Source of the DNA: Candidatus Marinacidobacterium sp.
GTDB lineage: Bacteria; Acidobacteriota; Vicinamibacteria; Marinacidobacterales; Marinacidobacteraceae
Length of the DNA stretch: 64,000 bases
Direction: 5' to 3'
NCBI GenBank assembly: GCA_965204755.1
Contig: OZ242011.1
Location: forward strand, 2,496,001 to 2,560,000
Numbering within the stretch: the stretch's first letter is position 1; each line of letters opens with the position of its first letter. This document shows, in pieces, positions 1 to 64,000 of the stretch. The notes below the pieces were generated by a model. That model saw only the letters and a list, made by a program, of their open reading frames with translations. It did no database searches and was not told where the DNA came from. Made by a program: the position numbers and the translations under genes.

Positions 1-709
1 CCTCGACACCGTCCGCCGGCTCAAGGAGATGCTCGAGCGGCGGGGTCGCTCCTCGGTGGATGTGGTGGCCGGGAACATCGCCACCGCCGCCGCCGCCCGG
101 GACCTGATCGAGGCCGGCGCCGACGGCGTGAAAGTGGGGATGGGCCCCGGCTCGATCTGCACCACCCGCGTGGTCGCCGGCACCGGGATGCCGCAATTCA
201 CGGCCATCCGGAATGCCCGCGAGACCACCGCCGGCGCGGACGCGCCCCTGATCGCCGACGGCGGCATCCGGTTCAGCGGCGACATCGTGAAGGCCGTCGC
301 CGCCGGCGCGGACAGCGTGATGATCGGCAACCTCCTCGCCGGCGCCGACGAGAGCCCGGGCGAGACCATCCTCTACCAAGGGCGCGCCTTCAAGAGTTAC
401 CGCGGGATGGGCTCGCTCGGAGCGATGAGCGGCCACACCGCCGACCGCTACCAGCAGGCCGGCCGCGAGCGCTCCGGCCTGGTCCCGGAGGGGATCGAGG
501 GGCGCGTCCCCACCAAGGGGCCGCTCGCCGGCGTGGTGCAGCAACTCATCGGGGGGCTCCGCTCCGGGATGGGCTACGCCGGATGCCGCAGCGTCCCCGA
601 ACTCCAGCAGCGGGCCGAATTCGTACGGGTGACCGGCGCCGGCCAGCGGGAGGGCCACGCCCACGATGTGGTCGTCACCAAGGAAGCCCCGAACTACCGG
701 CTGGAGTAG
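1..709 (+). CDS. guaB: IMP dehydrogenase, 3' part (5' end outside window)
   Basis: Motifs [20 protein letters not shown] (catalytic Cys), [35 protein letters not shown]; frame is open back to the window edge. Confidence 0.97.
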
Positions 710-1814
710 CCGCGCGGCGCCGCGGCGCTCCTTCCGGCCCGCGCTGCCCGCCGCCGGCGCCCTCGCGGTCCTCTGCGCTGCGGTTTCGCCGGGCTGCCGG
801 GCCGCCGGCCAGGCCCCGCTGATCACGGTCTATGTCCCGGACATCGCGGTCTCGCTGCCGCTCCCCCAGGGCTGGACATCCGCCTCGGACCAGCAGGGCG
901 GCTTCCGCATGACCACCTTCACCGGCCCTTCGGTGGATGTGCCGGACCGGGACGGCATCCAGGTGCAGGTCATGGCCGGCCCGGCGCCCGAGGGCTCCTC
1001 GCTCCGGGAAGTGGCCGACCGGTTCTACATCGGGGGCCAGACGGTGCTCTCCGAGCGGCCCTTCCGCTTCGGCGAAGAGGAGGGCCGGGTCTGGACCTTC
1101 GAGTTCGAGCGCCGGCCGCAGGCCGGCCGGCTGCTGCTCCTCGAGTCCGGCGGCCTCCTCTACGGGGTCTTCACCACCGGCGAGTCCCGAAGCGTCCTCG
1201 CCTACGGGCCGACCCTCGACCGGATGTACGCCGGCTTCGCCCTCGAATCCGCCGGCCATTTCGAGACCTATTCCGATCCGGTGTTCGACCTGGAGGTCCG
1301 CCACCCCCGCAGTTGGACCCGGTCCCATGTGCTCCGGGAAGCGGATTCCACGCTGTTCGTCGGCTTCCGCAGCCCGCCGCTCGCCGTGGAGGCGGCCGGG
1401 GCGACGGTGCACGCCACGCTCGAAGTGACGGTGCGCGCCGCCGAACCGGGGGCGACGCTCGAGACCTTCTACTCCGAGTCGGTGGCCGCGCTCGGCGACA
1501 ATTACCGGATGCTCCGGCACGATGTCCTGGACGAGGGCCGCGGCATCGCCGTGCTCTACTCGGTGGAGACCCAACTCGCCGACTACCTCGAGTGGGTGAT
1601 CTACAACTTCGTGGACGGGCGCGCCTACCTCTACCGCTTCCACTGCCTCAACCGGTTGTACCGGGCCATCCAGCCCTGGCTCGGCGAGATCGCCGCCGGC
1701 TTCCGGCGAGGCGGCGCCCCTCCCGCGGAGACCCTTCCCCTCCCGGACGAGCCGGAGGAGACCTTCCCGTCCGGCGGCGCCCCGGCGGCGGCCGCTCCCG
1801 GCGCCCGATCATGA
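666..1814 (+). CDS. Exported or lipoprotein with two PsbP/DcrB-like repeats; start uncertain
   Basis: Hydrophobic segment ending SPGC; two repeats with LPLPQGW and VRHPRSW motifs; ATGA overlap with the next gene. Confidence 0.65.
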
Positions 1815-4216
1815 GACCCGGCTTCCGGCGGCTCCTCTCCTTCCTGGCGGTCTCCGCCCTGTTCCTGCCGGCCGCGCTCCGGGGGGAACCGGGCCTCTCC
1901 CGGCCGGCCGGTCCGCCGCAGACCGCCCGCTCCCCGGAGCAGGCCGGAGCGGACGCGCCCCCGAACGAGGAGGCGTCCGGGCCCCGGCAGACCGGTAACG
2001 GCGCGGCCCGCGGCGGCTCGGCCGCCGGCGCCGCCGCCGCGGTCCTGGCCCTGCCGCCGCCGAAGGCGGTCTCGCCCTCCTCCGCCCAACTGCGCGGGAT
2101 GCCCCGGGAGGCCCGGGTGGCGGCGCTCGAGGCCCGCTCCTGGGAAATCCGCGCCGAGCCGGCCGGGGAGCCGATCTCGGTGGACGGCTGGCTCGACGAG
2201 GCCGCCTGGGAGCGCGCCGAGCCGGTGGGCGACTTCTACGAACGCGAGACCCGCGAGGGGCTCCCCTCCACCGAGTCCACGATCGTCCGGGTCCTCTACG
2301 ACGACGAGAACCTCTACTTCGGTTTCTACTGCACCCTGGACGACGCCGGGGAACATCGCCCGCGAACGATGTTCCGCGACGAGAACATCGCCAGCGACGA
2401 CGCGGTGGCGATCATGCTCGACGCCTACAACGACCGGCGAAGCGCCGTCTTCCTCGCGACGAACGCGAACGGCATCCTCTTCGACATGAGCCAGAACGGG
2501 CAGGGCCCGCGCACCCGCAACCTGGACTGGGACACGATCTGGGAGTCCCGCGGCCAACACCTGCCCGGCGGTTGGACCGCCGAAGTCCGCATTCCGCTGA
2601 AGTCGCTCCGCTTCCGTCCGCCGGCGCCCGGCGAACCGGCGGTCTTCGGCGTGGGCTTCAAGCGGAACATCCCGATGAAGACGGAAGAGGTGTACTGGCC
2701 CTTCGTCGGGAACGACTCCACTTGGTACCGCCCGTCCGAACTCGGGAGACTCACCGGTCTCGAGGGCATCCGTCCGGGACGCAATGTGGAGATCCGCCCG
2801 TACGGCCTGGGCTCGTTGACCGGCGGCGCCGAGTGGGAGGGGGAAGCCCGCCGCACCGACGGCGGCCTCGACCTGAAGTGGGGGATCACTCCCGGCCTCA
2901 CCGCCGACTTCACCTGGAACACCGACTTCGCGCAGGAAGAGGTGGACGACCTCCAGATCAACTTCAGCCGCTTCTCCCTCCGCTTTCCCGAGAAACGCCA
3001 GATCTTCCTGGAAGGCCAGCGCAACTTCCAGTTCGGGGAACGCCGCGACGCGGACATCGTCTTCACCCGCCGCATCGGCCTCTCCGACGACGGCGAGGCG
3101 GTCCCCATCCTCGGCGGCGGCCGCCTCTCCGGCCGGCAGGGCGCCTACACCCTGGGCCTCATGGGGATGGCGACCGCCGCCACCGGCGACCTCCCGGCGG
3201 AGCGGTTCACCGTCGCCCGGATGCGGCGCGACCTCTTTTCTCGCTCGACGGTGGGCGCGGTCTTCACCGACCGCTCGGGCGGCGGCGCCTTCAACCGGGT
3301 GGTCGGAGTGGACACCAGTCTGTTCTTCCGCGATGTCTGGACCTTCGAGGGCGTCTGGGCGCGCGTCTTCGACAGCGCAGACGGCCTGGAGACGGCCCCG
3401 GCGGAAAACCGGGGTCTGGTCAGCGGCCGCCTCTCCTACGACTCGGACCTGCTGGGCGCCACCGCCAAGTTCATCGAGATCGGCGACGGGTTCGATCCCG
3501 GAATCGGCTTCATCCGCCGGGACGCGATGCGGAAGATATACACGCGCGCCCGGATCTCGCCCCGGCCGGGCGCCGCCTGGCTCCGGCAAGTGCACCTCGA
3601 GGCCAACATGCAGCGGATCACGGACTTGCAGAACGAGCCGGAAACCCGCCGGGTGAACCTCCAGGGCCGCGCCACGCTGGAGAGCGGCGACGAATTCTCG
3701 GTGGAGGTCAGCGACATGCACGAGAGGACCGCCTACGACTACACGCTGAACGAGGTGCTCGTACCCGCCGGCGACTACCTCTTCCGCCGATACCAGTTCT
3801 CCTTCAACACCTACTACCGCCGCTACGCCTCGATGCGCGCCAGTTACGAGGCCGGCGGTTTCTGGGGAGGCGAGCGCGACATCTGGTCGTTCGGCGGCAA
3901 CTACCGGGTGAACCGCAACTTCGGCCTGGACGGCAACTATTCCTACAACCGCGTGCGGCTGCCGCTCGGCGACTTCGACACCCACCTGGTCTCCACCCGG
4001 ATGCGGCTCGCCTTCCGCAACGACCTGGTGCTCCTGGGTTTGTTCCAGTACAACCAGGCGACGGGCGACCTGGCATCCAATGTGAGGTTCCACTGGATCC
4101 CCAAGCCGGGCGCGGATGTCTTCGTGGTCTATACCGAGTTGGACGAGTGGGCCGAGGTCTTCTTCGCCAAGAACCGCAGCCTCTCGGTGAAGTTGAACTA
4201 CCTGTTCCGACTTTGA
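1811..4216 (+). CDS. CBM9-like/DUF5916 outer-membrane protein
   Basis: Signal peptide [14 protein letters not shown]; VDGWLDEAAW, WTAEVRIPLKSLRF, NTDFAQEEVD, FPEKRQIFLEG; barrel-type C-terminus KLNYLFRL. Confidence 0.88.
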   Translation: MRPGFRRLLSFLAVSALFLPAALRGEPGLSRPAGPPQTARSPEQAGADAPPNEEASGPRQTGNGAARGGSAAGAAAAVLALPPPKAVSPSSAQLRGMPREARVAALEARSWEIRAEPAGEPISVDGWLDEAAWERAEPVGDFYERETREGLPSTESTIVRVLYDDENLYFGFYCTLDDAGEHRPRTMFRDENIASDDAVAIMLDAYNDRRSAVFLATNANGILFDMSQNGQGPRTRNLDWDTIWESRGQHLPGGWTAEVRIPLKSLRFRPPAPGEPAVFGVGFKRNIPMKTEEVYWPFVGNDSTWYRPSELGRLTGLEGIRPGRNVEIRPYGLGSLTGGAEWEGEARRTDGGLDLKWGITPGLTADFTWNTDFAQEEVDDLQINFSRFSLRFPEKRQIFLEGQRNFQFGERRDADIVFTRRIGLSDDGEAVPILGGGRLSGRQGAYTLGLMGMATAATGDLPAERFTVARMRRDLFSRSTVGAVFTDRSGGGAFNRVVGVDTSLFFRDVWTFEGVWARVFDSADGLETAPAENRGLVSGRLSYDSDLLGATAKFIEIGDGFDPGIGFIRRDAMRKIYTRARISPRPGAAWLRQVHLEANMQRITDLQNEPETRRVNLQGRATLESGDEFSVEVSDMHERTAYDYTLNEVLVPAGDYLFRRYQFSFNTYYRRYASMRASYEAGGFWGGERDIWSFGGNYRVNRNFGLDGNYSYNRVRLPLGDFDTHLVSTRMRLAFRNDLVLLGLFQYNQATGDLASNVRFHWIPKPGADVFVVYTELDEWAEVFFAKNRSLSVKLNYLFRL

Positions 4217-4299
4217 TCCCGGAACCGGCGCCGGGTGTCGTCGGACGCCGCCGCTCTCCGCTCCCGCCGGGAACGCGGCTTGCATCGTTCGGAGGCGCC

Positions 4300-6342
4300 A
4301 TGTCGAAAACCGCACCGTCTTCCCCGTTCGCTCCCTTTCCCTCCCGGCGCCGCCGGTCACCGGCTTCGCTTCCGCCGCGCCGCCGCCTCCCGCTCCGGGC
4401 GGCCCCGGCCGCCCTCGCGGCGCTGACCGCGGCGTTCCTCGCGCCCGCGACGGAAGCGGCGGCCCAAGGGTTCCGCTTCCGCGCGGAGGCCACGCGCGTG
4501 CTGGTGGATGTGCTCGTGCTCGACGGTGACGGAAACCCCGTTCCCGGGCTCGGCGTGTCCGACTTCGTTCTGCTCGAAGACGGCGAGTCCCAGCAGGTGG
4601 CGAGCGTCGAAGTCGTGGACTGGGAGCGCTACACGGTTTCCGACGAAGCGGCCCCGGAAGGAACTCCGGGCGCCCCGGCGCCGGTGGCCGCGGCGGAAGC
4701 CGACCTCGCGGCGGCGGCGAGCGAGACCCCCCGCCGTTTCGTGATCGTCTTCAACCGCCGGCGAGCCGACCCGGTGAACCTGCGCCGGGCGAAGCGCGGC
4801 CTCGAGGAGTTCGTAACGAACCACATGGTGGACGGCGACGAGACGATGCTCATCGAGTTCGCGAACACCGTCCGCGTCCTCCAGGAGTTCTCCTCCGGGA
4901 AACAGGAGACGCTGGCCTCGGTCCGGCGCATCGTTCCCGGCACTTACGAGAGCCCCGTCGGGCCGGAGATGGACGCCCGCGAGTCGTTCGAAATGCTCTA
5001 CGCGCTCTCCGAGGCGCTCGAACCGGTGGACGGCCGCAAGATCGTGGTGCTCTTCTCCATCGGCCTCGACACCTTCGCCGATCCCCGCGCCCGCATCGAT
5101 ACCTCCGCCGGAGAGGCGGTCGAGGAGTTCCCCGGGCGTAACCAACTCGACGAGTCGAACTCCCTGTTCGCCGCCATCCGCCAGTTGAACCACGCGAACG
5201 CCACCCTCTACACCGTGGATCTCGAAGGCGTGTACGGCAACGAGAACCGGATCCTGACCGCCAGCCTGAACGAGTTCGATGTGTTAGGGAACGAACTCCC
5301 CATCGAGCCGGACGACCCCCTCGCCCGGATGGAGATGGCGGCGAACATCCCCGCCGAAGGCGGCGCCGCCTCGCTCGCCATCGCCACCGGCGGGGAGTAC
5401 TACGCAAACACCACGAACTTCGCCGTTCCGCTCGGCCGCATCGGCCGCCAGAACGAGTTGTACTACCTGCTGAGTTTCTCGCCGCGGAACACCGAACTCG
5501 ACGGCTCCTACCGCGAGATCGAAGTGCGCGTGGAAGGCCGCCCCGACTACCGGGTGGTCGCCCGCCCCGGCTACTTCGCGCGGGAGCGGAGGGGCGCGGC
5601 GCCGGCACCGGAGACCGTCGCCCGAGGCGAGCACGGCTACGCCCTGCCGGAGAACCTCCACACTTACGCCTACCTGCTGAACGCCGTTCCGGGCGGCGCT
5701 TTCGCGGCGCTCCACGCCGCCCTGCCGGAAACCGGCATCGGGGAAGACGCGGAGTTGGGTCTGCGGGTGCTCGACGCCGGGGGCGCGGTCCTCGCCGAGG
5801 CCGGGGGCCGGGTGGACCGGGAGCGGTTCTGGGTCTCCGGCGCGGCGCCGCTGCCCGCCGGTGAACACCGCCTGGAGATCCTGGTCGGCGACGGCGGAGG
5901 CGCACCGGGCGGCAGCCTCCGTTCGGCCTCGATCATGCTCACCGTTCCGGCGGACTACGGCGCCTCGTTTTCGGTGTCCAGCGTCTTCCCGTTCGTCGCC
6001 GAGTCCGAGGGGCAGGGCCCCGGCCCGCCGGTACGCCCGATCGCCTCCTTCGCCGCCGGCGAGGCGGCTCGCGTGGGCCTCTTCGTGTTTCCCGGCCGCG
6101 AGGACCCGGCGGCCGGCGTCCGCGTCTCCTACGAAGTGCGGAACGAACGCGGCGAAGTCGTCGTCGAGGCGGAGCGCCCCGACCTGTTCCCGCTCGACCC
6201 CGCGCGGGCGGACGGCATCCCGCTCCTCCTGGGAGTGGACACCTCCGGGCTCGGCGGCGCGCGATACACCCTGCTCGTCCGGGTAACGGAAGCCGGCGGG
6301 GAACGCACCGCCGCCTCGGAACTCGAATTCCAGATCCGCTGA
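4300..6342 (+). CDS. VWA-domain protein, acidobacterial type (paralog 1)
   Basis: GGAGG before ATG; FRFRAEATRVLVDVLVLDGDGNPVPGL, GRKIVVLFS, TGGEYY, YYLLSF, ARPGYFA. Confidence 0.88.
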   Translation: MSKTAPSSPFAPFPSRRRRSPASLPPRRRLPLRAAPAALAALTAAFLAPATEAAAQGFRFRAEATRVLVDVLVLDGDGNPVPGLGVSDFVLLEDGESQQVASVEVVDWERYTVSDEAAPEGTPGAPAPVAAAEADLAAAASETPRRFVIVFNRRRADPVNLRRAKRGLEEFVTNHMVDGDETMLIEFANTVRVLQEFSSGKQETLASVRRIVPGTYESPVGPEMDARESFEMLYALSEALEPVDGRKIVVLFSIGLDTFADPRARIDTSAGEAVEEFPGRNQLDESNSLFAAIRQLNHANATLYTVDLEGVYGNENRILTASLNEFDVLGNELPIEPDDPLARMEMAANIPAEGGAASLAIATGGEYYANTTNFAVPLGRIGRQNELYYLLSFSPRNTELDGSYREIEVRVEGRPDYRVVARPGYFARERRGAAPAPETVARGEHGYALPENLHTYAYLLNAVPGGAFAALHAALPETGIGEDAELGLRVLDAGGAVLAEAGGRVDRERFWVSGAAPLPAGEHRLEILVGDGGGAPGGSLRSASIMLTVPADYGASFSVSSVFPFVAESEGQGPGPPVRPIASFAAGEAARVGLFVFPGREDPAAGVRVSYEVRNERGEVVVEAERPDLFPLDPARADGIPLLLGVDTSGLGGARYTLLVRVTEAGGERTAASELEFQIR

Positions 6343-6383
6343 CCCTCCGGGGGCAGCGGGTCCGGTCACCGGGCAGCGTCGAG

Positions 6384-8288
6384 ATGCGGGCTTCCACCGC
6401 GGGCCGCCGCCGGCGCGGGTCGGCCGCCCTCTTCGCCGCGCTGTCGTTCCTCGCGGTTGCGGCGCCCGCGGCGGGGCAGGGGTTCCGCTTCCGCGCCGAC
6501 GCCACGCGGGTGTTGGTGGACGCGCTGGTCCTCGATGCGGCGGGCGATCCGATCCCGGGGCTCCGCGCGGCCGATTTCCGCCTGTTCGAGGACGGCGCGG
6601 AGCAGCGGATCGCCTCCGTCGAAGTCGTCGGCGCCGGCCCCCCGTTCGCGCCCGGTTCGGGCCCGCTTCCGAGCGCGGCGACGGATCGGTCCGCTGCGGA
6701 TCGAGGCCCGACTCCCCGCCGCTTCGTGATCGTCTTCAACCGGCGCCAGGCGGACCCGGTGAGACTCCGCCGGGCCAAGCGCGGCCTGCTGGAGTTCCTG
6801 GAGAACGACGCGCGGCCGGACGACGAGACCATGATCCTCGACCTCGGCGCCTCGCTCCGGGTGCTCCGGGAGTTGGGAACCGGCAAGGAGGAGGCGCTCG
6901 CGGCCGCGCGCCGGATCGTCCCCGGCGGCATCTCCACCGCGGTCGGCGGCGGCCGCGACGCCCGCGACTCGTTCCGCCTGATCGCCGCCCTCGGCGACGC
7001 CCTCGAGCCCCTGGACGGCCGCAAGATCGTGGTCCTCTTCTCGGTGGGCCTCGAAGCCTTCGCCGGCCCGGGCGCGCGCGGCCCGTTCGGCCGCCGCCGC
7101 TTCGGGGAGGGGAACGCGCTGTTCGCCGCGATCCGCCAGTTGAACCACGCGAACGCCACGCTCTACGCGGTGGACCTCGAAGGGGTCTTCGGCAACGAAG
7201 ACTTCATCCTCAAGGCCCATCCGGACGGCCCGAGTGATTCCTTCGCCGATCCCTCCTTCGTGTCCACCGCGGACGCGAACTTCCCCGGCGGCGACCCGAT
7301 GGGCGGCGACGCCGCCTCGCTCGCCGTCTCCACCGGCGGCGAGTACTACCCGAACTCCACGAACTTCGCCGTCCCGCTCGCCCGCATCGCCCGCCAGAAC
7401 TCGCTCTACTACCTGCTCACCTACTCCCCCGAGCGCGCCGAACTCGACGACTCCTACCGCCGCCTGGAGGTGCGGGTCCCCGGCCGCCGGGGCGCGCGGG
7501 TGGTCTCGCGCCCCGGCTACTTCGCCCGGGAGCGGCGCGGCGCCTCCCCCGCGAAGGCTGTCTCCCGCGGCGACCACGGATACGCCCTGCCGGAGAGTCT
7601 CCATACCTACGCCTACCTGCTCTACGCCGTCCCCGGCGGGGCGTTCGCGGCCCTCCACGCGGCCCTTCCGGAGTCCCGGCTGGCCGAACCCGGCGAGGCG
7701 TCCCTCCGGGTGCTGGATTCCGGGGGCGGGGTTCTCGCCGCGTCCGACGGCCCGGTGGACCGGCGCCGCTTCTGGGTCTCCGGCGCCGCGCCGCTTCCGG
7801 CCGGCGAGCATCGCTTCGAGGTCTCGGCGGCCCCCGGCGACGGCGGGCCGGCGGACGGTCTTCTCCGCCCGGTCTCGACCGAACTCGTCGTCCCGGCGGA
7901 CTACGGCGGCGCCTTCTCCCTGTCGAGCGTCTTTCCCTTCGCGGCGGAGTCCGACGCCGCCGGCGCCGGCCCCCCGGTGCGCCCGGTCGCCGCGTTCGCC
8001 GCCGGCGAGCCGGCTCGATTCGGGTTCTTCGCCTTCCCCGGCCGCCGCGACCCGCCGGAGCGGGTTCGGCTGTCCTACCGGGTCCGCGGCGAACGGGGCG
8101 AGATGGTGGTCGAGGCGGATCGCCCGGGGCTCGTCACCCTCGACCCGGCCCGGCTCGAAGGCGTCCCGCTCCGGTTGGAGGTGGACACCGCCGGCTGGGT
8201 CGCCGCCCGCTACACGCTGGTCGTTCGGGTTGCGGAAGCGGACGGCCCGCGCGCCGCCGCCTCGGAACTCGACTTCGAGGTCCGCTGA
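6384..8288 (+). CDS. VWA-domain protein, acidobacterial type (paralog 2)
   Basis: Same motif series as paralog 1 and colinear with it along the whole length. Confidence 0.88.
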   Translation: MRASTAGRRRRGSAALFAALSFLAVAAPAAGQGFRFRADATRVLVDALVLDAAGDPIPGLRAADFRLFEDGAEQRIASVEVVGAGPPFAPGSGPLPSAATDRSAADRGPTPRRFVIVFNRRQADPVRLRRAKRGLLEFLENDARPDDETMILDLGASLRVLRELGTGKEEALAAARRIVPGGISTAVGGGRDARDSFRLIAALGDALEPLDGRKIVVLFSVGLEAFAGPGARGPFGRRRFGEGNALFAAIRQLNHANATLYAVDLEGVFGNEDFILKAHPDGPSDSFADPSFVSTADANFPGGDPMGGDAASLAVSTGGEYYPNSTNFAVPLARIARQNSLYYLLTYSPERAELDDSYRRLEVRVPGRRGARVVSRPGYFARERRGASPAKAVSRGDHGYALPESLHTYAYLLYAVPGGAFAALHAALPESRLAEPGEASLRVLDSGGGVLAASDGPVDRRRFWVSGAAPLPAGEHRFEVSAAPGDGGPADGLLRPVSTELVVPADYGGAFSLSSVFPFAAESDAAGAGPPVRPVAAFAAGEPARFGFFAFPGRRDPPERVRLSYRVRGERGEMVVEADRPGLVTLDPARLEGVPLRLEVDTAGWVAARYTLVVRVAEADGPRAAASELDFEVR

Positions 8289-8335
8289 CTCCTGCCGGCG
8301 GAGACCTTCGAGCGCGTCCCTCCCGGGAATTGCCG

Positions 8336-9064
8336 ATGATCCTCCTCACGCCGCTCTCCCTCCTGGCCGCCCCGGTCTTCCTCGCTCCCGCCGCGCAGCC
8401 GGACGGCTACACCGTCCGCCACTCGACGGCGTCCCCGGCGGCGCTTCTCGCCGCCGGCGCTCCGGAGTGGGACTCCGCCGACGCCGTCGCTTGGGGGCCG
8501 CCGCCCTACGAGACCCGGTTCCGGGCGCTCTGGAGCGGCGCCGGCCTCCACCTGAGGTTCGACGCCGCCGACGACGCCCCCTGGCACACGATGACCCGCC
8601 GCGACGCCCCGATCTGGGAGGAGGAGGCGGTGGAGATCTTCCTCGACTCCGAGGACGACGGCCGCTACCTCGAAGTGGAACTCAGCCCGGCGAATGTGGT
8701 CTGCGACCTCCGCCGCGCCGCCCCGGGATCGGCCGCGGCGGACCCCATCCCGGTTCCTTCGGGCGTCATGGACCGCGGATTCGATGTCGCCGGCCTGGAG
8801 ACCGCCGCCGTCCGCACCGCCGCCGGCTGGACCGGGACCCTGTTCCTCCCTTGGGCCGGCCTCGGCCGTTCGGGCCCGCCCCCGCCGGGGACCGCGCTCC
8901 CCTTCAATGTCTTCCGGATCAAGCGCCCCGGCGGCCCGGAGGCCCCGGCGGAGGGAGCGATCTTCGCCGCCTGGGCCGACACCGGAAGCCCGAGTTTCCA
9001 TGTCCCGGAGGCCTTCCGCCCGATGCGCTTCGCCGCGCCCCCGCCTTCCGCCCGGCCCGACTGA
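8336..9064 (+). CDS. Carbohydrate-binding family 9-like secreted protein
   Basis: Signal peptide; TRFRALWS, IWEEEAVEIFLD, YLEVELSPAN, NVFRIKRPG, SFHVPEAF. Confidence 0.8.
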   Translation: MILLTPLSLLAAPVFLAPAAQPDGYTVRHSTASPAALLAAGAPEWDSADAVAWGPPPYETRFRALWSGAGLHLRFDAADDAPWHTMTRRDAPIWEEEAVEIFLDSEDDGRYLEVELSPANVVCDLRRAAPGSAAADPIPVPSGVMDRGFDVAGLETAAVRTAAGWTGTLFLPWAGLGRSGPPPPGTALPFNVFRIKRPGGPEAPAEGAIFAAWADTGSPSFHVPEAFRPMRFAAPPPSARPD

Positions 9065-9228
9065 CCGGGACGCGGTTCGGCCGGCCTCGGGCGCCGCTTG
9101 GTCCTTCGGGTCGCGGCGCGAGCGGATATAGCCTCCCTTTTCCCCGAAACCGCGGGCGCGGTCCGGCCCTCCCCGGCCGCCGCGCTCCGCTGTCCCCGCC
9201 TTCCCCCTTCACCGGGAAACCCTTCCGT

Positions 9229-12200
9229 ATGCCGCCGACCCTTCTTCGCTTCCCCTTCGCTTCCCCTGCGGCCGCCGCACTTGTCCTTGCGGCCCTCGCC
9301 GCGCCGGCCGCGGCGCAGGACGAGCCGGAGCGGGTGCGGGTCCGGGAAGGGGAACTGACGCTCCCGACCTACGACCTCCTTCCCGACGACCCGAATCCGC
9401 AGTTTCGGGAGACCGACGGCTCGATCGTCTATCCCTACACGATGCAGGACAACCTGGGTTCGGAGCGCCGTCCCCGGGTCTGGCGCGCCTTCTTCCTAGA
9501 GAACGAGTACTTGGAGGTCGCCTGCCTCCCCGAGATCGGCGGGCGCATCCAGTGGGTGCTCGACAAGCGGCGGAACGAACAGATGTTCTACGACAACCGG
9601 GTCATCCGCCCCGGCCTCATCGCGCTCCGGGGCGCCTGGGTCTCCGGCGGGATCGAGTGGAACCGCGGGCCGCAGGGACACACCGTCACCAGTTACTCGC
9701 CGGTGAATGTGACCGGCGTCGAGAACGCGGACGGCTCCGCCACCTTGGTCATCGGCGAGGTGGAGCAGACCTTCCGCACCGGCTGGGAGGTGCGCCTTAC
9801 GCTCCGTCCGGGCGTGGCCCGGCTGGACGAGGCCATCCGGCTGTTCAACCCGACGCCGCTTCCGCATCCCTACTACTTCTGGAACAACACCGCCTTCCCC
9901 CAGCGGCCCGGCACCCGGTTCATCTACCCGATGTCCCTGGCCAGCGACCACTTCGGCACGACCTTCTACCGCTGGCCGGAGAACGACGGCGTGGATCTCA
10001 CCCGGCTGCCGAACTACCCGGAACCCACTTCCATCTTCGCCTACCGCTCGGTGGCGGACTTCTTCGGGGCCTACGACTCCGGAACCGACCGCGGCATCGT
10101 CCAGACCGCCGACCACCGGGAACTCCCGGGGAAGAAGGGGTGGACCTGGGGGCAGGGGGACGACGGCGCGGTGAACCAGCGGGCGCTCACCGACGAGGAC
10201 GGCCCCTACATCGAAGTCCAGAGCGGGCCGCTGCCCACCCAGTCGGACTACGCCTGGCTCCATCCGGGCCAGACCGTCTCCTGGGAGGAGCAGTGGACCC
10301 CGGTCTTCGGACTCGGCGAGGGCTTCGAGTACGCGACGCAGGACCTGGTGGTGGAGCGGGTGTCCGGCGCCGGCGGCAACCGGTTCCTCTTCCTCGCGTC
10401 CCGGGCGCTCCCCGGCGCCGCGATCACCTTGGGGAGCGGGGACGCGGCGGAAACGCGCCGGGCGGACCTGACTCCGGAATCCGTCTTCGCGTTTTCGACT
10501 GCCGAGGGAGGGTCGGGCTTCTCCGCCCGGCCCGGCGAACCGGTGGAAGTCGAGGTCTCCTGGCGCGGCGAGACCGTCCTCGCGTACCGCTCGCCGCTCC
10601 GGGTTCCGGTCGAGGAGCCGCCGCCGCTGCCGGAGCCGGTCGAGCCGGCGACCGCGGAAGCCGCCTTCGCCGCCGGGGAACGCGCCGACAAGGCGCTCGA
10701 CCGCGCCGCGGCCCGCGACTTCTACGAACGCGCCCTCGCCTTCGCGCCCGACCACGCGGACGCCGCAGTGGCCTCGGCGGTCCTCGACCTGAAGGCGGCG
10801 CGTTTCGAGGAGGCCGCGGATCGCTTGGCGGCGGTCGCCGAGGCGGACCCGGAACACGGCCGCGCCCGGTTCCTCCACGGCGTGGCCCGCTTCCAACTCG
10901 ACGACTTCCCCGGCGCGCTGGACTCGGCGATGCTCGCCACCCGCCTCGCCGGGGTGGAGGCGGTCGCCTGGCGGCTGGCCGGCCGCGCCCGGATGCGTCT
11001 CGGCGAGCCGCGCCGCGCCGCGGCGGCCTTCGCCCGGGCGGAAACGGCCGGCGACCGCCCCCGAAGCGCCGAACTCCGCCACTTCGCCCTCTTCGCCGCC
11101 GGCGACCGGGAGGCGGCCGCCGCCTGGGCCGACGAGCGGATCGCCGCCGGAACGATCCGCCTGGCCCCTTGGGCCCTCCGCCTGCTCACCGCCGACGACG
11201 CCGAGCGCCGCGCCGCCGCCGCCCGCTCGCTTTCGGCGCTGGCGGGCGAGCCCGACTACGCGGTCACCGAACTCCTGACCGGTCTCGCCTCGCTGGATCT
11301 CGCCGACTCCGCGCTCGACCTGCTGGAGTCGCTCCGCGCCGAGGGGTTCGCTCCGAGTCCGACCCTCTGGTTCCACGCCGCCGCCTGGGCGGACACCCCC
11401 GACGACCGCGACCGCTTCCTCGACCAGGCTCTCGACGCGCCGCTCGAGCATGTGTTCCCGTCGCGACCGGAGTCGCTGCCCGTCCTTCGCGCCGCGGCGG
11501 ACCGCCGCCCGGCCGCCGCCGCCCCCCGCCTCCTTCTCGGCCACCTGCTCGGCGCCCTCGGCCGTTACGAGGAAGCCGCGGTCGCCTGGGAGGCCGCCGC
11601 ACACCTCGATCCCGGCCTCTCCACCGCCCACCGCTCGCTGGCGATGTTCCACTGGAAGATCGAGGACCGCCCGGCGGCCGCCGAGCGCCGCTTCCGCCTG
11701 GCCCGGGCCGCCCGACCGGACGACCAGACTCTCGCCCGCGACCTCGCCCGCCTCCTGCTGGCGTCCGGCCGCCCGGCCGCCGCCGCGGAGGCCTTGGCCC
11801 CGTTCCGCTCCGGCGTTCGCCGCCGGCACGATGTGACCATCGAACTGGCCCGCGCCCTGAACGCCACCGGCCGGTTCGACGAGACGGTCGCGATGCTCGA
11901 CGCCGCCGAAGTGAACTTCCGCGAAGGCGACGCCACGATCTGGCGCCTGTTCTCCGAGGCCCACATCGAACTCGGCCGCCGCGCCCTCGCAGAGTCCGAC
12001 CCCGCCGCCGCCCTCACCCACTTCGACCGGGCGCTCACCTATCCGGAGAGCCTCGGCGTGGGCCGCCCCCACCGCCCCGCCGAGGCCCGCGCCCGGTGGT
12101 TCCGCGCCGAAGCCCTCCGCGCCCTCGGCCGCGACAGCGATGCCGCCGCCGCCCTCGCCGCCTGCTCCGAGGGCCACGAGTTCCCGGCCGGCCCGTTCGC

Positions 12201-12246
12201 CGACGAACAATCCCTCTACCTCCACCGCTGCGCCGCCGCCCGCTGA
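9229..12246 (+). CDS. DUF5107 domain plus TPR-repeat protein
   Basis: YPYT, LENEYLEV..LPEIGGRI, GAWVSGGIEWN, PGKKGWTWG, YIEVQSG; Ala-rich helical TPR repeats; YPESLGVG. Confidence 0.88.
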   Translation: MPPTLLRFPFASPAAAALVLAALAAPAAAQDEPERVRVREGELTLPTYDLLPDDPNPQFRETDGSIVYPYTMQDNLGSERRPRVWRAFFLENEYLEVACLPEIGGRIQWVLDKRRNEQMFYDNRVIRPGLIALRGAWVSGGIEWNRGPQGHTVTSYSPVNVTGVENADGSATLVIGEVEQTFRTGWEVRLTLRPGVARLDEAIRLFNPTPLPHPYYFWNNTAFPQRPGTRFIYPMSLASDHFGTTFYRWPENDGVDLTRLPNYPEPTSIFAYRSVADFFGAYDSGTDRGIVQTADHRELPGKKGWTWGQGDDGAVNQRALTDEDGPYIEVQSGPLPTQSDYAWLHPGQTVSWEEQWTPVFGLGEGFEYATQDLVVERVSGAGGNRFLFLASRALPGAAITLGSGDAAETRRADLTPESVFAFSTAEGGSGFSARPGEPVEVEVSWRGETVLAYRSPLRVPVEEPPPLPEPVEPATAEAAFAAGERADKALDRAAARDFYERALAFAPDHADAAVASAVLDLKAARFEEAADRLAAVAEADPEHGRARFLHGVARFQLDDFPGALDSAMLATRLAGVEAVAWRLAGRARMRLGEPRRAAAAFARAETAGDRPRSAELRHFALFAAGDREAAAAWADERIAAGTIRLAPWALRLLTADDAERRAAAARSLSALAGEPDYAVTELLTGLASLDLADSALDLLESLRAEGFAPSPTLWFHAAAWADTPDDRDRFLDQALDAPLEHVFPSRPESLPVLRAAADRRPAAAAPRLLLGHLLGALGRYEEAAVAWEAAAHLDPGLSTAHRSLAMFHWKIEDRPAAAERRFRLARAARPDDQTLARDLARLLLASGRPAAAAEALAPFRSGVRRRHDVTIELARALNATGRFDETVAMLDAAEVNFREGDATIWRLFSEAHIELGRRALAESDPAAALTHFDRALTYPESLGVGRPHRPAEARARWFRAEALRALGRDSDAAAALAACSEGHEFPAGPFADEQSLYLHRCAAAR

Positions 12247-12411
12247 CCTCCGGCCGCGCCGGCCCCGCGGAGCGCGGACGGATCCGGAGCGGTTCATCTC
12301 TTCTGCTGCCGGGCCGAAGATCGATGACTCTCCGCTGTCCGAGCCCTTTTTTGCTACCGGGATGCAATGGGTGAAATAATCTACGCATTCACTTTGCGTT
12401 ATTATTAGCCC

Positions 12412-14145
12412 ATGGCGCGGGAACTGGAACTCACTCCGATCATCGCTCGCCTGGACGGAAGTCCGGCCGACGCGCTTGAGTTCGATCACTTGGAATTCAA
12501 GTCGTGGGCGCCCGCCCCCGACGACCGGAAGCGGCGGGTCCGGGCCCTTCGCGAGTCCGTGGTCGCGATGGCGAACGCCAGCGGCGGAACGATCGTCCTC
12601 GGAGTGGCCGACCGCAAGAGCACGCGAGCCGAGGCGATCCACGGCGTCGGCGATCTCGACGGCGATCTCCTTCGCCGCGACATCTACGACGGCACCGACC
12701 CTCACATCCTCGTGGACCTGGAGTCGCTGGAGGTGCCGGAAGGGCGCTTGCTCGCATTGCGAGTGCCTCGCGGCATCCCGCCCCACACCACGACGGACGG
12801 CGTAGCGAGGATTCGGGTCGGCAAGGAGTCCAAACCACTCACGGGTTCGCACCTGGCGCTTCTCGCGTCCACCCGCGCCGGTCTCGACTCGACGGCGCAG
12901 TTGGTGAAGGACGCTGAATTCGCGGATCTTGATCTCGCCCAACTCAACCGCCTACGGGAGGAGATCTCAGCGAACGAGAGCGACTCTGGCCTCGTCCGCC
13001 TGTCCGATCGGCGCTTGCTCGAGGCGCTGGGCTTGGCCGACGGAAGCGACCTGACACTCGCCGCCATCCTGCTGTTCGGGAAGCCGACGGCCCTCGCCCG
13101 GTTCGCGCCGACCCACGATTTCATCTTCGTTCGGCGGGCCGACGACACGCGCTACGAGGCCCGACGAGACCTCCGCGCGCCGCTCCTGCAGACCCTCGAC
13201 GAGGTGGCGGAACTCATCCGGAACCACACCGGACTGACCACGGTTTCGGTGAGCGGGCTTCGGGACCTGGAGATTCGGGATGTCGGCCCTTGGGTCGCGC
13301 GGGAAGCCATCCTCAACGCGGTCACGCACCGCGACTATTTCCCCCGGCAGTCCGTTCTCGTTTCGCTGTATCCGGATCGGCTGGAGGTCACGAGTCCGGG
13401 CGGTTTTCCGGGAGGGGTCACCGCGGAGAATGTGATCCGCCATCCACCCGTTCGCCGGAACAGCCTGTTGGCGAATGTCTTTCGGGATATCGGACTCGTG
13501 GACCGCGTCGGGCAGGGCGTGGACCGCATCTACACCGAGTTGCTCCGAGCCGGAAAACCCCGCCCTTACTACGGCGGCGCCTCGGATTTCGTGCGACTGA
13601 CTCTGCCGACGCGGACCGATCCCGAAATCGTTCGGTTCCTCGACTCGGAAGATCGGCGCGGCAGCCGCTTCGGCCTCGATGACCTGCTCGTGTTCGATGC
13701 CCTGAGGGAAACCGAGGAGATCGATCGCTGGTCGGGGGCAAAAATCCTTCAGACCGACGACACCGAGGCGGCGCGCCGACTCGCCTCTCTTCGCCGGGAC
13801 GGTCATCTCGTAGCGCGCGGAAGGGGCCGCGGGACGAAGTATCGACTCGCCGAGACGCTCCGCAGCGTCTTCGCGCGGACTCTCTTCGAGCGGCCGGCAG
13901 CCGAAGAGGACGAGCGGCGGCGTGTCCTGTCGGTGCTGGCCCGGGGTGACCGGTTGACGAACGCCCAAGTGAGACGCCTGATTGCCGGCTCACGCAACAG
14001 CGCCTTGCTGATGATGCGAACGCTCTGCCGGGAGGGGTTCGCCGTGATGGAGGGAACGCGCGGCGGCGCCTACTACATCGCCGGTCCGAATCTCACGGTC
14101 GAGCCGGACGAGCGCCATCGATCCGGGAACCGACGCTCGGCGTGA
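12412..14145 (+). CDS. AlbA_2 (Schlafen-like) + HATPase_c_4 + winged-helix protein
   Basis: LEFK, VAMANASGGTIVLGVAD, REAILNAVTHRDY, SPGGF, GQGVDRI; AT-richer leader and codon usage. Confidence 0.88.
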   Translation: MARELELTPIIARLDGSPADALEFDHLEFKSWAPAPDDRKRRVRALRESVVAMANASGGTIVLGVADRKSTRAEAIHGVGDLDGDLLRRDIYDGTDPHILVDLESLEVPEGRLLALRVPRGIPPHTTTDGVARIRVGKESKPLTGSHLALLASTRAGLDSTAQLVKDAEFADLDLAQLNRLREEISANESDSGLVRLSDRRLLEALGLADGSDLTLAAILLFGKPTALARFAPTHDFIFVRRADDTRYEARRDLRAPLLQTLDEVAELIRNHTGLTTVSVSGLRDLEIRDVGPWVAREAILNAVTHRDYFPRQSVLVSLYPDRLEVTSPGGFPGGVTAENVIRHPPVRRNSLLANVFRDIGLVDRVGQGVDRIYTELLRAGKPRPYYGGASDFVRLTLPTRTDPEIVRFLDSEDRRGSRFGLDDLLVFDALRETEEIDRWSGAKILQTDDTEAARRLASLRRDGHLVARGRGRGTKYRLAETLRSVFARTLFERPAAEEDERRRVLSVLARGDRLTNAQVRRLIAGSRNSALLMMRTLCREGFAVMEGTRGGAYYIAGPNLTVEPDERHRSGNRRSA

Positions 14146-14193
14146 GCGTCGGCGGGTAACGCTGCCTCCGCGGAGTGCGGCCCTCGGCCGCCC

Positions 14194-15456
14194 TCAGCGC
14201 GGGAGCAGGCGGACCGGGTAGTGCTTGATGCCGCGGATGAAGTTGGAGCGGAGGCGCGCCGGCGGCCCGAGCGGCTCCACCGCGCGCACCTGCCGCAGCA
14301 ACTCCTCGAGGGTGACCCGGACTTCCAGCCGGGCGAGCCAGGCGCCGAGGCAGAAGTGGCGTCCGGCGCCGAAGGCGAGGTGCGGGTTCGGTTCGCGCCG
14401 CAGGTCGAGGCGGTCCGGCTCGGGGAAGACCTCGGGATCGCGGTTGGCGGCGATGTACCAGAGCACCGCCCGATCGCCCGGCCGCATCCTCGCTCCTTCG
14501 AAGTCCAACTCGCGGGTGACCGTCCGCCGGAAATGCATGGTCACCGAGGTCCAGCGCAGGATCTCCTCGACTGCCGATTCGACGAATGCCCGATCCTCCC
14601 GGCCTGCTTCGAGTTCCCGGAGCGCGGCCGGATGTTCCAGCAGCGCCTCGAGACCCACCGACAGCGTGTGGCGCGTCGTTTCGTTCCCGGCCACGATCAG
14701 CAGGAGGAAGAAGTTCTGGAACTCCAACTCGGAGAGCGGCCGGTCGCCGGTCTCGGCCGAGAGCATCCCGGAGAGCACATCGTCGGTGGGGCGGCGAAGC
14801 CGCTCCGCCCGCGCCCGCTTCGCGTACTCGAACACCGACCGCGCCGCCGGACTGCGAAACGGCAGCAGCCGGAACGCCTCGGTGTCCTCCCGGTCCACCA
14901 CGGCGAGCGAGTACTCCGGGTCGGCGTTGGAAATGAGCGCGTCGCCCCACTCCACGAGTCGGCCGGCGTCTTCTTCGGGAACGCCGAGGATCCGGCAGAG
15001 CATCCGGATCGGCAACTCGCGCGCCACCTCTTCCACGAAGTCCACTTCGCCCTGCTCCACCGCCTGGCGGACGACTCCCTCCGCCAGCGCGCGCACCGCT
15101 TCCTCTCGTTCGGCGATGGCCCGGCGCGAAAAGCCCGCCCCCACCAGCCGCCGGAGCCGCGCGTGCTCCGCCCCGTCGTACTCCATCATCGTCCGGCGCG
15201 CCTCGAGTTCTTCCTCGTCCAACTGCTCCAGGCGGATCCCGGAGGCGCAGGAGAAATCCCGCGGCGTCGTCCCGGCGCGGAACACCTGCGCGTGGCGGGT
15301 CAGCGCCCAGAATCCCTCCCCGTCCGCCTCCTCGACCCACGCCGGGCTCCCTTCCGCCCGCATCCGGGCGAAGAGCGCCCACGGCACGCCCTGCGTGTAG
15401 GTGTCGTGGGAGACGATGGCGCCGTACGCCGCCGCCTCCCGGTCCATCGCGCCCAT
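14194..15456 (-). CDS. Cytochrome P450 (CYP124/125-like)
   Basis: I-helix AGNETT, EEILR (ExxR), heme motif FGAGRHFCLG. Confidence 0.95.
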   Translation of the reverse strand: MGAMDREAAAYGAIVSHDTYTQGVPWALFARMRAEGSPAWVEEADGEGFWALTRHAQVFRAGTTPRDFSCASGIRLEQLDEEELEARRTMMEYDGAEHARLRRLVGAGFSRRAIAEREEAVRALAEGVVRQAVEQGEVDFVEEVARELPIRMLCRILGVPEEDAGRLVEWGDALISNADPEYSLAVVDREDTEAFRLLPFRSPAARSVFEYAKRARAERLRRPTDDVLSGMLSAETGDRPLSELEFQNFFLLLIVAGNETTRHTLSVGLEALLEHPAALRELEAGREDRAFVESAVEEILRWTSVTMHFRRTVTRELDFEGARMRPGDRAVLWYIAANRDPEVFPEPDRLDLRREPNPHLAFGAGRHFCLGAWLARLEVRVTLEELLRQVRAVEPLGPPARLRSNFIRGIKHYPVRLLPR

Positions 15457-15499
15457 CGTTCGCCGGCAGTGGATGGTACGCGCGGGCTGCTAATCTCGC

Positions 15500-16273
15500 G
15501 TGCTCGCCGTGCGGCCGCCGAGCAAGATCCTGTGCGTCCACCTCAACTACCGCAGCCGCGTCGAAGAGTTCGGCGCCCGGCTGCCGGCCGCGCCGACCTA
15601 CTTCATGAAGCCGCCCAGCGCGCTCCTCGGCGACGGTGAGCCGGTGGTGCGCCCCCCGGGTTGCCGCTACCTCAATTTCGAGGGGGAGATCGTGGCCGTG
15701 ATCGGGCCGCCGGACGGGGCGCCGCCCCCGGGCTGGCGCTGCCGGAACATCGAGCCGGAGGACGCCGGGCGCTTCATCCACGGTTACACGGTCGGCAACG
15801 ACTTCGGCCTCCACGACTTCCGGGACACCGACGCCGGCTCGATGCTCCGCGTGAAAGGCGCCGACACCCTCTGTCCCGTTCTCGACGCCGCCGGCGCCCC
15901 CTGGGATTTCCGCGGCCGGACGATCCGTACTTCGGTGAACGGCGAAGTCCGCCAATCCGGCTCCACGGACGAGATGCGCTGGGACCCCCACTACCTGGTG
16001 GCCGATCTCTCCCGCACCCACACCCTGCTCCCCGGCGACTTGGTGTTCACGGGAACCCCCGCCGGCTCCCGCCCGGTCGAGCCCGGCGACGAAGTGGTCG
16101 TGGAGGTGGAGGGCCTCGGTCGCCTCCGCAACCCGGTCGTCGAGACCGGGCCGCCCCTCCCGTCCGGCTACGGCGCCCAGCCCACCGACTCCGAGGAAGT
16201 GCGTTCCACCGCCTTCGGCGGCGACTGGGAATTCCGCGGCGCGCGGCCCCCGCGGAAGGACTCCGCCCGATGA
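15500..16273 (+). CDS. Fumarylacetoacetate hydrolase family protein
   Basis: SKILCVHLNY, FMKPPS, FEGEI, KGADTLCP, LLPGDLVFTGTP; GTG start. Confidence 0.92.
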   Translation: MLAVRPPSKILCVHLNYRSRVEEFGARLPAAPTYFMKPPSALLGDGEPVVRPPGCRYLNFEGEIVAVIGPPDGAPPPGWRCRNIEPEDAGRFIHGYTVGNDFGLHDFRDTDAGSMLRVKGADTLCPVLDAAGAPWDFRGRTIRTSVNGEVRQSGSTDEMRWDPHYLVADLSRTHTLLPGDLVFTGTPAGSRPVEPGDEVVVEVEGLGRLRNPVVETGPPLPSGYGAQPTDSEEVRSTAFGGDWEFRGARPPRKDSAR

Positions 16274-17064
16274 GCGCGAACGCCGCCCGCCCCCGGATCG
16301 GCCTCACCTCCTGGAAGCGCCCGGTGAAGACCCAGGTCGGCGACCCGGAGCAACTCTTCACCCTCGCCGAGGAGTATGTGGACGCCGTCCGGCGCGCCGG
16401 CGGCCTCCCGGTGATCCTGCCCCCGGCGCCGCTGGCCGCCGCCGCCGAAGCGATGGCCATGCTCGACGGCCTGATCCTGACCGGAGGCGGCGACATCGCC
16501 CCTGCCGCTTACGCGGCCCGGGACGAAGGCGTCAGCCTCGATGTGGACCCGGCCGAGGACGCCTGGGACATCGCCCTGGTCGCCGCCGCCCGGGACGCCG
16601 GGAAACCCTTCTTCGGCATCTGCCGAGGAATGCAGGTCCTGAATGTGGCCTTGGGGGGCACGCTCCGGCAGGACATCTGCGGCACCGAGACCCACCCGCC
16701 GATCTCCGAGGTCCCCGCCGAGGCGGTGGGTTTCCGCCACCCGGTCGCGATCTACCCCGGCACCCGCCTGCACCGCTTGCTAGACGCCTCCGAACTCTCG
16801 GTGAACAGCATCCACCACCAGGCGGTGGCGCAGCTCGGCGACGGACTGCGCCCCGCCGCCGAAGCCCCGGACGGCACCGTGGAGGCCCTGGAGTACGACG
16901 ACTCCCGAAACGGCGCTTCGTGGTCGGCGCTCGCCGTCCAGTGGCACCCGGAACGCCTCCCCGAAGGCCCCGACCAACGCCTCTTCGACGACCTCCTCGA
17001 ACGCGCGGCCCGCGCGTCCGTGGCTCGCGGCATCGGCATGGCGCTGCCGGGAGCCACGCCATAG
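16270..17064 (+). CDS. Gamma-glutamyl-gamma-aminobutyrate hydrolase family (peptidase C26, PuuD-like)
   Basis: GLILTGGGD, GICRGMQVLNVALGG, VNSIHHQAV, VQWHPE; ATGA overlap with the upstream gene. Confidence 0.92.
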   Translation: MSANAARPRIGLTSWKRPVKTQVGDPEQLFTLAEEYVDAVRRAGGLPVILPPAPLAAAAEAMAMLDGLILTGGGDIAPAAYAARDEGVSLDVDPAEDAWDIALVAAARDAGKPFFGICRGMQVLNVALGGTLRQDICGTETHPPISEVPAEAVGFRHPVAIYPGTRLHRLLDASELSVNSIHHQAVAQLGDGLRPAAEAPDGTVEALEYDDSRNGASWSALAVQWHPERLPEGPDQRLFDDLLERAARASVARGIGMALPGATP

Positions 17065-17075
17065 ACTTGGCTGGG

Positions 17076-17336
17076 ATGTTCGATATTCGCCGGGGCCCCA
17101 TACCGACTTGGCATCTCTTCCTGCGCGGAATGGGCAGCCTGATGGAGATCTGGCCGCCGCCGGGTCGTCTCACGGAACTGGTTCCGGAAGAGACCCCGGC
17201 GGAGGCGTTCGGGGCTTACCGGGCGGAGATCGAGGATTGCCTCCGGGAGGCTTTCGGGCAGTGGGAAATGGCGCCGCCGACAGATGAGGACGAGGGGGTC
17301 GAAGCCCCGCCGGCAGATCGCCGAGAATCCGTCTGA
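17076..17336 (+). CDS. Small hypothetical protein upstream of the DUF2335-like gene
   Basis: Non-shadow composition (FLRGMGSLMEIWP...DCLREAFGQW); ATG 11 nt after the previous stop. Confidence 0.45.
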   Translation: MFDIRRGPIPTWHLFLRGMGSLMEIWPPPGRLTELVPEETPAEAFGAYRAEIEDCLREAFGQWEMAPPTDEDEGVEAPPADRRESV

Positions 17337-17771
17337 CGCCGCGCGTCCGCCCGCTGCGGCCGCCGCCGGGGAGCGCTCGGCCGCCTCCCTGACCCAACGC
17401 GGACACTGATTCGGGTTCAGGCGCCTCTGCCTCCGTCGCAAGTACGCCGCGGTTACGAGGAGGTCGTCCCCGGCGCCGGCGAGCGCATTCTCGCCATGGC
17501 GGAACGGGCGCAGTCGGACGCCCACTCCGCTCGCCGGTTCGGTCTCGAACACGCCGATCGCTACCTGCGCCGCGGCCAGTTCTTCGGGTTCTTCGCCTCC
17601 TTGGTCGCCTTCGCCGTCGTCGGTTTCGCGGCCTACCACGGGCGGGAGGTGGTCGCCTCCATCGTCGGTGGATCCACTGTTGTCGGCTTGGTCATCGCCT
17701 TCGTCGCAACCGGCCGCAACGGATCATCCGCCGCGCCCGGAGCGCCGGACCCGACCGATGACCTCACCTGA
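17284..17771 (+). pseudogene. DUF2335-like membrane protein, apparently frameshifted
   Basis: APLPPS..RGYEEVVPGAGERILAMAERAQ plus two TM helices lie in the frame of 17496, which has no canonical start upstream; an ATG ORF at 17284 in another frame stops at 17407-17409. Confidence 0.55.
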
Positions 17772-17871
17772 CCGCCGCCGCCGCGCGTCGTGAGCAGCAG
17801 GCGAAGGCCGCCGCCGGCGATGCATCCATCGCCGGCGCCCGCCGTCCCGCCGCTCGGGAACCTCGACCGGT

Positions 17872-18291
17872 TCAGTCCTCGTCGGGGACCAGGCGGCCCG
17901 CCGTATGCGCCGCGAGGCGCGCGGATTCCCGGGCGCGGTCGGCGTCCGGTTTCGCGTAGTAGTCCGAGGGCGTGAGGTCGTCGCCGCCGTAGAAGGCGAG
18001 TTCCCGGTCCTTGCGGAGTTCGCGGGACGCCTCCATGAGTCGGGCCAGGGTTTCGCTGTCGAGACCCGGCGGGAGTCGTTCCCGGTGTTCGGCGAGCACC
18101 GGGGATACATCGTGGACCCGCGGCGGCGCGATTCCAGCCGCGTAGAGGAGCCCCTTCAGCGCGAGTTCGACGACCTCCTGCGACTCCCGGACGACATCGG
18201 CCCAACTCCCGGCTTCGTGGAGCGCGTCCAACGCCGCGAGGCGCGCGAGCGCCCGGCGCCGGTGGTCGGCGGCGAGCGCCCGGTTGCGCAC
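17872..18291 (-). CDS. HEPN domain protein (toxin of an MNT-HEPN pair)
   Basis: SQEVVELALKGLL, PRVHDV, RELAFYG; directly downstream of the nucleotidyltransferase. Confidence 0.88.
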   Translation of the reverse strand: MRNRALAADHRRRALARLAALDALHEAGSWADVVRESQEVVELALKGLLYAAGIAPPRVHDVSPVLAEHRERLPPGLDSETLARLMEASRELRKDRELAFYGGDDLTPSDYYAKPDADRARESARLAAHTAGRLVPDED

Positions 18292-18292
18292 C

Positions 18293-18877
18293 TCAGCCGG
18301 CGACCCAGTACGGCTGTCCGTGCGCGGTCCGCCGCCTCCACCGCCCCTCCGCCGCCGCCCGCCGCACGGCGGTCAGCGCCTCGGACACCCGCCCGTTGCG
18401 CTCGAAGACGACGACGCCCTCCAACGCCGCCTCCCCCCAGAGGACGCTCGGCGAGTCCTCGGCGGGGAGGTGGACGAAGTGCGGATCCACTTCCGGGCCC
18501 CGGGCGGCCCGCCCGACCGCGGCGTCCCAGCGCCGGCGCAGGCCGCGCGTGATCGGCGTCGCGTCTTCGACCGCGAACAGCACATCGAGGTCGGAGTCGG
18601 CGCGCGCGTCGCCCCGGACCCGGGACCCGAACAGCACGACGCCCACCAGCGCCTCGGCCAGGACCTCTTCTCCCCGGGCCGGGAGGTCGGCCGGCGCTTC
18701 GGCGAAGGCCCGGCCGGCGGCCCCGAGCGCCAAGCGCCGCGCGCAGTACTCGTTGAAGGACAGCCCCGCCTCCCGGGCTTCGGCATCGAGTCGCCGGTGC
18801 AGCCCCGGCGGGGCGCGCAGCAGGAATCGTCCCGACTTGGCGGCCGGCGCTTCCGGCGCGGTCTCCGACATTCCCAT
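18293..18877 (-). CDS. HicB-like RHH domain fused to a minimal nucleotidyltransferase (MNT antitoxin)
   Basis: SGRFLLRAPPGLHRRLDAEAREAGLSFNEY followed by LFGSRVRGDARADSDLDVL (GSx10DxD). Confidence 0.87.
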   Translation of the reverse strand: MGMSETAPEAPAAKSGRFLLRAPPGLHRRLDAEAREAGLSFNEYCARRLALGAAGRAFAEAPADLPARGEEVLAEALVGVVLFGSRVRGDARADSDLDVLFAVEDATPITRGLRRRWDAAVGRAARGPEVDPHFVHLPAEDSPSVLWGEAALEGVVVFERNGRVSEALTAVRRAAAEGRWRRRTAHGQPYWVAG

Positions 18878-18878
18878 A

Positions 18879-18910
18879 GCGATATCAATACGAAGTGAAA
18901 ATGATATCAC
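18879..18910 (-). promoter_or_regulatory. Paired TGATATC(A/G) operator sites upstream of RHH-MNT-HEPN
   Basis: GATATC palindromes at 18881-18886 and 18903-18908, 22 bp apart, in an AT-rich patch just before the start codon. Confidence 0.55.
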
Positions 18911-20199
18911 CCGCCGCGCGGCGAGCGCCCGGGGATCGCGCGGCGCTCCTCGTCCTCGCGTCGGCTTCCCGGCGCCCGCGGGGCACCGCCCGCCCGCGCC
19001 CGGGCGCCCGGCGTGGCCGGCGCCGGAGAGTCGGAGCGGGAGACCGCGGCGGCGAGTTCGCGGAGGCCGATGGCCTCGACGCCCGGCGAGAGGGGAAACC
19101 GGGCGTCGCCCGGATACACGAGGAACGCCCGTTCCGGGGAGAGGTCGGCGGCGGCGGAGCGGAACCCGCGCGACAGCCGCGGCGCCGCTCCGCGCTTCAC
19201 CTCGATCGCCCAGGGCCGCGGCCGCCCCGGCAGTTCCAGCACCAGGTCGCATTCGGCGCCGTGCGAGGTCCGGTAGAACGATGCCGCGGTTCCCCTCGGC
19301 GCGGCCGCGATCAGGTTCTCGATCACGAAACCTTCCCAACTGCCGCCCACGACCGGGTGCCCGAGCAGCGCCGGGTACTCGCCGATCCCCAGGAGCGCGT
19401 GCGCCAGGCCGCTGTCGCGGATATAGACCTTCGGACTCTTGACCAACCGCTTCCCGAGGTTGGCGGCGCAGGGCGGCAGCCGCCGCACGAAGAGCAGGTC
19501 CACGAGGAGGCCGAGGTAGCGGTTCACGGTGCGGGTGTCCATGCCGAGGCCCGCCGCGATCGCGGCGCCGCTCCAGAGCCCGCCCTGCCGGTGCGCCAGC
19601 ATCGTCCAGAGCCGGCGCATCTTCTCGTGGGCGACGAAGACGCCGAACTGCGGCAGGTCGCGCGCGAGGATCGAGGTGAGAAAGTCCTCCCGCCACTCGA
19701 GGCTTGTGGGGTCGTCCTTCGCGAGGAAACTCTCCGGCAGGCCCCCGCGCAGCCAGAGGACTCGCTCGGCTTCCCCGTCCCGGGCCGCTTCGAGCACATC
19801 GAACGGCCCCAGTTCCAGCGGGGCGAGGCGGCCGGCCAGACTCCGGGTCTGGCGGAGCAGCGAGGCCGAGGCGGACCCGAGCAGCAGGTAGCGTCCGGTT
19901 CGCCGCCCGCTCCGCCGCCCCCGGTCTATGGCGCCGCGGAGTTCACCGAAGATCTCCGGCGCCTGGCGCACCTCGTCGAGCACGACCAGCCGATCCCGGT
20001 GGAAGTCGAGGAACTCCTGGGGCTCGGCGACCTGCGCCCGGTCGCGGGCGTTTTCCAGGTCGAGATAGACGGAGTCGCGCGCCGCCGAGATCGCCAGGGC
20101 GAGCGTGGTCTTGCCGGTCTGGCGGAGGCCGACCAGTCCTACGGCCGGCTGCCGCGAGAGAGCCGCCTCGACCGCGGAGGCGAGCCGACGAGAAATCAT
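18907..20199 (-). CDS. AAA_14 ATPase with DUF4143 domain
   Basis: GLRQTGKTT, VVLDEV, LLLGSAS, SLAGR, WLRGGLP, KRLVKSPKVYIRDSGL, ECDLVLE, AIEVK. Confidence 0.93.
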   Translation of the reverse strand: MISRRLASAVEAALSRQPAVGLVGLRQTGKTTLALAISAARDSVYLDLENARDRAQVAEPQEFLDFHRDRLVVLDEVRQAPEIFGELRGAIDRGRRSGRRTGRYLLLGSASASLLRQTRSLAGRLAPLELGPFDVLEAARDGEAERVLWLRGGLPESFLAKDDPTSLEWREDFLTSILARDLPQFGVFVAHEKMRRLWTMLAHRQGGLWSGAAIAAGLGMDTRTVNRYLGLLVDLLFVRRLPPCAANLGKRLVKSPKVYIRDSGLAHALLGIGEYPALLGHPVVGGSWEGFVIENLIAAAPRGTAASFYRTSHGAECDLVLELPGRPRPWAIEVKRGAAPRLSRGFRSAAADLSPERAFLVYPGDARFPLSPGVEAIGLRELAAAVSRSDSPAPATPGARARAGGAPRAPGSRREDEERRAIPGRSPRGG

Positions 20200-20237
20200 C
20201 CGTGTAAATCATACATAACGATGTAGATATTTCACGG
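20200..20237. promoter_or_regulatory. Imperfect AT-rich inverted repeat abutting the DUF4143 start
   Basis: CCGTGTAAATCATACAT-AACG-ATGTAGATATTTCACGG. Confidence 0.5.
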
Positions 20238-20358
20238 TTGCCAAACCCGACGATGCGGTCGCGCTCGGCGGAGGCGCGCCGCCTCGACCGTGTGCGCGGT
20301 CCGTCCTCCGGCCGGCGCCGGGCGGCCCGCGGTCAGCGGCGGCGCCGCGGCGCCCGGC

Positions 20359-20736
20359 CTACAGGAGGCCCAGTTTCAACTTGGCGGCGTCGCTCATCTT
20401 GTCCGGGTTCCACGGCGGCTCCCAGACCAGGTCCACGCGCACCGAGGAGACGCCCTCCACCCGGCCGACCTTCTGCTCCACTTCCGGCGGAAGCGTTCCG
20501 GCCACGGGACAGGCCGGCGAGGTGAGGGTCATCTCGACCGCCACCTTGCCCTCGTCGTCGGCTTCGACCCGGTACACCAGGCCGAGTTCGTAGATGTCCA
20601 CCGGGATCTCCGGGTCGTAGCAGGTCTGCAGGACGGCGATGACGCGGTCACGCAGCGGGGCTTCGCCGCTCTCCGGGGCGGTCTCTTCGGCGGCGGCGGC
20701 CGCCGTCGGCGTCGCTTCGGTCATGGGGTCTGTCAT
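20359..20736 (-). CDS. sufT: DUF59 / SufT Fe-S assembly protein
   Basis: DPEIPVDIYELGLVY, MTLTSPACPVAG, LVWEPPW; last gene of the suf operon. Confidence 0.9.
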   Translation of the reverse strand: MTDPMTEATPTAAAAAEETAPESGEAPLRDRVIAVLQTCYDPEIPVDIYELGLVYRVEADDEGKVAVEMTLTSPACPVAGTLPPEVEQKVGRVEGVSSVRVDLVWEPPWNPDKMSDAAKLKLGLL

Positions 20737-20859
20737 GGGGTCTCTTTCCTTTCGTCGGTCGGAATCAGGAGCGGCGGTCGAGGGGCCGGAACGGCGCCGA
20801 CGCGAGATCGGCCCGCCGTGCCGCCGACCGGTCGGCCGCGCCGACAACGCCGACGCCGG

Positions 20860-21345
20860 TCATTCCGTGGTGGCCACCGCGCCGCTCTCTTCGAGCGCCG
20901 CCCGGAGCGTGTGCCAGGCCAGCGTCGCGCACTTCACCCGCGCCGGATAGTCGCGCACGCCGCTGAACACGCTCAACTTTCCGAGCGCGCCACCCGGTTC
21001 GTCCGCACCCGTTTCGTCCCCGCCGGCTTCCCCCTCGCCGGAGGCGAGCCGGCGGAACGCCTCGACGAGTTCCAGCGCCTTCGCTTCCTCCCGGCCGGGC
21101 AGCGCCTCGGTCAGGAGCGAGGCGGAGGCGGTGGAGATCGCGCAGCCCTCGCCGGTGAACGCGGCCTGCTCCACCACGCCGTCCTCCACGCGCAGGAACA
21201 GCCGGAGCCGGTCGCCGCACAGCGGGTTGAACCCGTCGGCGGTCCGGTTCGCCCCTTCGAGGGCGCCGTAGTTCCGCGGCTTCCGGCTGTGGTCGAGGAT
21301 GACCTCCCGGTAGAGGTCGCGCAACTCGGCGGCGACGGCGTTCAC
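20860..21345 (-). CDS. sufU: SUF system NifU-family protein
   Basis: LYREVILDH, NPLCGD, GCAISTASAS, RVKCATLAWH. Confidence 0.93.
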   Translation of the reverse strand: MNAVAAELRDLYREVILDHSRKPRNYGALEGANRTADGFNPLCGDRLRLFLRVEDGVVEQAAFTGEGCAISTASASLLTEALPGREEAKALELVEAFRRLASGEGEAGGDETGADEPGGALGKLSVFSGVRDYPARVKCATLAWHTLRAALEESGAVATTE

Positions 21346-21430
21346 GGGCGGGGCCCCGGCGGACTCACGAACGGGACGCCGGCGGACTCACGGGCGGGGG
21401 CGGACTCACGGGCGCCGGCGGGCTCACGGG
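21343..21430 (-). repeat. Degenerate tandem repeat of the cccGTGAGtccgcc junction unit
   Basis: Five GTGA-containing units on the minus strand, GTG at 21427, 21409, 21391, 21368 and 21345. Confidence 0.8.
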
Positions 21431-22662
21431 CGGAAGATCCCGATGGCGGTTCGGAGCCCGTCGGCCAGCCGTTCCGCTTCCTCTTCGGTGTTGTAGAGCC
21501 CGAACGAGGCGCGCACCGTCGCCGGAACCCCGAACCGCTCCATCAGCGGCTGCGCGCAGTGGTGCCCGGTGCGGACGCAGACGCCCTCCCGGTCGAGCAC
21601 CGTCCCCAGGTCGTGCGGGTGGATCCCCTCGACGGTGAAGGAAACGACCGCCGCTTTCCCCGGCGCGGTCCCGACGACCCGGACGCCCGGAATCTCCGCG
21701 AGCAGCCGCTCGGTCCGCTCGCGCAGCCGCTCTTCGTGGGCGGCGACCGCCTCCACGCCGAGGGCGTCGAGGTAGTCGGCGGCCGCCGCCAGCCCCACCG
21801 GGCCGGAGATGTTCGGCGTGCCGGCCTCGAACTTGGCCGGGGGATCCGCGTAGGTGGTCCCTTCGATCCGCACGCTGCGGATCATCTCGCCGCCGCCCTG
21901 GTACGGCGGGAGTCGCTCGAGCAGGTCCTTCCGGCCCCAGAGGACGCCGATCCCGGAGGGGCCGTACATCTTGTGCCCGGACACCGCGTAGAGGTCGCAG
22001 CCCAGGTCCGGCGCCGCGACGCGCAGGTGCGGGGCCGCCTGCGCCCCGTCCACGACGACGAACGCGCCGTTCTCCCGCGCCGTCGCCGCCATCTCCCGCA
22101 CCGGGTTCACCGTCCCCAGCGCGTTCGAGACATGCACCAGCGAAACGATCTTCACGCGGGGCGTCAGCCGGCGGCGGAAGTCGTCGAGGTCGAGTTCGCC
22201 GGCGTCGGTGACCGAAACCGCCGAGACCCGGGCGCCGATCGGCTCGGCGACCATCTGCCAGGGCACGATGTTGGAGTGGTGCTCCATCTCGGTGATCAGC
22301 ACTTCGTCGCCCTCGCGGAGCGCGTGGCGCCCGAGGCAGGAGGCCGCGAGGTTCAACCCCTCGGTGGCCCCGCGCACGAAGACGATCTCCTCCGGGGACT
22401 CCGCGGAGAGGAAGGCCGCCATCCGCGTCCGCGCCTGCTCGTACTGCCGGGTGGCCCGTTCCGACAGGACATGGACGCCACGGTGGATGTTCGCGTAGCC
22501 GGTCTCGTACATCCGGTTCACGGCGTCGAGCACCGCCCGCGGCTTCTGGGCGCTCGCCGCGTTGTCCAGGTAGGCGATCTCCTTCCCCCGCGCCTGCTGG
22601 CTCAGGATCGGGAAGTCGCCGCGGACCCGCTCCAGGTCGTACGCCGGGGCCGCGCCGCTCAT
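21424..22662 (-). CDS. sufS: Cysteine desulfurase
   Basis: YLDNAASAQKP, EHHSNIVPWQ, SGHKMYGPSG (PLP Lys), RTGHHCAQP. Confidence 0.96.
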   Translation of the reverse strand: MSGAAPAYDLERVRGDFPILSQQARGKEIAYLDNAASAQKPRAVLDAVNRMYETGYANIHRGVHVLSERATRQYEQARTRMAAFLSAESPEEIVFVRGATEGLNLAASCLGRHALREGDEVLITEMEHHSNIVPWQMVAEPIGARVSAVSVTDAGELDLDDFRRRLTPRVKIVSLVHVSNALGTVNPVREMAATARENGAFVVVDGAQAAPHLRVAAPDLGCDLYAVSGHKMYGPSGIGVLWGRKDLLERLPPYQGGGEMIRSVRIEGTTYADPPAKFEAGTPNISGPVGLAAAADYLDALGVEAVAAHEERLRERTERLLAEIPGVRVVGTAPGKAAVVSFTVEGIHPHDLGTVLDREGVCVRTGHHCAQPLMERFGVPATVRASFGLYNTEEEAERLADGLRTAIGIFRP

Positions 22663-24032
22663 GCCGGGGCCTCGCTCCACCGGGGCCGCATCGCCGCGAG
22701 TTCGGCCTCCGCGAGGGCGCGCACCGGCGCCGCGCCGGCCCGTTCGATGACTTCGCCGGCGAACGCCCGGATGAGGATCTCCCGCGAGTCCATCGCCCCG
22801 AGGCCGCGCGAGCGGAGGTAGAAGAGGGCGTCTTCGTCGAGCCGGCCGATCGCCGCGCCGTGAGCGCACTTCACATCGTCGGCGTTGATCTCCAGCCGGG
22901 GGCGGGTGTGCGTCTCCGCGCGGCGGGAGAGCAGCAGCGTCCGGTTCGCCTGCGCGGCGTCGGTCCCCACCGCCCCGGGAGTCACCACCACCTTCCCGTC
23001 GAACACCGCCCGCGCCCCCTCGGCCAGCACGCTCTTGAACAGTTGCCGACTCGAGCCGCGCGGCGCGGCGTGGACCACCAGCGTGTGGTGGTCGGCCGCG
23101 GCGGCCCCGGCGCCGAGGAACAGCCCGTTCAACTCGGCGTCCGCGCCTTCCGACCGGAGGAGCGCCCGCGCTTCGATGCGGGAACGGCCGGCCCCGAGCG
23201 AGAACACCGCGCACCGGAGGCGCGCGTCCCGCCCCAGTTCGAAGGTGACCCGCCCGGTGTGGGCGACCCGTTCCGGTTCCCGGTCCAGCCGGAGGTAGTG
23301 GAGTTCCGCGTTCTCGCCGATCCGGCAGAACGCGCTCGGATTCGTCCACCCGGAGTCCGCGCCGCCCTCGCCGCCCTCGCCGCGCTCGCCGCCCTCGTGC
23401 GCCTCGATCACCACCGCCCGGCTGCCCGCCCCCAGTTCGACGATGAATCGGGGGTGGAGCATCCGTTCCGCGCCCGGTTCCCCGCTGCGGCTCGAATGGA
23501 GCAGCACCGGCGGGCAGTCGGCGTCCGCGGGGACTTCGAGGCGCGCGCCGCAGTCGGAGAGCGCCGCGTTCAGCGTTTCCAGCGGGTGGGCGAGTGCGCC
23601 CTCCGCGTCCGCTTCGGGCCCGTTCCCGCCGGACTCGGCGCCCGCCCCGTCCTCCCCGAACCTAGCGGCGCCGGGGGAGAGGGCCGCGCCGCCCCGGCCG
23701 AAGGCCTCGATGTTCACCCCGCCACCGACTGGAGCGGAAACCGACTCCACCAGCCCGTTCCGCAGCCGGACGGCGTCCGCGAACCCCTCCGTCCAGTCCG
23801 GCGGCGTCCCGTTCGCCGGCGGGGCCCCTTCGAACGGACGGTAGAGCGCCTTGGTCAGGTCGAGACCGGAGTGTCTCCAGTCCTCGTCCCCGGCGGTGGG
23901 GAACCCGCCGCGCGCGAAGAACTCCCCGACCAACCGCCGGCGCCGCGTCCCCTCCGCCCCTGCCTCCATCCGCCCGGCGCAGTCGAGGTAGTGCGGCTCG
24001 GCGCCCCGGCCGGGCCCCGACTCCGAAGGCAT
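22659..24032 (-). CDS. sufD: Fe-S cluster assembly protein SufD
   Basis: FPT..DEDWRHS, PRLEINADDVKCAHGA, LFYLRSRG; position in operon. Confidence 0.93.
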   Translation of the reverse strand: MPSESGPGRGAEPHYLDCAGRMEAGAEGTRRRRLVGEFFARGGFPTAGDEDWRHSGLDLTKALYRPFEGAPPANGTPPDWTEGFADAVRLRNGLVESVSAPVGGGVNIEAFGRGGAALSPGAARFGEDGAGAESGGNGPEADAEGALAHPLETLNAALSDCGARLEVPADADCPPVLLHSSRSGEPGAERMLHPRFIVELGAGSRAVVIEAHEGGERGEGGEGGADSGWTNPSAFCRIGENAELHYLRLDREPERVAHTGRVTFELGRDARLRCAVFSLGAGRSRIEARALLRSEGADAELNGLFLGAGAAAADHHTLVVHAAPRGSSRQLFKSVLAEGARAVFDGKVVVTPGAVGTDAAQANRTLLLSRRAETHTRPRLEINADDVKCAHGAAIGRLDEDALFYLRSRGLGAMDSREILIRAFAGEVIERAGAAPVRALAEAELAAMRPRWSEAPA

Positions 24033-24052
24033 CGCGCGGCCGGGGTGTCCGC

Positions 24053-24817
24053 TCAGACCGCGGCCGGCTCGAGCGGCTTCCCGTACCCCTCGCGTTCGAG
24101 CCGCAGCGCGAGTTCGCCGCCGCCCGAATCCACGATCCGGCCGCCCTGCAGCACATGCACCCGGTCGGGGACGATGTGGTTCAGCAGCCGCTGGTAGTGG
24201 GTGATCACGAGGAACGAGCGCTCCGGCGACCGCATCCGGTTCACGCCGTCGGCGACGATGCGGAGCGCGTCGATGTCCAGCCCGGAGTCGGTCTCGTCCA
24301 GCACCGCGAGCGTCGGCTCCAGCACCGACAACTGGAGGATTTCGTTCCGCTTCTTCTCGCCGCCGGAGAAGCCCTCGTTCACCGGCCGCTTCACCAGGTC
24401 GGCGTCGAAGTCCAGCGCCTTCACCCGCTCCCGCATCAACGAGAGGAAGTCCACTGCGTCGAGTTCCGGCAGGCCCCGGTGCCTGCGCACTTCGTTGAGC
24501 GCCGCCTTGAGGAAGTAGGTGTTGTTGACCCCGGGGATCTCCACCGGATACTGGAACGCGAGGAACACGCCCCGGCGGGCGCGCTCCTCCGGCTCTGCCT
24601 CCGTCAGGTCCTCGCCCCGGTAGCGGATCGTCCCGGCGGTGATCTCGTAGCCCTCGCGTCCGGCGATCACATGCGCCAGCGTGCTCTTGCCGGAGCCGTT
24701 CGGGCCCATGACCGCGTGCGTCTCCCCCGGCGGGATCTCCAGATCGAGCCCGCGCAGGATCGGTTTGCCGGAGGCGGCGACTTCGAGCCCGCGGATCTCG
24801 AGCAGCGGCGGACTCAC
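24053..24817 (-). CDS. sufC: Fe-S cluster assembly ATPase SufC
   Basis: [50 protein letters not shown]; GTGA overlap with sufB. Confidence 0.96.
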
Positions 24818-26295
24818 CCCACGGCTCCTTCGAGGCTCACGCCCAGCAGTTTCTGCGCTTCCACCGCGAACTCCATCGGCAACTCGGACAGAACTTCCCG
24901 CGCGAACCCGTTGACGATGAGCGAGACCGCCTCTTCCGGGTCGAGCCCGCGCTGGCGGCAGTAGAACAACTGGTCCTCGCCGATGCGGGAGGTGCTGGCC
25001 TCGTGTTCGAGTTGGGCGTCCGGGTTGGCCACATCTATATAAGGGACCGTGTGGGCGCCGCAGTCCGGGCCGATGAGCAGCGAGTCGCACTGCGAGAAGT
25101 TGCGCGCCCGGTCCGCTCCGGGAAGCACCTTGACCTGGCCCCGGTAGGTGTTCTGGCCCCGGCCGGCGGAGATGCCCTTCGAGATGATGGTGCTCCGGGT
25201 GTTCTTCCCGATGTGGATCATCTTGGTGCCGGTGTCCGCCTGCTGGCGGTTCGCGGTGATGGCCACCGAGTAGAACTCGCCCACCGAGTCGTCCCCGACC
25301 AGCAGGCAACTCGGGTACTTCCAGGTGATCGCCGAGCCGGTCTCCACCTGCGTCCAGGAGATGCGCGACCGGGCGCCGGCGCACTTTCCCCGCTTGGTGA
25401 CGAAGTTGTAGATGCCCCCGACGCCGTCCTTGTCTCCCGGATACCAGTTCTGCACCGTCGAGTACTTGATGCGGGCGTCCTCGAGCGCGACCAGTTCCAC
25501 CACCGCGGCGTGCAGTTGGTTCTCGTCCCGCATCGGCGCGGTGCAGCCTTCGAGGTAACTCACTTCGCTGCCCCGGTCGGCCACGATGAGCGTGCGTTCG
25601 AACTGGCCGGTCTCGGACGCGTTGATCCGGAAGTAGGTCGAGAGTTCCATCGGGCAGCGGACGCCCGGCGGGATATAGACGAAGGACCCGTCGGAGAACA
25701 CCGCGGAGTTCAGGCAGGCGAAGAAGTTGTCCGAGTGCGGCACGACCGTTCCCAGGTATCGGCGCACCAGGTCCGGGTGCTCCCGGACCGCTTCCGAGAA
25801 ACTGCAGAAGACGATCCCCAGGTCGGCCAGTTTGGCCTTGAAGGTGGTCGCCACCGACACGCTGTCGAACACCGCGTCCACCGCGACTCCGGCCAGCCGC
25901 TGCTGCTCGGCCAGCGGAATGCCCAGTTTCTCGTAGGTGGCGCGGAGTTCCGGGTCGATGTCGTCGAGGCTCTTCGGGCCGTCGGCCACCGCGCTCTTCG
26001 GCGCCGCGTAGTAGCGGATCTCGTCGTAGCGGATCGGCGGATAGGAGACCTTGGCCCAGTTCGGCTCTTCCATCTCCAGCCAGATGCGGTAGGCGGCGAG
26101 CCGCCAGTCGAGCAGCCACTCCGGCTCCTCTTTCTTCGAGGAGATGAGGCGGACGACTTCTTCGGAGAGTCCCGGGGGGATCGTCTCGGTTTCGATGTCG
26201 GTGACGAACCCGTAGGCGTACTCGCGCTCGACGAGGTTCTTGACCTCGTCGGCGCCGAGTTGTTTCCGGGGTTCGACGGCGGCGGCGTTCGGCAT
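24814..26295 (-). CDS. sufB: Fe-S cluster assembly protein SufB
   Basis: [43 protein letters not shown]. Confidence 0.97.
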
Positions 26296-26314
26296 GGGAT
26301 CTACGGGAGGGGAC

Positions 26315-26857
26315 TCAGCCCGCCGCTCCGGCGGCGGGGGGCGACGGGGAGGCGCTCGGCAGGCGCGGGAAGGCCGCGCGGGCGGGGGGCGGCGCCGGCG
26401 CGGCGGCCTCCGGCGGGGCAGGGGAGTCGTCGGGGAACTCCTCGGGAAAGTCCGCGCCGGGCAGCAGGTGCGAGAGCGTCAGGCGGGAGAGCGTCCTGGC
26501 CACCAGGTCGTGGACCCGTTGGAGCGGCCCGCGCACGCAGCAGGTCGGGGTGAGCGAGCAGTTGTGCTCGTCGAGGCCGCATTCCACGAGCGCCAGCGGC
26601 CCCTCCACGGCCTCGATGACCTCGATGAGCGGGACTTCGCCCGGGGGCCGGGCCAGCCGATACCCCCCCAGGACTCCCTGGCGCGTGCTGACCAGTCCCG
26701 CTCGCCGCAGCCCCTGCAGGATCTTGGCGATCAGGTCCGCCGGGAGACCCCGGCCGGCGGCGACCCGCCGCGCGCTGAGCGTCTCGTCAGCCGGGAGCGC
26801 CGCCAGGTCCGAAAGAGCCATCAGGGCGTAGTCGGTGCTCCGGGAGAGACGGATCAT
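26315..26857 (-). CDS. Rrf2-family regulator of the suf operon
   Basis: [30 protein letters not shown], three Cys (EC..NC..TC). Confidence 0.9.
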
Positions 26858-27259
26858 GAAAGTGGGCGGAGTGGCGTGGGGCGGGAACGGGGAGAAGCGC
26901 GGGGAGAAGGTCGGGAAGGAGGGCGGGCGAGAGGCGGCGACCCCGGGGCGGGAGGAGGGGAGCGACCCGGCGCGGAGCCGCGTCGAAACGGAGCGCCCGG
27001 CCCCCGGCTCTCCGGGGGTTCGGCCCCGGCGGGGCCGTCGGGGAACTGGGAAGGAACGACGCCGGGCTCGATCGCCCGGTGAATTGCGACCCGAAGAGTC
27101 CTATTTTACCTGCGCCCCGGCGGGGCGGTCAAACCCCGTTGGCGCGCTCCCGCCGGGCGCGGCCCGTTCCCGAACCGTCTCCCCGAACTGTCTCGTTGCC
27201 GCCGGAACGGTAGCCGCGCCGCGCCTCCCCTCCGCCGGCTTCGTACACTGCCTCGCCGC

Positions 27260-28159
27260 ATGGCGCGCCGCCCCGCTCCCGCCCCGCCTGCCGGAACCCC
27301 GGCCGGGACCCCGGCCGACGCCTCGGCCGGGGCCGCGTCCGACCCCGCCGTCCGGCGGGACCGCCGAACCAGGCGCGGCCGCGGCCCTTGGGCGGCCCCG
27401 AAGACCGCCCGCGCCGCGACCCGCCGGGATTCCGAGCCCGGCGACGGTCCGGAACCGGCCGCCCCGGACCCCGGGGCGCCGGACTGGAAGCGGGCGACCG
27501 CCGCCCTCTCGCGGCGCGACCCGGCGCTCCGCGCCCTGATCCGGCGCGTCGGCCCCTGCACGCTCGCGCCCCGCGAGAACTCCTTCGGCGGGCTGGCCGG
27601 CGCCATCGTCGCCCAGCAGATCTCCGCCGCCGCCGCCACCACGATCCACACCCGCCTCTGGAGCCTCACCGGCGGCCGCCCGCCGACGCCGGAGGACCTC
27701 CTGCGCCGCCGCGAGACGACGCTCCGGCGGGTGGGCCTCTCCCGCCAGAAGATCGCCTACCTCCGCGACCTGGCCCGCCGGGTCCGCGACGGCGTCCTCG
27801 ACTTGGCGGCGCTCCCCGGCCTCCCCGACGACGAAGTGCGCCGGGAACTCACCGCCGTCCGCGGGATCGGCCGGTGGACCGCCGACATGCACCTCATCTT
27901 CACCCTGAACCGCCCCGATGTGTTCGCTCCGGGCGACGCCGCCGTCCTCGCCGCCATGCGCGACCTCTACCGCCTCCCGGAAGACGCCCCCGCCGAGACC
28001 TACGAGGAAATCAGCGCCCGCTGGCGCCCCTACCGCAGCGTCGGCGTCTGGTACATGTACGAACACCTCCACGCCCTCCGCGCCGCCGCCCGCGGGGCGC
28101 CCCCGCCGGCGCCGCGCGACCGGGCGGCGCCGGCTACACTCACGGGCAACCGTGGGTGA
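27260..28159 (+). CDS. DNA-3-methyladenine glycosylase II family (AlkA-like); start uncertain
   Basis: IVAQQIS, VGLSRQK, HhH motif VRGIGRWTADM, WRPYRS. Confidence 0.9.
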   Translation: MARRPAPAPPAGTPAGTPADASAGAASDPAVRRDRRTRRGRGPWAAPKTARAATRRDSEPGDGPEPAAPDPGAPDWKRATAALSRRDPALRALIRRVGPCTLAPRENSFGGLAGAIVAQQISAAAATTIHTRLWSLTGGRPPTPEDLLRRRETTLRRVGLSRQKIAYLRDLARRVRDGVLDLAALPGLPDDEVRRELTAVRGIGRWTADMHLIFTLNRPDVFAPGDAAVLAAMRDLYRLPEDAPAETYEEISARWRPYRSVGVWYMYEHLHALRAAARGAPPPAPRDRAAPATLTGNRG

Positions 28160-28376
28160 ACCTCGAACCTTGAACCTGTCTTTTTCTACTCAAGGAGTCG
28201 AGGCCATTGCGCTGGCGACCTCACCGGCGCTTCCCCGCGCGGGAAGCGCGATTCGGGGCTCTGAGGCCCCCCTTTTCGACCGCGGCTTCGGCCGCCGGAA
28301 CCTCCGCGGCGACTCGCGGAGGCGGCCGCCGGCCCGGCCCGCCGGCCTTCCCGTCCGCCAACCACCGGAGGCCGGC

Positions 28377-28727
28377 ATGCCCCGGTTCCTGATCGTCGTG
28401 GCCGCTGTCGGCGGACTCTGCGGGGTGGCCGCGCTGCTGCTCGGCGTCCTCGCCCTGCCCATGGGGCTACCGGCGCCCCTGCTCGCCGAGCGGCTCTACA
28501 GCCAAGTCTCGCTCCACCTCTGGTTCGTCGAAATCCTCCTGATCCTGGTCGCCGTCGGCGCGGCGGTCTTCGGGTTGGCCGGCTACCAGTCCATCCGGGA
28601 AGTCGCCGCCACAATGGCCCGCGCCGAGGCCCGCCGCGTGGCCTCGGCGCAAATGGTGGAACACCGCAGGAGCCTTCGCCGCGGCCTCGGCGAGGGGGAG
28701 ACCAACGACGAGAAAGGAACGGAGTAA
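28377..28727 (+). CDS. Small two-TM membrane protein
   Basis: GGAGG before ATG; two hydrophobic helices then a helical tail; 5 nt before the IrrE-like gene. Confidence 0.65.
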   Translation: MPRFLIVVAAVGGLCGVAALLLGVLALPMGLPAPLLAERLYSQVSLHLWFVEILLILVAVGAAVFGLAGYQSIREVAATMARAEARRVASAQMVEHRRSLRRGLGEGETNDEKGTE

Positions 28728-28732
28728 CGCCC

Positions 28733-29215
28733 ATGGCCCTGCCCAAGATCCACATGGAGATCATCCGCGAGTACCAGCGGAAGGTGCCGGTCGCGGTGGA
28801 CGAGATCGCGAAGGAACTCGGGCTGAAGTCGTACTGGGGGATCTGGGACAACGGCGCGTCCGGCCGCATCGCCAAGGACCGGAAGAAGGGCGGGAAGAGC
28901 GGTTACGCCCTCATCGTCAACCGGGACCACTCGCCGGAGCGCCGGCGGTTCACCGTCGCCCACCAGATCGCCCACTTCCTCATGCACAAGAAGGAAATGG
29001 GCGACAGCCTTGTCGACGACTCGCTCTACCGGAGCAAACTGGGCGGCCCGTACGAAGTGGCGGCCAACGACTTCGCGGCCTGGCTCCTCATGCCCTGGAA
29101 CATGATCCTGCACGAAGTGGCCTGCGGCGCGGAGACCGTCGAGAAGTTGGCGAAGATCTTCCAAGTCTCCAACAGTTGCATGGCCGTTCGCCTCGGCTTC
29201 CCGTTCGAGGACTGA
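28733..29215 (+). CDS. ImmA/IrrE-family metallopeptidase-like protein, HQxxH variant (copy 1)
   Basis: RRRFTVAHQIAHFLMH, EVAANDFAAWLLMP. Confidence 0.85.
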   Translation: MALPKIHMEIIREYQRKVPVAVDEIAKELGLKSYWGIWDNGASGRIAKDRKKGGKSGYALIVNRDHSPERRRFTVAHQIAHFLMHKKEMGDSLVDDSLYRSKLGGPYEVAANDFAAWLLMPWNMILHEVACGAETVEKLAKIFQVSNSCMAVRLGFPFED

Positions 29216-29253
29216 CCGGGCCGGTGCAAGATCGCCCGGCCTCGCGCCGGGCC

Positions 29254-29317
29254 GGCGTCGGTCCGGCCGCTTCGCGACCCGGAGGCAGGGCTTGCCGGTC
29301 TTCCGGCCTTCGGGGGA
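29254..29317 (-). pseudogene. Decayed duplicate of the peroxiredoxin 3' end
   Basis: 55 of 64 positions identical to 29969-30032 without gaps; reads PEGRKTGKPCLRVAKRPD versus PEGWKTVKPYLRVVKQPD. Confidence 0.85.
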
Positions 29318-29417
29318 CCCGCCCTTCGCGCCGCCGCCCGCCGCCCGCCGGCCGCGGCCGCGCCTCCGCTGCCGGCGGCGGGATGCCGACCATGAGTAGA
29401 GTGACGGGGGAACACCC

Positions 29418-29900
29418 ATGACCATGCCCAAGACCCACATGGAGATCATCCACGAGTACCAGCGGACGCTGCCGGTCGCGGTGGACGAGATCGCGAAGGA
29501 ACTCGGGCTGAAGTCGTACCGGGGGATCTGGGACAACGGCGCGTCCGGCCGCATCGCCAAGGACCGGAAGAAGGGCGGGAAGAGCGGGTACGCCCTCATC
29601 GTCAACCGGGACCACTCGCCGGAGCGCCGGCGGTTCACCGTCGCCCACCAGATCGCCCACTTCCTCATGCACCAGAAGGAAATGGGCGACAGCCTCGTCG
29701 ACGACTCGCTCTACCGGAGCAAACTCGGCGGCCGGTACGAAGGCGAGGCGAACGACTTCGCGGCCTGGCTCCTCATGCCCTGGAACATGATCCTGCACGA
29801 GGTGGCCTGCGGCGCGGAGACCGTCGAGAAGTTGGCGAAGATCTTCCAGGTCTCCAACAGTTGCATGGCCGTCCGCCTCGGCTTCCCCTTCGAGGACTGA
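29418..29900 (+). CDS. ImmA/IrrE-family metallopeptidase-like protein, HQxxH variant (copy 2)
   Basis: Same length as copy 1 with about 11 of 160 residues different. Confidence 0.85.
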   Translation: MTMPKTHMEIIHEYQRTLPVAVDEIAKELGLKSYRGIWDNGASGRIAKDRKKGGKSGYALIVNRDHSPERRRFTVAHQIAHFLMHQKEMGDSLVDDSLYRSKLGGRYEGEANDFAAWLLMPWNMILHEVACGAETVEKLAKIFQVSNSCMAVRLGFPFED

Positions 29901-29972
29901 CCCGGTCGGCGCGGGATCGCCCGGCCCCGCGCCGGGCGGGCGGCGTCAGTGGCGGGCGTCAGTGGGCGGGCG

Positions 29973-30632
29973 TCAGTCCGGCTGTTTCACGACCCGGAGG
30001 TAGGGCTTGACGGTCTTCCAGCCCTCGGGGAAGCGCTCGCGGGCCGCTTCGTCCGAGACGGCGGGGACGATGATGCAGTCCTCGCCGGCCTTCCAGTCCG
30101 CCGGGGTGGCGACCTGGTGCTTCGCGGTGAGTTGGAGCGAGTCCACCACGCGAAGCAACTCGTCGAAGTTGCGGCCGGTGGCCATCGGGTAGGTGAGGAT
30201 CAGCCGGATCCGCTTGTCCGGCCCGATGATGAAGACGCAGCGCACGGTCAGGTTGTCCGCCGCCGTCCGCTCCCCGGCGCGCCCGAGCGCGTTCGGATGG
30301 ATCATGTCGTACAACTTGGAGACCCGCAGGTCCTCGTCGCCGATCATCGGGAAGTCGGGGGCGGCGCCCTGCGTCTCCTCGATGTCCTTCGACCAGGCGC
30401 GGTGGTCCTCCACCGAGTCCACGCTCAGCCCGATGAGCCGGACGCCGCGCCGCTCGAACTCCGGCTTCAGCCGGGCGGCGGTCCCGAGTTCGGTGGTGCA
30501 GACCGGGGTGAAGTCCTTGGGGTGGGAGAAGAGGATCGCCCAGGAGTCGCCGAGCCACTCGTGGAAGCGGATCTCCCCGTCGGTGGTGTCCTGGGTGAAG
30601 TCGGGGGCGACATCTCCGATGCGCAGCGCCAT
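29973..30632 (-). CDS. 1-Cys peroxiredoxin (Prx6)
   Basis: FSHPKDFTPVCTTELG, YPMATGRNFDE, ATPADW, KPYLR. Confidence 0.96.
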   Translation of the reverse strand: MALRIGDVAPDFTQDTTDGEIRFHEWLGDSWAILFSHPKDFTPVCTTELGTAARLKPEFERRGVRLIGLSVDSVEDHRAWSKDIEETQGAAPDFPMIGDEDLRVSKLYDMIHPNALGRAGERTAADNLTVRCVFIIGPDKRIRLILTYPMATGRNFDELLRVVDSLQLTAKHQVATPADWKAGEDCIIVPAVSDEAARERFPEGWKTVKPYLRVVKQPD

Positions 30633-30724
30633 GGCGGAACTCCTTGGGTCGGGCCGAATGAGGGGCCCTCGGGGGGCCGGCGTTCCCCGCCGTCCCGGGG
30701 GGACGATCGGGGGCGCCGCCGACT

Positions 30725-31708
30725 CTACCGCGCCGCCCGGCGGCCGGCCTCGCCGGGATCGGGCCGCGCCGCGGCGGACACTCCCGCCGCCATCCCCAAG
30801 TCGAAGAGGCGCTCCGCCCGATCCTCGAAGCGCTCCCGCCAAGCCAACTTCGCCAGCCAGGCCCCGGGGATGCCGCTTCGCCCCCACAGCGCCCCGGCCA
30901 ACTGGCCGGTCACCGCGCCCACCGTGTCGGCGTCGCCGCCGAGGTTGACCGCCTCGACCACCGCCTCCCGGAACGAGCCGGCCCGGGAGACCGCCCACAG
31001 CGCCGCCTCCAGCGTGTGGATCACATAGCCGCTGGAGGAGATCCCGTCCCGCGTCTTCTCCCGGAACGAGCCGGCGGCGATTTCGGCCACCCCGCCCCCG
31101 GCCCGGCCCTCCCGGGGGCGCAGCACGGTGTCCGCCGGGGCGCCGGCGATCGCCTCCACCAGCAATTCGACGAAGTACGCGCACGCTTCCACCGCCTCCT
31201 CCGCGCCGTGCGTGGTCCGGCTCTGGAGCCGGGCGGCGGCCTGCGCCGCCGGGAGGTCGCTCCACCAGCGGACTGCCACCGGGGAGAGCCGCATCAGCGA
31301 CCCGTTCCCCGCCGAGCGCGGATCCGCGCTCCCGGCCAGCGGCGCCCCGGTCCGCTCGAACCGGGCGAGCGCCGCCGCCGTCGTCCCCCCGATGTCGAAG
31401 CAGTGTCCGGTGGCCGAGTTCTCGCCGTCCTTCCACCAGCGGACGAATCTCCTCATCAGGTCCCCGGGGTCGAGGCCCCGCTCCGCGCCGCCCTCGACCA
31501 GGGAGTCCGCGAGGCAGAGCGCCATGCTCGTATCGTCGGTCCACTCTCCCGCCGCCAGCCCGAACGGCCCACCGCCGACGAGGTCGGTGACCCGCGGAAC
31601 GCTGTCCCGCGCCGCGAATTCGAGGGTCGTTCCCAGCGCGTCCCCGACCGCCAGCCCGAGCAGGGCGCCGACGGCCCGATCCTTCGCCGCCGCTTCCTCC
31701 GGTCGCAT
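30725..31708 (-). CDS. ADP-ribosylglycohydrolase (DraG/ARH family)
   Basis: GLAVGDALG, WTDDTSMALC, CFDIGGT, GNGSLMR, VNLGGDADT. Confidence 0.94.
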   Translation of the reverse strand: MRPEEAAAKDRAVGALLGLAVGDALGTTLEFAARDSVPRVTDLVGGGPFGLAAGEWTDDTSMALCLADSLVEGGAERGLDPGDLMRRFVRWWKDGENSATGHCFDIGGTTAAALARFERTGAPLAGSADPRSAGNGSLMRLSPVAVRWWSDLPAAQAAARLQSRTTHGAEEAVEACAYFVELLVEAIAGAPADTVLRPREGRAGGGVAEIAAGSFREKTRDGISSSGYVIHTLEAALWAVSRAGSFREAVVEAVNLGGDADTVGAVTGQLAGALWGRSGIPGAWLAKLAWRERFEDRAERLFDLGMAAGVSAAARPDPGEAGRRAAR

Positions 31709-32041
31709 CGCCGCCGCGGATTCTCCCACCGGGGCAGGTGAGGGGCCCGGCCGGGCCCGGACGGCCCCGGCGGATGCCGCCGCCCGCCGCCCGCCGCCCG
31801 CCGCCCCGCCGGCGGCGCTTCCCGCTTTCGGCGGCGCTCTCCGCCGCCGGCGGGGCTCCGCACATGCGGCGGCGCTCCGCGCTTCCGGCCGGCGCTTCCC
31901 GCGTTCGGCGGGGCTCCCCGCCACCGCCGGCGCTCCTGACATCATTTCCGCGCGCCGCCCCGCCGGAACCGCGCCCCGGGCGGCCCGCCCGGCCGCCCGG
32001 CGCCTCCTGCGGCGCCCCGCCCGCCAGCCCACCAACTCCCG

Positions 32042-33421
32042 ATGACCCGCGACCGCGCCGCGTCCGGCCGCTACCGGCGGGTGCGGGCGCTCTGGCCCGA
32101 CCACCTCGGTCTCGCCCGCGGGAAGATCCTCGACGCCGGCGTCCTCGACAGCGCCGAACCGGCCACCGGGCACGCCCTCGCCCTGTTCTCGCTCGGCCTC
32201 CACCGGGAGATGACCCCCTACGAAGGCTCCGGAGTCCTCGAAGGGCTGCCGGACATGCGCGCCGTCTTCGACCCGGCCGCTGTCCGCCCCGGCTGGCCCC
32301 CGGCGCGAGACACCGGAGTCGTCGTCGCCGACCTCGAATCCGGCGGCGCGCCGCTCGCCCGCTCGCCGCGCCAGGTCCTCAAGAACGCCGTCGCCCGCTT
32401 CACCGCCGACGACCTGCGCCCGGTGGTCGGGATCGAACTCGAGGCGTTCCTCCTCCGCCCGGTCCCCGCCCCGGACGAACCGGCGGCCCCGCCGGGCCCC
32501 GCCTACCTCCCGCTCTCCACTCCCGGCCACCAGGTGTACGGCGCCGGCCCGCTGGCCGACCCCGCCGGGGTGCTCGACCGGGTGCTGGAGGCCGCGGACG
32601 CCGCCGGGATCGTCGTCGAGTCGTTCCACGGCGAGTACGACAACGGCCAGTTCGAATTGACGCTCCGGAAGAAGGACGCGCTCGCCGCCGCCGACGAGGC
32701 CTTCCTCCTCCGCCTGCTGGCGCGGGAAGTGGCCGCCTCCGCCGGCTTCCACCTGACCTTCCTGGGCAAGCCCTTCACCGACCGGGGCGGTTCCGGCCTC
32801 CATGTGAACCTCAGTCTGGAAGCCCCGGAGGCCTCCGGCGCCGGGCCCGGGCCGCTCCCGGCGCGCCGGAACCGGTTCGACGACCCGCAGGGGCCGGGCG
32901 GGCTGTCGGAGACGGCCTGGCTCGCCGTCGCCGGGCTCCTCCGCCACCACCGGGCGCTGGCCGCCGTCCTCGCGCCCACGGTGAACGCCTACCGCCGGCT
33001 CCGCCCGGCCCAGATGAGCGGCTACTACGCGAACTGGGGCCACGACCACCGGGGCTGCGCCGTCCGCATCCCCCCGGAGCGCGGCGCCGGGGCCCGGCTG
33101 GAACACCGGCTCGCCGACGGCGCCTGCGGCCCCCACATCGCGGTCGCCGCGGTCCTGGCCGCCGCCCGGCTGGGGATCGAGCGCGGCGAGGCGCCGCCCT
33201 CCGAGGAAACGGCCGACTGTCTGGCCACTCTTTCCCGGGCCGAGCCGGCGGCGGAAGACCTGGGCGCGGCGCTGCGGGACCTCGAAGCCGACCGGGAACT
33301 GTCCGCCGCGCTCGGCGAGGACTTCGTCCGGATGCACTGCGCGGTGAAGCGGGACGAGTGGGCGCGCTACCGGGCGCACACCTCGGACTGGGAACTCCGC
33401 GAGTACCTGCCGAACTTGTGA
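32042..33421 (+). CDS. Glutamine synthetase-like gamma-glutamyl ligase (PuuA/GlnA-like)
   Basis: GIELEAFL, EYDNGQFE, KPF...GSGLHVNLS, PTVNAYRRL, RLEHRLADG. Confidence 0.9.
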   Translation: MTRDRAASGRYRRVRALWPDHLGLARGKILDAGVLDSAEPATGHALALFSLGLHREMTPYEGSGVLEGLPDMRAVFDPAAVRPGWPPARDTGVVVADLESGGAPLARSPRQVLKNAVARFTADDLRPVVGIELEAFLLRPVPAPDEPAAPPGPAYLPLSTPGHQVYGAGPLADPAGVLDRVLEAADAAGIVVESFHGEYDNGQFELTLRKKDALAAADEAFLLRLLAREVAASAGFHLTFLGKPFTDRGGSGLHVNLSLEAPEASGAGPGPLPARRNRFDDPQGPGGLSETAWLAVAGLLRHHRALAAVLAPTVNAYRRLRPAQMSGYYANWGHDHRGCAVRIPPERGAGARLEHRLADGACGPHIAVAAVLAAARLGIERGEAPPSEETADCLATLSRAEPAAEDLGAALRDLEADRELSAALGEDFVRMHCAVKRDEWARYRAHTSDWELREYLPNL

Positions 33422-33716
33422 CCTCCGCCCCGCCTTCCCGTCGAACGCCAGCCCGTCGAACCCCGGCGCGACTCGCCCTCCTCGAACCCCGCGCCGCGCC
33501 CGCGCCGGCCTCCCGCTCCTCCGCCGGTTCCCCCGGCACCGGGCGGCCCCTCCCGGCGGCGGGACTCCGGGCGCGGCCCGGCAGGCCCGGCCGGCCCGGC
33601 AGCCCCAGGACGCCGCAGGGCGCGCGACCGGCCCGCCGGCCCGCCGCCCGCCGGGAAGTCCCGGAGGGGGCCTCGAAGTGCAATAATCGAACGCATGGCC
33701 TCGGCGGCGCCGTTCG

Positions 33717-33743
33717 CCCCCCCCCCCCCCCCCCCCCCCCCCC
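33717..33743. repeat. C27 homopolymer (G27 on the minus strand)
   Basis: 27 consecutive C counted directly. Confidence 0.85.
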
Positions 33744-33934
33744 ATCCGGTTGCAGGCGCCGAGGCGCCGGGCGGATGCGGGCGTTTGGGGACTTTCGCCC
33801 GATTCCCTTATACTCCGACCGAATCCATGTCGCAGATTCGACGCGCCCTCGGCGCCCCTCGAACTCCGCGGGCGCCCGCCGTAAACCGGCGCCGGCGCCG
33901 TTTCTCGCTCTCCACCGAACGGGAGATTGGTGAA

Positions 33935-36676
33935 ATGATGCATCTCCAGAGGTGGTCGGCCCCCTTTCGCGGGTCGGCTGTCTTTCTCGCCCTGCTGTTG
34001 GGTGCGGTCGTGTTGTCGGGCTGCAGCGACGACACTTCCAGCACCACGCCGGCCCCGGCGCCCGCGCCGGCGCCCGCGCCGGCCCCGGACCCGACGCTCG
34101 ACGCGCCGGGCGGGTTGCGCGTCTCGGCCACCGGCTCGGACTTCATCGAGTTCAGTTGGAACGCCGTGGAAGGCGCGAGCAACTACGAGATCCAGTTGAG
34201 CCTGACGGCCGGCGATTTCGGCTCCGTAACCACCGCCACCGTCTCCGGGACGATGCACCGGTTCGCCGTGGATGCGTCCACGACCGCCCACGCCCGGGTC
34301 CGGGCGATGGCGTCCGGCGTCCGGAGCGACTGGAGCGACACCGTGTCCGGCACGACGATGGCCGCGCCGCTGATGCTCGCCGCGCCCATGCCCGAAGTCT
34401 CCGGGACCGGGCCGGACCACATCGAGTGGAGTTGGGACGCGGTCGAGAACGCGCTCGCCTACGAGGTCCAGGTCGCCGCGACCGAGGCCGGCCTTTCCTC
34501 CGCCGAGATGACGCGGGTCGCCCGAACCACGCACCGGGTCACCGCCGACCCGCTGCAGACCATGTACATCCGGGTGCGGGCCGCCGCCGGCACGACCTCC
34601 TCTCCTGTCGTGAGCGACTGGAGCGACGCCGTCGCCGGGCAGAGTCTGGCTGCGCCGGGCGTCTTCACGGTTCGGATGAATCCGCCGGCCGCCGCCTCGG
34701 ACTCGGACTGCAGCGGCCAGGCCTTCTGCCCGGACGAGGGTTCCGACCCGAAGACCGCCCAGGCGGCGGTGAACACCCGGATGGTGGTGACCTCTTCCCG
34801 GCCGGCGCGCATCACGCCGATGTTCCTGACCGGAACGCCGGGGGCGGGGATCGCCGCCGGCAACAGCACCCCGTTCACCTACTTGGTCTGGTCGGCGCTC
34901 CAGGCCGACATCGCCAGGGACGGCGTGACCTTTCGTTTCGACCGGGTGACCACGGGCGCCGGACAGGAGCCGACGCCTACCGGTGAAACGATGTTCATCA
35001 CCTGCGGGCCGTTCCGGTGTTCGGACGCGGCCGAAGAGACGCCGCCGGCGCCGCAGATCTCCATCGAGGACTCGGCCGCATGCAGCGGGTTCGAGGCGGA
35101 CTTCCAGGCGGATGTGGGAGCGGTGCGGAACACCGCCCTGAACCTGCCGATGGGTGTGGATCTGGGCTGGAATTACACGACGACCGGTTCGGCGAAAGTG
35201 ACCCATGTGTTCGCCGGCGCCGGGAACCTGAAGGTGGACGGCGGAACCGTGAGCCGCACCTCGGCGCGCCGGGCGCTGCCGGTGCAGCGGACCGCGACGA
35301 GCGGCCCCGCCTTCGGCGGCAGTCTGGATGAGGACTGGGACAGCGTCGGCGCCGGAAACTTCGGCGTCGAGAATCTCACGGTGACCACCGGCGGTCCGGT
35401 CCGTAACGGCGAGGACGACTGCTTCTTCGCCACCGCCGCGGCTCTGGGCGAGCACGACGCCGTCGGCTGGAGGGCGGATGCCTATGTGACGGACTGGGGC
35501 AGTTACGCGACTTTCGGCGACCCGCGAACCAGTTCCGCCCTGCGCCGTCCCGAGTCCTGCATGCGGGTCATCGCCGACGACACTTCGGTTTGTGACAGCG
35601 CCTCCGGCAGCGGCTGCGAGGGCGCCACCCGCGGGAACTACCTCGCTGGGTATTCGCTCGAGATCCAGCCGGAGGCCAGCGTAACCTGGGCCGGCAGCCG
35701 CGTGAAATGGCCCAGCGGTCAGGATCCGTTCGAGGACTTCGACTGCGCCGGCGTGACCGTCGAGGCTTCCGACCAGGTGGATATCTGCGAGTTGTTCGAA
35801 GAGGAAGTGGACCGCTATTGGGGCCGGGGCCGCATCGCCGATCTCGGCCGCGCCGCGGATTGGGGCGAGGGAAGTTCCGAGTTCCGCGTGCGAGCGATCC
35901 TGCTGGAGGATTACGGCGCATACAGGAACTTGGTGGCGCTCCAGGTGGCGCGGAACCTGCCGCCGGTCGCTGCGAACGAGCGCCCGTCGCCGCCCACCGA
36001 TTCCCAGTACCTGTACCGCCCCGCCGGCAGCCGCTTCCTCAGCCTGTGGCTCTCGGAGCCGGGTCGGCCGCCCCAGCGGAAGGCGGGGGATCCCGCCAGT
36101 TTTGCGCGCCCTGCCGGCATCGATGACACCCAACAGGATCGTGACATCTATTACCCGGGGAAACTTCACGCCTACCAGCAGTGGCTGACCGTGGAGCCCT
36201 TCGGGTTCTTCGACCGCTCGAGCGGCAACCGGGCGACTGCCCGGTACGACATCGGTCGGCACGGGGACCACCTCCTGACCGAGGGTCCGGTCGCGCAGCG
36301 CGGGCTCGTCACCTTGGCTGTCCTGAACGCGGACGGCAACCCGATCCACGGCGACTTCGGCAAAGTGGACCTCAACGGGGACGGCGAGGCCGACAACTCG
36401 CACCGGGCGGCCTACCGCGAGTGCTCCGGCAGCGATGGCGGCGTCGCCGGTTCGGGGGGCGCGGGCGGCAGCCTCTGCGACGCGGAGGATGTCGAGTTGG
36501 AGGGCGAGGTCACCTTCGTAATGAACAAGGACTCGCAGACCTGTCCGGTCACTCGCGAGGTCGCCCTCACTTGCAACTGGGACGCCGATGGTGACCGACG
36601 GCGCTACATGCGGGAAGTCGCGGAACTCGACCATCCGGACGAAGTTCGCTACTTCCTGTCCTGCGAGGCGAGTTGA
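33935..36676 (+). CDS. Lipoprotein with 2 fibronectin type III domains and a Cys-rich C-terminal region (paralog 1)
   Basis: Lipobox LSGC, (PA)n linker, FN3 motifs IEFSWNAVEGASNYEIQ...SDWS twice. Confidence 0.87.
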   Translation: MMHLQRWSAPFRGSAVFLALLLGAVVLSGCSDDTSSTTPAPAPAPAPAPAPDPTLDAPGGLRVSATGSDFIEFSWNAVEGASNYEIQLSLTAGDFGSVTTATVSGTMHRFAVDASTTAHARVRAMASGVRSDWSDTVSGTTMAAPLMLAAPMPEVSGTGPDHIEWSWDAVENALAYEVQVAATEAGLSSAEMTRVARTTHRVTADPLQTMYIRVRAAAGTTSSPVVSDWSDAVAGQSLAAPGVFTVRMNPPAAASDSDCSGQAFCPDEGSDPKTAQAAVNTRMVVTSSRPARITPMFLTGTPGAGIAAGNSTPFTYLVWSALQADIARDGVTFRFDRVTTGAGQEPTPTGETMFITCGPFRCSDAAEETPPAPQISIEDSAACSGFEADFQADVGAVRNTALNLPMGVDLGWNYTTTGSAKVTHVFAGAGNLKVDGGTVSRTSARRALPVQRTATSGPAFGGSLDEDWDSVGAGNFGVENLTVTTGGPVRNGEDDCFFATAAALGEHDAVGWRADAYVTDWGSYATFGDPRTSSALRRPESCMRVIADDTSVCDSASGSGCEGATRGNYLAGYSLEIQPEASVTWAGSRVKWPSGQDPFEDFDCAGVTVEASDQVDICELFEEEVDRYWGRGRIADLGRAADWGEGSSEFRVRAILLEDYGAYRNLVALQVARNLPPVAANERPSPPTDSQYLYRPAGSRFLSLWLSEPGRPPQRKAGDPASFARPAGIDDTQQDRDIYYPGKLHAYQQWLTVEPFGFFDRSSGNRATARYDIGRHGDHLLTEGPVAQRGLVTLAVLNADGNPIHGDFGKVDLNGDGEADNSHRAAYRECSGSDGGVAGSGGAGGSLCDAEDVELEGEVTFVMNKDSQTCPVTREVALTCNWDADGDRRRYMREVAELDHPDEVRYFLSCEAS

Positions 36677-36740
36677 GGTCGGCGCCTTGCCTTTCCTCCC
36701 GTAACGCGGGTTAGTCGGCGCCGGCGGGCGTCGGCGGCGC

Positions 36741-36772
36741 AGCCCCGGGACCGAGGGGTCCCGGGGCTTTTT
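36741..36772 (+). terminator. Rho-independent terminator
   Basis: AGCCCCGGGACC-GAGG-GGTCCCGGGGCT followed by TTTT. Confidence 0.85.
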
Positions 36773-37932
36773 GCGCGTACGCCGGGCTGGCTCGGCCACC
36801 TCAGAGGTTTCAGGCGCCGGAGGGCGGGCGACCGCGTGGCGTCCCGGCTCGCGCCGGCAGCCTCCCCCGCGAAATTCCTCACCGGCGCCGCCCGGCGGTC
36901 GCGAGCCCACCGACCTCGCGCGTCCGGCGGCAACGGTGGATTCGATCCTCGACAGCCCGTGGAGAAGTCCCGGGAGAGCGCCCGTCAACGCAGAGCGCCG
37001 TACGGAGTCGCTTCCGACCTCGGCCGGCCGCCGGCCTCGAGCCATGACCGACCGACGCGCGCGCCCCGGTCCCGGCCGTCGGTTCAGCGGGCCGGGCAGG
37101 TCCGAGAGGGCGCCGAAGCGGACCCCTCCGTTCCCTCCCCGTCGGCGCCGCGCGGCGCCCGATGCCCTTTCGGCCGGTCCGCCGACGCGCGGTAGCGCCG
37201 AGCCCGGGACGGCCTCGGAAGGTGCGGTGGGAGGAGCCCGAGCGGACGAAGCGGGAATGCCGAGGTCGAGCCCGCGGCGGGCTCCGCTCCGCCCCGGGGA
37301 TGGAGTGACCGTCTGCCGAGGTGGTCCGACCGGCGCGGGCTTCGCTCGGCCCGGTCGCCCGTCCGTAGCGGCCTGGCCGGGAGGCCGGCGCCGAGGCGCG
37401 TCTCTCCCGCTTCTCGTCCCCGCACGCCCGGAGGTTCTCGTCCGGTGGCCACCAGCCCGGCACCCCGGAGGGCCGGCCCCGCAACCGCGGTTTCCGGATT
37501 CTCTGCCCGCCGCGTTACCCGGCGGGGCGAAGATAGGGACCGGGGTCTTCGGTTCCGCGCTCTGCTCGGGAGGCCGAGAGGGAGCCGATCCCCGCTCCGG
37601 GGAGGGGCCCCGCTGCGGCTTGCCTGATCCGGTTCGCCGCGCTGGCCGATCCCCGCTCCGGGGGAGGGCCCTCCGCCGCGGCCCTCGCCTCCTGAGCCCA
37701 ACGGCCCCCGTCCGGCGCGCGGCTTCGGCCTCCGGCCGCTCGGCGCCGCCCCCGGCGGCCTTCCCCGCCGACAGGAACCCGGTTGCCCGGCTGCCATCGG
37801 TTCGTCGGCCGGCCCCGGCCCCCACCTTCCGGGCGGCCGACCGCTGACGGCGTCTCGGTTGACTTCGGATTCCCGCGTGTGATTCACTTCGCAGCCTTGT
37901 GCGCGCTGCGCGGGTTGCGCGGGCGGGAAGGC

Positions 37933-38026
37933 TTGCCCGGTGTCTCCGGTTCTGCCTATACTCCGCCCCCGCCGGCCCCGCGCAGGGCTGCGCCGGGTTG
38001 ACACTTGCCGGAAACCGGTAGAAAAT
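37933..38026 (+). promoter_or_regulatory. Candidate tandem sigma70 promoters of FN3 paralog 2
   Basis: TTGCCC-18 nt-TATACT (37933-37962) and TTGACA-17 nt-GAAAAT (37998-38026); TATACTCCG also occurs before paralog 1 at 33809. Confidence 0.45.
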
Positions 38027-38094
38027 CCCGCAGACGGCGCCCGCCGAAGACGGCCGGGGCTCCGTTCTTCACCGTCCTACAGGAGGTAGGCGAC

Positions 38095-40827
38095 ATGATG
38101 CAGATCACAAGGAAGTCGAGTCCGCTGCGCGGGCTGACTGTCCTTCTCGCCCTGATGCTGGGCGCCGGCCTCGTGCTGTCCGGGTGCGGTGACGACGACT
38201 CCACCACTACGACTCCGGCGCCGGCGCCGGCTCCTCCGGCGCCGCCGGCCCAGCCGGATCCGGTCAGCGTTCCCGGCGGTCTCACGGTCTCCGCCACCGG
38301 CGAGGACTTCATCGAGTTCAGTTGGGAAGCGGTCGAAGGCGCCTCCGGCTACGACATCCAGATGAGCATGACCGAGGGCGACTTCAGTTCGTCCATGATG
38401 GCCACCGTCACCGCGACGATGCACCGGTTCACGGTCTCGCCGTCCACGACGGCGTACGCGCGGGTGCGGGCCAACATGGACGGTCGCGAGAGTGACTGGA
38501 GCGGCGCGGTGATGGGGATGAGCATGGCCGCTTCGCTCACCCTCGGCACGCCGATGCCGGAGGTTTCCAGCACCGGCCCGGACCACATCGAGTGGACTTG
38601 GGATGCGGTTGCGGACGCCGCCGCCTACCAGGTTCGGGTCGCCGCCAGCGCGGACGGACTGGACATGGCGACCGCCGAGATCACCACCGCCACCAGTTAC
38701 CGGGTCACCGCCGCGGCGGAGACCACGATGTACATCAGCGTTCGCGCCGCGGCCGGGACGCCTACCTCCCCGGTCGTCGGCGACTGGAGCGATGCGGTGG
38801 CGGGGACGAGCGATGTGGCGCCCCTGCCGTTCGTGGTCAGCATGACTCCGCCCGAAGCGGGAGCGGACAAGGATTGCAGCGGCCAGGCCTTCTGCCCGGA
38901 TGACGGGACGGATCCGGAGAAGGCCCGAGCCTCCGTGAACACCAAGATGATGGTCGTGTCCTCGCACACTGCCCAAGTGTCGCCGGTGTTCCTCGAAGAC
39001 GCCGGCGCGGTCGCCTTGAGCGACGGCGAGAACACGCCGTTCGCCAATGTGAACTGGAGCGCCCTGCAGTCGGTGGTTGCTAACGAGGGCGTGACCTTCA
39101 TGTTCCAGCGCGTCGCCGCCGCCGCCGGGCAGGAACCGGCCGCGATGGGAGACGCGATGTACATCACCTGCGGCCCCTTCCGTTGCTCCGAGGCGATGGA
39201 TGAGGCCCCGTCCGCTCCGGAGATTTCCATCTCGGACTCCGCCGCCTGCAACGAGTTCGAATTGGATCTGAAACTGGACATCGGCCTCGGCTACAACGGA
39301 CGCAACGCCGACGATACGGCAGACGCCGCAGGCGCCTTGTACGATCGGAATGTCGGCATAGATGCGGGCTGGGTGTACACCTCGTCGGCCACCGCGACCG
39401 TCGTTCACGAGTTCGAAGGTGTCCCCGGTCCCACCGGAGGGAACCTGAAGGTCAAGGGGGCGGACATCAGCAAGACTTCCAGGCCGACGGCGCTCGTCAT
39501 GGCCCGAGGAACCGGGGACAAGAAAAAGGCGGTCAACTACTTCGGTGGAGCGAGCCAGGGGACCGAGTTGACCTCGACAGAGGCCGGGCCGGTCTGGAAC
39601 GGTATGGACGGCGGTGACTGTCTCGGGACAAATATCGCCACGTCCAACACTACTTCCTCGTATGGCTACAACAACATCGGCGGAACCGCCGGTGAGCGCC
39701 GCACCCTGCAGCGCCCGCAGGAGTGTTTCCGGATCATCACCGGCGGTCGCGACACCCCTGGCGCCGCCACGACGATTCGTCGGAACTACCTTCCCGGATA
39801 CAAGATCCATGTGTCTCCCAACGCCAGCGTGACCTGGGCCGGGAGCGCGGTCGCCTGGGAGAAGGGAACGGATCCCTTCGACGGCTACGACTGCGAACCG
39901 CACACCATTTCCGCAGCCGAAGAAGTGGACGACCAGTTGGGTTCCCTCTGCGAGAGTTACCAGGAACAGGTGCGTGGCTGGTGGGGCAACGGGCTCGCCA
40001 AGAGCAATGGATCGTTCACCTTCGAGTATGTGGTGACCAGCGCCTACGCCGCCGACGGCACTCGGACGGTGGATGCCCCGACTTTCCCTGTCGACAGTCG
40101 GACTGCCGCGACCGAGGTGGGTGCCGGCAAGAAGTTCGTCCGGATCAATGTCGTTGCGAAGTCGCCTACTTGGAATGAAGACTTCGCCACCACCGCCGCG
40201 GGAGACGAGACGGAAGTCCACAAGGCCAAGGACAGCAGGTGGACGAGCCTCTGGCTCGTGGACTCCACGGCAGTGGATGCCGGTGATACCCCCAGGTCGC
40301 GCGACGGCACGGCTCCGGACGCCGACATGTACCGCGTGCTCACCGGCGACGGCAGTCTGCGGGGCGCCTATGTCGGCGCCTATCCGACCTCCGGGGATGA
40401 CGACCGGTCCATCCGCTCCCACAGCGGCACCATCGTCGCCCCGCGGGCGGTGTTCACGGTGGATCTGCTGGACGACGACGGCGACCCGATGTACGGCGAC
40501 TTCGGCAAGGTGGACTTCCAGCACCTCGCACGCAGCACGAACGAGGAGAGGGGCAAGGCTGACAACTACCCGTCCACGAACCCGGATGCCTATGCGTGCT
40601 CCGACGACGACGGCACGCGGTGCGATTCCGAGCAGGAGTTCGAGGGGACCATCACCTTCACCCTGTATCCCGACACGAACGACTGCACCGAAGAGATCGA
40701 TGTCGCGTTCACCTGCACCTGGGACGCCGACGGTGACGAGGATCGCACCGGCGACGCCAGCGGCGCTACCGCGGGAACCTTCGGCATGACGAATATCGGT
40801 AACTTCGTCAAGTGCGAGGCCAGTTGA
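38095..40827 (+). CDS. FN3 lipoprotein with Cys-rich C-terminal region (paralog 2)
   Basis: AGGAGGT RBS, lipobox LSGC, two FN3 domains, colinear with paralog 1 down to the terminal CEAS. Confidence 0.88.
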   Translation: MMQITRKSSPLRGLTVLLALMLGAGLVLSGCGDDDSTTTTPAPAPAPPAPPAQPDPVSVPGGLTVSATGEDFIEFSWEAVEGASGYDIQMSMTEGDFSSSMMATVTATMHRFTVSPSTTAYARVRANMDGRESDWSGAVMGMSMAASLTLGTPMPEVSSTGPDHIEWTWDAVADAAAYQVRVAASADGLDMATAEITTATSYRVTAAAETTMYISVRAAAGTPTSPVVGDWSDAVAGTSDVAPLPFVVSMTPPEAGADKDCSGQAFCPDDGTDPEKARASVNTKMMVVSSHTAQVSPVFLEDAGAVALSDGENTPFANVNWSALQSVVANEGVTFMFQRVAAAAGQEPAAMGDAMYITCGPFRCSEAMDEAPSAPEISISDSAACNEFELDLKLDIGLGYNGRNADDTADAAGALYDRNVGIDAGWVYTSSATATVVHEFEGVPGPTGGNLKVKGADISKTSRPTALVMARGTGDKKKAVNYFGGASQGTELTSTEAGPVWNGMDGGDCLGTNIATSNTTSSYGYNNIGGTAGERRTLQRPQECFRIITGGRDTPGAATTIRRNYLPGYKIHVSPNASVTWAGSAVAWEKGTDPFDGYDCEPHTISAAEEVDDQLGSLCESYQEQVRGWWGNGLAKSNGSFTFEYVVTSAYAADGTRTVDAPTFPVDSRTAATEVGAGKKFVRINVVAKSPTWNEDFATTAAGDETEVHKAKDSRWTSLWLVDSTAVDAGDTPRSRDGTAPDADMYRVLTGDGSLRGAYVGAYPTSGDDDRSIRSHSGTIVAPRAVFTVDLLDDDGDPMYGDFGKVDFQHLARSTNEERGKADNYPSTNPDAYACSDDDGTRCDSEQEFEGTITFTLYPDTNDCTEEIDVAFTCTWDADGDEDRTGDASGATAGTFGMTNIGNFVKCEAS

Positions 40828-40890
40828 TCGAAGACCGACCTTCCGGGATGGCCTGAGGCGGGCTGACCGCCCACAGAGCCCTCCCACCCG

Positions 40891-40921
40891 AGTCCCGGGG
40901 CCTCAGGGCCCCGGGGCTTTT
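40891..40921 (+). terminator. Rho-independent terminator, similar to the one at 36741
   Basis: AGTCCCGGGGCC-TCAG-GGCCCCGGGGCT followed by TTT. Confidence 0.8.
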
Positions 40922-41284
40922 CCCTTGTACGCGGAGACTCGCAGGGCGGGCGCCTCCGCATCGAGCGGCGTCTCGGTCGCACGCCCGATCCCTCGAGTCG
41001 CGCCGACCGCTCGCCCGTCCGCTCCCGTCCCTCATCCACCGGGACGGCGCGGCCCCTTCAACGCGGCGCGCTCCCGTTCGACGGCCGGAGCCCTCCTCCC
41101 CCTCCGCCATGCGCCTCCCGCGCCCGCGGGCGTCGGCCTCGGCCGGGAGCCCGTTCGCAGACCTCGCCCGGCCGACCGACCGCCGCCACTCCCCAGGGCG
41201 GGTCGTTTTCGAGGCCGGTTGACGCGGGGTCCGGCGCGATACGCTGAGAGGCGCTGTCGAGGCGCTGAGCCACACAGGAGAGGA

Positions 41285-41683
41285 GTGAGGTCGTCAGCCA
41301 CCCGGCGAACCGCCGCCGCACTCGAAGTCCCCATCCGGCGAGGGAAGCGCTGTCAGTCTGCGTTCATCGACAATGGCGCAGTCCAAGTTCGTTCCGACGG
41401 GCTGGGAGCGACGCTCAGTTTGACTCTGCTGCGCCGCGACCATGAATGGACCGGACTTCACCGATCCCATAAACCGGGGCCCGGTGCGGCCGTGGACCTC
41501 TACCAACTTCGGGGCCAAGATCGTGTGACCGAAGAGTTCGAGGCGCTCCTCGAACCACACGCCGCCTATCGGATCATGACCCGGATCCGTGACGCCCTCC
41601 GTACTCTTCCCGCGGAACAGCGCGCTCGCTACGCGTTGCCCGACGAGACGGATGCCCCCGACCCCTCCGACGACGATGTCTGA
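41285..41683 (+). CDS. Hypothetical protein, gene 1 of a three-gene cassette
   Basis: AGGAG before GTG; non-shadow composition; stop overlaps the next ATG by 8 nt. Confidence 0.6.
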   Translation: MRSSATRRTAAALEVPIRRGKRCQSAFIDNGAVQVRSDGLGATLSLTLLRRDHEWTGLHRSHKPGPGAAVDLYQLRGQDRVTEEFEALLEPHAAYRIMTRIRDALRTLPAEQRARYALPDETDAPDPSDDDV

Positions 41684-42278
41684 CATCCGGATCTCCCTGA
41701 ACATGGCGCCGCCACCCGTGGCGTTGCCGTCCCGAGGGAATGTCAGCCGCCTGACCAACTCCCTTCGATGGAATCCCCATCCGATCGAATCGCTTTGCGT
41801 CGTGAGTCCGCAGTACGAGTCGCCGGACCTGATCGGCAGAGCAGTGATCGGTCTCCGGCCCGACGCGCCGGTTCAGGGAGGCTCGGCCGGGCCAGTCGTC
41901 GCCCGGGAAGAATCCCGCGCCGCTTGGGACGAGTCGTTCTCCGACCTGGACGAGATCGCTCGCGGAGTCGAACTGGACGGGCCCGTACCATCGAAACCAT
42001 CGCTGGGAACGGCGAAACAGTTTCTCTCCCTGTTCGCCGCTCGCGGACTGAGAGCGCCGGTCGTGGGCGAGGTGACCGGCCGGGGCGTGTCCATCGAATT
42101 CCCCGGAACGGGGGCGAGAACCCGACTCACCTTCGTAATCGAAGGCGACGGGTCCATCACCTACCACGAACTCATCGAAGGGCGCCGATGGCGCGGGCGG
42201 TTTCCGGACCTTTCGTCCCTGTTGCCGGTCGTCTGGCCCTCTTCCTTCCACCGCTCCCGGCTTCTTCCTCCTGCTTGA
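41676..42278 (+). CDS. Hypothetical protein, gene 2 of the cassette (possible antitoxin)
   Basis: Coupled on both sides; C-half DGPVPS...AKQFL...GVSIEF...IEGDGS. Confidence 0.62.
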   Translation: MSDIRISLNMAPPPVALPSRGNVSRLTNSLRWNPHPIESLCVVSPQYESPDLIGRAVIGLRPDAPVQGGSAGPVVAREESRAAWDESFSDLDEIARGVELDGPVPSKPSLGTAKQFLSLFAARGLRAPVVGEVTGRGVSIEFPGTGARTRLTFVIEGDGSITYHELIEGRRWRGRFPDLSSLLPVVWPSSFHRSRLLPPA

Positions 42279-42712
42279 CCGGGGCCCCGCCACAGTGGAC
42301 GACCGGTCGCCGTTGGGCCGCGGGGTCTTCTCACGCCGCGATAGAAGCCAAGGCCGGCGCGGCGAGTTCCGTATGGAAGTGTTCCGTGATCCAACGGTCG
42401 CCCAGGTGGTCGGTGGATCGGCTGGAGCCGGCCGCGACGAAAATCCTGACAGGGATCGGAGATCGCCGCGGGGCAGAGAGGCGGCCGCCTCGTCGATTCT
42501 ACGGATGGGCAGTGGTCTCCCAAGCCCGAGCCGGAGCCGGAGGCCGTCGGGTCGAGATGACGCCGCAGCCGGACAATCCCTACCACGCCGATATCGTGCT
42601 GCCGGAATGGCCCGAAGGCCTGGAGGAACGGGACTCCATCTGCGACTGCCATGCTCAGGAACTGGCGCAGGCGGCGTCGTTCCGGGAGCGGCCGGTGGAT
42701 CGGCAGTCCTGA
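42275..42712 (+). CDS. Putative ART-like protein (SVDRL / FYGWA / DNPYHADI), internal frameshift pair suspected
   Basis: TTGA overlap with gene 2; motif-bearing C-terminal two thirds; a more protein-like N-terminal segment lies in the adjacent frame. Confidence 0.6.
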   Translation: MTGAPPQWTTGRRWAAGSSHAAIEAKAGAASSVWKCSVIQRSPRWSVDRLEPAATKILTGIGDRRGAERRPPRRFYGWAVVSQARAGAGGRRVEMTPQPDNPYHADIVLPEWPEGLEERDSICDCHAQELAQAASFRERPVDRQS

Positions 42713-43423
42713 GCGGGAAGCGGAAGGAGGCGGCGCACACCCGCCGTCGGCGCCGGCGGGCGGGGGTTCTTCCCCGCCTTCGGCGCGGCAGACAACTCGG
42801 CGCCGGTCGGCGCGCCGGCTCGGGGACCGTCCGCTCGGCGGCCCGGCCGGGGGGCCGTGGTTTCCGGCTGCTCCCCGGGGTCGGGGAGGCGGACGGCCCG
42901 GCGGTCGGAGGGGCGGTCGGGGAAGAAGATCCGGCCCCGGCGGGGTCGGGCGCGCCCCGGCCCCGCCTCGGCCGTCCCGTCCCGGAGGGCTGCCGCGGTT
43001 GCGGGACGCCGCGACCGGCCAGGGCCGGCCTGGGCCCCGTCCCGGCCCTTCCCTCCGCCCCGGAACCCGAGAGTGTCCACTTTTCGCGTCCCATCGACGG
43101 GTGGGGAGGCGAGGCGGACCGGGGCGGCGCGGCGCCGGGGGCTGTCGGCGCGGCGCGGGGTCGGCGCGGCGGGGGCGGGGGCGCGGTACTATTCCCGGCG
43201 CGGGCCGCAGGGTCGGCGGGGGTCGGGCGCGGGTTCGGGCGGCGGCGGCGAGGGGCGGCCGATGGTGGTGGGCTCGCCCAGCCACCCCTAAAGTGATTTG
43301 TTAAGGGTCGGTTGCGGTGAGGGGGGTAATTTGTGGTAGCATGTAACCGCTCTTGTACTTGGAGCACGGTTACCAGCCGGGTGTCGCGCCCGGTCTTCAC
43401 CCACTCGATTGGGGGTTTTCGAC

Positions 43424-46000
43424 ATGACGAAGCCGAGCAGCCGTTCCTCCGTGGCCCGCGCCCTGTTCCGGGCCGCGCCGCTGGCGCTCATGCTGCTGGC
43501 CGCATTCGGCCTGTTCGTCTCGGGCTGCGGCGACGACTCGCCGACGACGCCCGCGCCGACGCCCACGCCGCCGCCGGCCCCGCCGGCGCCGACGCCGCCG
43601 GCGGTCCCGACCGGGCTCCAGGTGGCCTCGACCGGGCCGGACTTCATCGAGTGGAGTTGGACCGCCGTGGAGGGCGCCACCGGCTACGACATCCAGATGT
43701 CCCTGACCGCGGGTGACTTCTCCACCAATGTCCAGTTGACGCAGGTGGAGGCCGGGACCACCCGCCGCCGGTTCACGGTGGCCGCGGAGACGACCGCCTA
43801 CGCGCGGGTGCGGGCGAAGAACGCGGACGGCGAGAGCGACTGGTCCGCCGCCGTCTCCGGGACGAGCATGGCGGCGCCGATCGTGTTGACCCAGCCGGCC
43901 AACCTGCGGGCCACCGAGGAGGAGCCGCGCTCGATCACCTGGAGTTGGAACGCGGTGACGGGCGCGAGCGCATACGAGGTCCAATTCCGCCTGAACAACG
44001 CCAACTTCACCTCGCAGGACACGATCAGGACCGAGCCCGCTACGACCACGCCGCAGGCCACTTTCGCGGTGCAGCCGGAGCAGGTGGCCTATGTCCGGGT
44101 TCGGGCGGTCGCCGGGACCGGCGCCAACCGGGTGGAAGGGCCTTGGGCCGTTCCCGCGCGCGGCGAGAGCGCGCAGTTGCCGCTGACAGCGCCGACCGGC
44201 TTGGAAGTGTCGGGTCGGGGAGCGGACTATCTGGTGTGGGCCTGGAACGCCGTGGAGGGGGCCACCACCTACGACGCCCAGATCAGCCTCGATGACGACG
44301 ACTTCAGCCCGCCGAGCGACACCTTCCTCGGCCTGACCGCGAGGACGCAACGGGTGTCGAACCTGAGCGGGAACCGACGGGTGTACCTGCGGGTCCGGTC
44401 GGCCCGGGGCACGCAGCGGAGCGACTGGAGCGACTCCGTCGACGGCCGGACCGAGCCGCCGCCGGTCGTGCCGATCGCGACCCCGACCGGGCTCGCGACC
44501 TCGAATCCCCAGCGGACCTCGGTCTCCTTGGACTGGAATGTCGTGGACGACGCCGAGTATTACGAGGTGCAGCAGCGGGCGGCGGGCGGCAGTTGGGGCG
44601 CCGCGACCTGCCGGGACACCGATGACGACGAGCCCACCGACAGCGACTGCGTGGCCACCGGACTCGCAGCCGGCACCGAGTACTCCTTCCGGGTGCGCGC
44701 CGTGCCGCCGGAGGACGAGGCGCTCCAGAGCGCGAGCGAGTGGTCCGCCTCGGTGACCGCCCGCACGACCGGCCGCCAGAGCGTCGGCGGCGGCGCCGGC
44801 GCGCTGAACATCTCCTGGCGCTCCAACACCACGATCACCTGGAGATGGGACCAAGCCGGTGACGCCGACTTCGAGACCAAGATGCTCACAGGTGTCCAGA
44901 ACCGGGACGCGCCCTGCAACACCCGAGGAGGCGTGGAGGGAATCCAGTTGGCGAACTCCTTGGAGTGGAGGGCGCCGGACCCTTTCCGGAGCGTTACTCG
45001 CGTCCTCTGCGTGCGCACGAGGACCACCGACAACGAAGGCGAGATCACTCGCGGGGAGTGGTCCCACAGTTGGGCCGTCACGATGCCCGACCGGCCTGAC
45101 CAGCCGGACGCGGCCGACCTCGGAATCGAGAATGTCGCCGATACCCGCCATGCGCTCTTCGAAGACGACTACCAAGGCGTCCCCGAAGTCGGCGGCGTTA
45201 CTTCCAGCCTGCGTTGGAAGGTGAGTTACTCCAACCAGCCGGAGTTCGACTACGAGTTCCGCTTCCATGTAGATGAAAAGGAAAAGACGACCGACGACTG
45301 GCGCGCTCCCGCAACGGGTACTGAACAGCGACGGTGCGATGCCATGACGGTGAGCGACACGGTTACCCCCGGAGGCTCGGACGCGCCCAGGTTGTTCGAG
45401 AGCGAGATCGACTTGGCGCCCTATGCCGAATACCGGATGTGCTACCGGGCGATCAACGACGATGGACGCTCCGAGTGGGCGTACAATTTCGGCGACAGTC
45501 GCTATACGCGTCCGCTGAAACCGTCCGTAGGGAGCGCCCGCATAACGGACAATGTGGACGCCAACGGAGATTCCGATTCCTCGGGAACCAACTTCCGGCT
45601 GCTATGGCCGATCACGACTTCGACGGACGGGCCCAAGGCGGGCACCACGGTTAGCGCGATCGAAGAGGACTACAACTTCCTCTCGCTCCGGACGATCGGC
45701 GACAGCCCGCAAACCGCGGCGGACGCCGATGATGTGCTGCAGGCCTGCGAGGGCCACCAGTCGACCGGCGGAATACCCAGCAATCTCGAGCGCTTCCGAG
45801 TTGGCGATCTCATCATTAAGCCCCAGTCCACGGAGGGGACTCGATTCGATGTTTGGCTGCCTGTTCCGGACGACGCGCAGCAGAGGTACTACTACCTGTG
45901 TGTGCAGGCCGATGACGCTGGCGATCGAGGTCTCGTAAGAGGCGCCGGCAAGAGCACTTGGGGCGTCAGTTCGGGCAGCGGGCACCGCGTTCCCAACTAG
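43424..46000 (+). CDS. Multi-FN3 lipoprotein (paralog 3)
   Basis: Lipobox VSGC, Pro/Thr linker, four clear FN3 repeats (W.WxAVxGAxxY...W) then a divergent beta-rich tail. Confidence 0.87.
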   Translation: MTKPSSRSSVARALFRAAPLALMLLAAFGLFVSGCGDDSPTTPAPTPTPPPAPPAPTPPAVPTGLQVASTGPDFIEWSWTAVEGATGYDIQMSLTAGDFSTNVQLTQVEAGTTRRRFTVAAETTAYARVRAKNADGESDWSAAVSGTSMAAPIVLTQPANLRATEEEPRSITWSWNAVTGASAYEVQFRLNNANFTSQDTIRTEPATTTPQATFAVQPEQVAYVRVRAVAGTGANRVEGPWAVPARGESAQLPLTAPTGLEVSGRGADYLVWAWNAVEGATTYDAQISLDDDDFSPPSDTFLGLTARTQRVSNLSGNRRVYLRVRSARGTQRSDWSDSVDGRTEPPPVVPIATPTGLATSNPQRTSVSLDWNVVDDAEYYEVQQRAAGGSWGAATCRDTDDDEPTDSDCVATGLAAGTEYSFRVRAVPPEDEALQSASEWSASVTARTTGRQSVGGGAGALNISWRSNTTITWRWDQAGDADFETKMLTGVQNRDAPCNTRGGVEGIQLANSLEWRAPDPFRSVTRVLCVRTRTTDNEGEITRGEWSHSWAVTMPDRPDQPDAADLGIENVADTRHALFEDDYQGVPEVGGVTSSLRWKVSYSNQPEFDYEFRFHVDEKEKTTDDWRAPATGTEQRRCDAMTVSDTVTPGGSDAPRLFESEIDLAPYAEYRMCYRAINDDGRSEWAYNFGDSRYTRPLKPSVGSARITDNVDANGDSDSSGTNFRLLWPITTSTDGPKAGTTVSAIEEDYNFLSLRTIGDSPQTAADADDVLQACEGHQSTGGIPSNLERFRVGDLIIKPQSTEGTRFDVWLPVPDDAQQRYYYLCVQADDAGDRGLVRGAGKSTWGVSSGSGHRVPN

Positions 46001-46304
46001 AGTCGGGCCCCGCTCCGACTTCGCGCGGCCGGCGCGTCCCGCCTTCGGGCGGGGCGCGTCGGTCGTTTCGCTCGTACGGCGGCCGGTCGCGTCGGGGCGC
46101 TGCTCGCCGACCGGGCGGCGGCGGGTCGGTTTCCGGGCCGGATTCGTCCCCGCGTCCGGCCCGAGCGCCGCGGACGGCGGGACGGCGCGCGGGCAGGTTC
46201 CCGCGGGAGGGCGGGGGAGGGGCTGCTGCTAGAATCCTCCTCCCTTTGGCCGGGCGCGGCCGGGGTTCCGGCGCGCCCTTCTTCCCCCGAGAGGCCCTTC
46301 GATC

Positions 46305-46661
46305 ATGAAGAAGACCTTTGCTCTCCTCGCTGCCCTGTTGCTCGTGGCCGGCTTCGTTTCCGCCGGCTTCGCTTCCCCTGTCGCTGCCGAGGACATGACC
46401 TTCACCGGCTGGGTGGCCGACGAGGCCTGCGCCAAGGACTACGCCAAGTCCTCGACCGCCGACCACAAGGGTTGCGCGACCGGCTGCCTGAAGAAGGGCG
46501 CGGTGGCGCTCTCGACCCCGGACGGCCTCCACCTGCTGGACATCACCTCGGAGAAGGCGCTGGAGCACCTGGGCATGGAAGTCGTGGTAACCGGCACGCT
46601 GAACGCCGACACGAACACCATCGCGGTTACCAGCATCGCCGCCTCCACCCCGACCGAGTAG
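46305..46661 (+). CDS. Small secreted OB-fold-like protein with Cys/His motif (DUF5818-like)
   Basis: Signal peptide; TGWVADEAC...HKGCATGCLKKG...VVVTGTL. Confidence 0.75.
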   Translation: MKKTFALLAALLLVAGFVSAGFASPVAAEDMTFTGWVADEACAKDYAKSSTADHKGCATGCLKKGAVALSTPDGLHLLDITSEKALEHLGMEVVVTGTLNADTNTIAVTSIAASTPTE

Positions 46662-46903
46662 GAACCCCCTCCCCCCGGCGGGGCCCTCCCGGCTGGACGG
46701 CGGTCAGGCGGCGATCCCTTGCGCCGCCGACCGCGCTTCGGCCCGGAGGGCCCTCGCCGCTCGCCACTGTCGGGTCCCCTCCCCGGGGCGCCGGTCGGCG
46801 CGGTTCTTCCCGCCGCCGGCGCTCCGGTTTCGCGCTGCCCGCTGACGGCCTCCGCCGGTCCGCCCGCCCGCGCCGCCGGGAAGCGCCCGACGGGTAGTTC
46901 CCG

Positions 46904-48031
46904 TTGACCTCCCCCCCGCCGGCCGCCGCCCCGCTCCGGCGGACGCCGCTCCACGCGCTCCACCGGGACCTCGGGGGCCGGCTCGTCCCCTTCGCCGGGT
47001 GGGAGATGCCGGTGCAGTTCGCCGGGGTGGTCGCCGAGCACCGGGCGGTGCGGGAGCGGGCCGGGCTGTTCGATGTCAGCCACATGGGGCAACTCGCTTT
47101 CGAGGGGCCGGAGGCGGAGGCGCTGCTGCAGCGGCTGACGCCCAACGATGTCTCCCGGCTGCGGCCCGGCCGCGCCCACTACTCGGCGCTGACCACGCCC
47201 TCCGGGGGCTTCGTGGACGACCTGGTGGTGTACCGGCGGGGCGAGTCCTCGTTCCTCGCGATCACCAACGCGGCGAACACCGGGCGGGACCGGGAGTGGA
47301 TCCGGGAGCGGGGCGGGGCGGCGGCCGCCGGGGCGATGGCCGACCGGAGCGACGACTTCGCGCTGCTGGCGCTGCAGGGGCCCGGGGCGGAGCGGATCCT
47401 CGACCCGCTGACCGACCTCGACCTCTCCTCGATCCGCTACTACCGGTTCGCCGAAGGGCGGGTGCTGGATACCCCGGCGACGGTGGCGCGGATGGGGTAC
47501 ACCGGGGAGGACGGGTTCGAGATCCTCCTCCCGGCGGAGGGGGCGGAGGCCGCCGCGCGGCGGCTGCTCGAGGCCGGGGAGGGGGAGGGGCTGGTCCCCG
47601 CCGGGCTCGGGGCGCGGGACACGCTGCGGCTGGAGGCGAAGATGGCGCTCCACGGGCAGGACATCGGCGAGGAATGGACGGTGCTGGAGGCGGACCTGGG
47701 CTGGATCGTGAAGTGGAAGAAGGGGGAGTTCGTCGGGCGGGCGGCGCTCGCCGAGCAGCGGGAGAAGGGCGTCTCCCGGAAACTGGTGGGCTTCGAGTTG
47801 CGGGAGCGGGGGATCCCCCGGCACGGGTATCCGCTGCGGGTCGGGGGGGCGCCGTTCGGCGAGGTAACCAGCGGCGGGTTCGCGCCGACGCTGGGGAAGA
47901 GCATCGGCCTCGCCTACCTGCCGACGGCGGCGGCGGAGGTCGGGCGGGAGTTCGAAGTGGGCGTCCGGGGGCGGTTCCTCCGGGCGGAGGTGGTGGCGAC
48001 GCCGTTCTATGTCCGCCCGGACCGTCGGTGA
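46904..48031 (+). CDS. gcvT: Glycine cleavage aminomethyltransferase T
   Basis: RTPLH, FAGWEMPVQF, GLFDVSHMG, GYTGEDGFEI, GLGARDTLRLEA. Confidence 0.96.
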   Translation: MTSPPPAAAPLRRTPLHALHRDLGGRLVPFAGWEMPVQFAGVVAEHRAVRERAGLFDVSHMGQLAFEGPEAEALLQRLTPNDVSRLRPGRAHYSALTTPSGGFVDDLVVYRRGESSFLAITNAANTGRDREWIRERGGAAAAGAMADRSDDFALLALQGPGAERILDPLTDLDLSSIRYYRFAEGRVLDTPATVARMGYTGEDGFEILLPAEGAEAAARRLLEAGEGEGLVPAGLGARDTLRLEAKMALHGQDIGEEWTVLEADLGWIVKWKKGEFVGRAALAEQREKGVSRKLVGFELRERGIPRHGYPLRVGGAPFGEVTSGGFAPTLGKSIGLAYLPTAAAEVGREFEVGVRGRFLRAEVVATPFYVRPDRR

Positions 48032-48104
48032 CGGGCCCGGCGGTGAGGGATCGGCGGTGACGGGCCCGGCGGTGGCGGGCCTGCGGGTGACGGCCCGGCG
48101 GTGA
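48026..48104 (+). repeat. Degenerate about 15-bp tandem repeat (cgGTGAcgggcccgg) of the gcvT stop junction
   Basis: About six units seen directly after the stop codon. Confidence 0.8.
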
Positions 48105-48168
48105 AGCGGGATACGGTTCACCGGGCGCCGGGCGCCGGAGACCGACCCTCGAAGGAGAGCATCGAACC

Positions 48169-48561
48169 ATGAGCCCCGAAGACCTGCTCTACAGCCGGGA
48201 ACACGAATGGCTGCGCCTCGAGGCGGACGGGGAGGCGACGGTGGGGATCACCGAGCACGCCCAGAACGAACTCGGGGACATCGTCTATGTGGAGTTGCCG
48301 GAGGACGGCGCCTCCTTCGAGGCCGGCGAGGCGATGGGCAGCGTGGAGTCGGTGAAGGCGGTGTCCGAACTCTTCTGCCCGGCGGGCGGCGAAGTGCTCG
48401 CCCGGAACGAGGAACTCGAAAACGCTCCGGAGCGGGTGAACGAGTCGCCCTACGGGGACGGGTGGCTGGTCCGGCTGCGGCTGGCCGACCCGGAGTCCGC
48501 CGCCGAGGGGCTGCTCACCGCCGCCGCGTACGACGAGTTCGTCGCTTCCGAGGCGGGTTGA
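48169..48561 (+). CDS. gcvH: Glycine cleavage H protein
   Basis: AAGGAG RBS; HEW, LGDIVYVELP, VESVKAVSE (lipoyl Lys), PYGDGWL. Confidence 0.97.
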   Translation: MSPEDLLYSREHEWLRLEADGEATVGITEHAQNELGDIVYVELPEDGASFEAGEAMGSVESVKAVSELFCPAGGEVLARNEELENAPERVNESPYGDGWLVRLRLADPESAAEGLLTAAAYDEFVASEAG

Positions 48562-48619
48562 TCCGGCCCGTTCGTTCCTCCGGCCCTTTCGCCCGCCTCA
48601 CCGACCGCCTCTTCGACCG

Positions 48620-51714
<3,095 letters not shown>

Positions 51715-51718
<4 letters not shown>

Positions 51719-53280
51719 CCGCGAACGGAAACGGCGGATCGTCGTCGGGCGGGTCGTCCGGCCGGTTGTCGGGCGGGTCGTCGTTCGGCGCATCGTCCGG
51801 GAAGTCGTCCGGGAAACCTGGGCTGCGGGCCTGCGCCGCGCAGGTCAGCCCGGTGTTCCTGGACAAGAAGCGGAGCGCCGAGAAGTACGCCGAGTCGCTG
51901 GTCGAGGCCGGTCGGCGGGGCGTGGACCTGGTCGTTACCCCGGAGACCGGGATCGCGATGTATCCGTACTGGCGGAACAACTTCGGGTACGCCGACCCGG
52001 AGTCGGCCCGGGCGTGGAAGGAGACGGTGGCCGCGTTCTACGACCAGGCGGTGCGGATTCCCGGGCCGGAGACCGAAGTCCTGGGGAAGGCGGCGCGCTC
52101 GGCGGGGCTCACCGCGGTCATCGGGGTGAACGAGCAGGACGACCGGCCCGGCTCGCGGACGCTCTACAACACCATGATCTTCTTCGGCCCGGACGGCGAG
52201 ATCCTGGGGCGGCACCGCAAGTTGATGCCGACCCACCAGGAGCGCATCTTCTGGGGCCGGGGGGACGGCAGCGACCTGCGGGTGTTCGAGACGCCGTTCG
52301 GGACGCTCGGCGGGCTGATCTGTTTCGAGAACCACATGACGCTGCTCAAGGCGGCGATGGCGACGCTCGGCGAGGAAGTACACGCCGCCTGCTGGCCGGG
52401 GTATTGGGCGTATGCCGGCGAAGGCGCCACGGTGCGGGACATGAGCGGGACGCGGCATCCGCTCCACCGGTCCGACCAGGACGCGGCGGTGCGTGAGTAT
52501 GCGTTCGAGACGCAGACCTTCGTGGTTTCGGCGTCCATGTTCTTCGACGAGTCGGAAGTGCCGTCGGACTTTCCGTACCGGGAGAGCGCGAACTGGAAGT
52601 GGGCGATGGGCGGGAGTTCCATCGCCACGCCGTTCGGGACCTACGCCGCCGAGCCGGTGTTCGGGAAGGAAGAGTTGGTGATCGCCGACCTCGACCTCGC
52701 CGACCGGACGGTGGCGAAGAATGTGTTCGACTGCATGGGGCACTACGCGCGGTGGGATGTGGCGCAACTGCGGCTGAACCGGCGCGGCGTCGGCCCGGAG
52801 GCGGAGGAAGGGGGATTCCTCGCCAAGTTGCCGTTGCTGGCGGGGCTCGCGGGATTGGGTTCGGGCGGCGGGATCGCCGGGCCGCTGTCCGGGCTGTTGT
52901 CCGGGTCGGGGTCGGGCGGGCCGGAGTCGGGCCGGTCGGATGCGGGCGGGGCGGAGTCGGGCGGGCCGGGGGACGACTCGGAAGGGGAGTTCGGGTTCCG
53001 GTTGCCCGGGAGCGGACGGGCCCGGGCGATCGTCGGCGCGGTGTCCCCGGAGGAGGCGAAGCCGCTGGTGGAGGCGCTCAGCCGGAAGTACGGCCCGGGG
53101 GCGGTGTCCGCGCACCGGGCGGAACTCGACAGCGACGACCTGGACGAACTCGCCCGCTCGCACGGGCTCTCGCACGAGGAGATGGTTTCCTTGCTCCACG
53201 ACTTCATGGACCTGATCCGCCGCCGCAGCGAACTCGTGGTGCCCGAACTCGAGGGCCCGGACGAGCCGACGGACGCGTGA
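51715..53280 (+). CDS. Nitrilase (carbon-nitrogen hydrolase) with a C-terminal extension
   Basis: Catalytic triad TPET, HRKLMPT, GGLICFENH; MGHYARWDV; ATGA overlap with gcvP. Confidence 0.92.
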
Positions 53281-54491
53281 TGTCTTCGCGCGGAACCGGG
53301 GTATGGCCCGGAGGCCGGGTCGCGGCCGCCCTGTTCGCGGGCGTATTGGCGTTCCCCGCGCTCGGGTTCGCGTTCGCGCAGTCGTCGGGAGCGTCGCCTC
53401 CCGAAGCGTCGACTTCCGAAGCGTCGTCTTCCGAAGCGTCGTCTTCCGAAGGGGCTTCTCCGGTCGTTTCGCAGGCGGCGGAGGAGGCGCCGCTCGACGA
53501 GGTCTTCCACCACGACGCGCACTTCCATACGACGAACTACATCCAGACCGAGATCGCGTTGCCCCGCCTGCTCGAACTCATGGGCGACCAGGTGGGCCGG
53601 GCGGCGCTCATGGGGATCCCGCTGCAGCAGAAGTGGGACTCCTTCGTCTCCGGCGACCGCGCGCCGGACTACTACCTCCGCTCCGACGCGGCGCTCTACT
53701 ACTACTCCTTCGTGGACGCGATGACCGCCGAGGCGTACCGGGCGCTCCCCCCGGCGGACCGCGAGCGGTTCGACCCGATGATCGTGGGCTTCAACCCGAC
53801 GGACATGTATGCCGTGGACCACATCCGCCGGGCGCTGCTGCTCTATCCGGGCGTGTTCTCCGGGATCGGCGAGTTCTCGATCCACAAGGAAGTGGTTACC
53901 GCGAAGACGGCGGGGCATTCGGCGAGTCTGCGGAACGAGGCGGTGGGGCGCATCCTCGACTTCGCCGCGGAAGTCGGACTGGTGGTCTCGCTCCACAACG
54001 ATGTGGATGTGATCCTGCCCCGCTCCGGCGAACGCCCGACCTACCTGGACGACTTCGCCGCGCTGCTGCGCCGGCATCCGGGCGGGCCGGTGCTCTGGGC
54101 GCACGCCGGCATCGGCCGCTTCGTCGAACCGACGCCGGGCTACGCCGACGAGATCGAATCACTCCTCACCGACGAGTCGCTGCCGCACCTGTACTTCGAC
54201 CTGTCGTGGGACCTGGTGATCGACCAACTCGTCGCGGACGAGGCATCCCTCGCCGCCTGGGCGCGCCTGCTGAACACCTGGCCGACCCGTTTCGTCTTCG
54301 GCTCCGACGCGGTCATCCCGGCGGACGCCGAGGGCTACCGAAGCACCCTCCGCTCCTTCGCCCCCCTCCTCTCCCGCCTCACCCCGGAGGCCAGCGCCCT
54401 GATCCTCCACGGCAACTACGAACGCCTATTCGACCAAGCCCGCCGCCAAGTCCGCGCCTGGGAAGCCGCGCAGGCGGCAGGCGGGGAGTAG
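53280..54491 (+). CDS. Secreted amidohydrolase-family protein
   Basis: Signal peptide, DAHFH, GIGEFSIHKE, LWAHAG, FDLSWD, FGSD; TGATG overlap. Confidence 0.85.
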   Translation: MSSRGTGVWPGGRVAAALFAGVLAFPALGFAFAQSSGASPPEASTSEASSSEASSSEGASPVVSQAAEEAPLDEVFHHDAHFHTTNYIQTEIALPRLLELMGDQVGRAALMGIPLQQKWDSFVSGDRAPDYYLRSDAALYYYSFVDAMTAEAYRALPPADRERFDPMIVGFNPTDMYAVDHIRRALLLYPGVFSGIGEFSIHKEVVTAKTAGHSASLRNEAVGRILDFAAEVGLVVSLHNDVDVILPRSGERPTYLDDFAALLRRHPGGPVLWAHAGIGRFVEPTPGYADEIESLLTDESLPHLYFDLSWDLVIDQLVADEASLAAWARLLNTWPTRFVFGSDAVIPADAEGYRSTLRSFAPLLSRLTPEASALILHGNYERLFDQARRQVRAWEAAQAAGGE

Positions 54492-54593
54492 GGCCGCGCC
54501 GTTCGGCGCGCGAACGGCGCGAAGAAGGTGCGGCGGCGCTTCGAGATGGCGGGCAGCCTCTTCGGGGAGGTATTCGGTGCTCAGTCAGGTTGA
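54492..54593 (+). pseudogene. Start-less 3' remnant of a lost upstream gene (DUF262-like C-terminus)
   Basis: ANGAKKVRRRFEMAGSLFGEVFGAQSG* overlaps the next start and supplies its GGAGG; family assignment from recall. Confidence 0.45.
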
Positions 54594-55722
54594 GTTGCGG
54601 CTCTTCAAGTGCTTCGAGCACTTGCTGCTTCCGCTTGCCCCACTGACGCTGCTCACGGGCGCCAACGCGTCGGGCAAGTCGTCGGTTCTGCAGAGCCTCG
54701 TTCTGCTGCACCAGACCATTCGGGAAAACGAGAGGGCTTCGCGACTGGCGCTCAACGGCGCCGGAGTTCGCCTCGGGCGGGCGCCCGACATCGTGAACGA
54801 TGCGTCGGGGCGCGACCGATTCACCCTGGGACTGACGGACGGAGACGAACGAGTCGAGTGGACATTCGCCGGGGATCGCCACGAGAGGTCCATGGCCGTC
54901 GAATCCCTGAGCATCCGCGGTGAGCCGGTCGAGCCAGTTCCGGAACTTCGATACCTGCTTCCGGAGGACGAGTCCGCCCTGGGGCGCTTGGCCGGGCGCC
55001 TAAGAGGCCTGACCTATCTCACGGCGGCGCGGGCTGCGCCGCAGGGGACCTATGCCCTCGCCGATCCGCACTCGTCGGGTCTCGTAGGAGCGCAGGGGGA
55101 GTACGCGCCCGGCGTGCTGCACCGGAAGCGGGAGGAGCGAGTGGCGGGGGCGCTGGCGCTACCGGAGGGCCCGGAGGCGCTGTTTCCGCAAGTGGAAGAG
55201 CGAATGCGGACACTGTTTCCGGGTTTTCGGTTGGCTCTGGAGGAAGTTCCCGGAACGAGCGCGGTTTCGGTGGGGCTGCGGACATCGGAGGACACGGACT
55301 TCCACCGACCCGCGCACACGGGCTTCGGCCTCACGCGGTGTTTCCCGATCGTCGTGGCGGCGCTGGCAGCGGCAGACGGAGACCTTCTCCTGATCGAGAA
55401 TCCGGAACTGCACCTGCATCCTGCGGGACAGGCGCGGATGGGGCGGTTTCTCGCGGAGGTGGCGGCCGCCGGACGGCAGGTTCTTCTCGAGACCCACAGC
55501 GACCATGTGCTCAACGGCGTCCGGCGAGCGGTCAAGGATGGAAGGCTCGACGCGGAGGATGTCGCCGCGCACTTCTTCCGGCCCCGGTCGGAGGATCGTC
55601 CGCAGGTCGCGAGTCCGGCTCTCGACCGCGACGGGCGGATAGATCATTGGCCGCCGGGATTCTTCGACCAGTTCGACCGGGACGCCGGTTACCTCGCCGG
55701 GTGGAGCGACGGCGGCGCCTGA
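54577..55722 (+). CDS. ABC/AAA_21-type ATPase with DUF3696
   Basis: FKCF, TGANASGKSS, GFGL, IENPELHLHP, ETHSDH, WPPGFFDQ. Confidence 0.92.
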   Translation: MLSQVELRLFKCFEHLLLPLAPLTLLTGANASGKSSVLQSLVLLHQTIRENERASRLALNGAGVRLGRAPDIVNDASGRDRFTLGLTDGDERVEWTFAGDRHERSMAVESLSIRGEPVEPVPELRYLLPEDESALGRLAGRLRGLTYLTAARAAPQGTYALADPHSSGLVGAQGEYAPGVLHRKREERVAGALALPEGPEALFPQVEERMRTLFPGFRLALEEVPGTSAVSVGLRTSEDTDFHRPAHTGFGLTRCFPIVVAALAAADGDLLLIENPELHLHPAGQARMGRFLAEVAAAGRQVLLETHSDHVLNGVRRAVKDGRLDAEDVAAHFFRPRSEDRPQVASPALDRDGRIDHWPPGFFDQFDRDAGYLAGWSDGGA

Positions 55723-55723
55723 C

Positions 55724-55768
55724 TTGGAACTCGTCTTCAACGAACTCTCCCCGCGCGGCCAGTTCTGA
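55724..55768 (+). pseudogene. 14-codon 5' stub of a truncated downstream gene
   Basis: TTG 1 nt after the ATPase stop: MELVFNELSPRGQF*. Confidence 0.4.
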
Positions 55769-55778
55769 GGGGTCTTCG

Positions 55779-57035
55779 GTGAACCATCCGACCAGCCTGA
55801 CCTTGGACGAGGTGCGTTGCTTCAGCGGCGCCCGGACCGGACCGATCGGACGGATAACGGTTCTGATCGGGGACAACGGTACGGGCAAGTCCACCTTCCT
55901 CGGTTGTTACCGAGCCTTCGCCGAGTTGACCGGTTTCGATGACCTGCGAGACCGCAACTACTTCGACGCCGATCCGTTTCGGATGGGGAGGTTTCCCGAC
56001 ATCGCCCGCGACGGGGCCGGGGAGTTCGCCGTGGCGGGGGCTTTCGGCGGTCGCTGCCATGAGAGCGTGCGTATCGCGTTCGGTGACGGGGGCCGGGAGT
56101 ATCCGGAGGAACGCTCGATCTCGATCCGGCCGGCGAATGCGCCCCACCCGTTTCGCATCGAGAGGATTTGCGAAAGCCGGGAAGCGTGGAGGCTGGAGGG
56201 GCCCGGCTTTCGGTTCGAACTCGATGCCGCGGATGTGGACTGGCGGCAGATGACCACCTGGCTGTCTCTCCAGGTCCGCCACGGGCAGTTGCCGTTCCGC
56301 GGCGAACTCACGGAGTTGCGGAAACGGATACCGGGTATTTCCGCCGATCGACAAAACGCGTTCGCCGCGTTGGCCAACTATCTCGCGGGCCTGCCGTTCC
56401 CGAGGGAGTCAGCGCGCGTCGTCCCGCTCCAACCCGGTCCCGCCGAACGGCGCCGGCGCTACACGACGCTTCCGTACGCCGTGGACGATGGAGTCCTCGC
56501 CGAGCGCGTGGCAGCCATCGGCAGGGAGGTCGGCCTGTTCTCGCAGGTCGGGAGTTCCCCGCCGGGCCCCGACGGCGCGAGGGAAATCCGCGTCCGGACG
56601 CCGGACGGATGGCGGAACCTCATGGACGCGGGATACGGGGTCCATTCGGTCTTGGCTCTGCTCTTCGCCATCTGCGGACATGGCGATGACACGGCCTTCC
56701 TGCTGCAACAGCCGGAGGCCCGCATCCATCCGGGTGCGCAGGCGGCTCTCGCTACGGTCATGGCCTCGAGTCGCCAGCGTTTCCTGATCGAGACGCACAG
56801 CGACCACTTCGTGGACCGGTTCCGCATCTGCGTGATGGAGGGTGACCTGGAGCCCGAGGACTTGCAGATCCTCTATTTCGAGAAGGCGCAGGATGGCCGG
56901 GGTTCGACGATCCACGGGATCGGCGTGGATCGAAACGGCAACCTGGAGGGCGAGCCCCGCGAGTTTCGGAGGTTCTTCCTGGAGGAGATGGAGCGTCTCC
57001 TCGGCTTCGGTCGGTTGGAGCGCGAAATGGCCTGA
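55779..57035 (+). CDS. Second ABC/AAA_21-type ATPase (DUF3696-like)
   Basis: VRCF, GDNGTGKST, GYGV, LLQQPEARIHP, ETHSDH. Confidence 0.88.
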   Translation: MNHPTSLTLDEVRCFSGARTGPIGRITVLIGDNGTGKSTFLGCYRAFAELTGFDDLRDRNYFDADPFRMGRFPDIARDGAGEFAVAGAFGGRCHESVRIAFGDGGREYPEERSISIRPANAPHPFRIERICESREAWRLEGPGFRFELDAADVDWRQMTTWLSLQVRHGQLPFRGELTELRKRIPGISADRQNAFAALANYLAGLPFPRESARVVPLQPGPAERRRRYTTLPYAVDDGVLAERVAAIGREVGLFSQVGSSPPGPDGAREIRVRTPDGWRNLMDAGYGVHSVLALLFAICGHGDDTAFLLQQPEARIHPGAQAALATVMASSRQRFLIETHSDHFVDRFRICVMEGDLEPEDLQILYFEKAQDGRGSTIHGIGVDRNGNLEGEPREFRRFFLEEMERLLGFGRLEREMA

Positions 57036-57053
57036 CCGGCGGCGGGGCGGCGG

Positions 57054-58250
57054 TCAGGACTTCGGGGGGCGGGTTCCGCCGTTTGCTCGGTAGGCCTCGA
57101 TGGCGAAGTAGAGGGCGTAGAGGAGGTTGGGGAAGCGGTAGCGGCCGCGGGCCTCCGGATCGGCTACGAGGGCCTCGAGTTTTCGCATGCGGCGGAGGAA
57201 GTTGTCGAGCACTCGCCGTTCGTGGGTCGTCAACCTCGGGATCAGTTCCGCCCGACGAAACTCGAACCGGGGTTCGTCGGAAATCTTCCGCAGGATGGAT
57301 CGGTACCTCTCGCTGCGGATCGCTTGGAAGACTTGGGGTTCGAGGAGTTTCGAGCCGACGACATCGGCCGCCAGAGTGATCCCGAGAGAAATGTCCCGAG
57401 CGGTGATCGTCGGGCCTGCCGCCGATCGCCACACGGCATCGCCGATCTCGTGGGCGAGCACCGGCAGCCCGCCGGAGAAATCCACGAGGGGTTTCAGGCC
57501 CCGGTCCTCGACCTGTGCGTCTCCGGCGGCGAACGACTTCCGGAAGAACTCAAGCGTTTCCGCCGGAGACCACGGTGCGATTTCGATCAGGTCGAAGACA
57601 CGGGCGAGCGAGGGCTGTTCCCGGATCATGCGTTGGCGGCGCTCTTCGATGCCCACGAGCAGGAGGCACAGGCGGGAGTCGTCGTAGGCGATGGCGAGTT
57701 CCTCCAGCGAACTCTTCAGCCAATTGGCGAATTCCCACGATTCGGCCAAGCCGTTGATGTCGTCGAGGATCAGCACGAGGGACTTCCGTTCGGGCTGGAG
57801 GCCCTGGACGATCTTGTGGACTCCTGGGACGAAGCGGTCGCGAAGGTCCGCCATTTCCGCCGGCCGAAGGGCGAGTTGGACGCCGAACATCCCGGCGGAC
57901 TGCACGCGTTCCCCGAAGATTTCCGCGATTTTCTGGAACCAGGGCCGCGTAGCGTTCTGTTCCACGAGGTGTTCCCAAGTGCGGGCGACCATGCGATTGA
58001 GGTCGGCGGCGCCTCCGAGCGGCACATAGCATCCGGCGACTTCGTCCAGGCTTTCGACGGCCTGCCGGGCGATCCGGGCCACGGTGCTCTTGCCCATCCC
58101 TCGCTCGCCGGTCACGAACCCGGCCACTACCTGTCCCTTGGCGCTCGCGCGCGCCAAGCCGCGAATCCGCTCGATGGCGTTCTCCCTGCCGACGATCGCC
58201 TCGGTCAGGGGGAAGCGACCCGGGCGGAACGGAGACGAGTCGGGGTTCAC
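57054..58250 (-). CDS. AAA_16/STAND-like ATPase with C-terminal winged helix
   Basis: SPFRPG, VGRE, GERGMGKST, LILDDING, SGGLP. Confidence 0.88.
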   Translation of the reverse strand: MNPDSSPFRPGRFPLTEAIVGRENAIERIRGLARASAKGQVVAGFVTGERGMGKSTVARIARQAVESLDEVAGCYVPLGGAADLNRMVARTWEHLVEQNATRPWFQKIAEIFGERVQSAGMFGVQLALRPAEMADLRDRFVPGVHKIVQGLQPERKSLVLILDDINGLAESWEFANWLKSSLEELAIAYDDSRLCLLLVGIEERRQRMIREQPSLARVFDLIEIAPWSPAETLEFFRKSFAAGDAQVEDRGLKPLVDFSGGLPVLAHEIGDAVWRSAAGPTITARDISLGITLAADVVGSKLLEPQVFQAIRSERYRSILRKISDEPRFEFRRAELIPRLTTHERRVLDNFLRRMRKLEALVADPEARGRYRFPNLLYALYFAIEAYRANGGTRPPKS

Positions 58251-58497
58251 GAGCGGAGCGCGGACCGGCGATCCTGCGCATCGCGGCCCGGTGTGAGTTT
58301 ACGCCCGCCCACGGAGCGCCGCTCCGGCGGAGACCCCGGGGCGTGGAGCGGTCCCCGGGCGTCGGCAGACGGGGCTTCGGCCGAATACCGCCTCGGCGCG
58401 GCGTGCGCGTGCCGCAGGGGGCACGGGCGGCGCGGCGTGGACGGGCGTCCGGGGGCGGGCGTCTCCGTCGGCGCGGGGATTCGTACACTTCCGGGCC

Positions 58498-61299
58498 GTG
58501 CCGGGCCGTTTTCGTTTCGTTGTTCTCGCGACGCTTGCGTCGGTCGGGTTGGGGGCGGGGGGCGCGGTGGGCGGGCAGGCGGGGGGGCCGGAGGCGGGGC
58601 GGGCGGCGGAGACCTGGCATTGGGTGCAGAAGTTGCAGACCACCGGGTCGGTGCTGCAGATCACGGCGCATCCGGATGACGAGGACGGGGGGCTGCTGGC
58701 GCTGCTGGGCCGGGGGCACGGGGCGCGGACTTCGCTGCTGAGCCTGACTCGGGGGGAGGCCGGGGCGAACGCGATCGGGCCGGAACTGTTCGATGCGCTG
58801 GGGGTGATCCGGGCGGGGGAACTCGAGGTCGCCGGGCGGTGGTACGGGCTGGACCGGATCTACTTCACGCCGCTCGCGGACTACGGGTATTCGAAGAGTC
58901 TCGAAGAGGCGCAGCGCTCCTGGGACGAGGAGGCGGCGGTCGCGGATGTGGTGGAGGTGATTCGGCGGGAGCGGCCGCTGGTGGTCCACGCGCGGTTCGA
59001 CGGGACGCCCGCCGACGGGCACGGGCAGCACCGGTTCGCCGGGCGGGTGGCGGCGCGGGCGTTCGAGGCTGCGGGCGATCTCGCGGCGTTCCCGCCGCGG
59101 GAGGGGCGGCGCGGGTACTTGCCGGGGGCGCTGTTCGTCTCCGTTCGGGGCGGGGGCGAATCGGGCGGGGGCGAAGTGGCGCTGGATCTCTCGGGGTCGC
59201 GGCCTTGGCTCTCGCGGTCGTTCGCGGAACTGGGCGCGGTCGGGCTTTCGGTCCAGCGGTCGCAGACGCGGGGCGTGGTTCGGGAGGCCGGGCCGGGGGG
59301 CCGGCGGCGGGTGGCGCGGCTGCGGCGGGTGGACGACGGGGCCGGCGGACTGGCGGGCGGCGCCGGCGGACTGGCGGGCGGCGCGGGCGGACTGGCGGGC
59401 GGCGCGGGCGGGGTGGAGGGGGTTTCGGCGGACCTGCTCGGGCTTCTCTCGCCGGAGAACGCCTCGCTCTCCGCGCGGTTCGGGGCGGTGGTTCCGGCGC
59501 GGCTGGGGGAGGCGCTTCGGGAGTTGGACGAGGCGTTCGCCGGGATTGCGCGGGACTTCGACTGGACGGCGCCGGAGGCGAGCCTGCCGGCGCTGGGCGC
59601 GGCGCTCGCCGGGGCGCGGGCGCTGCTGGGGGAGCGGTCGCCGTCGGGGTTCTTCGATGTGCGGCGCGAGTTGACGGTGAAGGAGCGGCAGTTGGAGGCG
59701 GCGGTCCGGGCGGCGGCCGGGGCGCGGATCTCGGCGACGGCGCGGCCGGTCGGGGCGGGTGACGAAGGGGCGGGTGACGAACCGGTGGGGGCGTTCGGGG
59801 CGCCGGTCGCCCTGGGGCCGGTGGTTCCGGGGCAGGAGGTCGAGGTGGCGGTCTGCGCCTCGGCGCTCGCTCCGGCGCGGGTGGAGGCGGTGCTGGTCGA
59901 AGGGCCGGGGGAGGTGGTCGAGATCGCTCCGGGGGACGCCGGCGGGGATGGCGCGTCGGCTTGCGCGGGCTTTCGGGTCGCGGTGGCGGCGGACGCCGCG
60001 CCGTTCGCGTATCCGGTCCGGCGCGACTCCATCGGCGAGAACCGCTACCGGACGGTCGGGGACTGGAGCCGGGGGGCGCCGCCGGCGGCGTTCACGGCGA
60101 CGGCGCGGCTGGCGATTCCCCGGGCCGGGGGCGGGGAGGTGGAGGCGCCGCTGGTGGCGGCGGTGGAGCGGTTCGAGTCGAACCTGCCCTACGGGTACGA
60201 GCGGCGGACGCTCGAGGTGCTGCCGCCGGTGTCCGTCCGGTTCGAGCCGGACTTCGCGGCGCTGCCGGCGGGGAGGGGCGAAGCGGAGTTCGCCGCGGCG
60301 CTTACCGCTACGGGGCGCGCCGCCGGGGAGTACCGGGTGGCGCTCGCGGCGCCGGAGGGGTTCCGGGCGGAACCCGAGTCGCAGGTCGTCCGGTTCGACC
60401 GCTCCGGGGAGACGGCGCGAGTGGAGTTCACCGTATCCGCCGCCGGGCTGGCCGCGGGCGGGGCGTCGCCGGTGATCCGGGCGACCGTCGCTCCGGTCGG
60501 GGTGTCCGGCGGCGCTTCGCCCACCCCGGCGCTCGGCTATGCGCGGATCGCGCACCGCGACCTTCCGCTCGGCTACGACATCCGCCCGGCGGCGCTGCGG
60601 GTGGCGGTCGCCGACCTCGCCCCGCTGCCGGAGGGGTTGCGGGTCGGCTTCGTGAGCGGCGCCGGGGACCGGGTGGCCGAGGCGGTGCGGGCGCTCGGCG
60701 CGGAAGTCGTCCCGCTCGACGACGAGGACCTGGCGAGCGCGCCGCTCGACGGGTTCGACGCCGTGCTCCTCGGGACCCGCGCCTACGCCTTCCGGCCGGC
60801 GCTCCACGCCGCGAACCGGCGGCTGCTCGACTACGCCCGCGGCGGGGGGCACCTGGTCGTCCTCTACAACACCGAGGAGTTGGTTCCGGCGGAGCACGCG
60901 CCCTATCCGGGGACGCTGCCGCGCCGGTCGGAGGAAGTCTCCGAGGAGGACGGCGCGATCACGATCCTCGCGCCCGACCATCCGCTGCTGGCTTGGCCGA
61001 ACCGGATCGGGGAGGAGGACTTCGCGGGGTGGGTGGAACAGCGCGGCTCCAAGTTCTGGAGCGAGTGGGACGCCGCCTACACGCCGCTGTTCGAGGCGAA
61101 CGACTCCGGCCAGCCGCCGCAGCGGGGCGGGGCGCTGACGGCGGAGACGGGGAGCGGGCGGTACACCTACTTCGCCTACGCCCTCCACCGGCAACTGCCG
61201 GAGGCGGTGCCGGGCGCGTTCCGGCTGCTGGCGAACCTGGTCGCGGCGCGTCGGTATCCGGGTTCGGGGGCGGGTTCGGGGCCGGGGGGCGGGCGGTGA
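58498..61299 (+). CDS. PIG-L family deacetylase with Ig-like (NEW3) and class I GATase-like domains
   Basis: Signal peptide, AHPDDED, TRGEAGAN, DYGYSKS, HGQH, RQLPEAVPGAFRLLANL. Confidence 0.9.
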   Translation: MPGRFRFVVLATLASVGLGAGGAVGGQAGGPEAGRAAETWHWVQKLQTTGSVLQITAHPDDEDGGLLALLGRGHGARTSLLSLTRGEAGANAIGPELFDALGVIRAGELEVAGRWYGLDRIYFTPLADYGYSKSLEEAQRSWDEEAAVADVVEVIRRERPLVVHARFDGTPADGHGQHRFAGRVAARAFEAAGDLAAFPPREGRRGYLPGALFVSVRGGGESGGGEVALDLSGSRPWLSRSFAELGAVGLSVQRSQTRGVVREAGPGGRRRVARLRRVDDGAGGLAGGAGGLAGGAGGLAGGAGGVEGVSADLLGLLSPENASLSARFGAVVPARLGEALRELDEAFAGIARDFDWTAPEASLPALGAALAGARALLGERSPSGFFDVRRELTVKERQLEAAVRAAAGARISATARPVGAGDEGAGDEPVGAFGAPVALGPVVPGQEVEVAVCASALAPARVEAVLVEGPGEVVEIAPGDAGGDGASACAGFRVAVAADAAPFAYPVRRDSIGENRYRTVGDWSRGAPPAAFTATARLAIPRAGGGEVEAPLVAAVERFESNLPYGYERRTLEVLPPVSVRFEPDFAALPAGRGEAEFAAALTATGRAAGEYRVALAAPEGFRAEPESQVVRFDRSGETARVEFTVSAAGLAAGGASPVIRATVAPVGVSGGASPTPALGYARIAHRDLPLGYDIRPAALRVAVADLAPLPEGLRVGFVSGAGDRVAEAVRALGAEVVPLDDEDLASAPLDGFDAVLLGTRAYAFRPALHAANRRLLDYARGGGHLVVLYNTEELVPAEHAPYPGTLPRRSEEVSEEDGAITILAPDHPLLAWPNRIGEEDFAGWVEQRGSKFWSEWDAAYTPLFEANDSGQPPQRGGALTAETGSGRYTYFAYALHRQLPEAVPGAFRLLANLVAARRYPGSGAGSGPGGGR

Positions 61300-62495
61300 G
61301 CGGCGAGGCGGCGGCGCCTCCGGTGCGGCGGGTGCGGCGCGAGGACTGGCCGGAGGGGCGGGAGGTGGTGCTGGTGGGGACGGCGCACATCTCGCCGGAC
61401 TCGGTGCGGCTGGTGCGGGAGACCATCGAGCGGGAAAAGCCCGACGGGGTGTGCGTGGAACTCGACCGGGGGCGGTTCGAGGCGCTCATGGACCCGGCGC
61501 GGATCGAGCGGCTCGACCTGAAGCAGGCGGTGCGGGAGCGGAAACTGCTTCCGCTGATCGCCGGGGTCGCGCTCGGGGCCTGGCAGGCGCGGATGGGGCT
61601 GCGGTTCGGGGTGGAGCCGGGGGCGGAACTGCGGGAGGCGGCGCTCGCCGCCCGGGAAGCGGGGATCCCGGTGCACCTGGTGGATCGGGAGGTGCGGGTG
61701 ACCCTGCTCCGGGTCTGGCGGCGCGCCGGGTTCTTCCAGAAGATGCGGCTGCTGGCCGGGGGGCTGGAGAGCGGCGGGGGGGCGGAGGCCGCGCTGGAGA
61801 CCGAGGAGGACCTGAAGCGGCTGGTCTCCGCCGATGTAGTGTCGCGGCTGGTCGCGGAACTGGGGGAGGCGTTCCCGACGCTGAAGTCGGTGGTGATGGA
61901 CGAGCGGGACGCCTGGATCGCGGACGCGGTGCGGGAGACCGGGGGCGGGCGGCTGGTGGCGGTGGTCGGGGCCGGGCACCTCGACGGGGTGGAGCGGCGG
62001 CTGCTGGGGGACGAGCCGGTGGACCGGGCGGAGTTGGCGGAAGTCCCGCCGCGCGGGCGGCTGGCGCGGTGGATCGGGGTGGCGATCCCGCTGGTGATCC
62101 TCTCCGCGCTCGGCTGGACCTGGGTGACCCGGGGGGCGGCGGCGGCGTCGGAGGGGGCGCTGTTCTGGGTGGCGGTGAACTCGATCCCGGCGGGGCTCGG
62201 GGCGGCGGCGGCGCTGGCCCACCCGCTGACGGTGCTGGCGGCGCTGGTCTCCGCGCCGTTCACCAGCCTCACGCCGGTGCTGGGGGCGGGGTATGTGACC
62301 GGGTTCGTCCAGGCCTGGGTGCGCCCGCCGCGGGTGTTCGAGTTGCGCGCGCTGCGGGAGGAGGCGCTGGCGCCGCGCAAGTGGTTCACCAACCGGGCGC
62401 TGCGGATCGCGCTGGCGTTCCTCCTGCCCACCATCGGGAGCGCCGTCGGCACCTTCGTGGGCGGCTCGCGGCTGATCGGGGGGGCGCTGGGCTGA
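61296..62495 (+). CDS. TraB/GumN (TraB pheromone-shutdown type) protein
   Basis: LVGTAHIS, VCVELD, PGAE, DERD, VVGAGHLDG, C-terminal TM segments; GTGA overlap. Confidence 0.92.
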   Translation: MSGEAAAPPVRRVRREDWPEGREVVLVGTAHISPDSVRLVRETIEREKPDGVCVELDRGRFEALMDPARIERLDLKQAVRERKLLPLIAGVALGAWQARMGLRFGVEPGAELREAALAAREAGIPVHLVDREVRVTLLRVWRRAGFFQKMRLLAGGLESGGGAEAALETEEDLKRLVSADVVSRLVAELGEAFPTLKSVVMDERDAWIADAVRETGGGRLVAVVGAGHLDGVERRLLGDEPVDRAELAEVPPRGRLARWIGVAIPLVILSALGWTWVTRGAAAASEGALFWVAVNSIPAGLGAAAALAHPLTVLAALVSAPFTSLTPVLGAGYVTGFVQAWVRPPRVFELRALREEALAPRKWFTNRALRIALAFLLPTIGSAVGTFVGGSRLIGGALG

Positions 62496-62527
62496 ACGGG
62501 GTAGGGGCTGGGGCATTCAACGGAGGT

Positions 62528-62624
62528 GTTGACAACGGTTTTGTTGACAACAAGTTAGTTGACAACCATCGGGTTGACAACGGAGGTGTTGACAACTAAT
62601 ATGCTGACAACAAATCCGTTGAAC
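62528..62624. repeat. Array of the 9-bp palindrome GTTGACAAC with 6-nt variable spacers (15-bp period)
   Basis: Exact copies at 62528, 62543, 62558, 62573, 62588; GCTGACAAC at 62603; GTTGAAC at 62618. Confidence 0.95.
62574..62602 (+). promoter_or_regulatory. Sigma70-type promoter embedded in the array
   Basis: TTGACA (62574-62579), 17 nt, TAATAT (62597-62602); GGGAGG RBS before ATG 62636. Confidence 0.65.
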
Positions 62625-62635
62625 GGGAGGTCCCC

Positions 62636-63868
62636 ATGGAATCCAGAACGGGCAGTTGGGTAACCGGCGACGACTTTTTTGGGCGCGAGACGAACCTCAG
62701 GATCTTGGGGATGAAGGTTCGAGAGCAGAACCATGTGCTGCTCAGCGGCCCGCGACGCATTGGGAAGACGAGCGTCGCTCAAGAACTCGGTCGGCGCCTC
62801 GCCGAGGAGGGCTGGACTTTCCTGTACCTCGATGTGGAGCACGTCGGCACTCCGGAGGAGTTCGTTCTGGAGTTTGCCGCTCGGATGTGGGAGGCGCGTC
62901 CGCTCTGGAAACGCCGTCTGTTTGGAATCGGGCGATGGGTCGGCGCACAGGCGGGAAGAGTCAAAAAGGTGGGCGCCGCCGGAACCGCAGTCGAGTTGCA
63001 CCGCGAAATGGAGCGCGGGACATGGCGCCAGCGCGGGGACCGGCTGTTCCGGCAGTGCGTCGAGTCGGGCCGCCGGGTCTTTTTGGTGTTGGACGAGTTG
63101 CCTCTCTTCTTGAAGCGCTTGCTGGAGAGTGAAGGGGGCAGGGGTTCCGTGGAGTTGTTCCTCAGTTGGCTTCGGGGGACACTCCAGATGATTGAGCGCA
63201 ACTCGCCGGTCCTGTTGATCAGCGGCAGCATGGGGCTGTATCCGTTCGTGGAGCGGCTTCGCCTCACCGACCGCATCAACTACCTGTCGCCCTATCGCTT
63301 GCAACCTTGGAGTCGAGAGGAGAGCATCGAGTGTCTTGACGCCTTGGCCGCGGCTCACGGGATTACTTGGGCGCAGGGCGCGGCGTCCGACGCGTATGAC
63401 AGACTCGGTGAAGGGAATCCCCATCAGATCCAGTGCTTCTTCGCTGCGCTCCGGCAGTACGTGCTCGGACAGGAAGACTCTCGGATCACTTGCGAGGACA
63501 ACGCGGCCGTCTATCCGCAACTCCTGCTGCCGGGCGGTCAGAACGACTTGGCCCACTACCAGCACCGTCTGGAACGATCGTTGGACGCCGAGGACTTTGC
63601 CATCGCGATGGAGATCTTGGTCGAGACCGCGAACAAAGGCGTCTTGGGGAGATCGAGGCTCATGGCTTTGGTCGCCGGCCGGGACGGGCGCGAAGTGGAC
63701 GTGACGGAGCGCGTCCGCAGCGTTCTGGACATGTTGATGCACGACGGCTATTTGAGTCAGGATGAGGAGTACTGCCTTCGTTTCACTTCTCGGCTGCTGC
63801 AGGACTGGTTCTCCACGAGACCGGCTGGCCAGCGAGACCGCGACGCTTCGCGAGGTTCGACCCGATGA
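62636..63868 (+). CDS. STAND-like/archaeal-type P-loop ATPase
   Basis: DFFGRE, GPRRIGKTS, LVLDELP, ISGSMGL, C-terminal LMHDGYL...LLQDW winged helix. Confidence 0.9.
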   Translation: MESRTGSWVTGDDFFGRETNLRILGMKVREQNHVLLSGPRRIGKTSVAQELGRRLAEEGWTFLYLDVEHVGTPEEFVLEFAARMWEARPLWKRRLFGIGRWVGAQAGRVKKVGAAGTAVELHREMERGTWRQRGDRLFRQCVESGRRVFLVLDELPLFLKRLLESEGGRGSVELFLSWLRGTLQMIERNSPVLLISGSMGLYPFVERLRLTDRINYLSPYRLQPWSREESIECLDALAAAHGITWAQGAASDAYDRLGEGNPHQIQCFFAALRQYVLGQEDSRITCEDNAAVYPQLLLPGGQNDLAHYQHRLERSLDAEDFAIAMEILVETANKGVLGRSRLMALVAGRDGREVDVTERVRSVLDMLMHDGYLSQDEEYCLRFTSRLLQDWFSTRPAGQRDRDASRGSTR

Positions 63869-64000
63869 GCGAACCAATGGGTCGTGTCGTTCGGAAATTC
63901 AACCCGGGGACGCTCCAGAGTGACGAACATATCGTCGAGCAGTTCGTCGTTCGTCGCGTGGAGTTGCGACTCATCATGGAGACGCTTCGCAGCAACATCG
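63865..64000 (+). CDS. 5' end of a coupled second gene, probably another STAND-like ATPase (runs off window)
   Basis: ATGA overlap; MSEPMGRVVRKFNPGTLQSDEHIVEQFVVRRVEL; open to the edge; Walker A not yet reached. Confidence 0.65.
   Translation, partial: MSEPMGRVVRKFNPGTLQSDEHIVEQFVVRRVELRLIMETLRSNI

Follow-up and report, generated by a model that had tools for sequence, protein, structure and literature searches.

Genome-wide avoidance of the palindromes ACGT and AGCT in Candidatus Marinacidobacterium sp.

Avoidance of restriction sites, as short palindromes, in prokaryotic host genomes was reportedly described by Gelfand and Koonin in 1997 and by Rocha et al. in 2001. AGCT is the target of AluI, a system that methylates C5, and ACGT is the target of MaeII and HpyCH4IV. 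Orthodox Type II systems bring about site avoidance, which rises with residence time and can outlast the system itself, and the usual avoidance threshold is 0.78, according to the sections of one study that deal with these points (Rusinov, 2015, PMC4687349). In A-clade pandoraviruses AGCT has been eliminated, and the relevant part of that account reports that restriction was tested and rejected (Poirot, 2019, bioRxiv 10.1101/712018).

The source genome (G000) of the 64,000-nt stretch analyzed here (the window) resembles such hosts in that short palindromes fall below Markov expectation in a lineage-specific manner. It differs from the usual case in strength (observed/expected ratios, O/E, of 0.02-0.04), in the avoidance of two 4-bp words at once, and in that no cognate orthodox endonuclease was recognized in its methyltransferase neighborhoods. 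The avoided words are those targeted by AluI and by MaeII/HpyCH4IV, and one C5 methyltransferase occurs in just those family genomes that avoid AGCT. As in the pandoraviruses, to the extent that the cited part describes them, AGCT was purged from a GC-rich, megabase-sized genome by undirected substitutions, with ACGT-like controls normal in relatives; unlike these eukaryotic viruses, G000 is bacterial, is rich in methyltransferases, and has been purged of ACGT too. No such double avoidance in a bacterium appeared in the titles and abstracts of 11 papers that mention ACGT and AGCT along with restriction. The phenomenon is a known one, restriction-site avoidance, at extreme strength, and no new category of biology. 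It appears to be a very clean natural example of restriction-type pressure reshaping a bacterial chromosome, with about 14,000 sites rewritten and codon-pair usage distorted genome-wide. The footprint marks recently acquired DNA, foretells restriction enzymes that hardly cut G000 DNA, and shortlists methyltransferases and one uncharacterized, GHKL-containing defense candidate.

Depletion of ACGT and AGCT in the window and the chromosome

Both words are nearly absent from both strands over positions 1..64000, as judged by counts against Markov and shuffled expectations, and the same holds genome-wide. The window contains four ACGT (39640, 62841, 63459, and 63699) and one AGCT (16832), where the models together predicted 105-180 and 107-131, respectively. 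The maximal-order Markov expectation was 104.7 for ACGT and 106.6 for AGCT; dinucleotide-preserving shuffles (n = 100) gave 180 +/- 13 and 131 +/- 11, and the observed counts were lower than in every one of the 100. The near-total avoidance put forward in a preliminary description of this DNA is thus real and stronger than claimed, with Markov and codon-shuffle expectations far above the observed counts. All the coordinates listed there are correct; ACGT at 39640 had been overlooked, and this was the single site missed. Three ACGT do lie in the last ATPase gene, to which all had been assigned, but the fourth is in the gene at 38095-40827. GATC, TCGA, GTAC, and TGCA remain common, as that description had noted, with ordinary observed/expected counts (376/388, 473/379, 110/149, and 94/66). 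CTAG is scarce in the window (5 observed, 38 expected), but so it is in all relatives.

The sole AGCT (16832..16835) is inside a native-looking Peptidase_C26/GATase gene (16270-17064, GC3 0.90). The ACGT at 39640..39643 is inside the 910-aa gene at 38095-40827 (GC3 0.84), which has one site where about 12 were expected and which matched no family in a Pfam search.

The chromosome of G000 (3.98 Mb, 71.7% GC) contains 265 ACGT against 7147 expected (O/E 0.037) and 332 AGCT against 7446 (O/E 0.045). These are the two lowest ratios among the 256 tetramers, and other 4-bp palindromes of like composition are normal. The gene set comprised 2816 genes from a crude codon-usage caller, covering 87.8% of the genome, and expectations were obtained from 20 synonymous shuffles within each gene. 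On that basis the called genes contain 154 ACGT against 6430 +/- 40 (O/E 0.024) and 116 AGCT against 8028 +/- 60 (O/E 0.014). The great majority (2614 of 2816) have no site of either kind, and genes as long as 30 kb have just three or four. Depletion extended to every one of the 10 flank classes of either core (O/E 0-0.11), so the avoided words are truly 4 bp long.

The avoidance is carried by codon-pair choice, as had been proposed from the window. Asp, Asn, His, and Tyr codons end in C in 1.4-1.7% of cases when they precede GTN and in 86-94% elsewhere, and before Val the share of NAC drops to 1.5%, from about 90%. The share of GAG, CAG, and AAG is 0.6-1.7% before CTN vs. 68-90% otherwise, and the corresponding values before T are 0.3% vs. 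26.5% for AGC and 0.7% vs. 39.7% for ACG. The use of TTG after Glu, Gln, or Lys rises to 29% from 4.7%. Short intergenic DNA (166 kb) is also depleted, with 8 ACGT against 188 (0.04) and 18 AGCT against 188 (0.10), which shows that the purge acts on DNA and not on translation. The purge is a long-term, site-specific property of the whole genome, effected through silent codon-pair choice.

Distribution among relatives and candidate methyltransferases

Relatives were scored genome-wide with the 6-mers GAGCTC, GACGTC, and CAGCTG, and their 4-mers were counted in samples of 5-120 kb. AGCT is purged in two of the 28 family genomes, G000 and G001, which belong to the same genus; GAGCTC occurs 29 and 143 times in these and 813-2444 times in the remaining 26. 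ACGT is purged in four (G000, G001, G005, and G007), with GACGTC counts of 45, 72, 80, and 119, respectively, vs. 836-1919 in 23 others. Genome G006 has 139 GACGTC, yet its ACGT frequency is normal. Among 121 genomes sampled from the class, GACGTC counts below 150 were confined to these four and G006, and all others had at least 804. Among 301 genomes sampled from the phylum, the GAGCTC:CTCGAG ratio was lowest in G000 (0.0135) and the next lowest was 0.069. Both words have ordinary frequencies in close relatives (16S identity 95.5-96.9%). The avoidance is lineage-specific and extends to only a few related genomes. On a quick one-gene GcvP tree the ACGT-avoiders require at least two changes, and the associations between genes and avoidance amount to about two or three evolutionary events, related genomes not being independent. 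Much of the family avoids CAGCTG, including genomes without methyltransferase C (see below).

A genome search for methyltransferases, which the preliminary description had proposed, showed that G000 is rich in them, with six C5 and 26 N6_N4 matches. The C5 methyltransferase D adjoins a restriction enzyme of the BbrUII/HgiDII family (NCBIfam, E 1e-104), and the GTMKAC words are avoided (O/E 0.20 for GTCGAC, 0.16 for GTCTAC, 0.21 for GTAGAC, and 0.38 for GTATAC). This avoidance beside a recognizable restriction enzyme is an internal positive control. CCWGG is not avoided (O/E 0.94), though an EcoRII-like gene adjoins methyltransferase A. A scan of the neighborhoods of the candidate methyltransferases revealed no recognizable endonuclease for ACGT or AGCT, and Pfam, NCBIfam, and PADLOC searches returned no family named for AluI or MaeII/HpyCH4IV. 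Two methyltransferases were considered and rejected: the N6-type L210 for ACGT, which is present in 15 of the 28 family genomes including non-avoiders, and L213 for AGCT, copies of which, both containing an in-frame TGA, occur in G007 and G015 too. Several other N4/N6 methyltransferases are common to G000 and G001 and are possible AGCT enzymes.

The candidate for ACGT is an orphan methyltransferase of the beta class (G000:1033879-1035120, outside the window). It has an SPPY motif, which we take to mark an N4-type rather than a C5 enzyme. The gene is present in all four ACGT-avoiders and in none of the 24 other family genomes, and it is this distribution that suggests its specificity. The copy in G001 is 80% identical and that in G007 59%, and G005 has a fragment only. 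In genus g1 it neighbors a beta-lactamase-like gene and a gene for a GmrSD-type enzyme and, in G005 and G007, a P450 gene, so there are two genomic contexts. Genome G112 has a 66%-identical homolog, yet its ACGT is normal (604 sites in 120 kb).

The candidate for AGCT is C5 methyltransferase C (G000:1262791-1263768, outside the window), which is followed by three genes matching the PADLOC models PDC-M33A, B, and C (E 5.3e-93, 2.5e-40, and 9.9e-23). Methyltransferase C is present in both AGCT-avoiders and in none of the 26 other family genomes, and the operon is syntenic in G000 and G001 with all three PDC-M33 genes; this co-occurrence makes operon C a candidate for involvement in the AGCT avoidance. 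The four-gene order recurs in G001, G297, and G388. The last two have methyltransferase C copies of 60-61% identity and the full PDC-M33 operon, with AGCT at normal frequency; they avoid CAGCTG only. These M33A carriers were rejected as an independent test, as they have no 4-mer avoidance and their CAGCTG avoidance is uninformative because the family avoids CAGCTG without methyltransferase C. The 120 best homologs of methyltransferase C are generically named and gave no specificity.

A third candidate, operon F (G000:1516081-1521071, likewise outside the window), is distantly related to operon C and of the same build, with a C5 methyltransferase (1519740-1521068) and a GHKL gene. The latter appears split by a frameshift in G000 (at about 1516287-1516320) relative to the intact 653-aa gene in G005. 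Genome G188 has an F-like operon, yet its ACGT is normal, and no C5 methyltransferase was found in the 86%-complete genome of the ACGT-avoider G007 (410 contigs).

M33A has the GHKL motifs ExxxNxxD, DxGxG-like, and GxxGxG, with E41, N45, D48, T121, G123, G148, G151, and G153 invariant. Its structural model (pLDDT 82) gave 198 Foldseek matches at E <= 0.001, the best being Hsp90, TRAP1, and topoisomerase VI-B (E ~2e-8), and its predicted fold identifies it as a GHKL ATPase. M33A itself had no match in Pfam, which matched one of 46 members, and weakly. M33A adjoins a DNA methyltransferase, as do the paraMORC families, which belong to the GHKL (MORC/paraMORC) ATPases that restriction-modification operons encode (Iyer, Abhiman and Aravind, 2008, PMC2292703). 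M33B is predicted to be an Ig-like sandwich plus helices; its structure search returned generic Ig/fn3-like sandwiches (Z <= 7.9) and no nuclease. Neither a helicase nor a recognizable nuclease was found among the genes of operon C, M33A and M33B profiles had no match in PDB sequences, and hhalign of M33A against the BbrUII-type enzyme aligned one motif and nothing more. The GHKL/PDC-M33 family is widespread (2511 representative clusters at E <= 0.001), and a literature search on PDC-M33 and DUF6339 found no paper.

It is conceivable, though we give it a small chance, that these C5-methyltransferase/GHKL operons encode ATP-dependent restriction systems that act on 4-bp words, AGCT for operon C and ACGT for operon F. 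If so, an unusually high self-toxicity would explain a 25-70-fold purge compared with the 3-6-fold avoidance of the Type II target GTMKAC, and an uncharacterized, widespread defense family would acquire a function along with a genomic footprint that can be read.

Restriction and other possible explanations of the avoidance

We favor, with some confidence, the explanation that ACGT and AGCT are selected against genome-wide as present or recent targets of MaeII-type and AluI-type endonucleases resident in the lineage; restriction as the selective agent and the genes responsible are both what we infer here. Each site would carry a very small fitness cost, for example if the chromosome is now and then cut before methylation catches up. 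Given long residence and a large population, nearly all sites would be exchanged for synonymous or neutral alternatives. Sites that cannot change, as in rRNA, and those in recently arrived DNA, such as low-GC islands, would persist, presumably protected by methylation.

The preliminary description had offered AluI-like and MaeII-like restriction-modification or methylation-driven mutation; restriction pressure fits best, and mutation is unlikely to have acted alone. If methyltransferases C and F methylated C5 in these sites, deamination of 5-methylcytosine to thymine could erode them by mutation pressure alone, much as methylated CpG decays in vertebrates. Both enzymes track the avoidance, and neither has a Vsr gene beside it, whereas methyltransferases B and E do. 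Within genes, the tetramers in greatest excess are the C-to-T products ATGT (2.36), AGTT (1.92), and AACT (1.71), but this excess is forced, because genes have no other synonymous way out of the two words. Short intergenic DNA shows no such excess (O/E 0.86 for ATGT/ACAT and 0.79 for AGTT/AACT), a weak test since little excess is expected at equilibrium. Where sites of G001 have changed in G000, the inner change was C>T or G>A at 8 of 15 orthologous positions and another substitution at the other seven, and two of three ACGT losses in rRNA were ACGT>ATGT. The size of the effect argues against decay: the C:T odds in NAY|GTN shift about 580-fold and the G:A odds in NAR|CTN about 330-fold, so that deamination alone would need a site-specific rate increase of roughly 300-600-fold. 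The hypermutability of 5-methylcytosine is 10-50-fold, far below that. The methyltransferase that best tracks ACGT, moreover, has the SPPY motif, presumably of N4 type. Decay alone is accordingly quite improbable.

The selecting endonucleases need not be resident. Mobile restriction-modification systems or other elements could repeatedly expose the lineage to enzymes that cut ACGT and AGCT, with protection by orphan, 'vaccinating' methyltransferases and by site loss; the orphan state of the best ACGT-tracking methyltransferase in all four genomes, in both contexts, and the neighborhoods in which no endonuclease for either site was recognized agree with this. A protective methyltransferase, however, should make site loss needless, and so complete a purge needs sustained pressure, for which a resident enzyme is the simpler source. 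A lost endonuclease also leaves an orphan and avoidance behind, according to the part of PMC4687349 that treats such losses, and we consider the mobile source unlikely. An origin apart from cutting and methylation, such as a role of the words as transcription, replication, DNA-uptake, or DNA-structure signals, is very improbable. Nothing specific speaks for it beyond the AGCT loss in pandoraviruses, which the relevant part of that report leaves unexplained by restriction (bioRxiv 10.1101/712018). Against it, the close relatives use both words normally, both are 4-bp palindromes typical of Type II restriction targets, and the words are evidently tolerated, since the rRNA operon retains 30 sites.

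Surviving sites and a possible clock for acquired DNA

Besides the rRNA operon, surviving sites are found in uncalled DNA with a GC content below 0.66 (199 sites in 114 kb). The O/E is about 10-20-fold higher in low-GC3 than in high-GC3 genes; for ACGT it is 0.011 at GC3 >0.92 vs. 0.22 at GC3 <0.75. DNA of low GC and low GC3 that retains sites was probably acquired. The count cannot flag DNA from donors with the same avoidance.

The steady fading of depletion as GC3 falls supports the earlier suggestion that the signature dates accessory genes, but three ATPase genes at 54577..58250 (AAA_21/AAA_15 and AAA_16 in Pfam; GC3 0.78-0.82) are fully purged, with no site against 8.4 ACGT and 9.4 AGCT expected. 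The gene at 62636..63868 (+ strand), an AAA_16 ATPase (Pfam PF13191), lies in the 62.6-kb cassette that had been singled out as the least ameliorated. No other gene in the window is as low in GC (0.62) or GC3 (0.77), and none is less purged. It has three ACGT against about 5-6 expected from shuffles of its own synonymous codons, but it has no AGCT where about four were expected. The missing AGCT and the purged low-GC3 genes make the site count a rough clock at best. The gene is the only one in the window with more than one site and is among 16 of the 2816 called genes with at least three.

Depletion of ACGT and AGCT in the window and the genome

From its sequence, the window (71.7% GC) had been described as avoiding the palindromes ACGT and AGCT almost totally through codon-pair choice, and word counts bear this out. 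Four ACGT (39640, 62841, 63459, and 63699) and one AGCT (16832) were found where more than 100 of each were expected; a maximal-order Markov model predicted 104.7 ACGT and 106.6 AGCT, and dinucleotide-preserving shuffles gave 180 ± 13 and 131 ± 11, respectively, with none of the 100 shuffles near the observed values. The preliminary description listed these sites except for the ACGT at 39640, which it overlooked. GATC, TCGA, GTAC, and TGCA are still common, as it stated, with ordinary window counts relative to the Markov expectation (376/388, 473/379, 110/149, and 94/66, respectively; such pairs are observed/expected throughout).

The depletion is not local to the window. The source genome (G000), a single contig of 3,975,858 bases, contained 265 ACGT vs. 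7147 expected and 332 AGCT vs. 7446 expected, and the genome-wide tetramer count proposed as a check gave these two words the lowest observed/expected ratios of all 256. Depletion extended to every one of the ten flank classes of either core (ratio of 0–0.11 for ACGT and AGCT alike), so it is the 4-mers that are avoided rather than a few 6-mers.

Codon-pair choice is indeed the means of avoidance within genes. A simple self-trained codon-usage caller, which missed atypical genes and over-extended some starts, yielded 2816 genes covering 87.8% of the genome. These contained 116 AGCT and 154 ACGT vs. 8028 ± 60 and 6430 ± 40 after within-gene synonymous shuffling (20 replicates), and 2614 of them were site-free. 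By codon-pair count, the C-ending codons of Asp, Asn, His, and Tyr (GAC, AAC, CAC, and TAC) were used at 1.4–1.7% preceding a Val codon vs. 86–94% elsewhere, and GAG, CAG, and AAG at 0.6–1.7% preceding CTN vs. 68–90% elsewhere. Preceding a T-starting codon, AGC fell to 0.3% (26.5% elsewhere) and ACG to 0.7% (39.7% elsewhere), while TTG made up 29% of Leu codons after Glu, Gln, or Lys vs. 4.7% normally. The purge is independent of translation, since 166 kb of intergenic spacers no longer than 300 bp were depleted too (ACGT 8/188 and AGCT 18/188).

Surviving sites and the choice between selection and mutation

Genome-wide, 597 sites remain: 30 in the single rRNA operon (2266234–2271581), 270 in called genes, 29 in short spacers, and 268 in long uncalled stretches, 199 of the last in 114 kb at GC below 0.66. 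The survivors are clustered (380 of the 597 lie within 51 of 398 ten-kb bins), and their number correlates negatively with GC (r = -0.44). For five gene classes of falling GC3 (the first above 0.92, the last below 0.75), observed/expected ratios were 0.011, 0.014, 0.031, 0.071, and 0.22 for ACGT and 0.008, 0.005, 0.013, 0.076, and 0.081 for AGCT. The 16S and 23S genes hold 10 and 18 sites, nearly all at positions conserved in four relatives, showing that the cell tolerates sites that are impossible to change. The rRNA operon is the densest ACGT and AGCT cluster in the genome, and at two rRNA positions G000 has gained an AGCT that most relatives lack. Two giant genes, at 507401–539089 (about 31.7 kb) and 3520212–3549614 (about 29.4 kb), contain 3 and 4 sites vs. 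about 150 and 200 expected.

The cassette at 62.6 kb of the window had been called the least ameliorated. Its AAA_16 ATPase gene (62636–63868; GC 0.62, GC3 0.77) does keep three ACGT vs. about 5–6 expected, with no AGCT vs. about 4 expected, and is among only 16 genes genome-wide with at least three sites, which supports that remark. As a clock, however, the site count is rough, because three lower-GC3 ATPase genes at 54577–58250 have no sites vs. about 18 expected. Elsewhere in the window, tandem genes for 160-aa IrrE-like (Peptidase_M78) proteins (28733–29215 and 29418–29900) combine unusually low GC (0.64–0.65) with very high GC3. A HEPN gene adjoins a HicB/nucleotidyltransferase fusion gene in what looks like a toxin-antitoxin-type pair (17872–18877), followed by a DUF4143/AAA_14 ATPase (18907–20199). 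Glycine dehydrogenase (48620–51718) is one 1032-aa gene that matches two adjacent pieces in G001, the same-genus relative, and in G005, another family member.

The preliminary description left long-term selection and methylation-driven mutation side by side; the data favor selection, with C>T decay by deamination at most a contributor. Arithmetic on the codon-pair counts gave odds shifts vs. other contexts of about 580-fold for C:T in NAY before GTN and about 330-fold for G:A in NAR before CTN. As scaled selection, a 580-fold shift would be about ln(580) = 6.4, i.e., a tiny per-site cost, for which selection would easily suffice given long residence. Pure mutation pressure would require C>T changes at these sites to occur hundreds of times faster than background, well above the known hypermutability of 5-methylcytosine. 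Genes do contain an excess of the products ATGT, AGTT, and AACT, but this is forced by the synonymous options and no such excess was present in intergenic DNA. Among 62 sites in 150 kb of G001, 18 could be aligned to G000 and 15 of these differed, inner transitions accounting for 8 and other changes for 7. The odds shifts, the forced product excess and the mixed substitutions together argue for selection over deamination. The purge is real, genome-wide, and an extreme case of a known phenomenon, restriction-site avoidance, with candidate enzymes behind it. New here are the strength of depletion, the joint avoidance of two 4-mers, and a small set of candidate genes open to testing, among them an uncharacterized GHKL-containing, methyltransferase-linked operon type present twice in G000.

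Distribution among relatives

In a first survey of 5–40 kb samples from 29 relatives (G001–G030 minus G027), G001 alone showed depletion of both words (ACGT 5/48, AGCT 7/60). In G005 the shortfall was limited to ACGT (10/57; AGCT 133/145), and G007 gave a hint of ACGT depletion. Larger samples agreed with this, giving ACGT 9/122 and AGCT 14/162 in G001 (100 kb), ACGT 30/150 in G005 (100 kb), and ACGT 16/65 in G007 (45 kb). Across the 28 family genomes, whole-genome counts of GAGCTC were 29 in G000, 143 in G001, and 813–2444 in the remaining 26; GACGTC counts were 45 in G000, 72 in G001, 80 in G005, 119 in G007, 139 in G006, and 836–1919 in the remaining 23. G006, the one genus-g6 genome concerned, has ACGT at a normal level (76/68 in a 40-kb sample), and its scarcity of GACGTC is a separate 6-bp avoidance of AatII type. 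GACGTC fell below 150 in the same five genomes only of a 121-genome class sample (all others at least 804), and the lowest GAGCTC:CTCGAG ratio of a 301-genome phylum sample was that of G000 (0.0135), followed by 0.069, 0.075, and 0.093; these tallies include G027, G191, G063, and G088, flagged as unpublished, and no claim depends on any one of them singly.

The 16S identities to G000 (G001, 98.8%; G008, 96.9%; G005, 96.1%; G004, 95.5%) and the depletion pattern indicate that the purge arose inside a compact group. A quick one-gene GcvP tree placed the source genus, g1, as sister to the remaining family and G005 and G007 near genus g2, tentatively suggesting at least two changes among the ACGT-avoiders. 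CAGCTG was strongly avoided in most of the family (G004, G006, G008, G009, G012, G013, and G014; e.g., 0/11, 0/10, and 0/11) with AGCT normal there, and G005 and G010 were normal for both words (sampled family loci L085–L120). In genus g1, CAGCTG avoidance is widened to every AGCT. G292, from elsewhere in the phylum and of 38% GC, shows simultaneous avoidance of many 4-bp palindromes (L230–L235; ACGT 1/33, CTAG 2/29, GTAC 9/33, CGCG 18/66, and CATG 20/70).

Candidate restriction-modification systems

The methyltransferase search suggested in the preliminary description found six C5 genes (A–F) and 26 N6_N4 matches in G000 and 3 and 33, respectively, in G001; outside the genus, G005, G004, and G008 had 1–3 and 8–12. 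Methyltransferase A neighbors an EcoRII-like enzyme, and CCWGG is not avoided (O/E 0.94); B and E neighbor Vsr and small unknown genes, D a BbrUII/HgiDII-family enzyme, C three unknown genes, and F four. The D system is an internal control for avoidance, with genome-wide depletion of GTCGAC (416/2076, 0.20), GTCTAC (0.16), GTAGAC (0.21), and GTATAC (0.38), which together make up the AccI-type word GTMKAC. At locus L148 (2393071–2396051, outside the window), where this C5 methyltransferase adjoins the BbrUII/HgiDII-family, GHKL-type restriction enzyme, avoidance of all four words suggests an AccI-like rather than SalI-like specificity.

Methyltransferase C (326 aa), a candidate for AGCT, has a syntenic G001 orthologue (73% identical) and none in the other 26 family genomes (E ≤ 1e-40). 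The three genes behind it match PADLOC candidate defence system PDC-M33A, B, and C (E of 5e-93, 3e-40, and 1e-22), and M33C is Pfam DUF6339. M33A is a member of an extensive, unnamed family with 2511 representative clusters (E ≤ 0.001) for which there is no Pfam family, with E41, N45, D48, T121, G123, and G148-x-x-G151-x-G153 invariant in its alignment. Structural matches to its model (pLDDT 82) were led by Hsp90/TRAP1 and topoisomerase VI-B (E of about 2e-8; 198 matches at E ≤ 0.001), which identifies it as a GHKL ATPase. For M33B (pLDDT 87.7), the model shows helices added to an Ig-like sandwich, and the structure search gave no informative match. As a GHKL ATPase encoded beside a methyltransferase, M33A resembles the paraMORC ATPases noted in restriction operons by Iyer et al. 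(2008).

The same four-gene operon occurs in G297 and G388 (methyltransferase 60–61% identical), yet AGCT is normal there, which counts against methyltransferase C as the AGCT agent. These two genomes avoid CAGCTG (213 and 116 vs. 5950 and 5090 for the reversed word), as do G436, which lacks a C5 methyltransferase, G004, and many other family members. A few near-invariant positions of the otherwise highly conserved methyltransferase C family are altered in G000 and G001 (T149S, K210R, L240Q/R, A307S, and region 131–150) and would fit a change of specificity. Other methyltransferases common to these two genomes are possible candidates for AGCT; they carry DPPY or DPPF motifs and, by the motif rule, are presumably N6-type.

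Methyltransferase F (444 aa) is one of two candidates for ACGT. Its operon recurs in G005 (methyltransferase 72–74% identical, other genes 44–59%), and the syntenic place in G001 holds a methyltransferase 42–43% identical to F and an M33A-like gene (24% identical). A 545-aa gene of the operon is distantly homologous to M33A (hhalign probability 98%) and a 240-aa gene matches DUF6339 weakly, so operon F is a second system built like operon C. Its GHKL gene (1516081–1517990; L150:3081–4990) has a frameshift near L150:3287–3320 that yields 92-aa and 545-aa ORFs; the former holds motif I, and two frames are needed to align the intact 653-aa G005 protein. G188 has an F-like operon and normal ACGT.

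The other candidate is a beta-class, 414-aa methyltransferase (1033879–1035120) with an SPPY motif, retained in the G001 and G007 orthologues and also present in the SmaI-like methyltransferase of G000; such enzymes are presumably N4-type. At E ≤ 1e-40 it was detected in four of the 28 family genomes, G000, G001 (80%), G007 (59%), and G005 (a 107-residue remnant), which are exactly the four ACGT-avoiders. Its neighbors in genus g1 are a beta-lactamase-like gene and then a GmrSD-family gene, and it adjoins a P450 gene in G005 and G007, a context unlike that of g1; no endonuclease was visible beside it in either type of neighborhood. Outside the family, G112 has a homologue (66% identical) and normal ACGT; that of G292 is 44% identical, and ACGT there (1/33 in 30 kb) is among many avoided palindromes. 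The apparent gene-avoidance associations come down to two or three evolutionary events in genomes that are related to one another. The L210 methyltransferase was ruled out for ACGT, being widespread (15 of 28 family genomes). At two loci, L211 (1033879–1038674) and L148 (2396103–2398637), an SPPY-motif methyltransferase has a GmrSD-family (DUF262/DUF1524) enzyme next to it or close by. The L211 copy has a low GC of 0.56–0.60, shows only 39% identity between G000 and G001, and contains six of the residual sites.

Follow-up and report, generated by a model that had tools for sequence, protein, structure and literature searches.

We found that an array of seven palindromes upstream of two adjoining ATPase genes in Candidatus Marinacidobacterium sp. 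is a real, conserved cis-element, and we consider with good confidence that its most likely role is that of self-operator sites read by ATPase2, the second of the two encoded proteins. The array lies in a window of 64,000 nucleotides (contig OZ242011.1, positions 2,496,001 to 2,560,000), the whole stretch of DNA that was analysed and to which positions refer unless stated otherwise.

Seven dyads over a putative promoter

The array occupies positions 62518-62621, without an assigned strand, and is called a putative operator array from its sequence, its conservation and a weight matrix. It consists of seven CAAC-N6-GTTG palindromes at a 15-bp period, or 1.43 helical turns, starting at 62518, 62533, 62548, 62563, 62578, 62593 and 62608, of which six are perfect and the one at 62593 has one mismatch. 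The original prediction had taken GTTGACAAC as the repeat unit, and its five exact copies (starting at 62528, 62543, 62558, 62573 and 62588), its single-mismatch copy (62603), its 15-bp period and its list of spacers were all reproduced. The partial copy was present as well, except that such copies border the array at both ends. The unit itself had been mis-phased: GTTGACAAC is a mere junction between neighbouring CAAC-N6-GTTG copies, and the conserved phase is that of the dyad. Nor are all spacers AT-rich, as had been stated, while their divergence is indeed close to random (mean pairwise identity 0.29).

In the whole 3.98-Mb genome, which has a GC content of 71.7%, one further exact GTTGACAAC occurs, and no second tandem of the CAAC-N6-GTTG dyad was found. 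Since single contigs spanned the array in three of four runs, which came from different studies and of which one is perhaps the source of the assembly, an assembly artefact was ruled out. Among strains, one lacked exactly one 15-bp unit and two showed a spacer change, with the cores unchanged in all. CRISPR repeats and spacers are each longer than about 20 nt, and a CRISPR array was rejected because repeat and spacer together make up only 15 nt in every unit of the array.

A sigma70-like promoter is embedded in the dyads, with a putative -35 hexamer TTGACA (62574-62579, plus strand) at the junction of dyads 4 and 5 and a putative -10 hexamer TAATAT (62597-62602, plus strand) in the spacer of dyad 6, both assigned by consensus match only. 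The two hexamers are 17 nt apart and match the consensus at 10 of 12 positions, and they form the sole promoter-like site in 62400-62750, where shuffled sequences led us to expect 0.1; this is the pairing of the copy-4 TTGACA with TAATAT that had been proposed. A Shine-Dalgarno-like GGGAGG (62625-62630, plus strand, from sequence) precedes ATPase1 (62636-63868, plus strand), which family and sequence matches identify as a 410-aa AAA_16/ATPase_2-type P-loop NTPase whose Walker A and Walker B are both intact, the latter reading DE in 79 of 79. The 847-aa ATPase2, the likely operator binder, starts at 63865 on the plus strand with a 4-nt overlap with the ATPase1 stop and runs through the window's end at 64000 to G000:C1:2562408.

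The array sits between ATPase1 and a traB/gumN-family gene (61179-62495, plus strand, start approximate), the left neighbour of the insertion site and itself outside the element, while a sodium-solute symporter-like gene, named by inspection, lies downstream of ATPase2. Because 10 of 19 relatives pass from traB directly to the symporter, the ATPase pair is an inserted cassette; one relative, of the same genus, has the ATPase pair with a five-site array after traB, and the other eight have other sequence there or end. Within the phylum, the cassette was found in 15 of 401 genomes. At the same site, relatives L022, L029 and L033 carry other, unrelated genes, which suggests an insertion hotspot.

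Other elements of this genome were noted in passing. On the minus strand at 54577-58250, 4-8 kb upstream, another islet of lower GC content comprises two ATPase genes of the AAA_21/DUF3696 type together with one more of the AAA_16/ATPase_2 type, and a distant ATPase family is represented at G000:C1:541000-548500 by at least five paralogs in tandem, which have no operator array. A separate family of arrays on G000:C1, outside the window, has the core GAATTGTGTATAG and a period near 20 bp, with 100 exact copies in 13 clusters (e.g., 357893, 756030/756317, 1207949/1208236, 1659955, 2045498, 2895447/2895743 and 3494174) that are often paired 290-370 bp apart; they may represent a small mobile element or an array for protein docking.

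Conservation of the dyads across homologous cassettes

Rather than being absent from related loci, the motif and its period were present at homologous ATPase loci across phyla, where the dyads are conserved together with the cassette. We compared 99 distinct 170-bp upstream regions, the window's own included, from genome loci, metagenome hits (the best 80 of 350) and four plasmid loci, all mutually related and chosen by score. In these regions, AAC-N6-GTT occurred 205 times, against 6.3 (maximum 11) in 30 shuffles, with at least one occurrence in 81 and at least two in 70 of the 99. Only the 6-nt spacer was enriched, spacer lengths of 2-5 and 7-10 being at background, and three sets of control windows held 0 dyads in 79, 4 in 87 and 4 in 99. 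The distance between neighbouring dyads was 15 bp in 104 cases and 16 bp in 12. In twelve of the 99 regions, no CAAC dyad occurs even when one mismatch is allowed, and several of these regions bear other palindromes; the automatic operator caller was mis-phased in AT-rich or weak loci, so that some labels were set by eye and then checked. The usual number of sites per locus is 2-4, and the seven in the window, the longest run among those compared, appear to be an expanded form of this layout.

The dyads are conserved at the cassette's own promoter across orthologs, as is expected of an autoregulatory operator. A promoter consensus was found in 51 of the 99 upstream regions as compared to none of 79 control windows, and wherever a region had a promoter as well as dyads, which was so in 45, the dyads lay over or beside that promoter, either directly upstream of the -35, over the hexamers or across the start region. 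By established promoter logic, we infer from this placement a repressor layout. The commonest dyad-promoter offsets in homologs, -11 and +4, are those in which the junction serves as the -35. A polymerase decoy, one of the functions originally put forward, does not fit the homologs, most of which have GTTGSCAAC at the junction and their -35 in another place. Downstream of the cassettes, 44 windows yielded a single dyad, so the idea of a scar left by repeated insertions is not supported, for want of matching sites at the far end. The sole operator-like pair among these 44 stands directly after the ATPase2 stop at locus L165 (G444).

When the genome collection was scanned blindly for three exact GTTGACAAC copies, 11 loci emerged, of which two precede an orthologous ATPase pair in gammaproteobacteria, one precedes a distant single ATPase gene, one lies beside a remnant of that same gene, and seven are near-identical tandem repeats, mostly within open frames as read by eye. 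With a weight matrix built from 12 other loci, the window's array ranked first genome-wide and no regulon was found elsewhere in the genome, the three sites checked among the next-best single ones lying in open frames. The tandem-dyad pattern also turned up at three loci with neither ATPase, two of them in open frames, and was there taken as chance.

Candidate reader of the dyads

The evidence points to ATPase2 as the likely binder, because the sites persist where ATPase1 is absent and because one arginine in the recognition helix of ATPase2 tracks the innermost operator base, though over too few changes for significance. The original prediction had the array bound by the winged helix of the downstream ATPase; an operator over the promoter and a (predicted) winged helix within the cassette are retained from it, whereas the binder is more likely to be the second ATPase than the one immediately downstream. 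STAND NTPases are built from a P-loop NTPase, a GxP helical domain, a winged helix and then superstructure-forming repeats, and in this broad sense ATPase2 has the architecture of the class. It comprises a STAND/Orc1-like NTPase, a MarR-like winged helix (about residues 300-375) and TPRs, with an invariant Gly257, a nearly invariant Pro259 and a degenerate Walker B that reads E/D-N. Its predicted structure (mean pLDDT 78.5) has DNA-bound Orc1 as the top structural match (E 3.6e-10, TM 0.45) and also matches PAB2304, SSO1545, Apaf-1, CED-4 and NRC4; the MarR-type matches are weak and, within the cassette, fall on ATPase2 only, in its winged helix. With S at 94%, R at 91% and a basic wing, the recognition helix looks DNA-binding. 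TPRs of highly variable length follow the winged helix in 33 of the 41 C-terminal parts that were scanned; none of the 41 yielded a credible effector or enzymatic domain, and the NTPase itself begins at the N-terminus.

All four stand-alone ATPase2 loci (L154, L155, L161 and L199), which have no adjoining ATPase1, keep the sites, and an ATPase1 profile, run against the one genome and two plasmids that hold L154, L155 and L161, found no match there. L163 and L166 were excluded from this count, since the genome they share carries an ATPase1 at another contig end. Furthermore, one genome holds three paralogous cassettes with three operator variants and three helices. Arg338 was found at 78 of 78 loci whose half-sites have an inner C and at none of eight whose half-sites end in T or A; two of these eight were found after the hypothesis had been formed, and the non-C labels were partly read by eye once the loss of the arginine had been seen. 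Eight of 94 rows were left out of this comparison as unassigned, including L203, which has no Arg yet keeps C in three of six half-sites, and L141, which has Arg together with left half-sites ending in T. With the helix left out of the tree, residue and base made four concordant changes, of which only three independent pairs fall on well-supported branches (sign test p 0.25). In a first covariation test, an ATPase1 column separated the groups nearly as well (0.97 versus 1.0). The match of GWC/GSC junctions to Arg330 was dropped as evidence because it reflects a single clade event, inseparable from clade history. The same GTTGWCAAC array also occurs at L006, upstream of a distant single ATPase whose helix is different and unrelated.

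If ATPase2 is the reader, each dyad would be bound by two of its winged helices, one per half-site in adjacent major grooves, and Arg338 would touch the G of the innermost C:G pair. With the 15-bp period, one pair would sit roughly across the helix from the next, which would let these large proteins pack cooperatively, and their occupancy of the -35/-10/+1 region would repress the cassette's own promoter. Most speculatively, a ligand sensed by the variable TPR array might release the DNA and induce the operon or, equally speculatively, the trigger might be a nucleotide state set by ATPase1, whose Walker B is intact. The cassette could then be a sensor-repressor (ATPase2) with an active partner (ATPase1), which we suggest only weakly.

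It is unlikely that the sites are instead bound by ATPase1, or by an obligate ATPase1-ATPase2 complex comparable to the archaeal Orc1 heterodimer. ATPase1 is the gene that adjoins the array, ATPase2 comes after it in 78 of the 79 loci whose sequence extends far enough, the two are at most 20 nt apart at 75 of 81 junctions, and single ATPases with a C-terminal helix have tandem palindromes of their own, as judged by eye. The C-terminal region of ATPase1 is likewise winged-helix-like, but it is acidic, with no conserved basic residue and no match to an HTH family, and the dyads are retained at loci where no ATPase1 was found. Upstream of the single ATPase_2-type genes at L168-L179 (G441 and relatives), which belong to a third family, each tandem palindrome is a different one, and self-operator arrays may be a general trait of these ATPases.

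The winged helix of Orc1/Cdc6 reads origin recognition boxes (ORBs), and with its archaeal members (PDB 2v1u, 2qby) ATPase2 shares the NTPase plus winged-helix module and the repeated DNA sites. An iteron- or ORB-like origin or the end of a mobile element, on which an Orc1/Cdc6-like ATPase acts in replication or transposition rather than in transcription control, would agree with this closest fold, with the patchy insertion of the cassette between housekeeping genes and with the cumulative GC-skew minimum of the genome, which lies 20 kb from the array (window position about 42300, G000:C1:2538292) and is broad. Such a role is nevertheless very improbable: the sites here are short palindromes that flank promoter hexamers, ATPase2 carries TPRs, neither ATPase matches the Orc1/Cdc6 family model TIGR02928, and dnaA, at 1.82 Mb, is 0.73 Mb away from the array. 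The far end of the cassette has no comparable sites, no regular transposase or integrase neighbour was seen (of 103 neighbours scanned at E 1e-40, a single one was an IS630), and no homologs of ATPase1 were found in viral contigs.

A host regulator such as SufR might own the sites, given that the SufR consensus of Synechocystis and Streptomyces, in the available part of 10.64898/2025.12.26.696629, is the identical CAAC-N6-GTTG dyad. We regard this as highly improbable, as the SufR protein and its target are unrelated to the cassette, SufR had no matches in this genome (89% complete), the weight matrix showed no regulon outside the array, and the sites travel with the cassette across phyla and vary with its helix. 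Hardly any credence can be given to an origin by slippage or from a VDNxx coding repeat: the genome is rich in short tandem arrays, most blind-scan matches were of this kind and one strain differs by a whole unit, but the dyad cores are fixed while the spacers are near random, stop codons interrupt both VDN/VVN frames inside the array, promoters divide the homologous arrays, and position, spacer length and the palindromic make-up of spacers are conserved across phyla. Slippage may be the origin of the copy number, not of the motif.

Relation to defence operons and known regulators

Three of the four stand-alone ATPase2 genes stand head-to-head with anti-phage operons, with the sites in between, which is a small, raw count. 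Opposite two of them, one from Sphingobium, lies a Pycsar cyclase operon that includes E1-E2 genes and, in one case, JAB and TIR as well, and one, in G700, faces a complete BilABCD (the pairs being L155/L195, L154/L196 and L161/L197); the three fall in two separate clades. The fourth lies opposite a 119-aa ORF. At paired loci, neighbours are mostly housekeeping genes, and, again as a raw count, 7 of 49 selected neighbour ORFs had PADLOC matches. Judged from gene arrangement, this raises the possibility that stand-alone ATPase2 is a new class of defence regulator. Only tentatively, ATPase2 proteins might be one-component immune regulators, i.e., NLR-like STAND-TPR proteins whose core winged helix binds DNA sequence-specifically in the manner of Orc1 to repress their own promoter together with a head-to-head Pycsar or Bil operon, until a phage product sensed by the TPRs causes release.

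In the available text of PMC9122601, the WYL protein BrxR/CapW is a repressor on inverted repeats beside defence operons. Stand-alone ATPase2 loci share this layout, the putative sensor of ATPase2 being a TPR array behind the NTPase; no WYL domain was found in ATPase1 or in the C-terminal parts of ATPase2. As a separate observation, a WYL-domain gene (2850-3758 of L148, a Segatella plasmid) directly precedes a distant ATPase pair. The best overall fit to ATPase2 came from the MNS-type archaeal ATPases SSO1545 (2fna) and PAB2304 (2qen), with a TM of 0.55-0.56; these are also the best sequence match to ATPase1, but they are single genes without TPRs, and no operator was found for them in the searches made. 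Overall, array and cassette resemble an autoregulated winged-helix repressor with tandem operators.

MalT and AfsR are activators with a separate terminal DNA-binding domain. The parts available of PMC13581612 and PMC5760070 describe MalT, GutR, AfsR and IniR as STAND transcription factors that combine an NTPase with a TPR-like sensor, IniR binding DNA through a separate C-terminal domain (PMC5760070). By contrast, the sole DNA-binding candidate in ATPase2 is the winged helix inside its NTPase module, in a repressor-like layout; no LuxR or SARP domain was found in ATPase2, its only HTH match being internal, which sets it apart from the MalT/LuxR/SARP regulators. Avs and other defence STAND receptors likewise join an NTPase to a variable TPR array, as the accessible portion of PMC13581612 has it, whereas ATPase2 differs from them in having no effector before the NTPase or after the TPRs; neither it nor ATPase1 matched a PADLOC or NCBIfam family. 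That portion, which covers 589 STAND clades and mentions transcription-regulator STANDs, contained no mention of DNA binding through the core winged helix that we encountered, and five homolog accessions were not found in the supplements searched, though its clade tables may still include the family. Other STAND/ORC-Cdc6 ATPases are treated in PMC12839542, as far as its accessible text goes. No description of this cassette or its operators was found in a literature search largely confined to openly accessible journals.

From sequence and predicted structure, we infer that ATPase2 is an undescribed STAND-TPR regulator with a self-repressing operator array, its binding and repression being predictions. 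An uncharacterised cross-phylum ATPase-TPR family thereby gains a defined DNA site, a candidate binder and a prediction at the level of a single residue. Should a winged helix within a STAND module read DNA, the tie between Orc1/Cdc6 initiators and NLR-like receptors would be one of function in addition to fold. Orthogonal repressor-operator pairs could be drawn from the natural variants of the operator. Control of Pycsar and Bil operons by the stand-alone forms would add a sensor-type member to the few known defence regulators, and, should these forms indeed act as immune regulators, pattern recognition would be wired directly to transcription through a code of one residue and one base.
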